From NCBI GenBank assembly GCA_036785375.1, contig JAWMAR010000105.1:1798001-1862000 (forward strand): a stretch of DNA of 64,000 bases, read 5' to 3'. This document shows positions 1 through 64,000 of this stretch, piece after piece. The notes below the pieces were generated by a model. The model searched no databases and was not told the origin of the DNA. It was given only the letters and a program-made list of their open reading frames with translations. Numbering within the stretch: position 1 is the stretch's first letter; each line of letters starts with the position of its first letter. The DNA is from Leucoraja ocellata (taxonomy: Eukaryota). The position numbers and the translations under genes were made by a program.

Positions 1-236
1 GGGAATTATAAGGCCAGAGGAAGGAATGTAGGTGGAAGGGAAGGGCGAGGGTGGGGAGAAATGGTTGCGAGTCCAGGTTGGCCATGGGAAAGAAAAAGGA
101 AGGGGGAGAAAAAGGGGGGAGAGGGAGGGGGAGGGGGGGGGAGGAGGCATGGGGATTTGGTTAGCTACCTAAAATTGGAGAATTCAATGTTCATACTGTG
201 GGGTTGTAAGTTACCCAAGCAGAATATGAGGTGGGG
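1..236 (-). mobile_element. Penelope-like element 3' fragment (ORF C-terminus plus pyrimidine-rich UTR)
   Basis: CTACCTAAAATTGGAGAATTCAATGTTCATAC...TTACCCAAGCAGAATATGAGGTG matches the PLE C-terminal block (HLxFCLGxLxPxGMNIxFSNFR) also seen at 12260-12340 and 60890-60970. Confidence 0.7.
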
Positions 237-1130
237 TATCTAAACAATGACTCTGATGCCTGACCCAGTTTTCTGGAGTTCTCTCGTATTCAGCATTGTT
301 GGCCTCCTCTACACTGAACATCCCCAATGTCTTGAAGTCTTGATTCTTGCCACCAGTGGTATGCTTAACTTGCAGGGCAAAATCTGAGCTTTCACAATGC
401 GTAAAATAGTCAAGATGTCAGCCATCAAATGTGATCTGATGGGTGGATTGCCAATTGCACAAATGTTGCTTTGCACTGCTCTATGCTGCTATGGATAGGT
501 TCCATGCTGTAGAGATACCTGTGCAAAGTTTTTGCTGCATGTTATAGTGCATCTTACCATACCACGCACGTTTTCAGGTCAGCCTGCCAAATTACTCTTT
601 GTGCACATAAGTTATTTTTCTTCAAAATAAGTCCATCTTCATTGGCCTACCCCTAAAGTCATAAGCTCAGTCATCTGCAACAGGATCCATGTAAACCTTT
701 TCCTAGAGAAATTGAGATTTCCTCTCTCGGTTTGCCTGGCTTGTGCTCAGGATTCATCATGTGTAGAACCCATCTCTAAACAAAGCAGTATATGAGCTGG
801 TAGCTGGGTGTTTTAAATCAAGCTTGGGAAAGTCTTTTTCCCTGTTCTCAATATATAACTATTTACCTGGCCATAATGAAGTTCTTGCATTTCAGAAATG
901 AGAAAGGCATAAGGTTGAGTGGAAGAGAAAGGGAGAATTAGAGGTACATCCAACTATAGCTTGCAAATCAGAAGCGATTGTGGCATTAGGGGAAAGTGAG
1001 ATGTGGGAAGTAATTTTAAGTCAAGTAAATCGCTCGCCGTGAATTCACAATTACGACATATATATGGTGCCATTCATGATGGTGGATTTGTGTTCGAGCA
1101 TCTCTTTGCTGCTGCATTCCCCCGTAACTT

Positions 1131-1231
1131 TCAGTCTGAAGAAGGGTCTCAACCCGTAACATCACCCATTTCTTCTCTCCAGAGATGCTGCCTGTCCCGC
1201 TGAGTTACTCCAGCTTTTTGTGTTTATCTTC
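1131..1231 (+). mobile_element. PLE terminal-repeat fragment with degenerate hammerhead motif
   Basis: TCAGT-CTGAAGA-A-GGGTCTCAACCC-GTAAC-ATC followed by the family tail ...GAGATGCTGCCTGTCCCGCTGAGTTACTCCAGC; GAAA is mutated to GTAA. Confidence 0.75.
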
Positions 1232-1274
1232 ACCTGTTGAGTTTAGTTTATTTAATTAAATTGTCCCTGAATCT

Positions 1275-1620
1275 TTCTGGAAACATGTGTTTCCACACTT
1301 CTATACTGTTTGCCCGAAAGGAGAGAGGAGAAGAGGCAGTGGGCAGTATGACTCATCCTTGATTATGCTGCTGGCTTTGTCGAGCAGCGTGAGGCATAAA
1401 AAAAGTCAATGGAAGTGAGGGTTGGTTTGTATGATGGTCTGGGCTGCATCCACAATTCTCTGCAGTTTCTTGCAGTCTTGGATGGAGCTGTTCCCAAACG
1501 ATGCTGTGATGCATTCCGATGAAATACTTTCTGTGACACACCTGTAGAAGTTGGTGAGAGTTGTTGGGGACATGCCGAACCTTCTAAGCCTTCTAAGGAA
1601 GTAGAGATGTTGGTGTGCAA
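1275..1620 (-). mobile_element. Rex1/Babar-type LINE RT C-terminal fragment
   Basis: ORF 1406..1690(-) reads HLYFLRRLRRFGMSPTTLTNFYRCVTESI...KKLQRIVDAAQTII, a typical post-RT region of Rex/Babar LINEs. Confidence 0.75.
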
Positions 1621-2486
1621 TTGTATCCCCAACTGTGTCTTTTGTCAAATCATTGTCACCTCGATAACAATCCCCACCGTCTGTAGGCACACTAAACCTT
1701 CCCTTTTGGAAATGCTTCTAGGATTTTAAGTAATGTAGACTAGCTTCAATTAATGTTGACCAATCATGCAATGGGACCCTTACCAATGGCGAAAACGCTA
1801 TCTGGAGCACCAATAATGTGCTGATTAAATAAATTAATACATCAAACAGGCTCCAAGATTTGGCGACCTAACCGAATCAGAGGGAGAGAGGGCGGGTGTA
1901 TTAAGTTTAACTCACTAAGTGTTGGTCACATTGCTAACTGTAAAAAATCTTGTTAGATGGCAGTTACTTTTGCTTTAATGAATCTCTGGGCAGCATGTTA
2001 ATCATTCTACATGTCGCAGTTTGAAATAATTCAGGCATGACGAAATGACATATGAATGCTAATTTCCTGCTGCTAGGTACTTGAAGAGCTTAACAAAACG
2101 ATCTGAACATGGGAAGCGACGTTGGCCGTGCCTGCTTTACACATCCCTGGGAATGATTCATTCCAAACGATACTTTTACAATCGCGTTCCACTGTTGCCA
2201 TCGTTACTCGACAGCAACATTCTTGATGACATCACAATGACACCTGTCCCGGCCCCGCCCCCCGCTGCCACCAGCAGCCATTCATTAATTTCAGGAGGCG
2301 GGAGGCGTCAGCGCGTAGTGACGCAGCAGTAGCAGCATCGAGCGGTGGGTTCTTGCAGGAGTCAGTCAGCCAGCGAGCGCGATACTGTAACAGTGCAGCT
2401 ACCTACCTACCCAGCTACCTGCCTAGCTGCCTGCAGTGGAGTTTCAGCGGTGCATGGTTCACGTATACAGCGGGGGAGAGAAGACC

Positions 2487-2549
2487 ATGTCCAAGTACCA
2501 CAGGACGCCCGCCAGAACTATGGACAATCTTATCGAAGTGAAGAGCAAG
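2487..2549 (+). CDS. pard6a: Par-6 polarity protein, coding exon 1 (MSKYHRTPARTMDNLIEVKSK)
   Basis: accATG Kozak; RTPAR...EVKSK matches the PARD6A N-terminus including the PB1 basic Lys; GT donor at 2550, phase 0. Confidence 0.93.
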
Positions 2550-3211
2550 GTAGAAGGTGTTAATTGCTGGATGTATTATGTAACTTTCAGCATTTTCCTC
2601 AGTGCTAGATTGAATGCATGCTTTTTTTAAACGCCGCGAGTTTTTTTTATAATAAGCCAAGGTAGCTCGGATTATGTAACGATACAACAAAACGGTCTTG
2701 GTTCAACGGATCGTTCGCTTATTTTCGGGATATTTTCCAGGGACTGCCTGTGTTTGATCCGTAAATGCGTGCGGACCACAGTTGCTTGCGCCGCGCTGTT
2801 CCTCGGAACGAATTGATCCCGCTATTGATGTAAACAAACCTCACCTTAAAAAAAATTCCAAAGCGTTTGCAACGGTTAAAATATGACGGGTTTTTTTTTG
2901 TTATTGCGGCTATTTAATATTTCTGCCAATGTTCTTCCCCCTCTGGGCACTCTAAGGCGACGGTGCCCGTTTCTCGCCATCATCATTCGCATTATTGGCT
3001 GTTAATATTGGAGCCATATTTAATGATATTACGTGTTAGAAAGAATTTGAAAGGTTGCGCTTAGATTTGGTTTTAAAAATAGGCAGATTATAAATCTAAT
3101 GTTTTTGGATTCGTGTATTATTTTCACATACATTGGAAGCCTGCCTGGTTACGTGTGTTTAGAGAGACGCAGGTGCTGCAAACTCTTCATTTTTTTTTTC
3201 TCCCCTCACAG

Positions 3212-3434
3212 TTCGATGCTGAATTCCGAAGATTTGCTCTAAAACGTTCCAACGTTGGGGGGTTTCAGGAATTTTACCAGCTGATTCAAGCCGTCCATCA
3301 GATCCCGTACGTGGACGTATTGCTGGGATATACCGACATCCACGGGGACTTGCTGCCCATCAACAACGATGACAATTATCACAAAGCGGTCTCCTCTGCC
3401 AACCCTTTACTGCGAGTCATCATTCAGAGACGGG
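3212..3434 (+). CDS. pard6a: Par-6 coding exon 2 (PB1 domain)
   Basis: Polypyrimidine tract + CAG acceptor; [10 protein letters not shown]...VHQIP...[37 protein letters not shown]; GTAAGT donor at 3435, phase 1. Confidence 0.96.
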
Positions 3435-4422
3435 GTAAGTCGAACGCAGGAGCTCCCTTCTATTGGCGCCTGAATTATATCCCATTTAAAAATAATAACA
3501 ATCTCTAGATACATAACTGATGTCTGATGGTGCCATATGTGACTTATTGTAAACTGTGTATAAATAGTCGCGGCTCAACGTGGTGCGCCATAATCACTTG
3601 TCTTTTTAAATGTAGGAGGTATCTTAACACCGACACCTCTGTGCACTGAACGGTTTCCGCTATGCAAGGAATTCGGTTAATCTTAACTTTTCCTAAAGAA
3701 CCGGGAAAGGAGGGGGTGGGGGGTGTCGGGAGAAAAGGTCGTGGCGTTGTAAGTCACTTACAATGAGATCTATTTTTAGCAAAATATTTCTCCATTATTC
3801 ATGTCCCCTTGTTTTATCTATTTTTAGCACAAACAAGGCACATTGACTCATCGCTATTGGTGCCAGAAATGGGTGCGTTAAATAGCTATGAATTGCAGGT
3901 TGAGCAAGTAAACCTGGTCTTGGTTCGTGTATGTTAGTTATATGGGTCACATTTTATTTTTATAGTGTTTACTTTTTTTTTAAAAACCTCGTGCCATAAC
4001 AACCATTACGATTGTCCAGATACAAACAATTGCATTTTCATTCCACATGTAAATCATTAGTCTTCATAAAGCCTAAGTTTTCAAACTGAAGGGTGAGATA
4101 AAGTTAGATTGGAATCGAGGGGGATTACCTCTGATATGGAATGGAGCAAAAACCTCTTTGAAGCTTTATTGCAGAAATATTCTTGCCATTTTTGCGATAT
4201 AATCCTAATATTTTCCACTCTTCCCTTTCTATGGGTAGATGAAAATGGTCAGTCTATACATAAATCAACTTTGTCGTGGGCAGCAAACTTTGAAACAATT
4301 AAAACAACCTCCTAATCAGTTCTTTTCCTCCCACAACCCTAACTGTATTATCACTAATTGGAGAACAACACAGCTGAGGGAGTCCCAGCTGCTAATTGCT
4401 TTGCCTATGTGGTCTGCAAATG

Positions 4423-4514
4423 ATAGACACAAAATGCTGGAGTAACTCTGCGGGACAGGCAGCATCTCTGGCGAGAAGGAATGGGTGATGTTTCAGGTCG
4501 AGACCCTTCTTCAG
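4423..4514 (-). ncRNA. PLE-derived minimal type I hammerhead ribozyme motif plus tail (antisense to pard6a)
   Basis: Minus strand reads CTGAAGA-A-GGGTC-TC-GACCT-GAAA-C-ATC-ACCCATTCC; core boxes intact. Confidence 0.65.
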
Positions 4515-4899
4515 GTTTGCAGATGGGTGGCCCATGCTGCCCCTTCTAAACTTTTCATTGATGCTATTGTAGTCGTCTCTGGAATGACCTCCAGTATTTT
4601 GTAAACAACAAGGGCAAGGTGGTTTCATATCCTCTGCAACCCATGAATTGAACGTAGTTTTGGATTACAATGAGTACATTTATTTTGCAAATTAGATCTT
4701 TTAATTGCATGTTCTTTTTGTTTTGAGCTGCAGTTGCAGTTCCATTAGAAGTCCACTTCTTGCGAATGATTTTGATGATAGATACAATAAGCATTTTTTT
4801 TCTAATGTTAGATGGGATTGAATTTACACCACATAATGATATTGGTCGCGGTCTTTACCTTTCTGAATGGAGAAAATGTCAAATAGTTTACAGGTGGTT

Positions 4900-5065
4900 A
4901 AGTTACAGCCTCAGCGGCAGTGACCTGGGTTTAATCCTGTCTTCTGGCACTGTTTGTGTGGAGTTTGCACATTTTTCCTGTGACCACGTGGGTTTCCTCT
5001 AGGTACTCCGGTTTACTCGTGCGTCGCAAAGACGTGCTGTTCTGTAGGTTAATTGACCTCTTTAA
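4900..5065 (+). mobile_element. V-SINE/HE1-like SINE, degenerate
   Basis: B-box remnant GGTTTAATCC, then V-domain TGTGTGGAGTTTGCACATT...GTGGGTTTCCTC...TACTCCGGTTT...CAAAGACGTG. Confidence 0.7.
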
Positions 5066-5192
5066 ATTTTGACATGGAAAGTCTAAGTTTAATCAAAGAT
5101 TCCTAACTTTCTATTGCTCATATATGATTGATAATATTTTGATTAAATCAATGAGGCTTATGCACAAAATTGTTTAGGTATTTATAATGTAA

Positions 5193-5984
5193 CTAGACTA
5201 AGTGCAGACCCGTTGGGTCTGCTCCCCCAACGCAATATTCCACCACTCACCCGTTCCCCCTACGCAACCCGTCCCCCCTTACGCAATATTCCACCACTCG
5301 CGCATAGCCCCCAACTGTGCAGGCACAGCTCATTTCCCTCATCCCCCAGCATTCCCTCCCCTTCTTCAATCTTCCTCTTCTTTCCCCTCTCCCAATCCCT
5401 CCCTTTCCTTTCCCCTACCCTCCCTTCCTCCCTCCATAACTCCTCTTCCCTCCCTACTGCCCTCCTATCCCTCTCTCTCCACTCCTCACCTCCCCCTATC
5501 CCCGCCACCATCCCTCCTCACCTCCCCCACTGCCCTCTCCCTCTCTCTCTCTCTCTATTCCCCACTCCCCCCTCCTCTGCCCCTATTCCCCCTCCTACCC
5601 ACTCTCCCTCCTCCCACTCCCCACCCCCCTCTTCCTCCTACCCCCTCCTCTCCCTCAACCCCTCCCTCCTCACCTCGCCAGGATCTTTCCCCCTCCCTCT
5701 CTATCCTTTCCCCCTACCCTCAGTCACTCCCACCCTCCATCTCTCCCCTCCCTACCCCCCCTCCTATCCTTCTATCCACAACCTCCCCCTATCCCTCCTC
5801 ACCTTCCCCCCCACTGCCCTCCTGTCCCTCTACTCCCCACTCCCCTACCTCCCCCACTCTTCTTGTAGCACAGGAGAAAGGTGAGTAAGGTGGTGAAAAA
5901 TCGTAGCGCTATCATGTACTGTTTTAGCGCAAATAGAAAAAAATGCAAAACCGGAAGAGTTTTAGTTATGTATAGATAGATAGA
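5193..5984 (-). mobile_element. Non-autonomous Helitron carrying a ~550-bp C/T-rich tract
   Basis: On the minus strand: 5' A|TCTATC..., 3' hairpin GCAGACCC-AAC-GGGTCTGC (5204-5222) 7 nt before the terminal CTAG|T; inserted between A and T without a TSD. Confidence 0.75.
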
Positions 5985-7592
5985 TCCCTCCCTCCTGGGG
6001 AAAATGTGAAACAAACTTCAAAGGTTATTGCTGTATTATCTTTTATGCCAGCCAGGTGAACGTAGTACACACATAAACTTGAAGCGAGATGAGCAACCAT
6101 TTACTTTAACTTATTAATTTGCGATCCCCAACAATAGGAAAATTCCTGCCTTTACCAGCACTTAATTCTGAATACATTGCTTAGCACAATGTTATGAACA
6201 GGACATTTGAATTCATGTGATTCCATTGATCATGTTAATTCCTTTAAACTTGAGTTTATAAGTTTGTTAAATTCCAGGGTTGCAGCCACAACAGTTCTCT
6301 AATCTTTTGGTCAAGCCCATGACAGGGGATGCTGGAGGCACCGCCAAGATGCTGCTTTCACACTCTATACATTTCAATATCAATGTCACTTTGAATCTTT
6401 TCCACAATCAATCACGGACACTTTGTGCACCATCCATTTCTGTGACAACTTCACCTTTCTTTACCTCCTTGTGCAACCCTCAAATTTTCTACAAACTTCC
6501 TGCTCTCTCCCCCCCCCCCCCCCCCCCCTCCCCAAGGGGCAGCCATTTTTTTAAATCAAATTTTACTTTTGTCTATGTGACGAAATCAAGTGTTCACTCG
6601 TAGTTTTATTATTTCTCCATTACATTTTAAAGTGGATTGTATTTTTGGGGCAGCGCCAAAGCATTTTTATAACAAAATGCAAAGTGATTAAGAGTTGCTA
6701 AATCATTGCAGACTGAAGAGCTGAATCCGAGTTTATTAGTGTACTTGCTTGTGTTAAGTGCTTTGGGATCTTTCTCTGTTGAAATATGCTATATTTGTCA
6801 TATTGCTCCTGGGGTAGGGAAGTAATTGCATGAAGTGTATCAGTAAGCTGCAATTTATCTTTCAAAACTGTAGGTGATCAAGTCTGATGTTTGCTGATGA
6901 CGCAACGAGTCACAAGCTTGGTGACTTCTGACCTTTTAAAAGCCAATGGCACTTTGTCTTCAAGTGCTTCAATTAGCTAATGTAGCAATACTGTGGACAT
7001 AAAACTAGGCAGCAGGAATGATTTAGTGTGTCTGATGGAATTCCTTGATAGTTGCAAGATTAAATGTGGTTGTGCTCTTCTTTCCCAACTTCTCACCAAT
7101 TCACAATAGTTGAATGGCAGACTTTATAAAATTTCCAAGATGGTCAGGACGATGGACCTGGGAATTGTGGCTTGTGTTCTAAATCTCGCCTGAGTTTGTG
7201 GCTAGAAATTGGTCTATTCATTTCCGATGTGATTAGAAAATTGAGTGTGTACTTATGAAGGAGGAAAATATTATTTTTGGCATACAGCTATAACTGGGAA
7301 GTAAAATATCTGATCATGTGGAGGTTAAGATGAAGTACATCACAAACTTGGATATTGCCATGCTATAAATTTATACGAATAGGTCCCTTTCTGGAATTGT
7401 TTATTCAGATTTATGGGTGTATCAGTGAGCGTTAGGTCTCTGTAATGTGATTGTATTTTGTGGCCACAGATGGATTTCTCAACCCTTGGTGTCATTGCTT
7501 TGCACATTAAACTGGCATGGAATCGGTTTAAAATGTTGGTATAATTGTAAAACTGTCTCTGCTACCTGTGATCATGGGAAGCTTGAAACTAT

Positions 7593-7824
7593 TTTATTAT
7601 GGTGTCCTGGAATGGGGGGGACTATGTATAAACACTGCTGTAATTTATTTTGGTTTCACCATGTAGGTGTAAAAATGGCCTTTATTAAAATCTGACAATG
7701 TGCACTTTAACCACATGTGATTTTTTTTATTTTTTTCCCCTATTACAAATCTCAAATTGTGGAGTACACTCGAGGCAAATAAATAAATGATGGCTCTTTG
7801 TCCCAAACATTATGGAGGGCACTA
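7593..7824. mobile_element. Tc1/mariner-like non-autonomous element, one end only
   Basis: Ends in CCCAAACATTATGGAGGGCACT, the reverse complement of a CAGTG-type Tc1 TIR; partner TIR not seen. Confidence 0.5.
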
Positions 7825-8662
7825 TTTACTTGCACTGACCTGACACTTTGATTTAGTTGATCAAATGTTCAGGCAGTCCAGTGAAGTAGTGTATATTGAA
7901 GACAATTTACTGTCTGTGCCATTAATACTCTTGTCAAATCTTATTTGTATTTTCAGCTTATGCGATTCACATGCAAATTGTAAACAACGTTTTGTGGTTC
8001 ACCAAATTAATTCACCGAATAATTTAATTGAGACATCTATTGGTATTTTTGAATGCAATATTGCGACTTGCCTTTTCTCACGGTATACTGGTATTTCTCG
8101 GATGGATGCCAGTTTAGGTCTAGATTTGGATACTAATTCAAAAAATGTTTACCTCATCTGTGGCACACAATAACTTCTCATTTTGAGCTTTTATATCACT
8201 GGATTTTACTAGTTTTAAATGGTACCTTTAGTATTTCCTGAAAGGCAGGCACATGTAGTCTCTGTTACATAGCAAGAAATTGTACTGGCCACTTTGTACA
8301 CAGCAATGTGATAATTTGGTCAAGGATTTGGCAAGTAATTTGCATTTTGGAATATTGGATTTTGCATGCATCTGGGGAAACACAAGTGGCTTTATTTGAT
8401 ATTTTATCCAAAGGATGACTTCTAGAATGCAGCCGCCCACCCCCGCCAGTAATGCACTTGAGATTTACGATAGTTTTTTCCTCTTGGTAACTCGAGTCCA
8501 AGCCAAAACTTGGGTGACAAGTGCTGGCTCTTGGAGAACAATAATTTCATGTTAGGACATTTAAATGTTAAAAAAAAATTACTTGATTGTTAGCATTAAC
8601 TCGCGTTTTAAAGATGTGTGATGAAAATCACTTGCTAAATTGCTCATTTCTAAAATGACTAG

Positions 8663-8858
8663 AATCACTTGAATAGACACAGAGTACTGGAGTAACTAAG
8701 CGGGTCAGGCAGCATCTCTGGAGAAAAAGGATGGGTAATTACCCTTTTGGACCGGAACTCTTCTTTAAACAGTGTGACCCGCTGAGTTACTCCAGCACTT
8801 TGTGTATATCATCGGTATAAACCAGCACCCACAGTTCTTTCCTACAGAAAATCACTTG
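8663..8858. mobile_element. Fold-back PLE-terminus element with TSD
   Basis: Antisense arm from 8674 then sense arm plus tail to ~8846; AATCACTTG repeated at 8663-8671 and 8850-8858. Confidence 0.7.
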
Positions 8859-8863
8859 GATGT

Positions 8864-9415
8864 CATAGAAACATAGAAAATTAGGTGCAGGAGTAGGCCA
8901 TTCGGCTTTTTCGAGCCTGCACCGCCATTCAATATGATCATGGTTGATCATCCAACTCTGTATCCTGTACCTGCCTTCTCTCCATACCCTCTGATCCCTT
9001 TAGCCACAAGGGCCACATCTAACTCCCTCTTAAATATAGCCAATGAACTGGCCTCAACTACCTTCTGTGGCAGAAAGTTCCAGAGATTCACCAATCTCTG
9101 TGTGAAAAATGCTTTTTTAATCTCAGTCCCAAAGGATTTCCCCTTTATCCTTAAACTGTGACCCCTTGTCCTGGACTTCCCCAACGTCGGGAACAATCTT
9201 CCTGCATCTAGCCTGTCCAACCCCTTAAGAATGTTGTAAGTTTCTATAAGATCCCCCCCCCCCCTCTCAATCTCCTAAATTCTAGCGAGTACAAGCCAAG
9301 TCTATCCAGTCTTTCTTCATATGAAAGTCCTGACATCCCAGGAATCAGTCTGGTGAACCTTCTCTGTACTCCCTCTATGGCAAGAATGTATTTCCTCAGA
9401 TTTGGAGACCAAAAC
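8864..9415 (-). mobile_element. CR1 (HER-type) LINE 3' end
   Basis: ORF 8948..9220(-) RTRGHSLRIKG...FFTQRLVNLWNFLPQKVVEASSLAIFKRELD; (TTTCTATG)n tail. Confidence 0.9.
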
Positions 9416-9823
9416 TACAATGTCTGATGCATATTTTTCGAAACATCGTTTAATTGCATGGTAAAGCGCAAATTCTAAATCTCTTGTTAATCAGCCTTTT
9501 AGTTAATTTGCTATGAAGTGGGAAATGATGCCTTGTTCTAATGACTCTTGAACACCCATTGATAACTTGTAAAGTTCCCTGCTAAGTGAGTAGAATGCCA
9601 TATGTACATTTGTTTGAAAGCTACGTGAAAAAAAAAAAATTGTGTGAGTATCAACATGGAAATTATTTTTCTTACTTGATGTTGATGTAACTTGAATAAA
9701 GTTAATCTTTCAGTTGGACACTGGCGGTTATGCATTCCACTTGAGATGTTGGGGTGCTTTTCATGTGTATGAATAGCCATTGCAAGTAGCAGTTTTGCAA
9801 ATACAATGTGCTTATTGCAAAAG

Positions 9824-9915
9824 ATAGACACAAGAAGCTGGAGTAACTCAGTGGGTCAGCATTTCTCTTGAGAAAAGCAATGGATGATGTTTCAGTTCAG
9901 GACCCAACTTCGGAC
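9824..9915 (-). mobile_element. PLE-terminus fragment, degenerate hammerhead
   Basis: ATAGACACAAGAAGCTGGAGTAACTCAG...GATGTTTCAGTTCAGGACCC. Confidence 0.65.
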
Positions 9916-10657
9916 CCTGAATGCAAACCAGTTTTCCTTGAATGCAAGTTTTGGCAAGTTTTTAATTTGCAACTAATTTGCATCAGTTTTAATAGGCCAA
10001 TCTCTTTTTAGAACTGAACTATCTGAGTTCATTTCTACAAATGTAGGTTTGATTAACTTCAGGCTTGTAAATCAAATTGGAGGCGTTGGCATTGGCATCA
10101 AAAACTTCTTGGTGAGATGAGAGAACTTGTTGGTGGCAGTGTGGAGAATAATGGAAACTTTGAATGTTAGTAAAGTGTGGTTAGTTCATTAATCAGTTCA
10201 TTTCTGTATGCTCTCAGCTGGTAACAGCAAAACGCCATCTAACGATGAGAATTACCTAACAACATTGGGTTTTTTGAAGTAAAAACTTCACTCACAACCA
10301 AATACTTGTATGTTTTTGCTTGGTACAACTTTCAGGGAGGTAGAAATAATAATTACTGGAACAGGAACCCAATGAGCAGTTCTTATTCCAAAAGAAAATT
10401 GGGAAGGAAATCTTGTTTCCAGATTTAGTTTTGGGACAATAAGACCATGTCCACAAATTAGCAAGTTTTCAGAAGTCACACTGACCATTCATTGTGTAGG
10501 CCACATCTATACAATAACAAAAAAAAGGGCATGTTACCACTTGAAATATCGAGGATGAAGTAATTTGGCATAGCTTTTTAAAAACAAACCAAAGCTATTT
10601 TGGCCTTGGATACTATGTACTGTTCACTATGTGGGGACAGAAGACCTGGCATTATTA

Positions 10658-10999
10658 AAGCCCTGTCCCACGGTACGAGTTCATTCAAAGAGCTCTCCCG
10701 AGTTTGCCCTGATTCGAACTCGGAGATTTACGGTAATGGCCACTTGTCGGTACTCGGGGCTCTCGTGGACGTTTTTCAACATGTTTAAAACTCTTCACGA
10801 GTCTTCCTGTGCTTATCTGCCGTCAGCAAGTCTTCCCGAGTACCTGCCGTTAGCGTAACGAACCGCTAAGAGACGTCCCCGAGCTCTGACGTACCCGCTA
10901 CGTTCATTCTCCGTGCATACCACAAGTTTGGGGTTTTTTGGGGGGTTTTTTAAACTCGGGAGAGCTCTTGGAATGAACTCGTACCATGGGACAGGGCTT
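10658..10999. mobile_element. PIF/Harbinger-like MITE
   Basis: 48-bp TIRs (10658-10705 / 10952-10999, 2 mismatches) flanked by a TTA/TTA 3-bp TSD; CpG-rich interior. Confidence 0.85.
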
Positions 11000-12088
11000 T
11001 TAGTTTATCTTTTTGGTTACCTTGCATATTTGGTCAATTAGATTGACTTGCATGACAATTTTCACCCACGCGCACCAAAAAAAGGCGGCTGTCTTGATTT
11101 TGGGGGAGAGGAGGGAATTAATTGTAAAGTCATGGCTGATTTTGGTCCACAAAGCAAGCAAATCATTCGCTAAAGTTTAGAAGTATAAGTGGCAAGGTTG
11201 TCCTTGGTATCCATAAGTTTCTTTTACATGTTTACATTATTTTTTCTTCTGAGACCTTGATGGAGAGAGAAGGGAATGGAATGGAAAAGAAACAAGTCTA
11301 TAACAATGCTAAGCAGAACATACTGCACTTGCATAGTAAGTTGATTAGTACATGTGGAGGGACAATATTTTGCAACCGAAGCTGTTTTTAATTTATTTGG
11401 GGGCAACACCAGGTGATCAGGTTTATAATGTGCAACCTTGTATTAAATACAGCAAAAGGCAGTTTGTATCGCACACAAGCTGTTAACAACAATGCAATCT
11501 TTGTGGTTGCAGAGCCAGCACCAGGTTTCAGTACAAAGTTGACCATTGGAAACAACTAGTTAAAGTACTTAGAATTTTTTTTTTTCCACTTGTCCTATCC
11601 AATATAATTAACACAAACAGGTTAATGTTCCTTTCTATTTTAGGTATCTGAATATGCCTTCCATCAATATTTGTTTTCCTTGAGTAAGTGGATTCCCAGT
11701 CTGTATGTTTTAATATTTATTATGGTTGCTGTGTAACTCCTACAGTTGGGAGTTACCTTGCTGCTTTTCTAATGGACATAATGTCCCATTTTTTTTGTGG
11801 AAGAATTCTTGCTCTGTTGCCAGTGGTCAAACCACATTCCAACAATATACTTTTTGACTTGGTTGATAACACACTTTGATGGCGTTCATCTACTCTCCTG
11901 GAGATAATGCGAGGCTAAAATATTAGTGCAGTGATGTAGTGTTGCAATGTAGTAGGCCCTAACCTTTGGGTGAGATGTTAAAGTGCAATATGTAGATATA
12001 AGATCCCTCGGCACTGCTCTGTAGAGAAGGTCTCCCCCGTCGTCTCCCCAAATCTTGATTAACATGGGTGACCTACTTATTATTCCAA

Positions 12089-12487
12089 GGTAGATAAAAA
12101 TGCTGGACAAACTCAGCGGGTGAGGCAGCATCTATGGAGTGAAGGAAAAGGTGACGTTTTGGGTCGAGACCTTTCTTCAGACTGATGGGGGCAGGAAGAA
12201 GAAAGGAAGAGGCAGAGACAGTGGCCGCTGGGGGATCTGGAAGGGGGGGAGAAAGCAAGGACAACCTGAAATTGCAGAAGTCAATGTTCATACCACTGAG
12301 GTGTAAACTACCCAAGCAAAATTTGAGGTGCTGCTCCTCCAATTTACGTTGGGACTCACTCTGGCCATGGAGGAGGCCCAGGACAGAAAGGTCCGATTCG
12401 GAATGGTGCTGAGTTGGTCCAAGTTGAAGTGCTGAGCCACTGGGAGATCAGGTTGGTTATTGCGAACTGAGCGAAGGTGTTGGGCGA
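12089..12487 (-). mobile_element. Penelope-like element 3' portion: GIY-YIG C-terminus plus terminal repeat with hammerhead motif
   Basis: QHLRSVRNNQPDLPVAQHFN and EEQHLKFCLGSLHLSGMNIDFCNFR followed on the same strand by CTGAAGA-AAGGTCTCGACCC-AAAAC-GTC. Confidence 0.85.
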
Positions 12488-15180
12488 TTTGGGGAAAATC
12501 AAGATTTAACAAATTTTCAGACGTGCCTTGCCTGTTTTAAGATTTTGTTTCCAGTCATGGAGTTTTCATGTATTGGTTTCTAGCTAACTCAGAGTTGCAG
12601 AATCTCCTCAAGCATAAGGTTACAAGGAACTAATGGAAGCGATCTTTGAATATCCCTCCCAAAATAAATGCCTACAAGATTCTGAAAGACATTGAACAAA
12701 TCCACTTCTGGATCCCATTTTATCCCCACTAAGATCCAATGGCTATTTTGACTATCTGCTTGGTGATCATTTCCTGTTAAATATCACAATGGCAGTTTGT
12801 TTTTTGCTGTTTTAGAAATGTCGTAACTATTTAAATGTCACCGGTACATGATGTCCAGAGATCGTGAATGATAACTCTGACCCCAAGGTATGCACAGTTC
12901 TGTTTATCATGCACGTGCTTCACTTTAAAAAAATCCTCGTTTAACAGGTCTAATTCTGAATTGGCTTGCACACTGTTTCATCACTACAGGCAGGCAAACT
13001 GTTAAGGTGTATATTGATTAAGAAGATGCAAAACTTAATCTGCACTTGTTCTCTCCAATACACTTCCAGCAAAAGGCTCAGTAATTAGGTGATTTAATTC
13101 AAAACTCCTAAATTGAAAATGCAGATGTCACCTGTACAGAGCTGGGGTGAGCTACTGACCTTTTAGTGGACAGCAATTTAAATGTTTTATTAACTGTCAT
13201 GCTTAATTTTTCACTTGGTATGATAGCTTTAAATTGGATCTCCTTAGTACTTATTCTGGCCCCCTTAATAATTCTGAAATTTAATAATTCTGCCATTGGT
13301 TGTTGCATCTTTAACTGCCAGGGCTCTAAGCTCTGAAATTCTCTCTATCATGATCCACTCCTCTTATAGTATTCAATCTTTAGGTCACCTGCCACAACAT
13401 TTCCTGTTGATTCAGTGTTCACACTGTTGAGAAAGGCCTTGACGCTTTCTATATTAAGTGCACAGCATTGTACGTTGTTGGAATTGTAACCAAGCTACAC
13501 CATATGGTCATTTATTACCCACATTTCGACTAAAGTTTCTGCATTAACTATTCCCTTTTCCTGCATGTGATTCGACTTGTCTTCAGGGACTGTCCAATTG
13601 ACCAATTATTTCTGCCTGTTCTAGTCACACAGGACAAGTTTCTCATCCCTCTTTCTCCCAAGTCCTTCCAACTATGAATGCCATCCTAATTTGTACCTGT
13701 AAATGTGCCTTCATTTCCAAAAAAAACAATTATACATGTCATCCAGTTTGTAATTTAAAAAAGCACATGGCTACTGCTGGTTTGACCGATAAAGGCAGAT
13801 TATAGATTACCGAATGGAGAATTTGTGTTGAGATTTGATCTATATAGGCAATTTTAAATGTGGGCAATAGAGATGGGTGAGAGGGTCTTTTACCAAATGT
13901 AGAGGGTGTAAAATAGGATTAGGGGACAGAGTACAGTGGATGCATTGAAATTAACGGCAGCACCACTATAATGCTGCCAAAACTAAATTGAGTTGGAGGA
14001 TGAGAGGAAGGAATGACTCTCAAATTTGTATTCTGTTTAGACTTTTGCTTAAGATTGTAATTTGATGCTAAGTTTGCTTTGTGCTAACATTGACCTCTTA
14101 CTCAATTTTCATCTCTTTCTTAAAGATGTCAATGTAGGATTTTCTATTTTTAACCAGTGACTGCTCCCTGTCTTTGGAACAAAGAAAGCGTCACTTTTAA
14201 TTTGCTTGTGACATCAAGTGATTTGGAAGAATATTTTTAGGTGGGGTCTAAACCAGCGAGTCAAATTGTCATCGACTCCGACTGACTTTTGTATTGGATA
14301 TGACTGTCTTTACTGACTCATTCCTCAGGCAGTAATCTGTGTATTCTACTGAGCATTCTACTACGTCACAGTTTTTACAGTGTACCTGTTTTGTTAGCAA
14401 TGACGGAGTTACACAAGGGTGTGGTGTGCTCTTAATTGTAGTTGGCAAAGCAATGTTTGTTTCTGACTCGACATTGCACAATGCATTGTTACAGAAATAG
14501 TTTATCTAAAAGTTACTGCTGTGTACCTTGTGTTTGGTAACGGAAGTTCCAGAAATTCTTGTGTCAGGTGTGTGCGTAAGAAGGGAGGGTCATCACGTTG
14601 TGAGACTAAAAAGTATTTGGGAAGAACATTAGCTGAATCGAGGCAAATGTGTCATCTAAATATCAGTGCATACATCTTTGTAATCTACGCAACGTTTCCT
14701 GTCACTTGTCTTGCCAGTGGGCTTCATCAAGGTCACCAGAGGCCAGCAATTCCCTGAGAATTATCTCCCTCTTGCAGGTCTAGTGTCCACACCTACGGGC
14801 TGTGGTGTGGTCACGTGTTGAGCCGGACATCGCGGGCCTCTTGCCTTGCCCAATCCCATTTGTTGGAATGGGGTTGCTGACCATGAGTACCAGGGTTTAT
14901 TTCTCTTAATTACAGAAACATTCTAAGAAGGTTCAAAGGTGTCAAGGTTGCGGTCTCGGGTCACTGCTTGGGGGCATGCTCTGCTTTAATGAGATAATTC
15001 TCTGGCATGGTATTAGCTCAATTGGCCCTTTAAGTGGACATTCAGATTGGGTAGCTGGCTCGATCTTGTGTGGTCCACTCCAGTGTAAAAGGCAAAGCTT
15101 TCATTGCCTGATTAAATGGAGAGGACACAAAGCCTATTTCTGCCTAGCCATATTATTGCACCTGACCAACCTTTAGTTGC

Positions 15181-15436
15181 AGTGCTGGAGTAACATGGTG
15201 GGTCGGGCAGCATCTCTGGAGATAAAGGACTGGTGAAGTTTCTGGTTCAGACCCTTCTTCAGACTTATTATTCACCAGGTGGCTCTTGACAACCTAACTG
15301 CTAAAATCATAAGTCTGAAGAAGAGTCCCGACCCAAAACGTCACCTATTCCTTTTCTTCAGAATGCTGTCTGACTCGCTGAGCTACTCCAGCTTTTTGTC
15401 GATCTTTGGTTTAAATCAGCATCTGCAGTTCCTCTC
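15181..15436. mobile_element. Fold-back PLE-terminus element with 46-bp captured spacer
   Basis: Antisense arm 15181-15264, spacer 15265-15310, sense arm plus tail 15311-15436. Confidence 0.8.
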
Positions 15437-16394
15437 GACTCTTATGCTATGTGCCACCCGACTCTGGAATTACTGAATGAAAATCTAGATATATGCTTTC
15501 TCCTTGGATTTGAGAGATGTGTGGAGAAGCTGCCATACAATTTATTTTTAATGTTGTAGTTTTCAAACTGCAGATTCATTCTGAAGATTTCTGGTTTACT
15601 CCCAAAGTAATCCACCTACAGCTGGATGCTAGAAATTTGCTGGGCAGCTAATAACTAACCACAGGCTGGGCATTTTCAATAGCATTTGGTGTTTGGATAA
15701 TGCAAAGTAATTTGATCCATCCATCAAAATATTTTTTTTTGCAGGGTGAATGATATTGGAAGCCATTATCACCATTTCCTACAGGTTTGGATGTTTTGAA
15801 TGCTCTCAGGGGCTCAGTTATTAGACTAAAGTGCAAGCATTAGACTAGACTAATTTAATAATCCAGACTCTGTGCAAAGCATGACTTTAGCAGCGAGGTT
15901 GTCAAGAGTCACCAAATGAATAATAAGAGCTCTGGGCCCAGACAAGCAAAGTTGTATATTTCAGTCAGGCCATCAGTACTTGAAGTCTTGTGGGGTGGTA
16001 TTCAGATTTGAATGTACATAACCATAATGCAGCCCCTCATGGGTTTGGTACTGATGTAATCCTAGCACTTTGCTGTAGACAAATGTTTAAAGCTTGACTG
16101 GAGTTGGCGAGGAATTAAAAACCAAATACATAAATCAAAGATGACGTTGGCAAGGCGGACGGATGGTGGTCAGAATGGGTTTTGAAGAGGATTTGGGGCT
16201 TGGGGAGAACTTCAAGGTTTTGAAGGTGAAGCTGGCTGTTGTGGGGGAAAAGGTAGCTAGTCGTGGGTAGAGTGGTTAAGTTACTGTGCTGGCAGCTGGA
16301 ATCTGGACCTCCCTCCAGAGACACTGGATTGATTTTCAAGATGGATGGTGCAGAATGTTTAAATAATTCAAAAATCTTTAACTAACTATGAATA

Positions 16395-16508
16395 CAAACA
16401 ATACAATAATACTTTATTAGCCAAGTATGTTTTGCAACATACAAGGAATTTAATTTGCTAAGTCAGTCATACAAATAAAAAGCAACGGAACACACAAAAT
16501 ACATTTTA
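16395..16508 (-). mobile_element. LINE 3'-tail remnant (Rex/L2-like)
   Basis: Short-repeat tail (AATAC)n then TTTATT...CATACAAGGAATTT. Confidence 0.45.
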
Positions 16509-18208
16509 CAGACACCACTGGCTCTCTAATGTACATCAGGAAAGAAACTATCGATCTTTACCAGTTTGGCCTGTGTGACTAACTAACTAGGATCTATACA
16601 AGGATACTGCTTGCAAGAGACAACTTGTGTGGAGAGAGCAATTGAACTGACCCTGGTCATTGTACTATAGTGTCTGACAAAATGTATGTAGGCAGTCCAA
16701 ATTAAATGTGGGTTGTTAGAACTTTGAGACAGCAGCCTTAAAATATTTACAATAAATTATTTTTGATCTTGTTACTATGAAATGATCATGGCATAAAGAT
16801 TGTATTGCTGTATTTAGAATTCAAATAGGTACTTTGTTTGATATTGGTGCAAGTGACATAAAATATGTTAAATACTAGAACTTTATCAAATGTCATAGAC
16901 ATGGAGTGCTTGTTAAGCTTTTACTTGGTTAATGCAATTAAAATGTTGCTACTTAACATAGTAAAAGAGGATAATGTGCAGGTGTAATGTTTTCAACATT
17001 TGGTTAGTTTAATATCAGGACATGATATAATTGACATTTTATAAAAGGCTTCATTTTTATACTGCCTACAAACTGCTCAGCATATATGTGATGTATCTAT
17101 TACAATTGTAAATGATCTTTCAACTTGATGACAATTCAATTAGATTGTCTATTTTTTCCAGCCAGTATAGTATTGTGATACTTTTTCCTGAGTACTGACT
17201 TGGGTTATAAAGGCACCCTGACTCAACTTGCAATATCCAGCTTCAACTGGTCTTTCGTTTGGCGTGCACAGCCTAAAGTTGTAGGACAACTTGTTCTATT
17301 TGGTCTTATTTGATTGTGCACATCAGGTTGATTGCATTTGTTGAAACAGGGCAGACCATGTGAAGGTTGCAATCTCCCACCCCAAGCTTCATCTGGTGGA
17401 CAGCTGTTTCCCAGCTCTGAAGTATCTGCCTGGTGTCCTTTTGATGTTGGCTCCAACTACTGAATGGTCTGGTTAATGGGTGAAGACAAGGAGTGCAGCC
17501 CAGTGCCAGATTTCTGGCAGACAAGCTGCATTGCACTATGTGATCTGGAAAAAATGCTCTTGAACCCTTGTTGATGGACACCTTACTTTATTGTGAAGAT
17601 TAATTTCCTTGCAGATATTTGAAATTCTCTCTCGGTGCCCGTGACATTTGGGTCGGTTTAAATCCCGTGCTGCAATGTACTATTCTCAAATAAATTGCTT
17701 CAATTTAAAATGTTTATTGCAGACAGACCAAAATAACAAAATGTGGAAGATGCTTTATTGGTTTATAGTACTGGTAGAATATAATCTACAATACATAAGC
17801 ATCCCTTCTATTACATTAGTATTGTTTCCATATTCAGCAACTGAGACCATACAAGTTGTTGAGAAGATAATGATCAAAGTTTAGGAGCCGATCTGGCTGG
17901 ATTGAAGTTGTGAAGCTGTGTGCTTGAATCTAGTTCCAGCAAAGACAATTGTGAAAAACTTGGTGACAGCAGATGAGTTAAGACACATGCAGATTGAGTT
18001 GCCTTTCTTGAACGTGAATACCTCGCATTCCTTTGGTGCTCTGCTTCTGGACAGTTGCCATAACAAGTTTTACAATTTGTTATTTGTGGAATCAATCTGG
18101 GCGACTTTATATCGCCTCAGTTGAATCCCACCTACACTCGACTGAAGCCCTTTTTGTCTCTTTCCCTAACCTTTTGTCCCATCCACACCTTAAGATACAA
18201 CATTGCAC

Positions 18209-18822
18209 AAAGGTTCAAAGGGCTTTTATTGTCACGTGTACCAATTAAGGTGCAGTGATATTCGATTTGCCATACTAAAAAAAAGCAACAAGACGCACAA
18301 CTACATAACAGTTAACATAAACATCCACCACAGTCAAACCATCCGTAGTCAGAGCGATCTAAGCTCCTGAAGTCAGGACGATCGAATCCCCCGTGTCGCG
18401 GCGATTGAAGCTCCCGCTTCAGGTCGGTCGAAGCTCTTGCGGCTTGGAGCTTCTGAAGTCGGTCTCTAACCAGAGACCGCGAGCTCCACGATTTTAAAGT
18501 CCGCAGCCTCCAAGGTCGATCCATGACGGGGACTTCCAGCTCCATGATGTTAAGTCAGCAGGCTCTCGCGGTTGGAGCTCCCGAAGTCGGTCTCCAGCAG
18601 AGGCCGTCAGCTGCTCGATGTTAGGCTGTAGAGCGGACGGAGATACGATATGGAGGTAAGAGATTTAAAAACAAGTTTTCTCCCCCCCCCCCCCCTCCCC
18701 CCCCCCCCCCACACACATATAAAACGAACACTAAAGCATAAATTTAACACATACTATAAAACAACAAAGAAGGGATGGATGAGTCGGACTGTTGGCGATG
18801 CAGCCATTGCTGGTGCCACCCA
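18209..18822 (-). mobile_element. Unclassified retroposon with LINE-like 3' tail and GC-rich internal repeats
   Basis: TTTATTGTCACGTGTACC tail shared with 36474; two ~70-bp CpG-rich units containing GGAGCTYCYGAAGTCGGTCTC. Confidence 0.5.
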
Positions 18823-20029
18823 ATGAGTATTCAGGTAAAGGGTATTTTTGTACCCGCCACCATTCAGGTAAAGAGTATTTTTGTAACTTCCGGCTAACTT
18901 GCTTCTACCGTACTTGTCTCTTGCCTCCCAATCAAATGCCAACCCATATCACAAGCTAATTATTTTTGGGAGGCCTCTAAGTTTTAATCATCTGGTGTGA
19001 ATCCTCTAAGTAATTTCCATAACCCTCAATAAAAACATCCTAAGATGCTATCTTAACATTCATCACTGACGTTCTGATGTGGATTAGTTGGGTATGCCTT
19101 TAAACATCTTAATTTTTCTCAGCTTACTTATTCAGGTTCTCAATCAGAATTCCAGCAACTTTTCTACAATTAGGCAGACAAGCCTAGTTTCATTCTTCCC
19201 TCTTAGTGCAATCATCTTGCACTCCTGAAAAATGGATACAAACTACAAATTGAATAGATCTGCTGCTTTTCTTTCGAGCTGGTTCAGCTTGCACGTGCGG
19301 TCTAATAATATCTTGGATTTTTTTTATAATTTATCCATTGGTTTTCCCCTTGTTTTACTGCGAGCTGCCTTCATATGATACAATTCCTGTCTCATTTTCT
19401 TCATGGGTATTGCCTACCGCACACCATAGATTATTTAAAATGATTTATGCACTTAATTATTTGGGTTACTTTCTCTATTCAGCCAGGTTTGCTGTGGATA
19501 ATTAATTTCTCATTCTTTTAAGTCTGTCTTACTTAGCATTGGCACTGTTTCTGTGCTACTCCCTCGCATACTTGGTGTTGGGTTCATAATCACTAAAAGG
19601 GCAAAGGTAAAGCCATGGTATGTAGTAGACTTTGTGACAGGTTTAAAGTTATGATCACAGTTGAGGAAGTCTAATTTCAGTTGATTACTAAATCCAATTA
19701 CATCTTGGGCCATTATTGATAATGCAAACAAACATGCAATATTCTACATATTTATTGGCATTGCAGCTCCAAACTATTCTGTTCCTCTCAGTAAAAATAT
19801 CCCTGAACTCTCCATTACACCCTGCTTATTTCCTTGTTTGCCCTAACCCTGTTATCAAGACTGTTAACAATTCCTTTGCCCTGCGCACTTTCTCCCCGTT
19901 TCCAGTGCCTCGCCACTCGTGTTTATCTCCTGCAATTACATCTTTTTGTCATGTTACAGGAGAAAGATATATTCCTCCCCCTCCTCACTTCGTATCATCT
20001 AATTAAAAACACTGCAGCCTGCGAGTGCA

Positions 20030-20295
20030 TCTGCCTCAGAGCGGCAGAGACATGAGGTCAATCTTAACCACTGGTGCTGTCATTGTTGTGTTTTCAGGTT
20101 CTCGCTGTGACTGAGAGCGTCCTCTCACATCTCAATGACATGTGATTTTGCAGGTTAATTGACCTTTACCAATTTCCCCTGGTGTGCAGGGAGTCGATAA
20201 GCAAGTTGTGTAATATAGAACTAGAACAAATGGGTGATAAATCTTTGGCATGGATTCAGTGGGCCGAATGTCCTTTTTTTTTTGCATTTCTCTAT
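20030..20295 (+). mobile_element. V-SINE-like SINE, degenerate
   Basis: GGTCAATCTT B-box remnant, GCAGGTTAATTGACC and GTGGGCCGAA 3' motifs. Confidence 0.55.
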
Positions 20296-21847
20296 GCTTG
20301 GGTTGGATTTAATGGACTGTTTCACTTTTAATTGTAATGTTGTGTAATCATCAGATTATGGAATCCAATTTTGCAAGCCCGTCATTGGAATCCAACTTTC
20401 CAAGCCTGTCATAGTTTGAAGAGACTTGTAACACTTACATTTGGAAGTTGACCTAGAGTGGAGACCACTTTTTGCATATCTTGTTAGTAAAAAAATATTT
20501 TGTGATCCTTCTGCCTAGGCACATGTACCTTCCTGTTGTGGCCAGGACACTGTAGGGCAGCAGCAAGGGCTATAGGGGACTCCGAAGGAATGATTTGAGT
20601 ACTTGCAAGCTCTAGATGAAGAGGCTCATGTTTTTTTTGTTTTTGTTTCAATGGATTGTAACCTTATCAGGTAATTGTCACCTGACTGGATTGACCTTGC
20701 TGAGAGAAGGATCATGTCACATGAAAGTGATCCTCTTTATTGTACTGAGAATGATGCCTCGGTTGCACCATCAGGCACTTCTTTTTGCTTTTGGCTTCCC
20801 CTCCATTCTGTCCCAGCCAAATGAGAATGCTCATGGTTGAGCCAATGCCTTTTGGCTGAAATACTAACTTGCCTTTTGGCTTATTCTCTGACCGCATATT
20901 TTGTCTATGATCAATAATTTAGTGTAAATGGATGCATTCAAACTAGTGGATGAAATATGCTTTCATTTAGAATTACAACCCTAAAAAGGTTATATACATA
21001 CCTTGCATGTATGTGCTTACTGAGTCATTTAGACTTGCAATCTTAAATAGAGTCTTAAACAGCCTTGTATGCTTACCAAGTCTAAAAGCAGAATTCTAAT
21101 TTCAACCTTAAATAACATCCTTCCTCTAGTGCTTCATGATACTAAACGATCCATGCAATATGGTTATTTAGTATTATGATACACGATTTAAGGTTTTAAT
21201 TTGAATTCAGTTTTTGGACTTGGTAAGGATGTGCATTTCAGATTAAGAAAGAAATGAATGTGAAAGATTTTGGCTTGCTCCAAATTAATTGCTTTATTTA
21301 TACTGTACTATACCACAGGACATGCTGGTAGTCACAAATTAATTTCAATGCATAAATTATGCATCTAATAGATTCTTAAAAATTAGATTTTTTCAAAAAA
21401 TGCAATATCATTAATTCTAATCAATTAAAATGCAAATGATACTGCTGTTGCAATCTAATTTGGTAGTGTGCCAGTGCAATGCTGTGGCAATTTTAATTAT
21501 CCTTAATATGTGCTATGAGGTGGACATCAATGATCTGTAGTACAGGGAGACTCATGACAAATGTTGAAGATTATCCATTTAAACAGCAAGACTTGAACAA
21601 ACTTCATAATTTCCTGTTGTGATCTCCATGTCGTGAACAGGTATGATTTCATGTTTTGAAACCTTTTTCCATTGGGAGAACACGAGCAGCTTTTTTAGCA
21701 CTACATGAAAATCTGTTAATATAACATTTCTCCCCTCCAAGCCTCAAAACATCAAATTAGATACATTTTATCGAGGTGCATTCAGTGAATGGCATTAGAT
21801 GGTGGTTTGCACTACAGCAAAATCTAACAATTTAATGTCTAGAAAAA

Positions 21848-21993
21848 GTCACAAAATGCTCAAGTAGCTCAGCAAGTCAGTCGGCGTCTCTGGAGAACAT
21901 GGAAAGCAACGTTTTGGCTCGGGATCTTTCTTTTGATTCAAGGGTCTGACCCTCGAAACAGAATCCAGATGGGTCCCAATCCAAAACATTGCC
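21848..21993. mobile_element. Degenerate fold-back PLE-terminus element
   Basis: Antisense arm ending GCAACGTTTTGGCTCGGGATC, then sense GGGTCCCAATCCAAAACATTGCC. Confidence 0.55.
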
Positions 21994-22899
21994 TTGTGTC
22001 GACAATTAATTGATCAGATTTTGTCTAATTTGAAATGGACAGATTATCCTTGTTTATCTAATGGTGTTGTCTATGGCTTCTTGATAAATTGGGAAAGTTT
22101 TCATGCCTAATCAAATGGACTGTTTTATTAACTATGTGAATATTGTACTTCTATATCGAGATGTGTAAAAGTCATAATTAGCACGAGGAGGATAAAATTA
22201 ATTCTCTCTACTCCCTGTAATAGCAATTTATGCAGTCCTACCAAGCTGTCTGCAGATTTCCATGCAAGTATTAATCTGGATCCTTTTTTGAAATTGACAA
22301 TTGAATCTCTCCTGTCATCCTTTCAAACATTTTAATTAAATAAATATACAGGAAATTCAGTACGCCTTTACAAGGCAACACTTTCATTGTCATAAAAAAA
22401 AATAAGTTTGTCCAGTTTTTAAATTATTGCAATCACAAAATGGCCAGATGTGGGTGGTGAGAATTTGAGCGGTCTCTTCAGTTGCTGCTCCAGTTGATTT
22501 TAAGCACAATTTCAACAGTGCAGGTCTGTCAATCAGATTATCCTGTTGTTTGTCATATTAAACCTAATACTGGTATGGTATATCTGGAGAATAGAGACAA
22601 TCGGGATTCAGTTTTGAGTTGGTTGTATCTTGTTGCGTTTGTGCGGTGGGAAAGGTGTTAGATTTACAGCAGGCCACATTCCAGAAGTAAACCAACTGGT
22701 CTGAATAGTTTTAAACTGGGTACACATTCAACAATGCCAAAAATGCAGGCTGCTTTTACTGTATATTGTTGACTGGCTGTTTACATTTTTTTAAGCTCGT
22801 CGTTTCACATTTCTCTCTCATTACTAGTGATAGTACAGCGCTGGTGAACACCTTATTATGATACTTTATCCTTGTGATGGAAGATGGGTGGCATTTAGA

Positions 22900-23216
22900 A
22901 ATGAGAGGGAAGAGCAAGTCAGAGGCTAGTACTTGATCGATGGAACCAGATAAGGCAGAGACTATGATAGATGGAACCAGGTGGGGGAGGGTGATATCTA
23001 AGTAACGATGGGAGGAAAAGATGAATAAAGGGAGAGAGATCCTGGGTGGATTTGCATCAATGGGAAAGGGACGGGGGTTGCACTGAGTTACCTGAAATTG
23101 GAAATTAAATGTTCATGTTGTCAGACTGTGTAGGTAACTTGAGTGAATTGAGGTACTGTTCTACTGGTTTGTATTTGGCCTCATTGTGGCAGTGAGCAAG
23201 GCTAAGGATGGGACAG
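22900..23216 (-). mobile_element. Penelope-like element 3' fragment
   Basis: TTACCTGAAATTGGAAATTAAATGTTCATG... PLE C-terminal block with purine-rich (+ strand) UTR. Confidence 0.6.
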
Positions 23217-23232
23217 AAAAGAGAAGAGCTAA

Positions 23233-23371
23233 AGGGATCAGGGGGTATGGAGAGAAGGCAGGTACAGGATACTGAGTTGGATGATCAGCCATGATCATAT
23301 TGAATGGCGGTGCAGGCTCGAAGGGCCGAATGGCCTACTCCTGCACCTATTTTCTATGTTTCTATGTTTCT
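23233..23371 (+). mobile_element. 5'-truncated CR1 LINE with TSD
   Basis: Near-identical to the reverse complement of 8864-9000; (TTTCTATG)n tail; AAGAGCTAA at 23224-23232 and 23372-23380. Confidence 0.9.
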
Positions 23372-24879
23372 AAGAGCTAATGCTGACATTGTTAATGTAG
23401 GTGATGGAACATAGAGACCATTCTTAAGTATGAAGTAAGCAATCTATCATCACTTTGAAATTTGATTTTATTCATTAAAATAAAGGCAGTCACTGTCAGA
23501 CTGAGGGTAATTTGATTTTTTATGATAAAATTGGTGCAGCTTTTTTAGATAATGGGGAATTGGAAGGTTAGGGTTTTAAATCGCAATCTGGGTCTTCAAA
23601 TGGGTCATGAGCAAGATAAAGCTGGCAATGTTATGGACTAGATCCCATACAATGCTCTCTACAGTGCTCCGAATCATCCTTCCTCCAATGTTCCCTGCCA
23701 CTTGCCTGGACCAGATGCCAAGTCTGATCTAGCTGATTATCTGAAGTAATTAAACTTTAAAACACAGTGCTAATAAATGATGGCGCAAGTAAATAATTGA
23801 GAGGACTTGGCTTCATCGTTACGTGCTAATCGGAGGACCTAGAATCTCCACTTGATATCAATGGATCTTGATTGTGTATTGTGTACCAACTGTGACCTGA
23901 CGTGGTTCGGAGAGGCTTTTTTTTCCCTCTGGGAAATTCAAGCACGATAGTCTAGATTCCAGATGTCTGAGCAAAGTGGAAAAATCTCTCTCCTTCCATT
24001 TATTAGCAAGTCCTGCACCTGTAACCCATGTAGTTATCCAGAACTTAGTTCCATTCAAATGGCCGAACCTTGACCACAGCCATCATAATCTAGCCCAGCG
24101 GTAAACACTGGAATATGATGACCATTCTAACGCGCAGAAAATAATATTCCAATGAAAATTACGTGTGCAAAAAATTCTCGTGGCATACAGCTCAGTACTG
24201 GGACGTTTGTATTGCTAAGTTGTTTATGAAATATTGTATCCCTGATTTCCTTGCTTTCATTTATTGATCAGCAATTTCTGCATTTGCAATACATCTAGCT
24301 ATCCAGGTCTTGAACCAAGGCTATTACTGATCAATCGATATAGGCAGCATTCACTGTTTCTGCAATCCTGTGTAGTGCAATATGGTGTAGGTTTTAATAT
24401 TGTTCCTGAATCTTCGCTGTAACTGGCTGCAAATGGACAGTGAAGATTGCCCCAGGGTGTCTTGAATCCTGACTGTATTAAGTAATGGAATTTGCATAAA
24501 ACCGTATCGCACCAGTAACCAAACATTTGGCACATTTCTTGGCAGCAAAGCATGAAGATGAATGGCCTATTCTGTTTGTCAGATAAATGGTCCCAAGGGC
24601 ACTGTATTCTACAGGGCATTTGCATCCATATGGAATCCAAAAGGAGTTGAGTGCAGAGTCTTGTTACAGCACATGTTATCATATGCATGCCAGTGACCAA
24701 TTGCATGTTTTTTTTTAAACAAATCCTTTGCATTCACTTGTCATCTTTGCATTCACAGTGCCAGAATACCAATAATCACCACAATTGCAGTAACTGCACA
24801 GTACATTATTCTTGATTCTGTGATAAATCGTAAGATTGTTTTTAAATGAAATTGCCTGGGTTGAAATCTTGGTCTTGAA

Positions 24880-25228
24880 GGTGATCGGCTGCAGAGGCAG
24901 TGGGGGTTCAGGTGAGGGGGTGTGATTGGCAGATGAGTAGAGTAAATTACAGTCTATGGGTGAAAATGAGAGAAGGGTGTCAGAAGCAAGAGGGAGCAAT
25001 GGTGACATATAAAGCTGGAGGAAGGGATATGGATGGAAGGGAATCTGAAATCGGGGTGGGTTTTGGATGTAAGATGATGATATATGGGACTCGTTGGTTC
25101 TCCTCCCTCTTTTCCACCTCTGCCCCAACTCCATCAGTCTGAAGGGTCTCAACCTGGAACGTTTTTTTATTAATTCGCTCCACAGATGCTCTCTGACCAG
25201 CCCCCGCCTTCTCGCACTTTGTTTTTTG
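24880..25228. mobile_element. PLE UTR fragments in inverted arrangement with degenerate hammerhead at ~25139
   Basis: Purine-rich block then CCATCAGTCTGAAGGGTCTCAACCTGGAACGT...CTCCACAGATGCT. Confidence 0.5.
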
Positions 25229-25232
25229 GGTT

Positions 25233-25337
25233 ACATAGAAACGTAGAAAATAGGTGCAGGCGTAGGCCATTCGGCCCTTCGAGCCTGCACCGCCATTCAA
25301 TATGATCATGGCTGATCATCGAACTCAGTATCCTGTA
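25233..25337 (-). mobile_element. CR1 3' end fragment
   Basis: ACATAGAAACGTAGAAAATAGGTGCAGG...GGCCATTCGGCCCTTCGAGCCTGCACCGCC. Confidence 0.85.
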
Positions 25338-25359
25338 ACTGAAACTGTTGAAACTGAAC

Positions 25360-25468
25360 AAGGTGTTAGAAGGGTTTCGGCCTGAAACGTTGCCTATTTC
25401 CTTCGCTCCATAGATGCTGCTGCACCCGCTGAGTTTCTCTAGCTTTTTTGTGTACCTAAGGTGTTAGA
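25360..25468 (+). mobile_element. Single-arm PLE-terminus insertion (subfamily B) with 11-bp TSD
   Basis: AAGGTGTTAGA at 25360-25370 and 25458-25468; the insert starts at hammerhead stem II (AGGGTTTCGGCCTGAAACGTT). Confidence 0.8.
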
Positions 25469-26344
25469 CTTGATGCTTTGTTAACTTCGGCTGGGTGGTT
25501 ATTATTCATTTTTTTCCCCACATTGTTAGTTATGCGAGCTGTGTGACATTTAGATTTTGGATGTTTTAAGCAGCGGTTTATTGTGGTGACTTAATTTGTT
25601 GGGAGGGGTAGGGCAGGATGATCATTTTTCAACACTACAATATACAAATCACCAAGTTTTGAGAACTTGGATAAGAAGTGGGTTGCACATGTGTGAACAA
25701 TGAAAATCCTACAACCTACTTCTTATCCAGTTCCCTAAAACCTGATTAAAATCTTCAATTCAGGACCTTATTTATTTGCATTTAAATTGCTTCTCTGCTT
25801 CTAGAATAAGCGGAAGTTATTTGTATATTATTCCAAATGAGAACTGACAAAGACTAGCTCTATAAGCTTTCAATTAAAGTAGTGAACACAACCTGTGCCT
25901 TGCAGCCTGTGGTTGTATTAATCAGATTGGCTTGGGGCCTGTTTTCAATCTTGATGTAGATCCATCATTGCTGTCTGCTGTGGAACAATTCATCCATACT
26001 GCCAGTTGTGTAATTTATACATGTCAAGTTTTTTTTGTTCCTGGATATCGAATTTGGGGAAGGAGAAGCAGTTTGAGGATGAGGTGACTTTTTTAATCCT
26101 GTATTGGAGCTTCTTATCCAATTGCTAATTGGATCATGATCCTGTATTTTTGACCGTAAGCCCAGGAATTTAGAAGTCAATATTACTGCTGCCATTGCTG
26201 ATGTCTACTTGGTTGGGGCTCTGGGTTGAATGTTTAGTTGCACCATGCATTTTTTCAACTGCTCTGTGGCATAGTATTTGCAGTGCAAAACTGGGACACC
26301 TAATCCAGTAGTAAGTGTTTCACCTTAACACTTGATGTTGAAGT

Positions 26345-26750
26345 CATGGAATAATAATAGTATGGAAGTAAGCCCTTTGGCCCAACCTGTACATGCTGAC
26401 TAAGATGTCTATTTGAATGAGTCCCATCTGCTTGATTTGGCCCATGTCCCTCCATCTTTCCTATCCTTATGACTAAATATCGATGAAACACTATTTTTAC
26501 CCACCTCTGGCAGCTTCCTCTGGCAGTTCGTTCCATGTACCCACCAGCCTCTGTATGTAAATGTTGCCTCTAGAGTCCCTTTTAAATGTCTCCCCTCTAA
26601 CCTTAAACTTATACCCTCCAGTTTAGACTCCCCTATCCCAGAAAAAGGATTGTAGCCATCCATCGCCTCTGCCCTTCATGATTTAATGTACCTCTATAAG
26701 GTCAGTCCTCAACCTCGTGCGTTCTTGGGAAACAAAGTCCCAGCTTCTCC
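26345..26750 (-). mobile_element. Older CR1 LINE 3' fragment
   Basis: ORF remnant GESKLEGISLRLEGRHLKG; ACCTCTATAAGGTCA motif; CR1 3' UTR. Confidence 0.7.
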
Positions 26751-27519
26751 TGCAGAGATTAATTCCTGGTACAAATTAACAATGCAGGTAAACACTGGTT
26801 CTGTTTTATTGCTTTTTTTTCGCCCCATTAAAGTAATTGGATTTTGAAGAAAAAAGAAAGCATTAAATGCTTATTGGTCTGTCCAGATTTTGTAATTTAT
26901 AGCAGAAATGGGACTTGCATTCATGATTATTGCTGCACACAACTGCACAGTCTAGCAGCACTGCTCGACAGGGCATTTTGGCTCTCGGTACAGCAAGTAA
27001 CATTCAGTCATTCAGACTGAATTCTCATTGAAACAGCATGAAAATAATATTTACTTTAAAACATAGTGTTACAGAAGGGGGAAAGAAGATAGGATTAAGT
27101 ATTTAAAATCTGCATTATTTGAAGAACAAATATTGATCTGCATTATTTGAAGAACAAATATTGATTTTTTTTTCCTCTCTTCCTGAAAATGGACCTTTGC
27201 TAGAATCCAATGGCATAAATACCAGCAGCATTCCTTTACGTATCGTGTTGGCATGCTCTGATTCCTGCTTGAAAGAACTCTGTTTTGCCCTCTGCTACTG
27301 ACAATTTCTTTACTTTAAGATCACAATCAACTACCAGGAGTGTAGAGCAGAATTCTTACTCGAGACATTAAGCACAATGTCCTTGTATCGGAGACGGGAT
27401 GCATGTGTGGTCACCTCGCGTGAATGGATCATGGCCTGTTGTTTTTTTTTCACTGTTATAGCTAAAAGTGACCACTTCAGTGTGCAGAATTTATTTAACC
27501 ATTGCTTCCGGTATATTTC

Positions 27520-27840
27520 TATTTTTTTTGACTATTTATTTTATTAGAAGCAATTGTACAAGGAGAAAGTAATCAACATAATTATACAATTTTCATACAG
27601 CTTCAATTTTAACATTTTATAAACTAATAACTAAATCGGAAAGAAGGGAAAGGAAGAAGAAAAAGAAAAGAAAGAATTTTGAAAAAGAAACAAAAGCGAA
27701 AAAAGAAAAACCCCTGAACTAACGAAGAAGTGAAAAAAGCGGACATGTATCCCACTACCCTTCCTTATGCCCGCTCACCCGACCCTATCCCATCTTAACA
27801 TTTTGCTATTTGTTTTGAATGGGATCCTATTTCCATTGTG
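27520..27840 (-). mobile_element. Probable L1/Tx1-like 3' UTR with poly(A)
   Basis: T-run and TTTATT at the left end followed by a long A/G-rich tract on the + strand. Confidence 0.4.
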
Positions 27841-27931
27841 GACAAATCAACAGCTGATTGCTACAGGTATCAGGACCTGAAGTGTTTTGTGCCAGTTATC
27901 TGGTCCACATTTTCCATGAGCCCTTCCATTA

Positions 27932-28222
27932 AGTCACACAGCACGGAGGTAGGCCTTTCAGACCACCTTGCCCAATAGTGACAAAGTTGGCATTCTAGGT
28001 GGTCATTTTTGCCCCTGTGGTCCTTCTCCCTTCTCAACTTAAACCAATGTTCCCTAGTTTTAGAATCCTCTATCCTGGGAGTAAGACTGGGTGTTTATCC
28101 ATGCTTCTCATGATCTAGTACACCCCAATAAGGTCACACTTCAGCCTCCTGCACTCTTCTTTAAAGGAAGTCCCAGGCTATCTAATCTCACTCTAACTCA
28201 AGCCGGCAAGTCCAGGTAATGA
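27932..28222 (-). mobile_element. Degenerate CR1 fragment
   Basis: CCCTAGTTTTAGAATCCTCTATCCTGGG and ATAAGGTCACAC motifs shared with 26345-26750. Confidence 0.55.
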
Positions 28223-30964
28223 TCCAAAATGTATTTATCCCCCCCCCGCCCCCTTCAAACACTAATCTGATTTATTTGTGATTTTGAATATTTCAATTAT
28301 GTACAGCAAATTGTTTCTCAACATAGCTCTTCCTACAAAACCAATACATGGCCATGTTTACCGAGGTGTCTGTTTTCTATTCTGGAATAACGTGAGAATC
28401 TGCTGTTTTTTTTTGATAATTGCTACTTTTATCTCCTGTTTTCTACTGGATCAGATAACCACTGTGTAGCATTGGTTTGGTTTTTGGTGCAATAAGAAAA
28501 ATAATGATTATTTAAGGATCCTAATATGATCTGGAATCGTGATCATCATGAGGCAGTAGTCACAAAAAAGGTCTTAGCAATGCAAGTTTATCAGGGATTG
28601 AAATTTTCCAGCATCTTGGCTGCTTTGTTCACTACAGGTCACATTTGTAATGAAGCTCGGAGCAACTTTTAGAATGAGAATTGGGTTAAATGGATTGTGG
28701 ACAATCTGAGGAAAGGCGGGCAGATAATGACTTTATCCATCATGTGAATACATTCAGTTACTTGTGACTATTCAGGAGTTTTTAATTTGCAATAAACATT
28801 CATGTATGTAGTTTCCCATTTCATTTCTCAATTCTGGCCTGTAATACTATAACATAAATGTAAAGATAATGAAGTAAATGGGTTTGTCCATTTTGCAGTA
28901 TCTGAGCCATCATTTTATATACTACAAGCCTACTCATTCCAAGGAAGATTACTCCAACTTATTCAATGTTTTTTCATAATTTCCCACTCCAGTCAATATA
29001 TACTCTCTCTGTCACCCTCATTGCAGTCATATCATTCCTCTAGTTGGGTGACTAAATATTATTCTGGCCCAACCCCCTCCCTCTTTTTGGTTTTAGTCGA
29101 GTGCAGAGTATAAGAACATCTCTTTATACCTCAACCAATGTTCTTGTTGACCTGTACTACCTGAAGCATTTGTGGTCCTGGATCTCTGTCTTCACACCAT
29201 TCAGGGTCTTACATATTCCTTTCCCTTGTGCACAGTCTCATTTTGTCATGTCCAACTGACCGGACCCCATCTACATGTTATGCAATCTAAAACGTTGCTT
29301 CACCAACCATGTAGTCGATTTTTTTATATCCTCTACAAACTCAGGTGGAGCCTCCAGTTTATATGATGCCCATCACCCATGATTCTGTGCTTCCTTCCAG
29401 TGTGCTAACTTTTAATCTACTTTGCTGCCCTGCCTTTGATCATGTGAACTTTTTGTAAAAGTGCCATGTGGCACTGTGTCAAAGCCTTGCTAAAATTCAA
29501 TGTTGTCTACATCAAATATACTGGCCTTGTACACCCACTTTGCTTTCACCTTTTAAAAGAAAATCGATCAAGTTTGACATGACCATCTTTTAACCCATCC
29601 ATTCTTGGAGTTGCCGATTAATCTGTACCTTTCCAAATGAAAACCTATAGAGTGTCCCTTGGAATTTTAGTAATGGTTCAAAGATTATCAGCCACTTGGT
29701 CAGAACTGATCAGACATTTTACAGGCATTAGGATTAGTTGTCGATTAAATTCATTTCACAACCAATGCAGTAGTTTTATTAACAATTCTCGTCTAATATC
29801 CAATCTTTCAAAGCATGAGCCGCACCAGGAAAAATAAGGACCGTGAATATATTGAATGGTTTAAAAACCCAAATGACCCCCATTAATCCGCTTCAGAAAA
29901 ATCTGTTGAATACCATATATTGCCTCCGTGGGCCTCAATTCCATGCTGTTATTGCCGCTTGATGTCCTCTTAGATGTTTGAGGATAAACCTGGTAACACA
30001 TTCCGAGACTTTTCTTTCTTCTGGTTTTTAATGAAAGATTGTTCTGTCTTCAACTTTCCCTCCTTGGGTTTCATTTTTTATGTTTGAGTTTTAATCTCCC
30101 CGCCCACCCTACTAGTTTTCCTCGGGATATTAACAGCGTGTATTTTTTTTGCTGTAGATCTATTCTCTCCTTCCCATATCATCAATTCCCAGCTTTTAAT
30201 GAATATCTTTATTAACTTTCTGCCCCTCGGTCTTGTACATTTGAGAATGAGTAAACCTGCTTTGGTAACTAGTGCAAATAAATTCCATGCCTATCTTTTT
30301 CATATAGGAATGTGCTTTATGGAAATTGTTCATTCTAGGACATTAAGTCAAGCTTTGTTGTTCTCTCTTAAAGAAATACTCACCTTAAGTGTCAGAACAG
30401 GGTAAATATTTCATTTTTGGAGAAAGATAAGCAGCTGTTTAATTTGGTAGACTTGTCGAATCAGTCTAGGACTCAAAATAACATGAGGAAATGTTTGTAG
30501 AGCAATAATGTACGTGCAATTTCACGTATCCAGAGCTTTCACGTGTAGATGTGTCTTGATGAGTCATTGTTTGGATTAGAACGTAATAAAATGGATTAAT
30601 TTTTAAACTATGTTCTTATTTTAGAACATCTATTGAGCAAAGCAGAAATAACAAATCTGCTTTGGAGGCTTGACTTGCCTCAGAACCAAGAACAATGTTT
30701 AAGGTTGGGTAACCAGTCACAGTACAGTCATTGTCACATACTGCTGATTTAAGAAATGTGTTTAATCATGCCTTGGAGGTGTAGGGTTTGGGTTCCATTC
30801 CATGGATGTTGCTATATTATCTAGCCAGGGTTTTGAATTGCATTTATTCAGTGGGCCTATTTGTGCTTATGGCTTGTCGTGTGAGCGTTTGGCAAGTGTT
30901 ATCTGAATATAGTGCTAGAAACAGCATGTATTTTTGTTTCTTTTGGCCAAGCGTGCAGAGTGCA

Positions 30965-31272
30965 AGGTGATGCTGCTGGTGCAGCTGTGTTACACCCCCC
31001 AGTAAACTGGATTTGATCCGGACAACTGGTGTCTACACATCTCCTTGTGATCATGCGCATGTCCCCTGAGTACTTGGTTCCCTCCTGTTTTCCAGAGAGT
31101 TGTTGGGGGGTTATTTGAGTACTGCAGATTCCCCCTCGTTGTAGATGGTTCTTGAGAGGATTCGTATAACCGGTACTTCTGAAAGAACAGGTGTCGGGTG
31201 ATAAGTGGAATGTGAATGATTAGGAGAACCAGCATAGTCTTGATGGGCTGAATGGCCGCCTCCGCTGTCATA
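30965..31272 (+). mobile_element. V-SINE-like SINE, degenerate
   Basis: GATTTGATCC B-box; 3' TTGATGGGCTGAATGGCC. Confidence 0.5.
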
Positions 31273-32573
31273 AAATGTGAGATGTAGAAGCGTGAGTAGA
31301 ATAGACCAAGCTTCTTTATCCAACACCTTTGTTGTTCTTGGGCACACCTGCAATTAGTTTTGTTTAGTTTAAATCTGCAATAAATGTTTCTGTACCCATT
31401 CTAAGAGCATCTGCCCTGTGTGGGGAATAATCCAATACTATAAAAGCCTCTAAGATTCTCCACACTTCTCACTTGCTTCTCACTTGCCACAACTGTCACA
31501 TTTACAATTGATCCCCTGCAGATATGGTGCTGTGAAACACTTTGAGGTGTCCACAAATATGACAGATGGAGTAAATCTGCGTCGATTGTAACCTAAGGTG
31601 CCTCCTGCAGCATGAGATAGTTCTGACTGGAAGAAAACCTGATCGGTTGTTTGCAGCTTGCTTTAAAATTTACTTTCTGGGCGAGTTGCAACGTCGTAAT
31701 TGTAGAAACAAGGATTGTAGAAACAAGGAACTGAAAATGCAGGAAAATGGCACAAAGTGCCTGACTAACCATTGATTATGGTTGTTATCTATGCAAGTGT
31801 TTATCTGAATGCTGTGCAGGAACTTTATCATAGCTGTGGAAGCATTCAGTCCAGCTAAATGCCTGCTCTTGCTGGAATAGTGAAGGGTTGACTTTTATTT
31901 ATTTTTTTTTACTGAAGTTTGGGCCAACAGCACATACCTGGGAAAATTCTGATTCTATACGAAATATCTGAAGAATGTTGTAAGCAGTTAAAACATAAAA
32001 CAGCATTGGCCCAAATGATTTTTTTTCTTTAGAATTTTGGTATTTATGAAACAATGTTTTTGTTAGCCTTTTGGAAGGTTGGTTACAGATTAGTCCCCGA
32101 AACCACAAAACGTTAATCAATTTTTAATCTCGTTTGGATTAAATTTTTATTAGTGTGGTCAGTTTCCTTGGTAATCTAAGTTTCTGGTTACCTTATCTGT
32201 TTTCTTGTCATGTTTGTTTTCTTATCAAATGTATTTTCAGGTGGTGGCCTTTTGCATTTCTTGTCCTCCATCCCGTGGGAAATATTTTACTTTGTTTGTA
32301 TTTGGGCCTAGCCAAGATCACAGCAACACACGTACAAGTGATCACTTATTGGAACTGTCTCTAGTTTGTTTGCACACAATAATTTCCATTACTATTGGAG
32401 ACAAATTACTGAAATATTCATGCTGTTGAAATATTTGCACGTCTATCATGTCATGCAATTATACATGCTTGGTTCCTGTCAGCACTTAAAAATTCTAAGA
32501 ATTTAATTTAAATGAATTTGCTTTCAGTTTAGTAGATAGATAATTCTGGGGAAATGAAAAGGGAGTTGTATCT

Positions 32574-32849
32574 TTCAGTTTAGGTTATAGATACAGGGCG
32601 GAAACAGGCCCTAGGGCCCACCAGGTCCGCACCGACCAGCGATCCCTGCATATTAACACTATCCTACACCCACACATTTACCAAGCCAATTAACCTACAT
32701 ACCTGTACGTCTTTGGAATGTGGAAGGAAACCGAAGATCTCGGAGAAAACCCACACGGGTCATGTGGAGAACGTACAAACTTTGTGCAGACAGCACTCGT
32801 AGTCGGGATCGAACCCGGGTTGGGCAGCAACTCTACCGCTGCGCCACCG
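32574..32849 (-). mobile_element. V-SINE/HE1-like tRNA-derived SINE
   Basis: Minus-strand A box TGGCGCAGCGG, B box GTTCGATCC, V-domain and CR1-like 3' tail; homologous to 46193-46494. Confidence 0.85.
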
Positions 32850-32871
32850 GTACAAAGCATTGCCATAGTCA

Positions 32872-33092
32872 ACTTTTTCAGAGGGTGGAGGATATATGGG
32901 ACGAGCTGCCAGAGGAGGTAGTTGAGGCAGGTCCTATCACGCATTTAGATGGCTCGATGGAAAGGCAAGGTTTAGAGGGATATGGGATAAATGTGGGCAG
33001 GTGGGACTGGTAGATGGGGCACCTTGGTTGGCATGAGTAGGTTGGGCCGAAGGGCCTGTTTGTGCTTTATGATTCACTATATGACTCTATGA
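32872..33092 (+). mobile_element. CR1 LINE 3' end
   Basis: FQRVEDIWDELPEEVVEAG...LEGYG; GGGCCGAAGGGCCTGTT and (CTATGA)-like tail. Confidence 0.8.
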
Positions 33093-35009
33093 GGTCGTCA
33101 ATGTGTGGAAAAAGTTTTAAACTTAAATTTATTAAACGGGGTAAAAGCCTTTTGCCGCTCGTCAAAGAATGAAAGGGCTTTGAATTTCTTCAACTGACCT
33201 TTTGCCACTTCCTAATACTTAATTCCATTTATTCCATTGAAATTGTTGCCTCGTACAAAGCTGTGGTCAAAGATCATGAAGGAGTTGAGAATGTCATGTT
33301 AATTTGTTAAAGACCATAGAGCAAAATGTACTGGCAACAGGGCCATATGGAAGACTGCTATCAAATTTGCATGAATTGGGTGATGTAAGGAGACCTTGGT
33401 CTTGGTGACAGCAAAGTAAATGTACAGTTTAACAAATGTGTCTTGGCTTGTTTTGACTTAAATAGCGTTCACCTTTAACACTGACAGTGGATGGGGCAAC
33501 CAAGCTGCAAGGATGAGGGAGCTAAGTTTAAAGAATCAATCTATGGCCCAGATCATGCTTGTATGCCATTCTTCTGATAGCTGACAATATTGGGCAGGTC
33601 ATTGTAACCCCAGCTTCCTTGCTGTGTGCTGTCAGAGTTGCTCCTGCTCCACTTGGCATTTGCTCGATTGTCCCTGGCCCCTCTGCTTTACACCAGCCCA
33701 GCAAAATCCCATTCCTTTCATTTGGATCACTGACATGCGTGGGGAAAAATAATTGGTTTGGTGTTTCATTTAGTAGCACTTAAAATTGACTTGTGTAAAC
33801 AAAATATTTAACATTTAAATCTTTCCAATGTCCAGTCGGACATATTGGAAGTGATTGAAAAGGCCACCTGACAACACAACTTATGGCCATTTGGGTAGGA
33901 CCTCATCTGCTGCCTGTGAACTGCTCTGCCTCCTGGGGTGGCTATGGCAGCAATGTATCCAACTTCATTCCACCTGCAGCCCTGTGGACTACTTAAAGTA
34001 CAGATTTGCGCCGAGCATAATTTGTCTCCAATTATCGGGAGAGGAAAGATGAATGCCTCAACCTGGTATGAATCTGTTTGCTGTTAAGAAGAGTGTGTTG
34101 GAATGGACAAAATGTGGGAGTGGCATTTCTTGGTACTGAGGGGTTGTTTTTGCCCAAAATCGCTGAACGGATAAAACCTGGACTGGAGCCGAGGGAAGAT
34201 ATTAATCTCACTGAATAAATACATCAAGTAGCACACTGATTTATTTGTAATCTGGGATGGGAAGTACATGCATTCCAAGTATTTGGTTTGTGAAAAGCAA
34301 GGTATTGCAGGAATGAATAATTCCAACCAGTCATTCCTCATTCTTTACCTGAATGTCTTTGCTTAATGTATTCCTTTCATGTACTACTGGGCAGTGTGCA
34401 TAATCGGATTGCTCACAACAACTGATTTACTGATAATTGAATCGGGTGATTCATCGTTGTATTGAATGGAATGTGTAGTCAGATACCACAAGTTGCACAT
34501 CATTCTGTACGCAGGCACGTTTCACTATGTTACAGCAGTTGCATTGTTTGCTAGTAGATAGTTAATGTTTACAACAAAGCCATACCCCATACCCATCTGT
34601 AGCAATCACCTCTGACAATGCTGGGAATTATGTCTTTTAGCATAAATTAGAAAGGGTTTCAAAATATTATAGTGTTGAATGGTTCAAGAATCACTCGGAA
34701 CAGGTACCAGCTTAAAATTGTGTAATAGTTGAGATGAATTTAATATTTCTGTCTGCCCACACGGTCAAATGTCTAACATATCACTACATGCAGGATTCTG
34801 AAAAATCAATCCTCAGTTCCTTCTGATAGGCCTGCTGTGGTGAATGCTCCTGAGGGTTTTAAAAACTGCAGTACATTTTCAGGATAATTTGATTTTTAGT
34901 TTTGGCTTGGAGGAGCCCTTGCCCTTCAATGTTGGCGTAATATTAGTTTGGGATCTACTGGCATGCAGGCATTTAGTTGCTGCAGCACATCAAGTGAATT
35001 GTCCACTTG

Positions 35010-35118
35010 GAACCCAAATCCTCACCTCTCCACTTTCTCCACAGATGCTACCTGTCCCACTGAATTACACCAGTATTTTGTCTATCTGGTATAAACCATC
35101 ATCTGCAGTTCCTTTTTA
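35010..35118 (+). mobile_element. PLE-terminus remnant
   Basis: CTCCACAGATGCTACCTGTCCCACTGAATTACACCAG...ATCTGCAGTTCC. Confidence 0.6.
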
Positions 35119-36459
35119 TTACATACGTGAGGAGTACACTAGGGGAAATGAATGTATCAATATTAGGGTACTAATAGTACTTCCAATCGTAAAACTGTTA
35201 ACTGGACTAGAGTGGTGCACTACTCCAATTTACTGTATTTTCTATAAGCATTGGCAGGGTGTACATTTGATATGTTGGCATCTGGTACCCAGATTGAGCT
35301 TGTGTGACATGTCCAGCTTTGTGTTATGTTGTGGATATTAGATGGTTAAAAATTGGCCGTTCTGGATGTAGTTGTATGTGGGCCAGAGTGGGCAAAAATC
35401 AGTGAACTCCCTTTTCGTGTGAGTGAACATGATGAGCTCTACGAATCTGCTAAATTGCCATCATCTCCATTATTGTCAGTAGATTTTAATTATCTGTTGC
35501 TGCTTTATCCACATTTTTAATTCTCCACTATCTATTTTGATTTTAACTTTGTGTCGGTCTAGATCTATGGGTATAGCTATTCATACGTAACTAATATCTG
35601 GATGGGACTGCTTAAGCATGTAGGTTATGGGTTAAATACCTGGTAGTTAACCCTTGATCTACATGCGTAAGTGGAACAACCGGCTAAAGGGCCTGAGGCA
35701 GTTAGGGTTGGGATACAATCTTGTTTGGATTCTGTACATGCTGTCTCCACTAGTCAATCAGTATTCTTTACATCACCTTTTACACCAGACTATGTGATGG
35801 TTGCCTACGCCTAATGTCCTGTGATGTGTCTGCAAGCTGTTGAAGTGCCTTGAAATAAGCATCCTGATAACCGGACATGCTATTTAATACATTTGATGGA
35901 AGTTTAATACACTTTTCATTCTAAACCTAAAACAATTGGTTGGATAGGTGTTATCTGAATATTCCTGGAGGAGAGAACAATTGGACGGTTTCTCTAATTG
36001 GGGAAAACTCCCTAAACCTTGCATACACATAAATGAGATTCTTGCAGTTATGTGTTTTAATTGCTGCAATTTTGCTCGGATCTCTGGTGTGATGAGACTA
36101 TTAGCAAAAGGGGGTCTAACATGATCTTAATGGTTTTCTGGCACTTTGGCTACTTGTCCGTTCAGATTTGTCCCAAGAAGAGACCTGACTGAGTTGCTCC
36201 AGCACTTTTTTTTTTTTTTTTTAACAGTAGAAATAGGATATCTATTTGAGGTCAAGGTTGCGCATGTGAATGATGTGGTCAGTCCATGTGGTCAACTGAA
36301 TGACTAAAGCCACAATATTGTAGATGTTGGCCTGGGAGACGATGCTGCTTGTTGGTCTGCTTATTCTTGGAGAATTCATTGGAGGATGTGAAGAATTTTG
36401 CAGCAACCCATTTTGTGATGTTCCGTTACCTTGAGATGCCGGCTGTCAGACGTCCACGT

Positions 36460-37148
36460 CTCAGTTCAGTTTAGTTTATTGTCACGTGTACCAATGTACT
36501 GTGAAAAGCTTTTGTTGCGTGCTATCCAGTCGGGTGAAAGACAATGCATGATTACACTCGAGCCATTTATAGTATATAGATGCATGATAAAGGGAATAAC
36601 GTTTGGTGTCGGGTAAAGCCAGCAAAGTTCGATCAAGGTTAGTCCGAGTGTCACCAAAGAGTTGGATAGTAGTTCAGCACTGATCTCTGGTTGTGGTAGG
36701 ATGGTTCAATACACAATAGGTGTGGGGATAGGCCATTCGGCCCTTCAAGCCAGCACCGCCATTCAACATGATCATGGTTGATCATCCCCAATCAGTACCC
36801 CGTTCCTGCCTTCTCCCCATATCCCTGACCCGCTATGTTTAAGAGCCCTATCTAGCTCTCTCTTGAAAGTATCTAGAGAACATGCCTCCACTGCCCTCTG
36901 AGGCAGAGAATTCCACACTCACAACTCTGTTTCCTCGTCAACCGTGTCCAAGTGCCTTTAGCGTGGCCAAACCCTTAATAATCTTATATGTTTCAATAAG
37001 ATCCCCTCTCATTCTTCTATACTCCAGAGTGTACAAGCCCAGCCGCTCCATTCTCTCAGCATATGACAGTCCCGCCATCCCGGGAATTAACCTTGTAAAC
37101 CTACGCTGCACTCCCTCAATAGCAAGAATGACCAGGTTCAGTTGCCTG
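36460..37148 (-). mobile_element. Rex/Babar-like 3' end interrupted by a nested CR1 (36709-37130)
   Basis: CR1 ORF remnant LAIEGVQRRFTRLIPGMAGLSYAERMERLGLYTLEYRRMRGDLIETYKIIKG; GGTTCA duplicated at 36703-36708 and 37135-37140. Confidence 0.8.
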
Positions 37149-38028
37149 GTCATTGGTGCCTGATAGAACATGGGCTTTATGCCAGGTCAAGTGCATTGGT
37201 GAATTTTATTGATGTCTGCCTTCACCGGAGAGGTGCGTCTGCAATGGAAGAAATGGTTCCATTGTCTATTTTTTATTGACTTTGTGACGCAGCTGGAGCA
37301 AGGTGTGTTTTCAGAAGTAATAGCAGTACATCACCTTCATTATTTTAACATATTAAGTGAATTTATTAGTTACTGTAGAGTCTTCCACTGATTCTATTCT
37401 AACAGTACATATACTCCAACTAAACTAATCCTTTGAAGAAAATAATGCCGTAACTCGTGTCGGTCAATGATGACTAGTATACGGTGTAGCTGAAACGTAA
37501 ATGGTTTTGAATCCAGGGAACTAAATTGTAAAGAAAAAGCTATTTTAATGTTTGTTTCCTGTCTGTGCTGCTGGCTATTGTGTAACCAACAACAATCCTG
37601 AAGAGAGTTTCTCAAGCAGCTAAACGAGAGTTGCTCTTTTAGCAAGAAAGGTAAACGTGAGCCAATGCTGTGTTTTTTTGGTCCAGAGAAGCATGATACT
37701 TCTGGAGGTAAAATAGACTTAAAATTAAGACTGCCAAATGAGATTTAAACGACCTAAAAACTTGCTTGCACAGATGAATTCTTGAGGGAAGGGTGGTGAA
37801 GTAGAAGATTGCTTGGGGAATTCCACAACAAACACCAGGCTGTGGCGAGATAGCAACAATGGAAGAAAGGGAGTAAAGGAATGCACAAAAGTTGAATCAT
37901 ACAGTGTTTGGGCAGGAAGTTGAAAATAATTTTGTGCGATGGTGTGGGTATATCCGCTCTATGATCTTTGGGTTGGACTAGAGTATTAATGTAGGAGTGA
38001 TGACAAAATAACTGACCTTTAGGCTAAG

Positions 38029-38220
38029 GGCACAAAGTGCTTGAGTAACTCAGCGGGACAGGCAGCATTCTGGAGAACATGGATAGGTGACACGGGGTCC
38101 TTCTTCAAACCCAAAATGTCACCTATCCATGTTCTCCAGAGATGCTGCCCGACCTGTTAAGTTACTCGGGCACTTTGTGTACATTGTCTATTAACCAGCA
38201 TCTGTCGTTCTTTGTTTCTA
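38029..38220. mobile_element. Fold-back PLE-terminus element
   Basis: ~65-bp inverted arms (...CTGGAGAACATGGATAGGTGACA / TGTCACCTATCCATGTTCTCCAG...) around a hammerhead remnant. Confidence 0.8.
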
Positions 38221-40429
38221 ACCATTTGGGGGAAATTAGCTGGAGATAGGAGTACTTTTGAGAATGAGATGTCAGATTTTCAGCAAAGGGTGGAGGGGAT
38301 TAAAGTAGACCGAACTGTTTGACTGGTCTTGAGACATTGGTTGGGAAGAGGAAAGGATATGCAGGTGCTTTGGCTTCAGCCTTCGAAACTGAAGGCTTTG
38401 TGACTCTGCCTGTCCGCAGGATAAGCAGGGTGACCACATGCCGGTAGTGTAGGTGAGTGCTGCCCGAATGTGGAAGCAGAACACCATCTGTTGCCAAAAG
38501 AATGCCATGGAAGAGCAGTCATCGTTGAAGATGCCATTGGTTGCTTAATAGTCAAACCAAGTGACCAGTCCTAATTGATTGGAGGAAGAAGTCATTGTCA
38601 AATCTGCATGAGATTGATAATTTTTTGCACTTCCAATATGCCATTTGAAATGTTTGTGTCCATTTAAGTAATGAAGGGATTTGAAGTAACATTATGGGTG
38701 TAGAGTTGGCAAGGAAGATCGTCTAACACTGGTGATTTCTTTGTCATTGCAAGTATTTGGAAATTAAAATTAGTCGGCCTAAAGTTTTAAAAATGTGTGT
38801 AAATGCATTGAACTAGTGTGAATTGACTTTCAATCCTCTGATTCATTCATGTTGTATTCACTGAAATGGAATTTGACTAATCTGGGGCTGCTGGACTACT
38901 GACGTTTCCCATGCACCTTTTAACCTCCGGTATTCTCAGCATGAAGATGCTCTGCTGTGGCTTTTAAAATCTGGTTTCTTGAGGTTTCACCACAAGTGCC
39001 CCGTCATGACCAGAGCATGAGATTCTTGAAGCAAGTTATAAAATTGTGAAATAGCTGTACTGAGAATCGAGTTTATATGGGGAGTGTAAGTTTTGAAATG
39101 CCTTCGCCAGTAGTGCAGCAGCTTGTGACCTGGTATCTAAGCAACTGTATCTAAATTTCACTATAACCTTGTGTTGTAACCTATCTACAGAATTGAGTTT
39201 GCTGGTGCAAAACAAAAAGGCAAGAATCTTTTGGGGGTGTGGGTAAATTGTTGGCTCTTTGCAAAGCAACGCCTTTACAACTTATGTAACTGTACGAGGA
39301 CTTGAGTTTATCGTTGCCGTTCTTAAAAACAAAAATTGAACACCACCCCTTGATGCAAGGTTTCTTGATTGTGAACAACTACCATTTTAGAACAATATCG
39401 GGGCATTTTTATGTTTAACTTTAATTGACTACTTGAGAAGCTCAAGATGCTGGAGCCCCCTTCAGTAACCATGACAATGTACAAGTTTAAATCGCATGAA
39501 AAATTATTCCATGAGTCCTTTTATAGCTAACTAGAATCTTAATGCATGGAATACAGCCTTGGCTACCAGATTAAATTTTAACCCAGAGCATTTTTTTAAG
39601 AATCTAAAATAACATTAAGTTTGAATTTGCTGTCAGCTCATGGATTTGAGCTCCATTTGAAGACTGTTTGAATTTAAGGTGACTGCAGTTTCATGCTTAT
39701 GAAATATTACTTTTGGGCCTCCTTTGGGAGATCTAAATCCCAATCTTATCAATGTCCTGAATAATACTTCTCTCATTTACAATATACAAATGGATTACAA
39801 TATTTCCCAGCCTGGTAACTAACAAAAGTAATTTATTGTCTGTGACATAATGTTTGAGAACATGCTAAGTAGACATTTGAGAAGGAAGCCACAATTAGAT
39901 ATTCGGGGATGTTACAAATTGTGCACTTTGCTTTGCGACTTGGATTTAAAGTGGCAAGTTTAAACTTGAGTGGAATTAGCACTTTACATTAATCAGTGTA
40001 TTGACATAAAAATCTGAAATCTAAGAGATCCCAAATTCTCAAAGCTCAAGGTTACAATTTAATATTTAAGTATGATCTGATGTTAAAATAGACTCTTAAT
40101 AGTTAAACCCTATCTCCAAAGCTAATTCATTGTACTGGTCTGTATGCCAATGCTAGTCGGTATTGATTTCCATTCTTGTCCCTTGACATAAACAATTTGC
40201 ACTTGAACTTGCAGGACTTAAAGAGAGAAAATGTCCCCGTCAAGTGGGTTTTTCCAAACAATGTAATGCAGAGCCAAAGATATTGAGGGGTATGCTCAAT
40301 CTTGTTGTAGATTATATTTTGATGGTGGTTTGGAAAGAAACCTAGAACTTTATCACATGCACCAAACACTGAGGATTGTGTGTGCAAAATGAGGATTAGA
40401 GGACTAATGCCCATTGTTGTTTGTGGCTT

Positions 40430-41560
40430 ATATTAGTGGTTTAAGCATGATTAGTAAATGTGCAGTTGACACTGATGTGGGTGGTATTGTAGGTGATGAA
40501 AAAATGACAGAAATGACAGGAGTATCTTGATCAGCTGGGCAAGTGGGCTGAAGAACGGCCCGTGCAGTTAATGGAGATAAGTGAAAGGTGTTGCAATTTT
40601 GGGCAGGACTTTCACAGTGAATAGTAGACCATTGACAGTTCGGAGCTCGGAGTACGGGTGTTCAGGTCCCTGAAAAGAGAGAAGAATAATGCTGTTGCAT
40701 TAATTGTTTGTTTTGATTACATCTGAACAAGAAAAGTAGAAGAACACATTTCAACCACTCTACACACAATGAAAAGGATACTGATTTCACTTGGGCATGT
40801 CACACCAGGGCAGGATTTGTGCAGTAAATGGTAGAGTTCTGGCGAGGGCAGCACGACTGAGAGCTAGGGGTATGGGTGTGTGGTTCCATAAAAGTGGTGA
40901 GTCAAGTGGACAGTGCAGTGATGGCAGCATTTGGCACACTTGCCTTCATTGGGAAGGATATAGAGTACAAATGTTGGGACATCAGGATGCAGCTGTACAC
41001 GTCATTGGTGAGACCACACTTGTTAGTGAATAGCAAACGCAGTAATGGTTGCTCAACCCATCAGAAGTATATCATTAATCTGGAAAGGATTCCGTAGAGA
41101 TTTACTGGGATGTTACCTGGGCTTGCAAGGTTCAGTTGTAGGGAGAAGTTGGATAAGCTGGGACTTTATTCTCTGGAGCCTAGGGGTGACCTTGTTAAGG
41201 TAAACAAACTCAAGAGGGACATGAATAAAGTGAACACTGTCTTTTTTCCCCCAAGGTACTGGTTTGTAAAGCCAGGCCAGAGGGCATAGGCTTGAGGGGT
41301 GAGATTCAAGAGGGACCTCGGGGAAGGGCATCTGTACTTATTTGGAGGGCATCTGTATCTGAATGAGCTGCTAGAGGAAGCTATAGAAGTGGATGCAATT
41401 ATAGTTTATTAAAAGCATTTGGGCAGATATATGGATAGGAAGAGTTTGGCGGGCAACGGACCAAATTCCAGCAAATGGAACTAGCCCTGTATGCCAACTT
41501 GATTAGCATAGGCAAGGACTGACGGACCTGTTTCCTTGCTGCATAACTGTATGACTATGT
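40430..41560 (+). mobile_element. Decayed CR1 LINE ORF2 3' half and 3' UTR
   Basis: Remnants of ISKFADDT, LDQLGKWAE, AFGTLAFIGKDIEYK, LYTSLVRPHL; many frameshifts. Confidence 0.8.
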
Positions 41561-42599
41561 TTACTGAGAAGGGGAAAATTCCTTCCTCGTGATTACTAAT
41601 ACACATGCAGGGACATTGTGATTTGAGAATGCTGTCTCTCTTTGATGTTTTAAAGGCAATTAAGGGTCACATTTGTGATCCATTATTTTATTAGAAATAA
41701 AGCGGCTAGCAGATGGAGTTGGTTATTACTTGGCTCATTGATGCCGCTGTTGCTTGTTCTTCTGCAAAGGCCGACTTAAGCTAAATGTGAATTCTAGTAG
41801 TAAATTACTAGATTGTACGAAAGATCTATAGATGCTGCTGTTTGAAAGGGAGTATTGAGCTTGCATGCTAATAATGTTAGCTGCTATAATTTGATATGAT
41901 ATGAATCTTGAGGATTTTGGTCACAATTACATGGCTTGGATGAGGTTACTGTCTTGTATGAGTGCCCAAGATCTACTGTTCAGTTATCTTGCTGCCATTT
42001 GCTACATTTGAGACTGTAATCACTGCTACTGCAAGTCTGTTGGAAAAGGCTGTTAGCCACTCGTATAATATTTGTAGTCAAGAGTTTTATTGTCATTTGT
42101 TCCAGATAGAACAATGAAATTCTTACTTGCAACAAAACACAACAGAACATGTAAACATAATACACTGTAAACAATATAATGGACGAGGGGGGAAAAGTGT
42201 TAAGAGAGCAACCACAAAGCACTCTTTTCTACGATAAAACAAATGTCTTTTGGGTACAACTCCAAGTCATTAAAAGCCTATTGAAAATAGCCTGCTTTCA
42301 TATTGAAGTCTAGACTGTGGGAATATGGTTGAACTTTGACTAGGGGTGGCAGTTGAATATAGCCCAAATGCTGCATTTTCTGTTAAAGAACTTCTGTCCC
42401 AAGAGTCCTGACTCGATATGTTGTCTGTCCATTCCTGCGCAGATGAGTTCCTCTGACACTTTGCGTCTTGTTCATGTTTCCAACATCTGTAGTTCCTATT
42501 ACTGCTGGAATTGCTCAGTTTATGACCGATCTAGGGTGATGCCCACAGCCAATATTTTTATAGATTAAAAAAAAAAAAAAAAAAATACCAGGTGTACCA

Positions 42600-43250
42600 A
42601 GCAGTATAAACCTGTGAGCAGCCCCACGCTGGACCTGAGCTTGATCAATGAGGGATTAAGACGCGTACGCGTCCTGGTTGGTATCAATTATTTTGGGTCA
42701 TTAGTCCAGAACACTAACATTTGCCGTATACATCTCTCTGGAATCTGCATTGGCATTTGGCGGAGGTTTTGTTGGGATGTGGGGGAGGGGGAAACAGCAG
42801 CTCTGCCCAAGTCCCCAAGAAATTGCAGAGAATTGTATATGTAGCCGGCTCCATCACACCAACCAGACTCCCCACCACTGACTTTGTGCTACCTTGAAGA
42901 AGCAGCCAACATAATCAAAGACTTATCCCCACCACAGTCATTCCTTCTTCCTGCTCCTCTCTGGCAGAAGATGAAGAAACTTGAAGGCTCTGGAACAGCT
43001 CCTTCCCCTCTGTCAGGCTACTGAACAACCCACCCATAAGTTGGATGCTGTCCGATGCTCCTCTTGCCTATTGAACATTGGGCTTTATGTGAAACTGATG
43101 CGCTACTATGCTGAGAACTATATTCTGCACTTTGTCTCTTTCCCTTTACTCTTTCTATTGTACTTCAGTTTGTCTGTATTTATGGGTAATATATGATTAG
43201 ATAACATTCAAAACAAAGCTTTTTTGCTGTACCTTGGTACACGGTAATAT
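42600..43250 (+). mobile_element. Decayed Rex/Babar LINE 3' region
   Basis: AAGAAATTGCAGAGAATTGT...GCAGCCAACATAATCAAAGAC homologous to the reverse complement of 1275-1620. Confidence 0.65.
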
Positions 43251-44116
43251 ACCTAGTCTAGTGAGCTTGAGCTTTATCCACCCAAATCAATTGCATCTCT
43301 CAATTTCAATACGGACAAGTAACCATCTGTAAGTAAAAACAATATTGAATACAGTCTTTGGCTAACCTTTGTTCAGTAATGCATGCTTTCAAGAGACCTT
43401 GTTCAACTACCCATTTGAAACAGTTGAGAGGCAATGGAATGATGCCCAAATGTTGGGTTGTCTTGTTTGTGATGCCAGGCGACTGTTGCCAAAAGGAGAA
43501 GTGCCCAGCCAAGTAAAGCTCGAGGGAGAAGGCGAGCTATTGCTGGAGCTACAGTGGATACCTTCAGCAAAATAGACTTGGAACATTACCAAGTGTAATA
43601 TACCAGTCACAAGATGTTGTTTGTAGCATTTGGCTGGGGATGTTTCAGTGTTGTGGCGAAAATGGAAGCTCTGGAAGGATTTAATGGAATATTTTGGGGC
43701 AGATGGACACAGTTGGGAGATGAACATCTGAAGTTCCTGCTGTTTAAAGATGGGTTAGGAAATGAAAAGTATAATTGAGGTTTTTTTATTAAGGGACTCT
43801 TTTTACAGAATGTATCATTCCTGTTTCAGCCTGATTGAATGTGAACAAACAACTATGTACTGTACAAAGCCATAACCAAGTATATCAGATGCTGAATCTG
43901 AATTTAGCCAGTTGGGTAGATACTGATGAGAAAAACCCAAGTTGATTTAAAGGGCTTGTTTCCCACAGGTTTCAGATGGAACAAGAAAGCAATTGTTTCA
44001 AGCCAAATATCACAGAGCTACTGTACATGGCTTTCCCTGAACTTTCAGATGCTTTACCATTAGCGTTACATTATTCTTGATTTGTTTTTGGCTTCTGGCT
44101 TTGGTGCTTGGTTAAA

Positions 44117-44183
44117 ACATTAGAAACCACCAGGTAAACAAACCAGCATCTACAGTTCTTTCCTACACATTAGAAACCACCAG
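44117..44183 (+). mobile_element. Minimal 33-bp PLE tail insertion with 17-bp TSD
   Basis: ACATTAGAAACCACCAG at 44117-44133 and 44167-44183 flanks AAACCAGCATCTACAGTTCTTTCCTAC. Confidence 0.8.
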
Positions 44184-44339
44184 TTGGACAGAGCAAAGTG
44201 CAAACTTCCATCTTTCTGGATTCTAAATGAAACAATTTTGACAAAATCCTTCAGGAAAATACTTCCTGGCTGCCCTCAGATTTTCATCTACCTTAGAACT
44301 CCGCAGTTGTGGAAACCAAGAGATGTCAAGTCAAAAAGC

Positions 44340-44538
44340 CCTATCTTTCTCTCTCTATCCCCTTCCCTTCTAAGTTCTCCCACCAGTCTTACCGTCTCCG
44401 ACTACATTCTATCTTTGTCCTGCCCACTCCCCTGACATCAGTCTGACGAAGGGTCTCAACTTGAAACGTCACCCATTCCTTCTCTCCAGAGATGCTGCCT
44501 GTCCCGCTGAACGAGTCAAACGTTTTGTATCTATCTTC
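44340..44538 (+). ncRNA. PLE terminal repeat with core-intact minimal hammerhead (44443-44470), sense to pard6a pre-mRNA
   Basis: CTGACGA-A-GGGT-CTCA-ACTT-GAAA-C-GTC; predicted cleavage after 44470. Confidence 0.65.
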
Positions 44539-44574
44539 TGCCTAATAGACTAGTCTGTGTACCAAAATGAACGA

Positions 44575-45011
44575 GATGGGCCATTCTTTGGAAAGTGAAC
44601 CAAAATGTCTCACACGTGACCAGATGGCATCACATAAAGTAATACATTATAAAATTCTTGTAAGAGATTGATCTTATTCATTGCTATTTTCCTACCTAAA
44701 GAACTATAATGCATGTCTGCTAAAGGCATGAACATTTTAGCTTTTTTAAATGCAGTTTGTGAGATAAAACTGAGTTATGGAAAAAAAAACGCTTCCATGT
44801 GCGGTCACACACGTGACCAGTCATATTTGACCTCTGATCTTAAACAAACATTGTCAGCATAACCTAAACATTTCACATGATAAACTTCAGAAAAATATGA
44901 ATCGTATATACAGTACAAAACAATACCTGTAATGCTTTCAGAATTAGAAGAGATGCATTCCACAATTTTTCATATCTTTAGTCACACACGTGACTAAGAA
45001 TGGGGCCCATC
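44575..45011. mobile_element. Putative MITE with three CACGTGAC motifs
   Basis: GATGGGCCATTCTT ... AAGAATGGGGCCCATC imperfect TIRs; no clear TSD. Confidence 0.45.
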
Positions 45012-46192
45012 ATAGAAATCGTCAGGTCTGCGTATTTGTTTGTAAACTATTTGCCAAATGATATGTCCAGCGGTTTAATTGGTTGCCACTCTGTTCAGTT
45101 TGCATTTAAGGATGCCTAAAATAATGTGCCACAGACTTTTAAATGTGATTGCCATTTTACACAATATAGGGAGTAATCTTTTTACAGTGCATTGGACAAG
45201 TCTAGATTTGATTGTCAGTTAATGTCATCCATTATACAACAGTGACTATTGCTGTAAGCGAAATGCAAAAATTCTGTTCCAATATGTTTGGGATGAGAGC
45301 TAGAAATGGAGCACCTTGAATCTCCAACACAGGGCAAGCACAAGTATTGTGAGCACACTACATCCTAGTGACTGATCCACTGATACATACGTTGCCCCAT
45401 TTGTGGCAGTCTGTGGATCCTGCATGGAATCCTGCAGTGCCCACACAACTGGAGCGGAAGGAAGTTCACCTCCACGCTATGTTGTCACGTTGTTTGCAAT
45501 ATACCATCGAAAGTAAAATATTTACATTTGTGACTAAAATTAAACTGCATGTTTGTTTGTTTGCTTTGATAACGTGGGTTTTGAAGAGATCCGTTTGGCT
45601 TGTCTTGCAAATCTTTTTAAAATTTAGGCAAAGTGTTAATTTCCTTTTTGAACAATTGAATGAGCATCTTTATGGGACTGTGGATACAGGTGATGGCAAA
45701 CTTTGTGGTCCTTGTCTGAAGTTACCAGCTTGCCTTAAACTCTAAACAAGAATGAAGATATAACCTTGTCTAAATTGCACATAAAACCTACCTGCTGAAT
45801 TTATAACAATGATCACATTTGTATTCTGGGCAGGTCTGTGGTTTATATAGAACTTGTCAAGACGGGTTCCCATCTAGGTACCATGCCAAAATCATTCACG
45901 GGTGAATGGGGAAACAATGGATTTTAAAGTATTGAATTGTCTCCTAAATGAACAGCTGATAACTGAATTTGTCCAAACTATGTAATTGATTCTTTACCCA
46001 TTTCAACACTTGGACAGAATCACTGTTGATCAAATGTAGCTCAAGCAGCACATGTTCCAGTCTGGGCAAAACTTTGTTATTTTGTCCCAGTGATTAATTT
46101 TCAGTCACTTGCTATCTTGTCTGACCCCCGAGTAGATTTGTTTCTTTCATGTCCCTGAAGGCTGCATTAATTTTGTTGTGTTCATTTCGTAT

Positions 46193-46494
46193 TTTAGTTT
46201 AGTTTAGAGATACAATGTGGAAACAGGCCCTTCAGCCCACCGGGTCTGCGCCGACCAGTGATCCCTGCGTGTTAACACACACTAGGGAAAGTTTTTACAT
46301 TTACCAAGCCAATTTACGTGCATGTACGTCTTTGGAGTGGGAGGAAACCGAAGATCTCGGAGAAAACCCACTCGGGTCACGGGGGGAACGTAAAACTCCG
46401 TACAGACAACACCCGTAGTCGGGATCGAACCCAGGTGTTTGGCGCTGCAAGCACTGTAAGGCAGCAACTCTACCGCTGTGCCACTGTGCCGCCC
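46193..46494 (-). mobile_element. Full-length V-SINE/HE1-like SINE
   Basis: Minus strand GGGCGGCACAGTGGCACAGCGG (A box), GGTTCGATCC (B box), V-domain, (CTAAA)n tail. Confidence 0.9.
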
Positions 46495-48351
46495 GAGGAT
46501 TTTGAGAAAAACCTGTATTGCTATATTATTTCAAGTTTTTGCTGCCAACTTTATTATCCAAACTGCTCTGCCTGTTTGCAATGCCCTTTTTGTTCATGGA
46601 AAATGTATTTAACCAACTAGGCTAACATTTTGTCTTTGATAGCCCTTGACTCACTACAATCAGTAATACAATGCACGCTATTATATTATTTAGCGTGGAA
46701 TGTGTTAGTGGCTCCAGGTATCTCCTGCTCTTGTCCTTTGTGAGGTTGAATTTGGGAAGAGCTACCAGCAAGCTTGGTGAGGTGTAATGTGTAATAGGGA
46801 GAGAATGCCTAGAGTGGTAGAGGGGATGCCAATTACTGTAATTTATTCTGGATGACGTGGAGCTGCCCTCTATCCAATTAGGATGTATAACTCGTGACCT
46901 TTTACAGCAAAGGATTAGAAGAACAAATTAGCAGAACACTCAGACTCTGACCTGCTTTTGGTGCTATAGTTTGGGGGCTAATCTCAATGAAGCAACCCAC
47001 GACTTTTCTTTTAAATCCTCTGTGTTATTTTGTTTTTACACCAGACCTGGCTTCAGTCTTGATAAATGCTGCCCACAAGTTTTTGCAAACTTATAAATTC
47101 ATTGGGGAAAGTCTTGCAGAAATCTTTCTGGTCAATCTTGTGCTAATTACCAAGACTTAAAACTACATTTGAACGTTGCCTTTTTAGCCCCATGAAAACA
47201 TTTCTAGCAATTCAGTGCTAATTTTCAGTGTGCTGGTTCCCCGGTGAGTGTTTCCAATACCTGCTAATTCAGTGGGCAGTGGTGTAAACCGCACAGGGAC
47301 GAGGGCAGATTTTGAAAACCTTCAAAATGAAATTACCAAATTAAGTTGGTATTGGTTATAATTGTTCTTGACATGTTCCTTTTATAAACAAAAGTTAACA
47401 TACAGTTGATGTGAATCTTCCCTAATGGCCAATCCACAAGTGCTGTTCATAGATCACTATATACACTTGTCTTAATACTAATTTTAAAAAAAATCATGAT
47501 AAAAGTACATCCTTGTGTTTATGAATGCTGCATCTATCTGAACAGTCTCCAGCTAGATTCCCATTTCAGATCGTTAACTACAGAGAAGGGGATCTGATTA
47601 AGTGGATTGATTTTGAATGTTCTGTAGATCTGCTAAGAGTTGTATCAATCCAATAGTTCCATAGGAGTGTCACATTCAGCATGAACTTTTATTGGGTTAT
47701 TTGTTACTCTTTATAATCTCTTGTGTTGTCTCATTTGAGATGCCCTGCCTTTAGCTGTGCTCAGCTGTTACTTCAATCTTCTGAACTGTATCCTTCCCTA
47801 GTTGGAGAAATGTTATAGTGGTACTGACATAATTAACATTTGAGACTTTTTAATTTGTACATTGTAAGATGCGTGATTATGTGATTGTTTGGCACGTTTG
47901 ATAAAACAGATAATCTCTGTTCTACAGAGATTAAAATTGGACAAGGCTTATGTTCAACTCTTGACAGGGACTCTTTTGGGGAAAGAAATAAGATACATTA
48001 TGAAGTTCTCCTTCTTAGTCCCTAAATTACAAGTTCTTCTTCTGATGGTTTCTGACCTGTTGCAAATACAGTCCTCTTGACATTGAATTGTGAGGACTAT
48101 GCAATAACAGTAGCTTGCAGGAAGTATAACTGTTAAACTTGAGATTGGCATGCGATGGTGCATTTATTTTGCAAGAGCAACTGAGATTACATACTAGGAA
48201 AATATAGAGGAAGCAAAGCAATTGGTCATGTAATAGTCACAGATAAACACCAGCACAACCTCCACGGAAATGAGGGTTTTTTTTCCACAACAGTTAATTT
48301 TTCCATTTAACATTTAAAAAGCATGCCCTCAAAGTCTCATTAGAACATACT

Positions 48352-48573
48352 TGATAGTTAAAAAAACTATCAATGGAATAACTCAATGGGTCTGGCAGTA
48401 TCTCTGGAGAACGTGGATAGGTCACTTTTTGGGTTTGACTGAAGGGTCCCAACCTGAAACATCACCTATCCATGTCCACTAGAAATGCTGTGTGACCCAA
48501 TAAATTACTCCAGCACTTTTTTAATCTCTTTTTGGAAACCATCATCTGCTATTCCTGTCTCGTGATAGTTAAA
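48352..48573. mobile_element. Fold-back PLE-terminus element with 11-bp TSD
   Basis: TGATAGTTAAA at 48352-48362 and 48563-48573; inverted arms around CTGAAGGGTCCCAACCTGAAACATC. Confidence 0.75.
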
Positions 48574-49487
48574 CCTGGCAGCAGGAAGCAATTTAAAGTA
48601 ACCTGAAGTCTTGGCTAGATACCAAATGCCGATCTACATTGCAATCTGCCAAGAAATTCTAGTTTGAATATAACCTGAATGGGAGCATATTTTCTGCATC
48701 ATTGCTATTAGCAAATTGCAATTAACACGATTAGTAATAACTTTGTCCTGTGAGCAATTCCAGGTTCCTTGTACGTAAGCAATTACTTGCATTTGTACAT
48801 TGTCTTTCTCAACCATCATTGGGTCATACCAAGACCTCTTGAGCCAGTGAAGCACTTTTGATGGCTGATCATTTGGATAATGGCTAATACTGGAAATATG
48901 GCAGCCAAATCAAGCGGTGAGATTGCAAGCAATGACAGGAGAAATGGCTATGAGATGAGATCAGGGCCAATTTTTTTTTTTTTTTTTTTTTTTTAAATAA
49001 TGCCTGCTAAGAAGACACCTACCACCTTGCTTTTATTAATGTCATAACTTTTTATAATCCATCCGAGACTCTGTTTAGGCTCTGTTTAATGATTCTTCCA
49101 GAAGATGGCACCAATCACACTAAAGATTTTAAAAGTAGGAACAGGTTGATCTTAATAATCACTTACCCGCACTAATCCCATAATCTTTTGATTCTCTTCA
49201 AGATGATTTTTAATTGTGAAAATGCCGCAGTTCTCTTGCATAATGAATACCAAAGATTCACTACCTCTTAAAGAAGAAATGTGTTCTCCTGAATGGCTGG
49301 TATTTTATTTTGAGACTGGGACCCCTGGCTGTGCAACCTACTTCCTCCATCTCAAGCTTAGATTTGTTTTTTGCGATTAACTGTCTGGAGTAGGGCTTTA
49401 GAAACTCCAGCAGTGAAAGGTGAAACTGTTGATCCTGATAATTTGCAAAAAAATCAAAGGTCTTGGAATTTTCTAACATCAAAATGT

Positions 49488-49790
49488 ATGTACTTGAATC
49501 CAAATACCTGTAATATATGAACAGAACTAGGTCAGCAATTGGTGTGACAGTGAATGTCTCATTTACCCTGATCTAACGCATGCATTTCAGGATTCAGAAG
49601 CATGCTTCTGACTCCTGAACACACATGGCCTAGGACAGCATTCAGCATATTGGATGCCTTTTGAACTGCTTTTAAGAAATCAATGAAACCTGATTTCAGT
49701 AGCTTGGTAGGATACCAAAATGCATGGGTTAGATCAGGGTAAATTAGACATTCACTGTCACTCCAATTGCTGACTTTGAATTAAGTACAT
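49488..49790. repeat. Long inverted repeat with nested palindromes, unclassified
   Basis: 57-bp arms 49531-49587 / 49718-49774 (3 mismatches); inner 30-bp palindrome 49588-49617. Confidence 0.85.
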
Positions 49791-50681
49791 TACTGAGAAC
49801 CAGGTGTCACTTAAGTGGTGCAATGTCAGGTCTAGGTTAAATGTAAGAGCTTCTTTCCTACAGTATTAGGACCAGGCTGTCAAGTTGTGTGGTACAATTC
49901 CTTATTCCAAGCACTGGAGCAAATAAGAAGGTAATTGAGAAATTTGGGACTTTGTTGATCTGAGACGGATTCTTTTTTTTTCCCCCTTTCTGATTGGCTG
50001 AATGGATCAGGAATTCCCCAAACAGGTCTGGCCTTTTCCCCCTTCTGGGGAATTGCAATGTTTTTGGTGGGGATGGCGGCAAGCATATGTAAATGGGGAT
50101 GATATGGGGTAGGTTGGAAGTACCAGTTTTAATTCTGTCACATTGCATTTGAACAACCTATAACATTCCAGGCCCAGCAACAGCAAATGAGGCCAGTGCA
50201 CTTTGGGAGCCTTCCTCATTGAGCATCCCTAGGTGTGAACTTTGCACATAACATCACAGGGTTGTGCATCTTTTGCACTTCATATTATATATCATCTTTT
50301 CTACATTTGTCCAATTGGGCTCGGGGCTATATGTTGCTTGCAACGTGGCCTGTTTGTTCTTGACAAGTTCCCCCAAGCAGCAGAGTACAAATTATCAAGT
50401 TTAAATGGTGCTGCTGGAGGGATAAGTATCAAGAATGCAAGGATAATTCTATTCATGGGATCTCGGTTAAACATCTGATGGTCAGTGCTGCACTCATAAT
50501 CATCAAGGTGTCTGCTAGATAGATGCAGGATGGCACCCACTCAAGGCAACTCTCTGTATGCTGGTCCCAGAAGTGGATCTGCAATCATTCATTACATAGC
50601 TCCACTCTTTGAAAGCTCTACTCCAAGAACAGAATTTCTTACTCTAACTATGCTCCAAATGATATTCCCATTGTCCTGCAC

Positions 50682-50789
50682 ACAGGATTGTAATCATGTG
50701 TATAGTCTTTCTACTGAATGGATAGCACGCAACAAAAAGCTCTTCACTGTACCTCGGTACATGTGCAAATAAACTAAATTAAAACTGAA
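50682..50789 (+). mobile_element. Rex/Babar-like 3' tail
   Basis: Reverse complement of 36460-36560 (TGGATAGCACGCAACAAAAAGC...TTCACTGTACCTCGGTACA...AATAAACTAAA). Confidence 0.7.
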
Positions 50790-51092
50790 GTGCTGACGGG
50801 CACAGTGAAGACTACTTGTTATTTCTGTGGTATTAATTTTTTTAATTCTGTACAGCCATGAACTGAAACCACAATCATTCTGCATGATCTCCCACCTTCA
50901 TTCAATGAAACTCCTGTGTTACTCATTGACATGCTTACGTAACCTGATCTGACTGTTTTTGCACTATAAAAAGAGCATTGTACTCGCTGCCAGATATGTT
51001 GAAATGTTTGCACCTAACTATTTCTAAGTTGTTTTGAGTGTATCACTCTTAGTAATCCAATGGAGTATTAGCCTATAAAATAACACCTATTG

Positions 51093-52002
51093 GTCTATGG
51101 ATGATAGTTGTGCAGGAAGGAACTGCAGATGCTGGTTTATACCGACGATAGATGCAAAATGCTGGAGTAACTCAGCTGATCAGGCAGCATCACTGGAGAG
51201 AAGGAATGTGTGATGTTTCTGGTCGAGACCCTTCTTCGGAATCTGAAGTCTGCATGTCTTTCAGAGTCTAGAACAGGGGTGGGGAACCTTTTCATGTTGG
51301 AATGCCGCATTAAGCTAGCTGTAATCTAATAAGCCCGCAGCCAAGAAACTTAAATTAGATATACTTCAAAATGTACATTATTTGGTAAACAAATCTAACT
51401 ACTATGTAGTAACTTCAAGAAAATGAAAAAAAATTGTTAATTCTAAAGTTAATTAACCTTTTAATGACTTTGTTGTGACTGCTCTTTGTGGGAAAACATT
51501 TGAATATTTGGTTGCAACATGGAGGTACGCAGTTTCAGCTGATCTTCTAGATGAGTATCTGTCATTTGTGACCTTAAGGGCGGCCTGATTTGGGTTGGGT
51601 AGGAGAATGTAGATTTGCAGCAATAAGCGGTTGAAAAGCAAGAAAGCATTTTCCGTGCATGTCAAAGTTAACGTACATTCTAGAGTGAGCATAACAGGTG
51701 TTAAAATAGCCCTCATGACTTACTAATGTTTGAATTAGTTGAATCTTCTTTTACGATTAAAATAAAAAATAATAAAAGATGAACAAAAACATATTAATAA
51801 AAATAAAAGGATTTGTTCCACAAAATTTGGATTCCTTCAAAAGGCCGCACTTAATGGCCTAGAAGGCCGCAGGCTCCCCACCCCTGGTCTAGAGTCTGAT
51901 GAAGGGTCTCAACCCAAAATGTCACCCATTCCTTCTATCCAGGGATGCTGCCTGTCCTACCTACTGAGTTACTCCAGCATTTTGTGTCTATGGATAATAG
52001 TT
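51093..52002. mobile_element. Fold-back PLE-terminus element with 17-bp TSD, split by a nested hAT
   Basis: GTCTATGGATRATAGTT at 51093-51109 and 51986-52002; arms 51110-51239 and 51893-51990. Confidence 0.85.
51274..51886. mobile_element. Non-autonomous hAT (Charlie-like) DNA transposon, 613 bp
   Basis: TIRs CAGGGGTGGGGAACCT / AGGCTCCCCACCCCTG; 8-bp TSD GTCTAGAA/GTCTAGAG fits the NTCTAGAN Charlie target. Confidence 0.9.
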
Positions 52003-53460
52003 TCTGTGTGGATACTTTCACCCCTTTTATTTAAGGGACTAACTGCTGCTGGAGTACTGCAATAATTTGTGATATTCAACATGGAACAATATCAAATTTG
52101 GGTAATGAGTCGGTACCAACTATAAACCATCCATCCATTCCAAACCCTTGCCTGTTCAGCCCCATTTCTATCCACTTCTCCTGCCCTCATGCTTGATGTG
52201 GTGGAATATAGTGGTAACTCCAAACACCAACTCCCAGACCATACAAGGTCGTGGTGGACGGTGTGTTGGATCTGAGGATCTTTTACCATCCTAAATACCA
52301 GAGGATGGGGCTTGTTTGACTGCAGTCGCTATGGGGTGACTGGAAGATGCACTGCTGCCCGAACAGAGGGATAACACCACAGCTTGATAACGGGGCCCAA
52401 TCAGTTAGGATCAATTCGGGATGGGCAATTGGAGTACCATGCAAGATTTGTGCCAATGTAAAATAGAGATTCCAGTTATATAGATGTTTTCATCATGGTG
52501 CAAATAAGGGAGGAGCTGAAAGTGAGGGATAAAGCCTGATGGGTATTTTTGTGCTTGAATGGGATTTGAATTTTCTAACCTGAGCAAATTGAGTCTCAAC
52601 TGACCAAGAAATGAAAAATTATTGAAATGATACATTTTTATGCAGCATTAAATTTTCAATGCTGAATAGAAAGTGTTTAATTTTGCACATGTATATTCCA
52701 GATTAATGACAACACACTTCCACTCAAGGGTCTCAATTTTCAACCACTCTGTTGGTAATTTTGTAATCCAAGAAAATTGTTTTCTCTTCCAATGATGGGA
52801 GGAAAGAAAAATGAGCGTATTGTGGTTGCCTTTAACTAGATGTTTTAATATGAAATACATGGAACCTGTTGTTTTTCCTGTCCTGCAGTGTAGTCAGTCA
52901 GAAGGGCCATGATGTGATGACTGAATAAAAGCTGCTCTAAAGAGATTCATTGCGATTTAAATCGTCTCTTGCAGTGCTGTCAATAAATAATATCCTATTA
53001 TGTCATCAATGAACTGCAGCATGGGAAGAGGTCACTTTGTGCATTTCAAGTACTAAATCTGATGTAACATGAATTTTAATTTTTTACTATGATGTTGAAA
53101 AGCTACTTTATGAAATGTTACTAATCGCATCTGAGAGTAATGTTAGATCTAAATGCATGCTTCAGTCAGCTGAGCAGTTCAAATTCTGGAATTTACAGCA
53201 GCAGTAGACAGTTTAATGATATGAACAGAAATCAAATGACATTTATCTTCCCCTCAAATTGTCAGCTATTGCTTTAGCAAATCAGACCATAAAATAATTC
53301 AGCCATGTTCTTTAGTGGTCTGGCAGAGTATTAGTTGCAACAATTATCTGACACTCAAATTAACAACGTTATCAACAACTTCAACCATTTCAAGAATTTT
53401 TAGCCGAAGGATCTGAAACATAATGGGTGGTTTTGCACCGGGATAGACTGGCTGTCGGGC

Positions 53461-53669
53461 ACCAGTTGAAGTGTACACAAAAAAGCTGGAGAAACTCAGC
53501 GGGTGCAGCAGCATCTATGGAGCGAAGGAAATAGGCAATGTTTCGGCCCGAAACGTTGCCTATTTCCTTCGCTCCATAGATGCTGCTGCACCCGCTGAGT
53601 TTCTCCAGCTTTTTTGTGTACCTTCGATTTTCCAGCATCTGCAGTTCCTTCTTAACCAGTTGAAGTGTA
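53461..53669. mobile_element. Young fold-back PLE-terminus element (149-bp palindrome, 15-bp TSD)
   Basis: Arms 53473-53546 / 53548-53621 with one mismatch; perfect TSD ACCAGTTGAAGTGTA at 53461-53475 and 53655-53669. Confidence 0.92.
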
Positions 53670-54454
53670 ATTGATTGTGAGATGAGGTACTGAAGAGGGA
53701 AGGAGCAGTGACTGTAGTGATCCCAAACGCAGTATATTTCTTAAATACCTCAATCTGATTTTAATGTGCAATCTAAATTTTGCTTGCTTGCATTAGAGAG
53801 CTCTTCCTCTAATTAAAGTAGTACTATGGCTGTGTGTATTTGGGGGTAGTTGGAAGAGGGGTGAGAAGAGAATGTAACTGGACCTAAAACTTGGGCATTT
53901 ATGTGTCCTTTATACAAATGTTTTCCATGAAGATGTGACCATCCCTAGGTATTTTCCAGTGTATTTTGGATGGTAGTGTATCCTGCAATATTGTATTCAT
54001 TTTATTGAGAACAAATATTTCTGACTCTCCTGGAATCTAAATTGAACATAAAAGAAAGATTTGGAAGATGAATCTGTCTTTTGCTCCCTCGGTATTACAA
54101 TTCTCTATGGGTTTTACCAAGATAAGTGATTCTCTCCTTTTGATCATTCAATATATCTAAACTCGACAAAATGAACTTAATGCAATGCCAAATTTAAACT
54201 TCACGCTAAGCTAATACTTTAAGTTCTTAATATAAACCCAACAAACAACCCTACTACAACCAAATCTCTGCCACATTCTGGCTAGGTTTTAAGGAGAGTT
54301 CTAACACCAGCTAAATCTGGTGGAAATATTTATTCTCTCCGATTAGGACGTGAGATAAGTGCTGAATGCTTTTGATTTGATTTGATTTCCTTTTTAAATG
54401 AAAAGCTCAAATGTTACTTCAGAAATCTAACCAAACATTTGCATCTTTCTGCAG

Positions 54455-55302
54455 CTGAAGGTGACTGCGGGGCGTTTGGAACCAATTCTCTCCTACGCAA
54501 GAAGAAAGGTCTCCATGTGCTGCGGCCTGTCTATCACAAGTCAAAGCCTCACATCTTGATTGGAATGCCGCAGGATTTCCGACAGATCTCTTCCATTATT
54601 GACGTGGACATCCTTCCAGAAACTCACCGCAGGGTCCGTCTTCACAAACACGGCTCTGACAAACCACTTGGATTCTACATTCGCGACGGGGTGAGTGTAC
54701 GGGTGGCCCCTCAAGGAGTGGAAAAGGTTCCAGGTATCTTCATCTCCAGGCTTGTCCGAGGTGGCTTGGCGGAGAGCACTGGCCTGCTTGCGGTGAACGA
54801 TGAAATACTCGAGGTCAACGGGATTGACGTCGCCGAGAAGTCACTGGACCAAGTGACCGACATGATGGTAGCGAACAGTCATAATCTGATCATTACCGTG
54901 AAGCCAGCAAATCAACGCAATAATGTCATTCGCAGCAGCAGGGCCTCTGGCAGTTCTGGTGTTTCCACGGACAGCAGTCCAAGCCAGCACAATGTCATAG
55001 CTACTTCACACTATGCCAACCACTACAGTGCAGCTGAAGGAGAGAGTGAAGACGAAGGCGATCTAATAATTGAAAACGACATGCCATCATACATTCCAAA
55101 AACAATGTTCCCAAACTATGTGAATGGAGATCTTACAAAAAAGCTGCAGCATAACCTCTCCCTAAACAGCCCACTGTTAGACAGCAAAGAAAACAAATAT
55201 AAAGGGTCCTTAAACTCTTTGAACATACATAGTGACAGTCCCAGCAAAATAAGTTCAGGCCATGGAAACATGCGAGAAGATGGAACAATGATAACACTAT
55301 AG
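54455..55302 (+). CDS. pard6a: Par-6 coding exon 3 (semi-CRIB, PDZ, C-terminal tail)
   Basis: TCTTTCTGCAG acceptor in phase 1 matching exon 2; [44 protein letters not shown]...[21 protein letters not shown]; LHKHGSD, VAPQG and LVRGG are PARD6A-type. Confidence 0.96.
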
Positions 55303-57750
55303 ACAATTTTCCTTTATAATCACTTTTATATAACATTTCCAAGTCCTTTGTGGTTAAACCTGACTTAAGCCTTGTTAAGGAGGTTGGAATCCAATCAATT
55401 TTTACAAGAATATTTGACGCCGATGGTGAATCTGGAGGTTAGAAGTATTTATGAAAGAAAAATCGTAATCGCTTTTATGAAGGATCTTTGACGAAGAATT
55501 GTGCGTATTCGCATCATGTTTCATTTTCGATGGCAATTAAATGTCCAAGATTCTGTTTAGAAGCCAACCTCTCGAACTGCTTCCTGTTTAATAAAACTGG
55601 AATGCATCATATTATGGAGCAGCATTTGAGCAGATGTTACCTGCAATTGGAGACAAATGTATCTTGTGAAATTGCAATACAAGCGTTTTTAAAAATGCGG
55701 GTTCACTATCTTCATATCATGGAACCTGTGCATTTGCATCAGTGACCTCATTGTTACAAATGTAAACTTACAAACTACTTATTCAGCATTATTTGCATTT
55801 ATCCAATTTGAGAGCAGGTGTCCCCTTTTTCCTATGGAAAACAATTATGAAACTGATTAAACGTGGACAGGATCTTCAGTGGAGCATAAACCTTTCGTGA
55901 AGTAGCTGCTCTGCTCCCTAAAAGGATATTTGAGAGCTTTGCAATTTTAAACTTGTGGATTTCCTGCTGTAAGGCAGATTCTTCCTTGGTGGTATGAGGG
56001 TTTCCTGTATTGTATTTTTTTAACCTACCTGTATCTTAAATTTTAAGAAACCCTGCTGGCTTCAGTACCTTTTAAAACCATGCTGCTTGACATATTCTTT
56101 CTGTATTGCACACATTTTGTACTTTCCTCTCCTTAAACAGAGCACTGTTCGACACTGAGATAAGTAACCATCAATAATACTCCAACTACTGTGTACATTA
56201 AATGACAAAGAGCACTTTTTAAATTGGAATACTTTCAGAAAAAGATCAGTGTAGTTACGTCCAAGGATAATTTTTCTCTACAGCGTACCATAAATTAATT
56301 AATAATAAAGCTTCTGATTTTTAATCTTTCATTAAATGGATATTCTCACTGACAAACCTAGGGCACACAAGGCAACATTGTCATCTAAAGAGCTTCACAA
56401 TGTCTGTATTTGGGGTTTAAATTCTATGGAAACACTTGGGAATGAATTTGAAGACATTTCACTTTTTATCCACATAAATATCGTGACAATTTTGTTGTTG
56501 AGGTTTTGGGGTAGTCTAAACTTGACAAACATGTTGGTAATTAGAAGATAGGCACAAAGTGCTGGAGTAACTCAACGGGTCAGGCAGCATCTCTGGAGGA
56601 AAAAGGATGCATAATGTTTTGGAAATCTGCAGAAGGGTCCCAACCAGAAACGTCACCCGTCCTTTTTCTCCAGAGATGCTGCCTGATCCGTTGAGTTATT
56701 CCAGCACTTTGTGTCTATCTTTGGTATGAACCAGCATTTGCAGTTCTTTTCTACACAGGTTGGTAGTTTAGTATCGGCACGTTCATTTCCAGCAGAACTG
56801 GATGCACTTTGTTAGAGTATAATTGTGCAACTTTACTAATCATTTAAAAATAGTAGAAAATTAAGTATGAGCTCCTTGTATGGACCCTGTAGGTGATCTT
56901 GGTAACCTGGAGCCTTTAACAATTAAAATGGAGAGCACATTGTCAAGACACAGCAATTAATTTTAGTCTTGTCCACCCTGTCAGTTTCGAGGCCTAATCC
57001 ATTACTTTAAACCTAGAGTCTGATCATTGTTGACTGCTGGATTCCCAACAATAATCAAAATGTACCTCTCTGCACACTTAAAGTATTAAGCACAATGACT
57101 GCAGTTTTCATAAGCTTCCTGTAGAATGAGCAGCTTTTATTTTCCATCAAAATAAAACTGGGATTGCCAAAATCTTTAATATAACATTTCCTCTACTTAG
57201 TAGTTCTTAAGTGAGGATGAAAACCACTATGGAAATGCTTCCGGTAATTGTAAATTGTCATCATTTAAATGTTATAGGGCTATAGCAGTCAACCATAGTT
57301 GTAGGCAAAATGTGATTGATTTTTATTTTTTGGATCATTTTTTGTAATTATTTCTGCTGCACATCACTACATTTAAAGGTTTTTCTTTGTGGTAGTTCTG
57401 AGCCAGCAGGGTTCCATGGTGGGGTGTGACTTTGCTGAATTTCTTTTAGAACATGTACGTATTTTTTGATTTGTTATGCATCAAATCTGTTTAGTAAAGA
57501 GATGAGAGCAATTTTATCTAACTGGGGATATTTTGTAATTTTTTAATGAAATGAGGGCAGTATTTTTCTTACTTTTTTGTATTTGACCCCACTCAATCCT
57601 TGGTCTCTATTTGACTTCCCATAACCTATACTACCTTGTATTTATCTTATTTAACAGATGAGCAATCGTGAAGATTGAGATTGCAGAACATTGTGAATGT
57701 TCCATAGATGTACGTTGATTATTCAAATAAAAGTTCTAACATGCACCAAA
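55303..57750 (+). other. Probable pard6a 3' UTR with alternative poly(A) signals
   Basis: AATAAA at 55590, 56304, 57151 and 57726; U-rich 3'UTR-like sequence at 57300-57660; true end unknown. Confidence 0.45.
56545..56756. mobile_element. Fold-back PLE-terminus element downstream of the stop codon
   Basis: ~65-bp inverted arms 56545-56609 / 56658-56721; approximate TSD ACATGTTGGTAATT / ACAGGTTGGTAGTT. Confidence 0.85.
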
Positions 57751-57930
57751 ATGTGTTTAACATCTTTATAACTTGTAGTATCTGTGATGGACTAAAAAAA
57801 TCCAGTGAACTTCACAGAATGACATATGGAGTGTTACTGAGCTCAGAACATGGCTGGAAAATTAGGTTTGAAGACTGGCGACCAATGGAGAATTAAAGGA
57901 TTTTCGGGTTGAAGTTCCAAAGAGTATCTA

Positions 57931-57997
57931 AGATGCATGGACCATTACAGTTCCCAGATGCATGGACCATTACAGTTCCCAGATGCTTGGACCATTA
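57931..57997 (+). repeat. Tandem repeat, 25-bp unit x2.7
   Basis: AGATGCATGGACCATTACAGTTCCC repeated. Confidence 0.9.
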
Positions 57998-58149
57998 TCT
58001 TATTAATAAAATGAAGGGTATGCATTTGATTTAAGAGACTGGAATGTTTGCAGTACTAAAAGTTGAACCCATTGATTTAAAGATGGGATGAAAGCTTTAA
58101 ATTGGAGGCATTCAGTGCTGGGGAACTACTACCCAGCAAGGACCAATGG

Positions 58150-58330
58150 GGCTCCTCGTGGTGCAGCAGTCCAACTTTCTAACAACATTGATTTTGAACT
58201 CTGCTCTCTGTCTGGAGTTTGCATGATCTCCCCTGATTGCAAACGTTTCCCTCAATTGCTTAGTGGTTTCTCTGACACCCCAAAGACATGCTAGTTGGCA
58301 GATTCATTAGCTGCTGTAGATTACAATTAT
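58150..58330 (+). mobile_element. Degenerate V-SINE
   Basis: GTGGTGCAGCAGT head; CTGTCTGGAGTTTGCATGATCTCCC...CCCAAAGACATGC. Confidence 0.6.
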
Positions 58331-58444
58331 AACTTTTCCTCGTGGTTCGTGATGAATGGGTGGATGAGTGGTGGAAGAAACTTGTTAGTTGGTGGTGGCC
58401 AATTGTGAGAGAATATTTTACAAGGGATTGCCCTGAGAACCAAC

Positions 58445-58528
58445 TTAGACTCTGAGTCAATTGGTTCTCTGAGTTGTGACTGAGTTGTGACTCAGTTTGA
58501 CTGAGATTAGACTCTGAGTCAATTGGTT
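58445..58528. repeat. Short direct-repeat cluster rich in TGASTCA (AP-1) motifs
   Basis: 22-bp direct repeat at 58445-58466 and 58507-58528; TGAGTCA x2, TGACTCA x1. Confidence 0.7.
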
Positions 58529-58667
58529 TAATGTCATGAGGAAGAATGGATAACAAAGACCAATGGAAAATGTGGTACAAGATTTTAGCAGCAAACAAGT
58601 ATTTGGAGAATGGGTTCTGTCAAGCATTCAAGTGGCAAATCTGAACACAACCATTCAAATCGGTGAT

Positions 58668-58757
58668 GGACACAAAGGTGGTGTAAATCAGTGGGTCAGG
58701 CAACATCTCTGGAGAAAAGGAATAGGTGATGTTGCGGGTCGAGACCCTTCAGACTGA
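58668..58757 (-). mobile_element. PLE-terminus fragment, degenerate hammerhead
   Basis: GGACACAAAGG...CATCTCTGGAGAAAAGGAATAGGTGATGTTGCGGGTCGAGACCCTTCAGACTGA. Confidence 0.7.
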
Positions 58758-59859
58758 GAGGCAGAGGACTCGACAGGCTGGTGAGGTAAAAGCACAATGT
58801 TGATGTGAGATATGAATGCCAACTTTAGCTTGGTCAGAATGCTAAACAATCCGCTTTGGTTAGATTGGCACAGCAGCAGAGTAAGCCACTTGGTACATTT
58901 CAATTACCTATCCACTGGAATTGGGAAGAAAGTTGCTACCAATCTAAACCTGACTTCAAAGATCACAGCCAGCAGCAATTAACCAGATTTGATACTGGAC
59001 ATAATCTTGTCAATTGAGCCCAGTTGCCAAGTTATTTGTATGGTTTTTATTCTACAGTGTAATTACTGACCAACCTTTATTTTCATTTGGGGAAGTAAAA
59101 GCAGAATGGGCTAAAATGTGGGGATGGTTGACTAAAACCTGTGTGATTTATTAATTGTTGTGATTCTTTTGCATGGGCAAATGTGGCTTTGTACAGATGG
59201 GAAAAAACAATGATCTCATTGGGGAACTGGACTGGAGCTTAATACATATAACATTTGTTGATCTAGCTCTGCTAAACTGGATAATCCTCCTGACCCAGTT
59301 TGCCCAGTGAATAAATGCTCAGACAAGTTACAGTTTGATTTAAAAGATTAAAATATTGGCAGTCGTTTCATGTTTATGGTGTCTATATACCTTTATCACT
59401 GGCTTCCTTTGCCATCTTTACACCATTCTCTCTGGTGCTGTCATCAATATTTTGCTGCCTGGCAATATTTCCTCTGTTCACTCTGCATTAAGTTTGCAAT
59501 CCCATGATGTTGTAGCTTCACACAACTTGTCTCGCCCTGCTTGGTGTAATACCAATACCACAGCATGTCTTCTATGCATTGATAGTGTCCTTCACTGTTG
59601 GTTCACTGTATCCTGTTGTCTTCACTCTGTGCTATTTGGCATATATTGGACACTTGAAATTAAAAGCTGATGCTGGAGAGACTGTGCATGTCAGCAGTCA
59701 TCTACGGAGGGAAGCTGTTTCAAAGATGCTGTCAATCCTGCTGAGTACTTCCAGCAGCTCTGCTTTTTTTTTTTTGCTGATTGATTGTTGGAAGTTTAGA
59801 CTCTGAGGTATGTCTTTTTCTATGCCAACATCAGCAGTTCCTTGTTTCTACCTAGTCCC

Positions 59860-60420
59860 GGAGTAACTCGGCTGGGTCATGGATAGGTGACGTTTTGTGT
59901 CTGGGGTAGAGGCAGGCAGAAGTACTGGATGAGGAGGGGGCAGGACAAAGCCTGGCAAGGTGGATGTAGGTGAGAGGGTTTTTATTGATGGGCAGATGGT
60001 TGGACAAAGACCAGAGATGAATAGACAAAGGATGTGAGGCAAGGATAGAAGAGATGAGAATTGTGAAGCCAGTGGTAAGAATTAAGATGGGAGGGGAGAA
60101 ATGGGTGTGAGTACAGGTGGGGGAAGGGGGGGGGGGGGGGGAGGTTTGATTAGTTTCCTGAAATTGAATAATTCAATGGGTTTTTTGGGGGGGCTGTAAG
60201 CTTCCCAGCTTACAACAAAGTTCTGATCCTTCAGTCTGCATGTGGTCTCACTCTGGCAACGTAAGAGGTCAGGGACAGAGGGGTCAATATGGAAATGAGG
60301 GGACAATTACAATGGTTAGCCTGCGGGAGATCCAGAAGGTGGACCGAGCACAAGTGTTCGGTGAAACAGTTGCTGAGTCTACTCTTTGTCTCGTCGATAT
60401 AAAGGAGGTCACATCGAGAT
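59860..60420 (-). mobile_element. Penelope-like element 3' part (inverted copy)
   Basis: Minus strand encodes LLYIDETKSRL (YIG half-motif) and the C-terminal IELFNFR block, then UTR and terminus. Confidence 0.75.
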
Positions 60421-60429
60421 CAGTCAGAC

Positions 60430-61522
60430 ACCTCCTTATACTTACCCCTTGAGCCCACAGAGGGGTATGTGACATCCAGCACATTCTGGCATTTCTGCCA
60501 TCGCCATGTGATCCCACCACCAGTCATATCTTCCCATATCCACCACTTTCTGCCTTCCAGAGACTGCTTCTACAACTCCTATGTCGACTAATCCCAACCA
60601 ATCCTTCCCGAGGTTTTTTCCCAGGAGATATAAGACCTGTACCTATACCTCCATCCTTGCAGCTATCCAGGGACCTCAACAGTCCTTCCAGGTGAGACAA
60701 AGGTTCATGTGCACCTCTCAGCTCATCTACTATGTACAGTGTTGCTGGTGTCTCCTTTACATCAGTGAGACTTGGACATCTTTTAGCCAAGCACTCTTAC
60801 TCGGTCTGCTGGACATCCCAGTTGCTAGCCATTTTAATTCCTTTCCCATTCTCATAATGGCCTTTCTATCTTGGGCCACATGCAAATTGGAGGAACAACA
60901 CCTCATATTACACGAGGGCAGTGACAACCCAATGATATGAACATTGAATTCTCCAATTTTTGGTAACTTACCAAAACCCCTTCCACCTACATTCCTTCCT
61001 CTGGCTTCACAATTTGAAATTCTTCTATCCATATCTCACACCATTTTGTCTTTCATCTGGGAGCTTTATCCAAACATCTGCCTTTTAACCCCTCCCCAAC
61101 CCCCCTCATCTGCATCCATCTATCACTTCCCAGGATAGACAAAAAAAAAATGCTGGAGTAACTCAGTGGGACAGGCAGCATCTCTGGAGAGAAAGAATGG
61201 GTGACGGTTCGGGTTGAGACCCCTCTTCAGACTGATCAGAAGGGTCTCGACCCGATGTCACCCATTCTCTCCAGAAATTCTACCTGTCCTGAGTTACTCC
61301 AGCATTTTGTGTCTATCTTCGATTTAAACCAGCATCTGCAGTTCCTTCCCACACATACTATCACTTACCAGGCATAGTCCTGCCCCTCCTCTCTTCTAGC
61401 TTTCTGCCCACCCACCCAAATGCAATCCATCTGATTAAGGGACACAACACAAAATTCCACCTATCCGTGTTCTTCAGCAATGCTGCCAGATCCACTGAGT
61501 TACTCCAGCAATTTATCTTTTC
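60430..61522 (+). mobile_element. Penelope-like element 3' part with decayed GIY-YIG endonuclease
   Basis: FQVRQRFMCTSQLIYYVQCCWCLLYISET...PVASHFN...CKLEEQHLI, then UTR and a degenerate terminus at ~61430-61520. Confidence 0.85.
61120..61372. mobile_element. Fold-back PLE-terminus element nested in a Penelope UTR, 15-bp TSD
   Basis: CTATCACTTMCCAGG at 61120-61134 and 61358-61372; inverted arms centred at ~61235. Confidence 0.85.
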
Positions 61523-62233
61523 CTATATGTGGCGAATGATCTTTGGACATGCATTGCCTGGGAACAAGTTTACTATGTGTAAAGTGCCAGGGAATATTCA
61601 TAAAAAGCAGAAGCACAATGAATGTTTAAGACTGCAAATTATCTCTTTATAGTAACTGTATAACCATCTGGCCACTATCTCATTTCTGATGTCCTTATTG
61701 TGTCAATGTCCTTTGTTATCTCTTCCCCCACTTGTCATCAGTTGTCATCTGCTTTTCTCTGTGGAGCTAATTTAATTTTTGTTTAATGCCCAAAGCATTA
61801 ACATAATTAAAAGTCTTGCATCTAAATATAGGGAGAGTGTTGATCAGTGCGTGCAGTAGAAATGGTGCACGTGAAGCAGATTTGAAGTGTAATGTGCTGC
61901 TGCCCTCGGTTACAAAATACTCACCTGCTTACACGTGACAAAAATCAGGTATTTCAGTTGACATGAAAATTGGTACTTTCTGATGACGTCAGCTAAAATC
62001 AGTCTGGTTGAAAACTTACCCCATTTTGTGTGAGTGCACATCAGAATATTTTTCTTTTCCTTTATTTTGGAGTTGTACATGGAGGTCTTTCACTCGTTTG
62101 ATGTCTCCTTAAATGATGGGAAGATGCAAACATACATTTGAGAGGCAATCCTGTCAAATAAACACGAGATATCACACATTTACCTTTGGTGGTTCCCATT
62201 ATCTGCTCTTGGAGTCATAGATTTTTTTTTAAG

Positions 62234-62530
62234 GTTTAGTTTAGAGATGCAGCGCGGAGACAGGCCCTTCAGCCCACCGAGTCCACACCAACCAGCCATC
62301 CCCACACACTAACGTTCTCCTGCACACACTGGGGACAATTTACAATTATACTAAGCCAATTAGCCTACAAACCCGTACATCCTAGGAATGGTGCCAAACA
62401 ATGTGGAAATATGCCTCTCAGCACTTATTGTCCACACTGACCAACATGTCCAATCTACACTAGTTCCACCTGCCTGCATTTGGTGCATGTCCTCCTAAAC
62501 CTATCCATGTCCCTGACCAAATATTTCTTA
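62234..62530 (-). mobile_element. V-SINE 3' half plus CR1 3' UTR remnant
   Basis: GTTTAGTTTAGAGATGCAGCGCGGAGACAGGCCCTTCAGCCCACC homologous to 46193. Confidence 0.75.
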
Positions 62531-63249
62531 AAACATGAACTTGTTGAAATGCAGAAATTACCAACCATCCCATTTTCTCTAATTTGTCATTCCATGTTTA
62601 ATTAAGCTAAATTGCCTAATTATACGTTTTGGTTTTTTTGCCAGTGTGCTTCGAATAAGTCATTGTTAAATAAGGTCTCATTTTATATTTTTAATTTTAC
62701 CAAAAAAGTGTGAATGCATAATTAACGATTAATGTTTAAATATTTATTAACGACAAAACCCGATGGTAATTTCTACTTGTGAAAGATAGACGCAGCCAGC
62801 CACTGGAGAGGAGCTAAACATGTGATTAGGATTCTTGTGAGAAAAGGGTAAATAATACTTTGTTAAATTATGTGGGGAAGGGGCTGGAGTAAATGTGTTT
62901 TGGTCGGTCAAATATTAAAATATCGGAGGGCTTTTGCTGCAGGGTTTAAGGAATGAAAATGGTGTCAATTTACAAAGACTTTGTACTTCAAGCAAGGATA
63001 TGGCAACAGGACAAAGAGGTTTTTGTGTTATTCGGTCTTTTTTTTAATAGTGTACCAAAGATATTATTGTTTTCTCGCAGAACCGAGTCAGTTAGTAATA
63101 CTGGAAACACTGTATCATTGTGATCGGATAGCAAACAGTTTGTATTGGGTAATGCATTAAAAAAAATCTATAAAAACGTTGTAATCTGCGACCTGCCTTT
63201 CCATGCTTGCCCCTGGTGTGTTTCACAAATATAATAATTTAGGTTCTTT

Positions 63250-63455
63250 CATAAGAGATAGTAGAATTAGGCCATTCAGCCCATCAAGTCTACTCTGCCA
63301 TTCAATCATGGCTGATCTATCTAACCCCATTCTCCTGCCTGATAACCTCTGACACCTGCAATAATCAAGAATCTATCTATGTCTGCCTTAAATATATCCA
63401 CTGACCTTTGCTCCACAGCCTTCTGTGGCAAAGAATTCCAAAGATTCACCACCCA
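63250..63455 (-). mobile_element. CR1 3' end
   Basis: GGCCATTCAGCCCATCAAGTCTACTCTGCCATTCAATCATGGCTGATC...CTTCTGTGGCAAAGAATTCC. Confidence 0.8.
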
Positions 63456-63724
63456 TTCTTACCACTGAATGTAACTGATAATGAGAAAAACAATTCATCT
63501 TCTGATAGGCAAGCAAAATCATTTTAAATTATCAAGAGAATTTAAAATACACAATTTTAATGCATCATAATTTCATATACTTCTATTGGGTCTCCCCTCA
63601 ATGGTTCTGACGGTCATAGCTATTCCCTGTTTATCTTATTTATAGCATTGAAAGATGCTGAAATATAACATTAACCTGCAATTTATGAATTGGCAGAGTA
63701 CGTTGAAGGGCTGAAGAGCCTAAA

Positions 63725-63946
63725 GCAAAAAAATAAACCGCTGGGAGAGAAAACAACATGCGTGGAGGCAAAGGGGTGGTCTGTTTCGAGTCAAAATCCT
63801 GCATTAGAGTGTATAGGGGGAAGGTGGGCAGTATAAAGAAGTGAGGGGGAGGGGTGAGATAGAGGCTGGTAGGTGAGAGTTGAACAGAAGAAAAAAAAAT
63901 CAGGTGGATCAGGGGAGGGAGAGCCTCTCTCTACCAGCCTCTAACT
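63725..63946 (-). mobile_element. Divergent PLE terminus ending in a short self-inversion
   Basis: Minus strand CTAATGCAGGATTTTGACTCGAAACAG; ~22-bp inverted repeat 63857-63879 / 63925-63946. Confidence 0.5.
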
Positions 63947-64000
63947 TCTCTGTTCATAGGTAGTCATTCCTGTAACAGTTTAAAAAGTTGTTTTCAAAAG

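Follow-up and report, generated by a model that had tools for sequence, protein, structure and literature searches.

Short palindromic insertions of a probable Neptune-type Penelope-like element in the genome of Leucoraja ocellata

Inverted structures have been described for Penelope-like elements (PLEs) that carry an endonuclease (EN+). In the consulted sections of PMC3846280 and PMC8557442 (Fig. 2), insertions of Pen2a_Av and its relatives carry an inverted 5′-truncated copy directly next to the 5′ end, a tail of 30-40 bp at just one end and short TSDs (8-10 bp), and palindromes at the 5′ end of the pseudo-LTR (pLTR) occur along with partial tandems. The formation of these tandem and inverted structures was named an open question (PMC8557442). 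For the green anole PLE Poseidon PAc, the consulted part of PMC11167929 reports a hammerhead ~70-100 nt upstream of two internal RT start sites that delimit the tail, cleavage and extension of both strands by the protein in vitro, a predicted dimer, and normal insertion of ribozyme mutants, cleavage being dispensable in vitro; in that part of the main text an inverted structure is not derived from dual priming. Minimal type I hammerheads of PLEs are characterized by the core, an unpaired base before stem II and a palindromic ACGU replacing helix III, with a 2-bp helix I in D. virilis Penelope, and in Schistosoma opposite-strand pairs 100-700 bp apart have been observed (PMC4209133). Non-LTR retrozymes, according to bioRxiv 10.64898/2026.07.22.740005 (see also PMC7229834), are ORF-less, PLE-derived vertebrate repeats whose units each contain a hammerhead and are arrayed head to tail in tandem.

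The insertions analysed here resemble those of Pen2a_Av in all the features listed. The palindrome architecture is already published, and the element is of no new kind; the combination of inverted pLTR, tail and TSD appears in the consulted parts of PMC3846280 and PMC8557442. Compared with Pen2a_Av and its relatives, mostly two terminal modules only are present (150-260 bp), ~240,000 pairs are extrapolated genome-wide from 83 in 1.2 Mb, TSDs are most often 14-15 bp long, and pairing of a tail arm with a tail-less arm is nearly strict (59/64); no such count was found in the same parts of the two papers. The general layout of Poseidon PAc is shared, but PAc belongs to the Penelope/Poseidon clade and has its start codon in stem II, whereas in the present element the ATG is at position 172 and the linker is Cys-rich, of the Neptune/Nematis type. 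Its hammerhead shares the PLE features given above and differs in being predicted from sequence and in having a GUU cleavage triplet in one young subfamily. In contrast to the retrozymes, the insertions are single inverted pairs, many of them without a full core on either arm. A search of mainly open-access literature for twin-primed or inverted Penelope, for Neptune palindromes and for shark or elasmobranch cases returned nothing relevant. In L1 twin-priming inversions, each target strand supplies a primer, and the resulting cDNAs are joined by microhomology, with the TSD kept; the cDNAs represent separate parts of a single RNA without overlap, and the second priming takes place at a random site. 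The present insertions appear alike in the use of primers from both target strands, in microhomology joining and in the kept TSD, whereas here both arms copy one stretch from two fixed start sites.

Two-arm insertions in the window

The window, which is the whole 64,000-nt stretch analysed, was searched with a profile of the module. The search yielded 30 arms, and 600 kb of reversed sequence yielded 0. The initial annotation had listed nine inserts of one architecture. Seven of these have two arms (8663, 15181, 38029, 48352, 53461, 56545 and 61120), and at all seven a short left arm is joined 5′-to-5′ to a tail-bearing right arm, as had been described; 21848 and 51093 are single-arm sites. TSDs (9-15 bp) are present at five of the nine sites and not at six as claimed, and none was found at 15181, 21848, 38029 or 51093.

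The insertion at 8663..8858 consists of a tail-less arm at 8673-8736 (module 36-99, minus strand), a 38-nt filler and a tail arm at 8775-8846 (module 65-136, plus strand) within an exact 9-bp TSD (8663-8671/8850-8858). At 15183..15433, both arms start at module position 5 and enclose a 46-nt filler. This filler contains an inverted copy of unique DNA at 15881..15913 (minus strand; 33 nt, 88%, E 1e-4). The insertion at 38031..38219 has a tail-less arm 9-94 and a tail arm 24-135, and that at 48352..48573 has an arm 24-84 and a tail arm 13-128 inside an exact 11-bp TSD. In the young insertion at 53461..53669 the arms are 99% complementary, the TSD is an exact 15 bp, the junction is a recurrent stem II micro-palindrome, and the CUGA core strand is absent. 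A tail-less arm (56544-56607) and a tail arm (56626-56756, module 7-137) with a degenerate 11-bp TSD form the insertion at 56529..56765. The palindrome at 61120..61372 (arms 4-100 and 12-137; 15-bp TSD with 1 mismatch) sits inside the 3′ UTR of an older 5′-truncated PLE copy at 60510..61526 (plus strand), which it splits and which comprises the ORF end (60510-60931), the UTR and a module (61427-61526). The single-arm sites are a tail-less arm (11-101) with a degraded remnant at 21843..21932 (minus strand), at most a candidate palindrome, and, at 51110..51248 (minus strand), a tail arm (7-137) next to an inverted stub of 7 nt. Other single arms, spread over 1131..59850, lie at 1131, 4386, 9816, 25134, 25368, 35011, 36184, 42401, 44438, 51892, 58645 and 59720.

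Two plus-strand reading frames of the host carry a PB1 domain (3083..3505, E 1e-13) and a PDZ domain (54376..55299, E 2.5e-12). We take this layout to be of the Par6/PARD6 type, the PB1 frame presumably being one exon of such a gene. The PDZ frame probably represents the final coding exon of that gene. On the plus strand, the PB1 and PDZ exons flank seven of the nine sites, in agreement with the intronic position proposed earlier; the 56529..56765 insertion is downstream of the PDZ exon.

The donor element and its hammerhead

The palindrome arms correspond to the hammerhead-plus-tail module of a PLE, probably of Neptune type. Its young autonomous form is present in the genome as a 3,946-bp unit, whose single 1,221-aa ORF (RT plus C-terminal GIY-YIG) is linked to the terminal module, as expected of an EN+ PLE. 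RVT_1 was detected in the ORF at E 1.6e-6 and GIY-YIG weakly, at E 0.013, under the Pfam cut-off; DKG, YIDD and YIGET motifs are also present. The ATG lies past the tail. A Cys-rich, Zn-finger-like C-x4-C-x2-C motif at residue 1088, between RT and EN, agrees with a Neptune assignment, such a linker being common to the Nematis clade too (PMC8557442). Head-to-tail 3,946-bp units form pseudo-LTR partial tandems, and one contig (C8) holds 2.7 identical units inside one TSD. The family is near-identical: 7,003 exact genome-wide matches were counted for one 22-nt motif of the youngest subfamily. In the window, a 5′-truncated copy at 12089..12497 (minus strand) retains a GIY-YIG C-terminal remnant (12268-12491), a pyrimidine-rich 3′ UTR and the hammerhead module, which stops at the tail-less site. 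The young PLE protein matches 12268-12491 by tblastn (78% identity, E 3e-21). The adjacency of module and GIY-YIG coding remnants is thus borne out, and the link of the module to an RT/GIY-YIG ORF upholds the PLE origin of the mini-elements.

The features of a minimal type I hammerhead (CUGANGA / GAAA / NUH core, stem II and palindromic helix III) are present in the subfamily consensus, although the exact motif as first written matches nowhere in the window. With a cut-off of E<=1, an Rfam scan gave no hammerhead family; its matches were sub-threshold miRNA and hairpin models. The ribozyme is putative, with a helix I of just 2 bp and an active fold that differs from the predicted minimum. Among core-spanning arms, 76/300 have all the core bases.

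Pairing, junctions and the route of insertion

An unbiased sample of 1.2 Mb contained 434 loci and 83 tight pairs. Simple pairs faced outward in 90 cases and inward in 7. The tight pairs comprised 59 of a tail with a tail-less arm, 2 tail-tail, 3 short-short and 19 unclassifiable, giving tail plus tail-less pairing in 59/64 classifiable pairs (p 9e-13). An inverted 5′-truncated copy with a 30-40 bp tail at one end, as in EN+ PLEs, is thus the usual form. TSDs (score >=9) were found in 40/64 eligible pairs and in 0/384 shuffled controls; all but one were 9-18 bp long. The tail arm ends at about position 135 and the tail-less arm at about 102, both inside the TSD. RT-mediated insertion with variable TSDs, as initially suggested, is supported by this sample. 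A MITE moved by a DNA transposase would have the short inverted-repeat shape and the high copy number, but this reading is refuted, its probability being negligible, because the TSDs are variable and the arm runs on into RT/GIY-YIG coding sequence; the ends are also asymmetric and the interiors differ, with neither a fixed TSD length nor a uniform interior.

One-arm insertions account for 290/434 loci in the sample and for 16/20 young loci. A lack of TSDs at single arms (TSDs at 21/233 in the old sample but at 10/14 of the resolved young ones) was dropped as an artefact of age and range, and a strand bias of single arms (174 vs 116 in the sample) was gone genome-wide. The TSDs at young single arms indicate that a TSD can arise without dual priming.

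With a probability of roughly three in four, the palindromes represent the shortest insertions, devoid of an ORF, of an abundant PLE that carries an endonuclease, and were likely remade at each site by the RT from both nicks. Each two-arm insertion consists of two 5′-truncated copies of one module, 5′-to-5′. The GIY-YIG domain would make a staggered cut ~14 bp apart; of the two 3′-OH ends, one may prime synthesis at the outer RT start site, the second at the inner one. Both cDNAs would stop independently, after which microhomology-type repair would connect their ends; the cDNAs would often anneal at two self-complementary spots of the module, and templated filler would sometimes be added. The hammerhead would be a passenger within the terminal repeat that does not set the insertion ends. 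All of these steps are read from end products. Twin priming, one of two routes offered in the initial annotation, is favoured by the nearly strict tail plus tail-less pairing and by the TSDs. The arms copy one RNA stretch, with overlaps of 2-3.5 kb in long pairs; two RNAs, a multimer or strand displacement are therefore needed, and the data favour none of these.

Formation of the palindrome at insertion is upheld by the junctions and by the arms themselves. Junction types are nearly all unique, the largest classes having 4, 3 and 2 of the 83 pairs. The earlier statement that each junction differs is thus mostly true, but two junctions recur at internal micro-palindromes (6 and 4 among the short pairs listed; 3 and 4 of the 83), both in two subfamilies. 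Non-CpG derived changes common to both arms occur at 0.0162 per site within a locus and at 0.0053 between loci (62 loci), a threefold difference for which later gene conversion could partly account.

These same observations bear on fold-back, in which a single tail-primed cDNA folds onto itself at an internal micro-palindrome and serves as its own template for the second arm. It would explain the recurrence at two self-complementary spots, the greater likeness of same-locus arms and the snap-back-like fillers at several young junctions. Individual micro-palindrome junctions fit it about half the time: judged by eye, the central base agrees with a tail-first fold-back at 7 loci and is wrong at 6 of the 13. 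The simple form fails because the tail-less arm is often the longer, reaching at least 15 nt further 5′ in 20/58 pairs (the tail arm in 13) and being longer in 4/7 kilobase pairs; the exact copy stop at the inner RT start site is also left unexplained. As a general route fold-back is refuted; we consider it unlikely and a minority route at most.

A shade less probable is a non-autonomous family, in which the mini-elements are retroposed as units or host RNAs with old stubs serve as trans templates, SINE- or retrozyme-like. The extrapolated pair number, the abundance of the module in RNA of a related species and the few identical recurring junctions speak for it; templates devoid of UTR would also account for arm ends at positions 4-8, and trans mobilisation of DNA by PLE terminal repeats is described in the consulted part of PMC3846280. 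Nearly every junction type is unique, however, and it is the arms of one locus that are alike, rather than same-side arms of other loci. Upstream of single arms, no common host sequence was found beyond PLE UTRs and one repeat class. One build spans insertions of 150 bp to 7 kb, ORF-bearing pairs included, and all 7 kilobase-long young pairs examined were tail plus tail-less with TSDs of 11-15 bp. Because these long insertions share their build, the minis are truncated PLE insertions, and the distinct ORF-less retroposon family first proposed is not sustained.

The idea that the ends are ribozyme-delimited, cDNAs running off hammerhead-cut RNA so that junctions fall at the cleavage site, is very improbable. 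In its favour, subfamilies share a conserved core motif and retain stem II, and two young junctions have an arm end at about 37 (L315, L316). Cleavage is predicted after module position 35, but positions 35-38 contain only 8 arm ends where flanking positions predict 13.5, most arms retain the entire core upstream of the site, and insertion proceeds in vitro without cleavage (consulted part of PMC11167929). Breakpoints concentrate instead ~30 nt upstream of the cleavage site (positions 4-8) and at the two internal micro-palindromes. Nor does the turning point always lie in or just 5′ of the motif, since 31/166 inner ends of the unbiased sample are at position >=38; the tail arm at 8663 starts 30 nt beyond the cleavage site. 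In 51/83 pairs the antisense arm spans the cleavage site, as had been expected, but the silencing attributed to it is mostly moot because 30/83 pairs lack a complete ribozyme core on either arm and so few arms are core-intact.

Template RNA and implications

The pile-up of ends at positions 4-8 has about even odds of marking the 5′ end of a linear transcript. A test for cap-derived extra G gave 11/26 (p 0.10) and 5/8 (p 0.05), partly explained by microhomology. Raw RNA reads of a related species contained no pile of molecule starts or ends; depth was in the thousands on the module and ~5-20 on the ORF. Stops at positions 4-8 were seen in 6/16 first-pass arms and in 0/28 module passes of ORF-length copies. 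Splicing at the polypyrimidine-CAG before the core was rejected, the UTR being present in all 44 ORF-end-linked copies listed, with no upstream exon in common. Between the tail and the ribozyme strand, pairing did not exceed that in shuffles (p 0.05-0.76). In a two-template check on long pairs, only the arms of L228 differed, at 2 sites polymorphic in other copies.

A joint reading, which we consider less likely than not, would have capped linear RNA starting at the first helix I base give 100-135 nt run-off cDNAs on both strands, and hence stubs, and ribozyme-made circular RNA give long copies and perfect tandems without stops at 4-8. An RT dimer would hold two RNAs, possibly paired via the hammerhead palindromic loop, with each subunit fixed to one start site. 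If true, a single model would account for the inverted-plus-tail structure and assign the PLE hammerhead a role in vivo.

The extrapolated wealth of two-arm insertions, together with a young near-identical family, turns PLE structure formation into a counting experiment, and the exact ends link the two in vitro RT start sites to both ends of each insertion. The stubs are prone to mis-annotation as MITEs or miRNA precursors, as the sub-threshold Rfam matches illustrate. Near-perfect hairpins of 70-120 bp in introns, at ~70 per Mb, may constitute a large predicted source of dsRNA.

Paired arms in the window and their probable host gene

Arms, each one copy of the hammerhead-plus-tail terminal segment (module) of a Neptune-type Penelope-like element (PLE), were located with a profile derived from copies in the window and the genome. 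It matched 30 arms in the window, whereas reversed control DNA gave no match. The sequence resembles a repeat of cartilaginous fishes. The initial annotation had listed nine fold-back mini-elements (8663, 15181, 21848, 38029, 48352, 51093, 53461, 56545, 61120), six of them with TSDs of 9-17 bp. Two-arm insertions joined 5′-to-5′ (pairs) were found at seven of these sites, but 21848 and 51093 proved to be single arms; TSDs were found at only five of the nine sites (9-15 bp, one degenerate). The module does directly follow GIY-YIG coding remnants, as noted earlier: at 12089-12497 a remnant and a pyrimidine-rich UTR immediately precede it.

In a domain search of the longest 150 of 242 reading frames, the only host-type hits were a PB1 frame (3083-3505), a PDZ frame (54376-55299) and one ALKBH8_N match. 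The PB1 and PDZ frames share the + strand, flank window sites and are presumably parts of a Par6-type gene. From their positions and common strand, seven of the nine sites are likely to lie inside one 51-kb intron.

All seven two-arm insertions of the window carry the tail arm (ending near module position 135) on the right, on the host sense strand; the chance of seven sharing an orientation is ~0.016, and the genome sample is balanced (28 vs 24). A near-duplicate of the window, with 100% matches, lies ~610 kb off on its contig (G000:C105:2420169-2470230; loci L152, L001) and is likely a haplotype duplicate or a segmental duplication; loci L325/L326 form a second such pair. Two unrelated elements with terminal inverted repeats of 49 and 57 bp (10657-11000 and 49531-49774) are probably true MITEs.

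Abundance and relation to the autonomous element

The palindromes are genuine and occur in very large numbers as stub insertions of a Neptune-type PLE, which places them within a known kind of element. A sample of 120 segments, each 10 kb long and taken from arbitrary points on the 100 largest contigs, contained 621 arms at 434 loci. Single arms made up 290 of these loci and simple outward-facing pairs 90; 7 pairs faced inward, and the other 47 loci were clusters of different kinds. The junction was ≤20 nt in 83 of the 90 outward-facing pairs, and extrapolation to 3.44 Gb gives ~240,000 such tight pairs (bootstrap 181,000-295,000). Most of the 83 (59) have a tail on one arm only, the other arm being tail-less and ending near module position 102; two are tail-tail and three short-short, while in 19 an outer end is damaged. 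TSDs flanked 40 of 64 eligible pairs but none of 384 shuffled flank pairs, and measured 9-18 bp with one exception (mode 14-15). Identity to the respective consensus spreads from 76% to 95% across subfamilies, so the insertion process has been long-running. Genome-wide, motifs of the young subfamilies have 7,003 and 12,372 matches.

In the young autonomous donor the ATG lies at position 172, past the tail. Among 20 young loci retrieved at matches to the ORF, seven were inverted pairs whose arms measured 0.3-4.7 kb. All seven long young pairs are tail plus tail-less with TSDs of 11-15 bp, one having an assembly gap at the junction, and 30 loci matched with the full module contain arms of all intermediate lengths. 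Because the long pairs share this build and arms occur at every length, the minis are the short end of a continuum of PLE insertions. A separate family of ORF-less retroposons, as first proposed, is not upheld, since the minis grade into kilobase insertions of the ORF-bearing PLE. On contig C1, 20 young loci taken in contig order, with a tandem array and a long pair passed over, comprised 4 pairs and 16 single arms; TSDs were present in 10 of the 14 resolved single arms.

Other arrangements were also observed. An array of 2.7 head-to-tail units, 100% identical and within one 16-bp TSD (G000:C8:5606139-5616717; L214/L215), could have arisen in one event, copied from a circular or multimeric template, or through repeated strand transfer. 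Positions -24 to 274 also occur as short head-to-tail repeats whose layout is retrozyme-like (L290/L291; G000:C9:3394700-3395150), and a 66-bp minisatellite corresponding to module 28-94 forms arrays of 3-5 units (L153:942-1132; L154:15-292 and 2280-2603). At the 5′ junction of some single-arm copies (window 12045-12060/12490-12508; L296) a short piece of flanking DNA is duplicated inverted, not direct. Single arms at the 3′ end of one shared other repeat with a CTATGT-type tail (L040, L061, L063, L071, L078) suggest target preference or template switching.

Ribozyme and arm ends

With the C of the CUGA core strand set as position 8, the consensus module contains a hammerhead core with stem II (16-27) conserved across subfamilies and a predicted cut after position 35; a palindromic ACGU replaces helix III, and helix I is 2 bp. 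It agrees with the minimal PLE hammerheads, which cleave poorly and only as dimers (PMC4209133). Of the window sites, only 15181 and 56545 keep a full-length core on the host-strand arm. Stable hairpins are predicted for the seven window pairs (-63 to -151 kcal/mol), and strand-switch joints inside the module are present among RNA reads of a related species.

Inner ends (n=166) fell at position ≤8 (64), 9-31 (63), 32-37 (8) and later (31). Ribozyme-delimited ends had been proposed, but at 35-38 only 8 were observed against 13.5 expected, single arms and pairs combined, so the boundaries of the elements are not set at the cleavage site. The excess at positions 4-8 is real. TSD-flanked single arms start there without additional sequence, and of the 16 young arms extending as far as position 8, 6 end within 4-8, compared with 0 of 28 module passes in ORF-length copies (hypergeometric p ~0.001), several of these passes being units of the same arrays. 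Splicing as the cause was not supported. The odds that these ends mark an RNA start are about even: the site resembles an initiator motif, and complementarity of helix I stops at position 6, which is compatible with a start there; a test for a cap-derived extra G scored 11 of 26 (p 0.10) and 5 of 8 (p 0.05), in part attributable to microhomology, and RNA reads of a related species showed no pile of starts.

Formation of the mirror structure

The palindromes had been attributed to fold-back or twin priming at insertion. Fold-back of a single tail-primed cDNA needs a tail arm extending at least as far 5′ as its partner. This is contradicted by 20 of 58 pairs in which the tail-less arm extends ≥15 nt further (the tail arm does so in 13) and by 4 of 7 kilobase pairs in which it is the longer one. 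Simple fold-back is thus rejected as the general route.

Junctions, each said to be different, do mostly differ, but two recur; both lie at stretches that are self-complementary except for a single mismatch in the centre. These two were seen among 20 short pairs picked from subfamily match lists (two being one duplicated insertion) and are common to two subfamilies, with differing TSDs. The central base agrees with tail-first fold-back in 7 cases and disagrees in 6; annealing of two cDNA ends, with repair of the mismatch towards either base, would produce both. Some fillers repeat pieces of the module, and that of 15181 holds an inverted 33-nt copy of DNA ~450 bp away. Reiterated and templated fillers are typical of microhomology-type end joining.

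Derived changes are shared three times more often between arms of one locus than between loci, and in six of seven long pairs the arm-arm difference is below the median to other loci, the seventh having no differences either way. Both arms therefore usually trace back to a single source copy, and conversion may contribute to their likeness. Between the two 2.9-kb arms of locus L228 there are 15 differences, 2 of which fall at sites where other copies are polymorphic, making the locus a candidate two-template insertion.

The best model for the mirror structure is dual-nick priming with end joining: both nicks of a staggered cut would prime, each at its own RT start site, and the two cDNAs would then be linked by end joining. 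Inverted pLTRs, an optional 31-bp tail, 8-10 bp TSDs and 5′ palindromes are described for PLEs (PMC3846280), the inverted structure is termed typical and its origin unresolved (PMC8557442), and both strands are extended, with two start sites bounding the tail (PMC11167929); PMC2377424, PMC6765202, PMC5753468 and a 2026 retrozyme preprint were also consulted. A literature search lacking most subscription journals found neither a statement of dual priming for PLE inversions nor a description of such stubs in this lineage. The value of these insertions lies in the statistics they provide on mechanism, and not in a new class of element.

Follow-up and report, generated by a model that had tools for sequence, protein, structure and literature searches.

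The fold-back element at 15181-15439 of this Leucoraja ocellata sequence raises the question of how a piece of neighbouring DNA, in inverted orientation, came to lie at its centre. The initial annotation attributed this spacer to a polymerase that had switched template onto local host DNA or RNA during integration, and suggested that such elements can record flanking sequence. We analysed the window, i.e., the whole stretch of 64,000 nucleotides, together with contigs of related organisms and published precedents. The spacer appears to be genuine and old, an insert copied from a local template at the centre of a known structure of Penelope-like elements (PLEs).

Results

The fold-back and its family

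The arms are 5'-truncated pseudo-LTR (pLTR) fragments of a very abundant PLE (Table 1). BLAST detected 29 fragments of this family in the window, with seven short head-to-head pairs and an eighth, long-armed pair at approximately 59870-61530. The two arms, 15181-15268 and 15308-15439, form one long hairpin in the predicted fold (z -8.6). An extra 3' tail of the family is present on the right arm (approximately 15395-15439), and such a tail is confined to one arm in all seven short pairs (six by pattern, that at 53530 by eye). Target duplications of 11-15 bp, with at most one mismatch, bracket the whole pair in five of the seven; because the duplications surround the whole pair and the tail is one-sided, the pairs can be considered single events. 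No recognisable target duplication was found for the 15181-15439 element, and none ties 15180 to 15440. In the other pairs of the window, the arms are separated by little or no sequence, and one arm is often incomplete at the centre.

Table 1. Features of the locus, with positions in the window and strand
Feature	Positions	Strand	Description
Left (short) arm	15181..15268	-	5'-truncated PLE pLTR fragment from the minimal hammerhead (CTGAAGA 15262-15256); no tail
Right (long) arm	15308..15439	+	pLTR fragment that begins at the element position at which the left arm begins; CTGAAGA 15315-15321
Spacer	15264..15310	+	inverted copy (47 nt) of 15881-15927, sharing 2-5 nt with the left arm and at most 3 nt with the right arm
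Donor	15881..15927	+	unique DNA of the intron, 442 nt beyond the right end of the element; runs X8 and X14 have lost 2 nt at 15905
Short fold-backs	8673-8846, 15181-15439, 38031-38220, 48374-48560, 53460-53660, 56531-56760, 61135-61355		
Longer family copy (context)	12060..12491	-	immediately upstream of the hammerhead module, the C-terminus of a GIY-YIG endonuclease in decayed form (12491-12268)
PARD6 exon, PB1 domain	3083..3508	+	in open frame
PARD6 last exon, PDZ domain	54376..55302	+	in open frame

Because no reverse transcriptase (RT) was found in the 64-kb window, which also contains no full-length element, the assignment to PLEs is based on the remnant of the endonuclease and on the layout. 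In the longer copies a decayed GIY-YIG endonuclease C-terminus lies 5' of the hammerhead module, and an inverted 5'-truncated partner with the tail at a single end is seen in 7/7 short pairs; in the layout described for PLEs, an inverted copy with a 5' truncation is accompanied by a single terminal tail of 30-40 bp (Craig et al. 2021, PMC8557442). The fold-back layout itself is thus ordinary for PLEs. The little-skate protein P0001 matches 12491-12268 in tblastn (72-78% identity, E 2e-19), just upstream of the family copy at 12060-12200, and also matches both arms of the long pair (60560-60931 and 60416-60252). The Pfam GIY-YIG match of P0001 itself is weak (E 0.0013, below the cut-off), a Pfam search of the endonuclease fragments of the window yielded no match, and searches with the endonuclease remnant at 60.7 kb returned only unrelated repetitive proteins or weak matches. 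Little skate was the sole source of a protein relative found for a neighbouring transposon remnant. In the gene model of P0001, an N-terminal DUF4518 is followed by a GIY-YIG C-terminus of the PLE type, which reflects either exonisation or mis-annotation.

We also considered a non-LTR retrozyme and rejected this assignment: retrozymes are head-to-tail tandems in which every unit has its own complete hammerhead (bioRxiv 10.64898/2026.07.22.740005), whereas the copies found here are single or head-to-head. A gapped-pattern scan of metagenome contigs yielded nine loci, none of them like the skate family, and a 24-nt stretch of the arm had no match in viral or prokaryote contigs. Among the nine loci, the sole long match of a spacer elsewhere in its own locus is a direct repeat, in the GC-rich L009. 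Unrelated fold-back palindromes were seen at L002:2870-3220, L004:2870-3220, L007:2660-3010 and L008:1330-1680. L002 and L004 are the same around the match and both contain a hammerhead-like CTGATGA...GAAAC; these two palindromes are perhaps host PLE fragments.

Several other observations concern the family within the window. In 7/7 short fold-backs it is the right (+ strand) arm that carries the tail, i.e., the tail is on the sense strand of PARD6, an arrangement expected in approximately 1.6% of cases under random orientation (two-sided); this skew may stem from an insertion bias linked to transcription, or from selection. The long-armed inverted pair carries endonuclease remnants on both arms and is interrupted by a younger short fold-back, 61135-61355, which has a 15-bp target duplication. 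The youngest pair is 53460-53660, in which 9 of 105 aligned columns differ, the 15-bp duplication is exact and the centre is truncated inside the hammerhead. A tail-only insertion of approximately 30 nt is located at 44117-44185, within a 17-19 bp duplication.

The element and the donor lie between two open PARD6 frames, and we infer that both belong to one intron of approximately 51 kb. Exon-like stretches were noted by eye near 15575 and 15745, and the segment 10657-11000 is MITE-like, with 49-bp terminal inverted repeats of 96% identity.

The spacer is an inverted copy of nearby unique DNA

A BLAST search against the window identified 15265-15310 as the reverse complement of 15881-15926 (39/46, ungapped, E 1.3e-9), which confirms the gapless match that had been reported 570 bp downstream; the runner-up ungapped site in the window has 25/46. 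Identity is 40/47 once 15264/15927 is added, and 570 nt separate the two copies. As a control, we used 607 sampled 46-mers from outside the element family, for which the best partner within 5 kb averages 25.2 (sd 1.9). Only two of these 46-mers score 39 or higher, both of them from a single dispersed repeat that occurs at least four times in the window, and the highest score of 300 shuffled spacers was 29. There is no third copy of the 47-mer across the 64-kb window, it is absent upstream of all the other family fragments, and the 100-nt flanks of all 29 fragments contain no second local unique match. The initial annotation had allowed that the spacer might be a common repeat or a part of the element consensus; the window search and the contig depth in relatives speak against the former, and the 29 family fragments against the latter. 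The spacer was also said to sit exactly between two CTGAAGA starts, and this is nearly so: it does lie between the motifs, but 2 nt separate it from the left one (TCTTCAG, 15256-15262) and 4 nt from the right one (15315-15321). The most plausible reading of the spacer is a templated insertion, for which local DNA approximately 440 bp from the target site would have been copied backwards, with microhomologies of 2-5 nt.

Junctions

The ends of the spacer coincide with the 5' ends of both arms. In the present sequence, the donor match shares CTTAT (5 nt) with the left arm and CAT (3 nt) with the right arm. However, TCA precedes GTCTGA in six other copies in the window (in three of them as CATCA), whereas both arms of the 15181-15439 element read ATAA; if the source RNA read TCAG, not TAAG, before TCTGAAG, the overlaps fall to 2 nt on the left and 0-3 nt on the right. 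Because six other copies read TCA at this site, only these shorter overlaps are certain.

Hammerhead motifs and RNA folding

The family pattern fits the minimal type I PLE hammerhead, with CUGAnGA and GAAA boxes, an extra base before helix II, G10.1-C11.1 and palindromic 15.2-16.2, according to the criteria of PMC4209133. In the right arm, the GAAA box has changed to AAAA (15335-15338); the left arm retains the core boxes but no longer has the G10.1-C11.1 pair or the 15.2-16.2 palindrome, and neither arm preserves the complete minimal motif. An Rfam scan of the window produced 0 matches at the gathering score. The two hammerhead copies are on opposite strands, and the + strand copy is buried in the predicted arm hairpin. 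Hammerhead activity at 15181-15439 is unlikely, and the description of the locus as a ribozyme element overstates what is left of two copies that have both lost conserved positions.

The proposal that the spacer creates a competing long-range RNA stem finds no support in the folding model. In the + strand RNA 15150-15960, the expected number of pairs is 68 for arm-arm versus approximately 1e-6 for spacer-donor. The respective duplex energies are -106 and -59 kcal/mol, and imposing the spacer-donor stem costs 10.8 kcal/mol relative to the arm hairpin, in a fold without pseudoknots. A short loop contact between spacer and donor RNA would remain compatible with the model.

Copy number and age in relatives

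Contigs from four of 24 listed runs, representing four other organisms (X3, X19, X8 and X14), were aligned to 14870-16189 at 80% likeness. Depth in such an alignment is not equal to copy number, and its sensitivity to matches of 47 bp and 85% is uncertain. Between 34,173 and 39,956 contigs aligned per run, with nearly all the depth on the arms; short repeats elsewhere in the stretch raised the contig depth as well. The depth of the donor bin is at the level of the flanks (single-copy) in 4/4 relatives, and at the centre of the spacer (15283) it equals one contig in X3, X19 and X8 and zero in X14, where a gap in coverage is no evidence of absence. Contigs span arm, spacer and arm in X3, X19 and X8, and in X14 the flanking contigs both enter the arms. 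X8 has 69 differences over approximately 1,140 bases, and X14 has 77. All four relatives carry arm sequence and the donor, and there is no empty site among the four. Because the spacer and the arms (three runs) or the arms (X14) were already there, the element predates splits of up to 6-7%.

The X8 contig with the spacer is gapless although the X8 donor has the 2-nt deletion; spacer and donor have evolved separately, and nothing points to ongoing conversion. Divergence is 17/81 (21%) between the arms and 7/47 (15%) between spacer and donor (Fisher p 0.48). These values are compatible with a single event that produced both arms and spacer, but the intervals are wide (13-31% versus 6-28%) and a later event fits too.

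Discussion

Precedents

Head-to-head pLTR fragments with a tail on one arm and a minimal hammerhead motif are shared with PLE pairs (PMC8557442; Frangieh et al. 2024, PMC11167929; PMC4209133), as is the GIY-YIG remnant upstream in the longer skate copies, and hammerhead pairs on opposite strands are known (Cervera and de la Pena 2014, PMC4209133). The difference is the 47-nt host-derived insert at the centre, of which the consulted parts of these sources make no mention. Templated genomic inserts have been described for L1, with 22 instances among approximately 3,600 tumour insertions in a study that did not specifically seek them; they are typically shorter than 250 bp and templated within 15 bp (bioRxiv 10.1101/2024.08.27.596794). 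Such inserts also occur in L1-induced clones (PMC11702581). The skate insert resembles them in that genomic DNA foreign to the element was copied into a retrotransposon, in the skate probably during integration, and a local segment was duplicated; it differs in the distance of the template (approximately 440 bp, compared to typically 15 bp or less), in being germline rather than somatic, and in its position at a PLE inversion joint. In snap-back 5' junctions of R2, the 3' end of the cDNA primes DNA-templated synthesis, sometimes on nearby target DNA (PMC11371274). Here too, extra DNA-templated synthesis would precede the junction, although the R2 cases are engineered rDNA insertions with one cDNA, whereas in the skate two cDNAs meet head to head.

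The nearby template and the inverted copy are also those of MMBIR templated insertions and of inverse-repeat templated insertions (TINS) by Pol-theta (PMC8421209; PMC7165422). With the overlaps of 5 and 3 nt in the present sequence, the flanking microhomology would agree as well, with a joining overlap longer than the priming overlap, whereas the commonest family reading leaves 2 and 0-3 nt. Unlike these insertions, where templates were sought or seen within approximately 100 bp and Pol-theta tracts rarely exceed 10 bp, 47 bp were copied from approximately 440 bp away. The inverted copy of nearby unique DNA is thus as expected of a templated insertion, while the template, 442 nt from the right end, is outside the range of approximately 100 bp, which in PMC8421209 is the limit of the search and not a biological bound. 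The literature that we searched, for the most part without subscription papers, yielded no report of a PLE templated insertion, and no papers linking shark or skate hammerheads to PLEs. The insert is therefore of a known kind, familiar from L1, R2 and Pol-theta/MMBIR repair, and what is new is an instance at the centre of a PLE fold-back.

Origin of the spacer

The reading that we prefer, to which we assign a probability of approximately 60%, is integration of a PLE inverted pair in which the right cDNA snapped back on the host strand before joining the left cDNA. The PLE enzyme would cut the target and use pLTR RNA as template to extend both DNA ends; its two start sites would leave a tail on one arm and none on the other, and both cDNAs would halt just 5' of the hammerhead. 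The end of the right-arm cDNA (...ATG) would then anneal to the same host strand approximately 440 nt away; a DNA-templated polymerase, either a host repair enzyme or the RT, would add 47 nt and detach, and the new end (...ATAAG) would join the left-arm cDNA. Cleavage and extension of both strands are known from a purified PLE protein, which starts at two sites that bound the tail (PMC11167929). An inverted local insert flanked by microhomology is a signature of MMBIR (PMC8421209), and intramolecular Pol-theta synthesis leaves the same signature, with a joining overlap that tends to exceed the priming overlap (PMC7165422). Copying of the spacer probably coincided with the joining of the two cDNA ends; its timing, the strand used and the enzyme are our inference. 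Several points count against this scheme: a 47-nt insert from approximately 440 nt exceeds the usual template lengths and distances of Pol-theta and L1, the element has no recognisable target duplication, and the overlaps are small on the commonest family reading.

The same scar could result if a near-perfect palindrome without a spacer integrated first and suffered a later break at its centre, as a hairpin or cruciform, whose repair added a locally templated insert. Inverted repeats are prone to breakage, the other pairs of the window have little between their arms, often with one arm partly missing at the centre, and spacer-donor divergence is nominally lower than that of the arms. However, the latter difference is not significant, the spacer is already present in three relatives that are up to approximately 6% diverged, and both arms reach the same element position without loss, which a nuclease-processed break would not be expected to leave; we consider such late repair unlikely, although it is the most serious competitor. 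Somewhat less probable still is a jump of the PLE RT from the element RNA to nascent PARD6 pre-mRNA, of which it would have copied 47 nt before joining the other cDNA. The orientation fits, as the host transcript corresponds to the + strand and the + strand of the spacer is its complement; the long distance is explained without resection, and the RTs of R2 and L1 are known to jump between templates. But a DNA snap-back on the right-hand end yields the identical orientation, so that the sequence does not discriminate between the two, the jump requires germline transcription of the PARD6 intron, and the consulted parts of the literature contain no PLE template jumping onto host RNA.

Inversion through staggered breaks leaves inverted duplicates at both ends of the inverted segment. 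The spacer could in principle be the original host DNA and 15881-15927 the derived copy, produced either when 15311-15880 was inverted in this way or when two separate insertions took place next to a duplicated 47-mer. The inverted duplicates at the segment ends match this footprint, no target duplication links 15180 and 15440, and the present order is common to all the relatives, so that its direction is not polarised by an outgroup. Yet the breakpoints or insertions would have to coincide exactly with the 5' ends of two copies while also reproducing the usual short-arm/long-arm layout of the six other pairs, which makes this history very improbable. We give the least credence to the notion that the 47-mer is a low-copy dispersed repeat or a part of a PLE variant, with an incidental match nearby. 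The search did span one window and contig pile-ups of uncertain sensitivity to matches of this size, but the 47-mer has no third copy in 64 kb, precedes no other family fragment, and has single-copy depth in relatives, even though short repeats elsewhere raised that depth.

Generality and implications

The preferred snap-back reading retains from the initial annotation the copying of the spacer from neighbouring unique DNA at the locus, but not a general habit of recording flanking sequence. A long centre foreign to the element is present in one of the eight fold-backs of the window, the 15181-15439 pair, and the centres of the other seven have only chance matches of 7-9 nt within 2 kb. In the four runs, there are 599 joints with extra letters, for which flanks are not given and some of which are not fold-backs; among the 12 joints shown, one is of 37 nt and has internal repeats. 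The insert can be considered a one-off repair scar, and neither it nor the hairpin shows any sign of a function for the host.

How PLE inverted pairs form is still an open question (PMC8557442). A single old copy proves little, and its chief use is as a lead for a genome-wide test, which is cheap to run. A host-derived insert at the centre indicates that the joint was open at the locus and was closed by microhomology-guided synthesis, in accord with two-ended priming in vitro. It is a long shot that the centres of PLE fold-backs constitute a large germline record of template jumps, left by an RT that regularly copies nascent host RNA or DNA from a distance of hundreds of bases before it joins the two cDNA ends that it holds; if this is true, the strand and distance of spacer and donor would reveal how PLE integration is completed.
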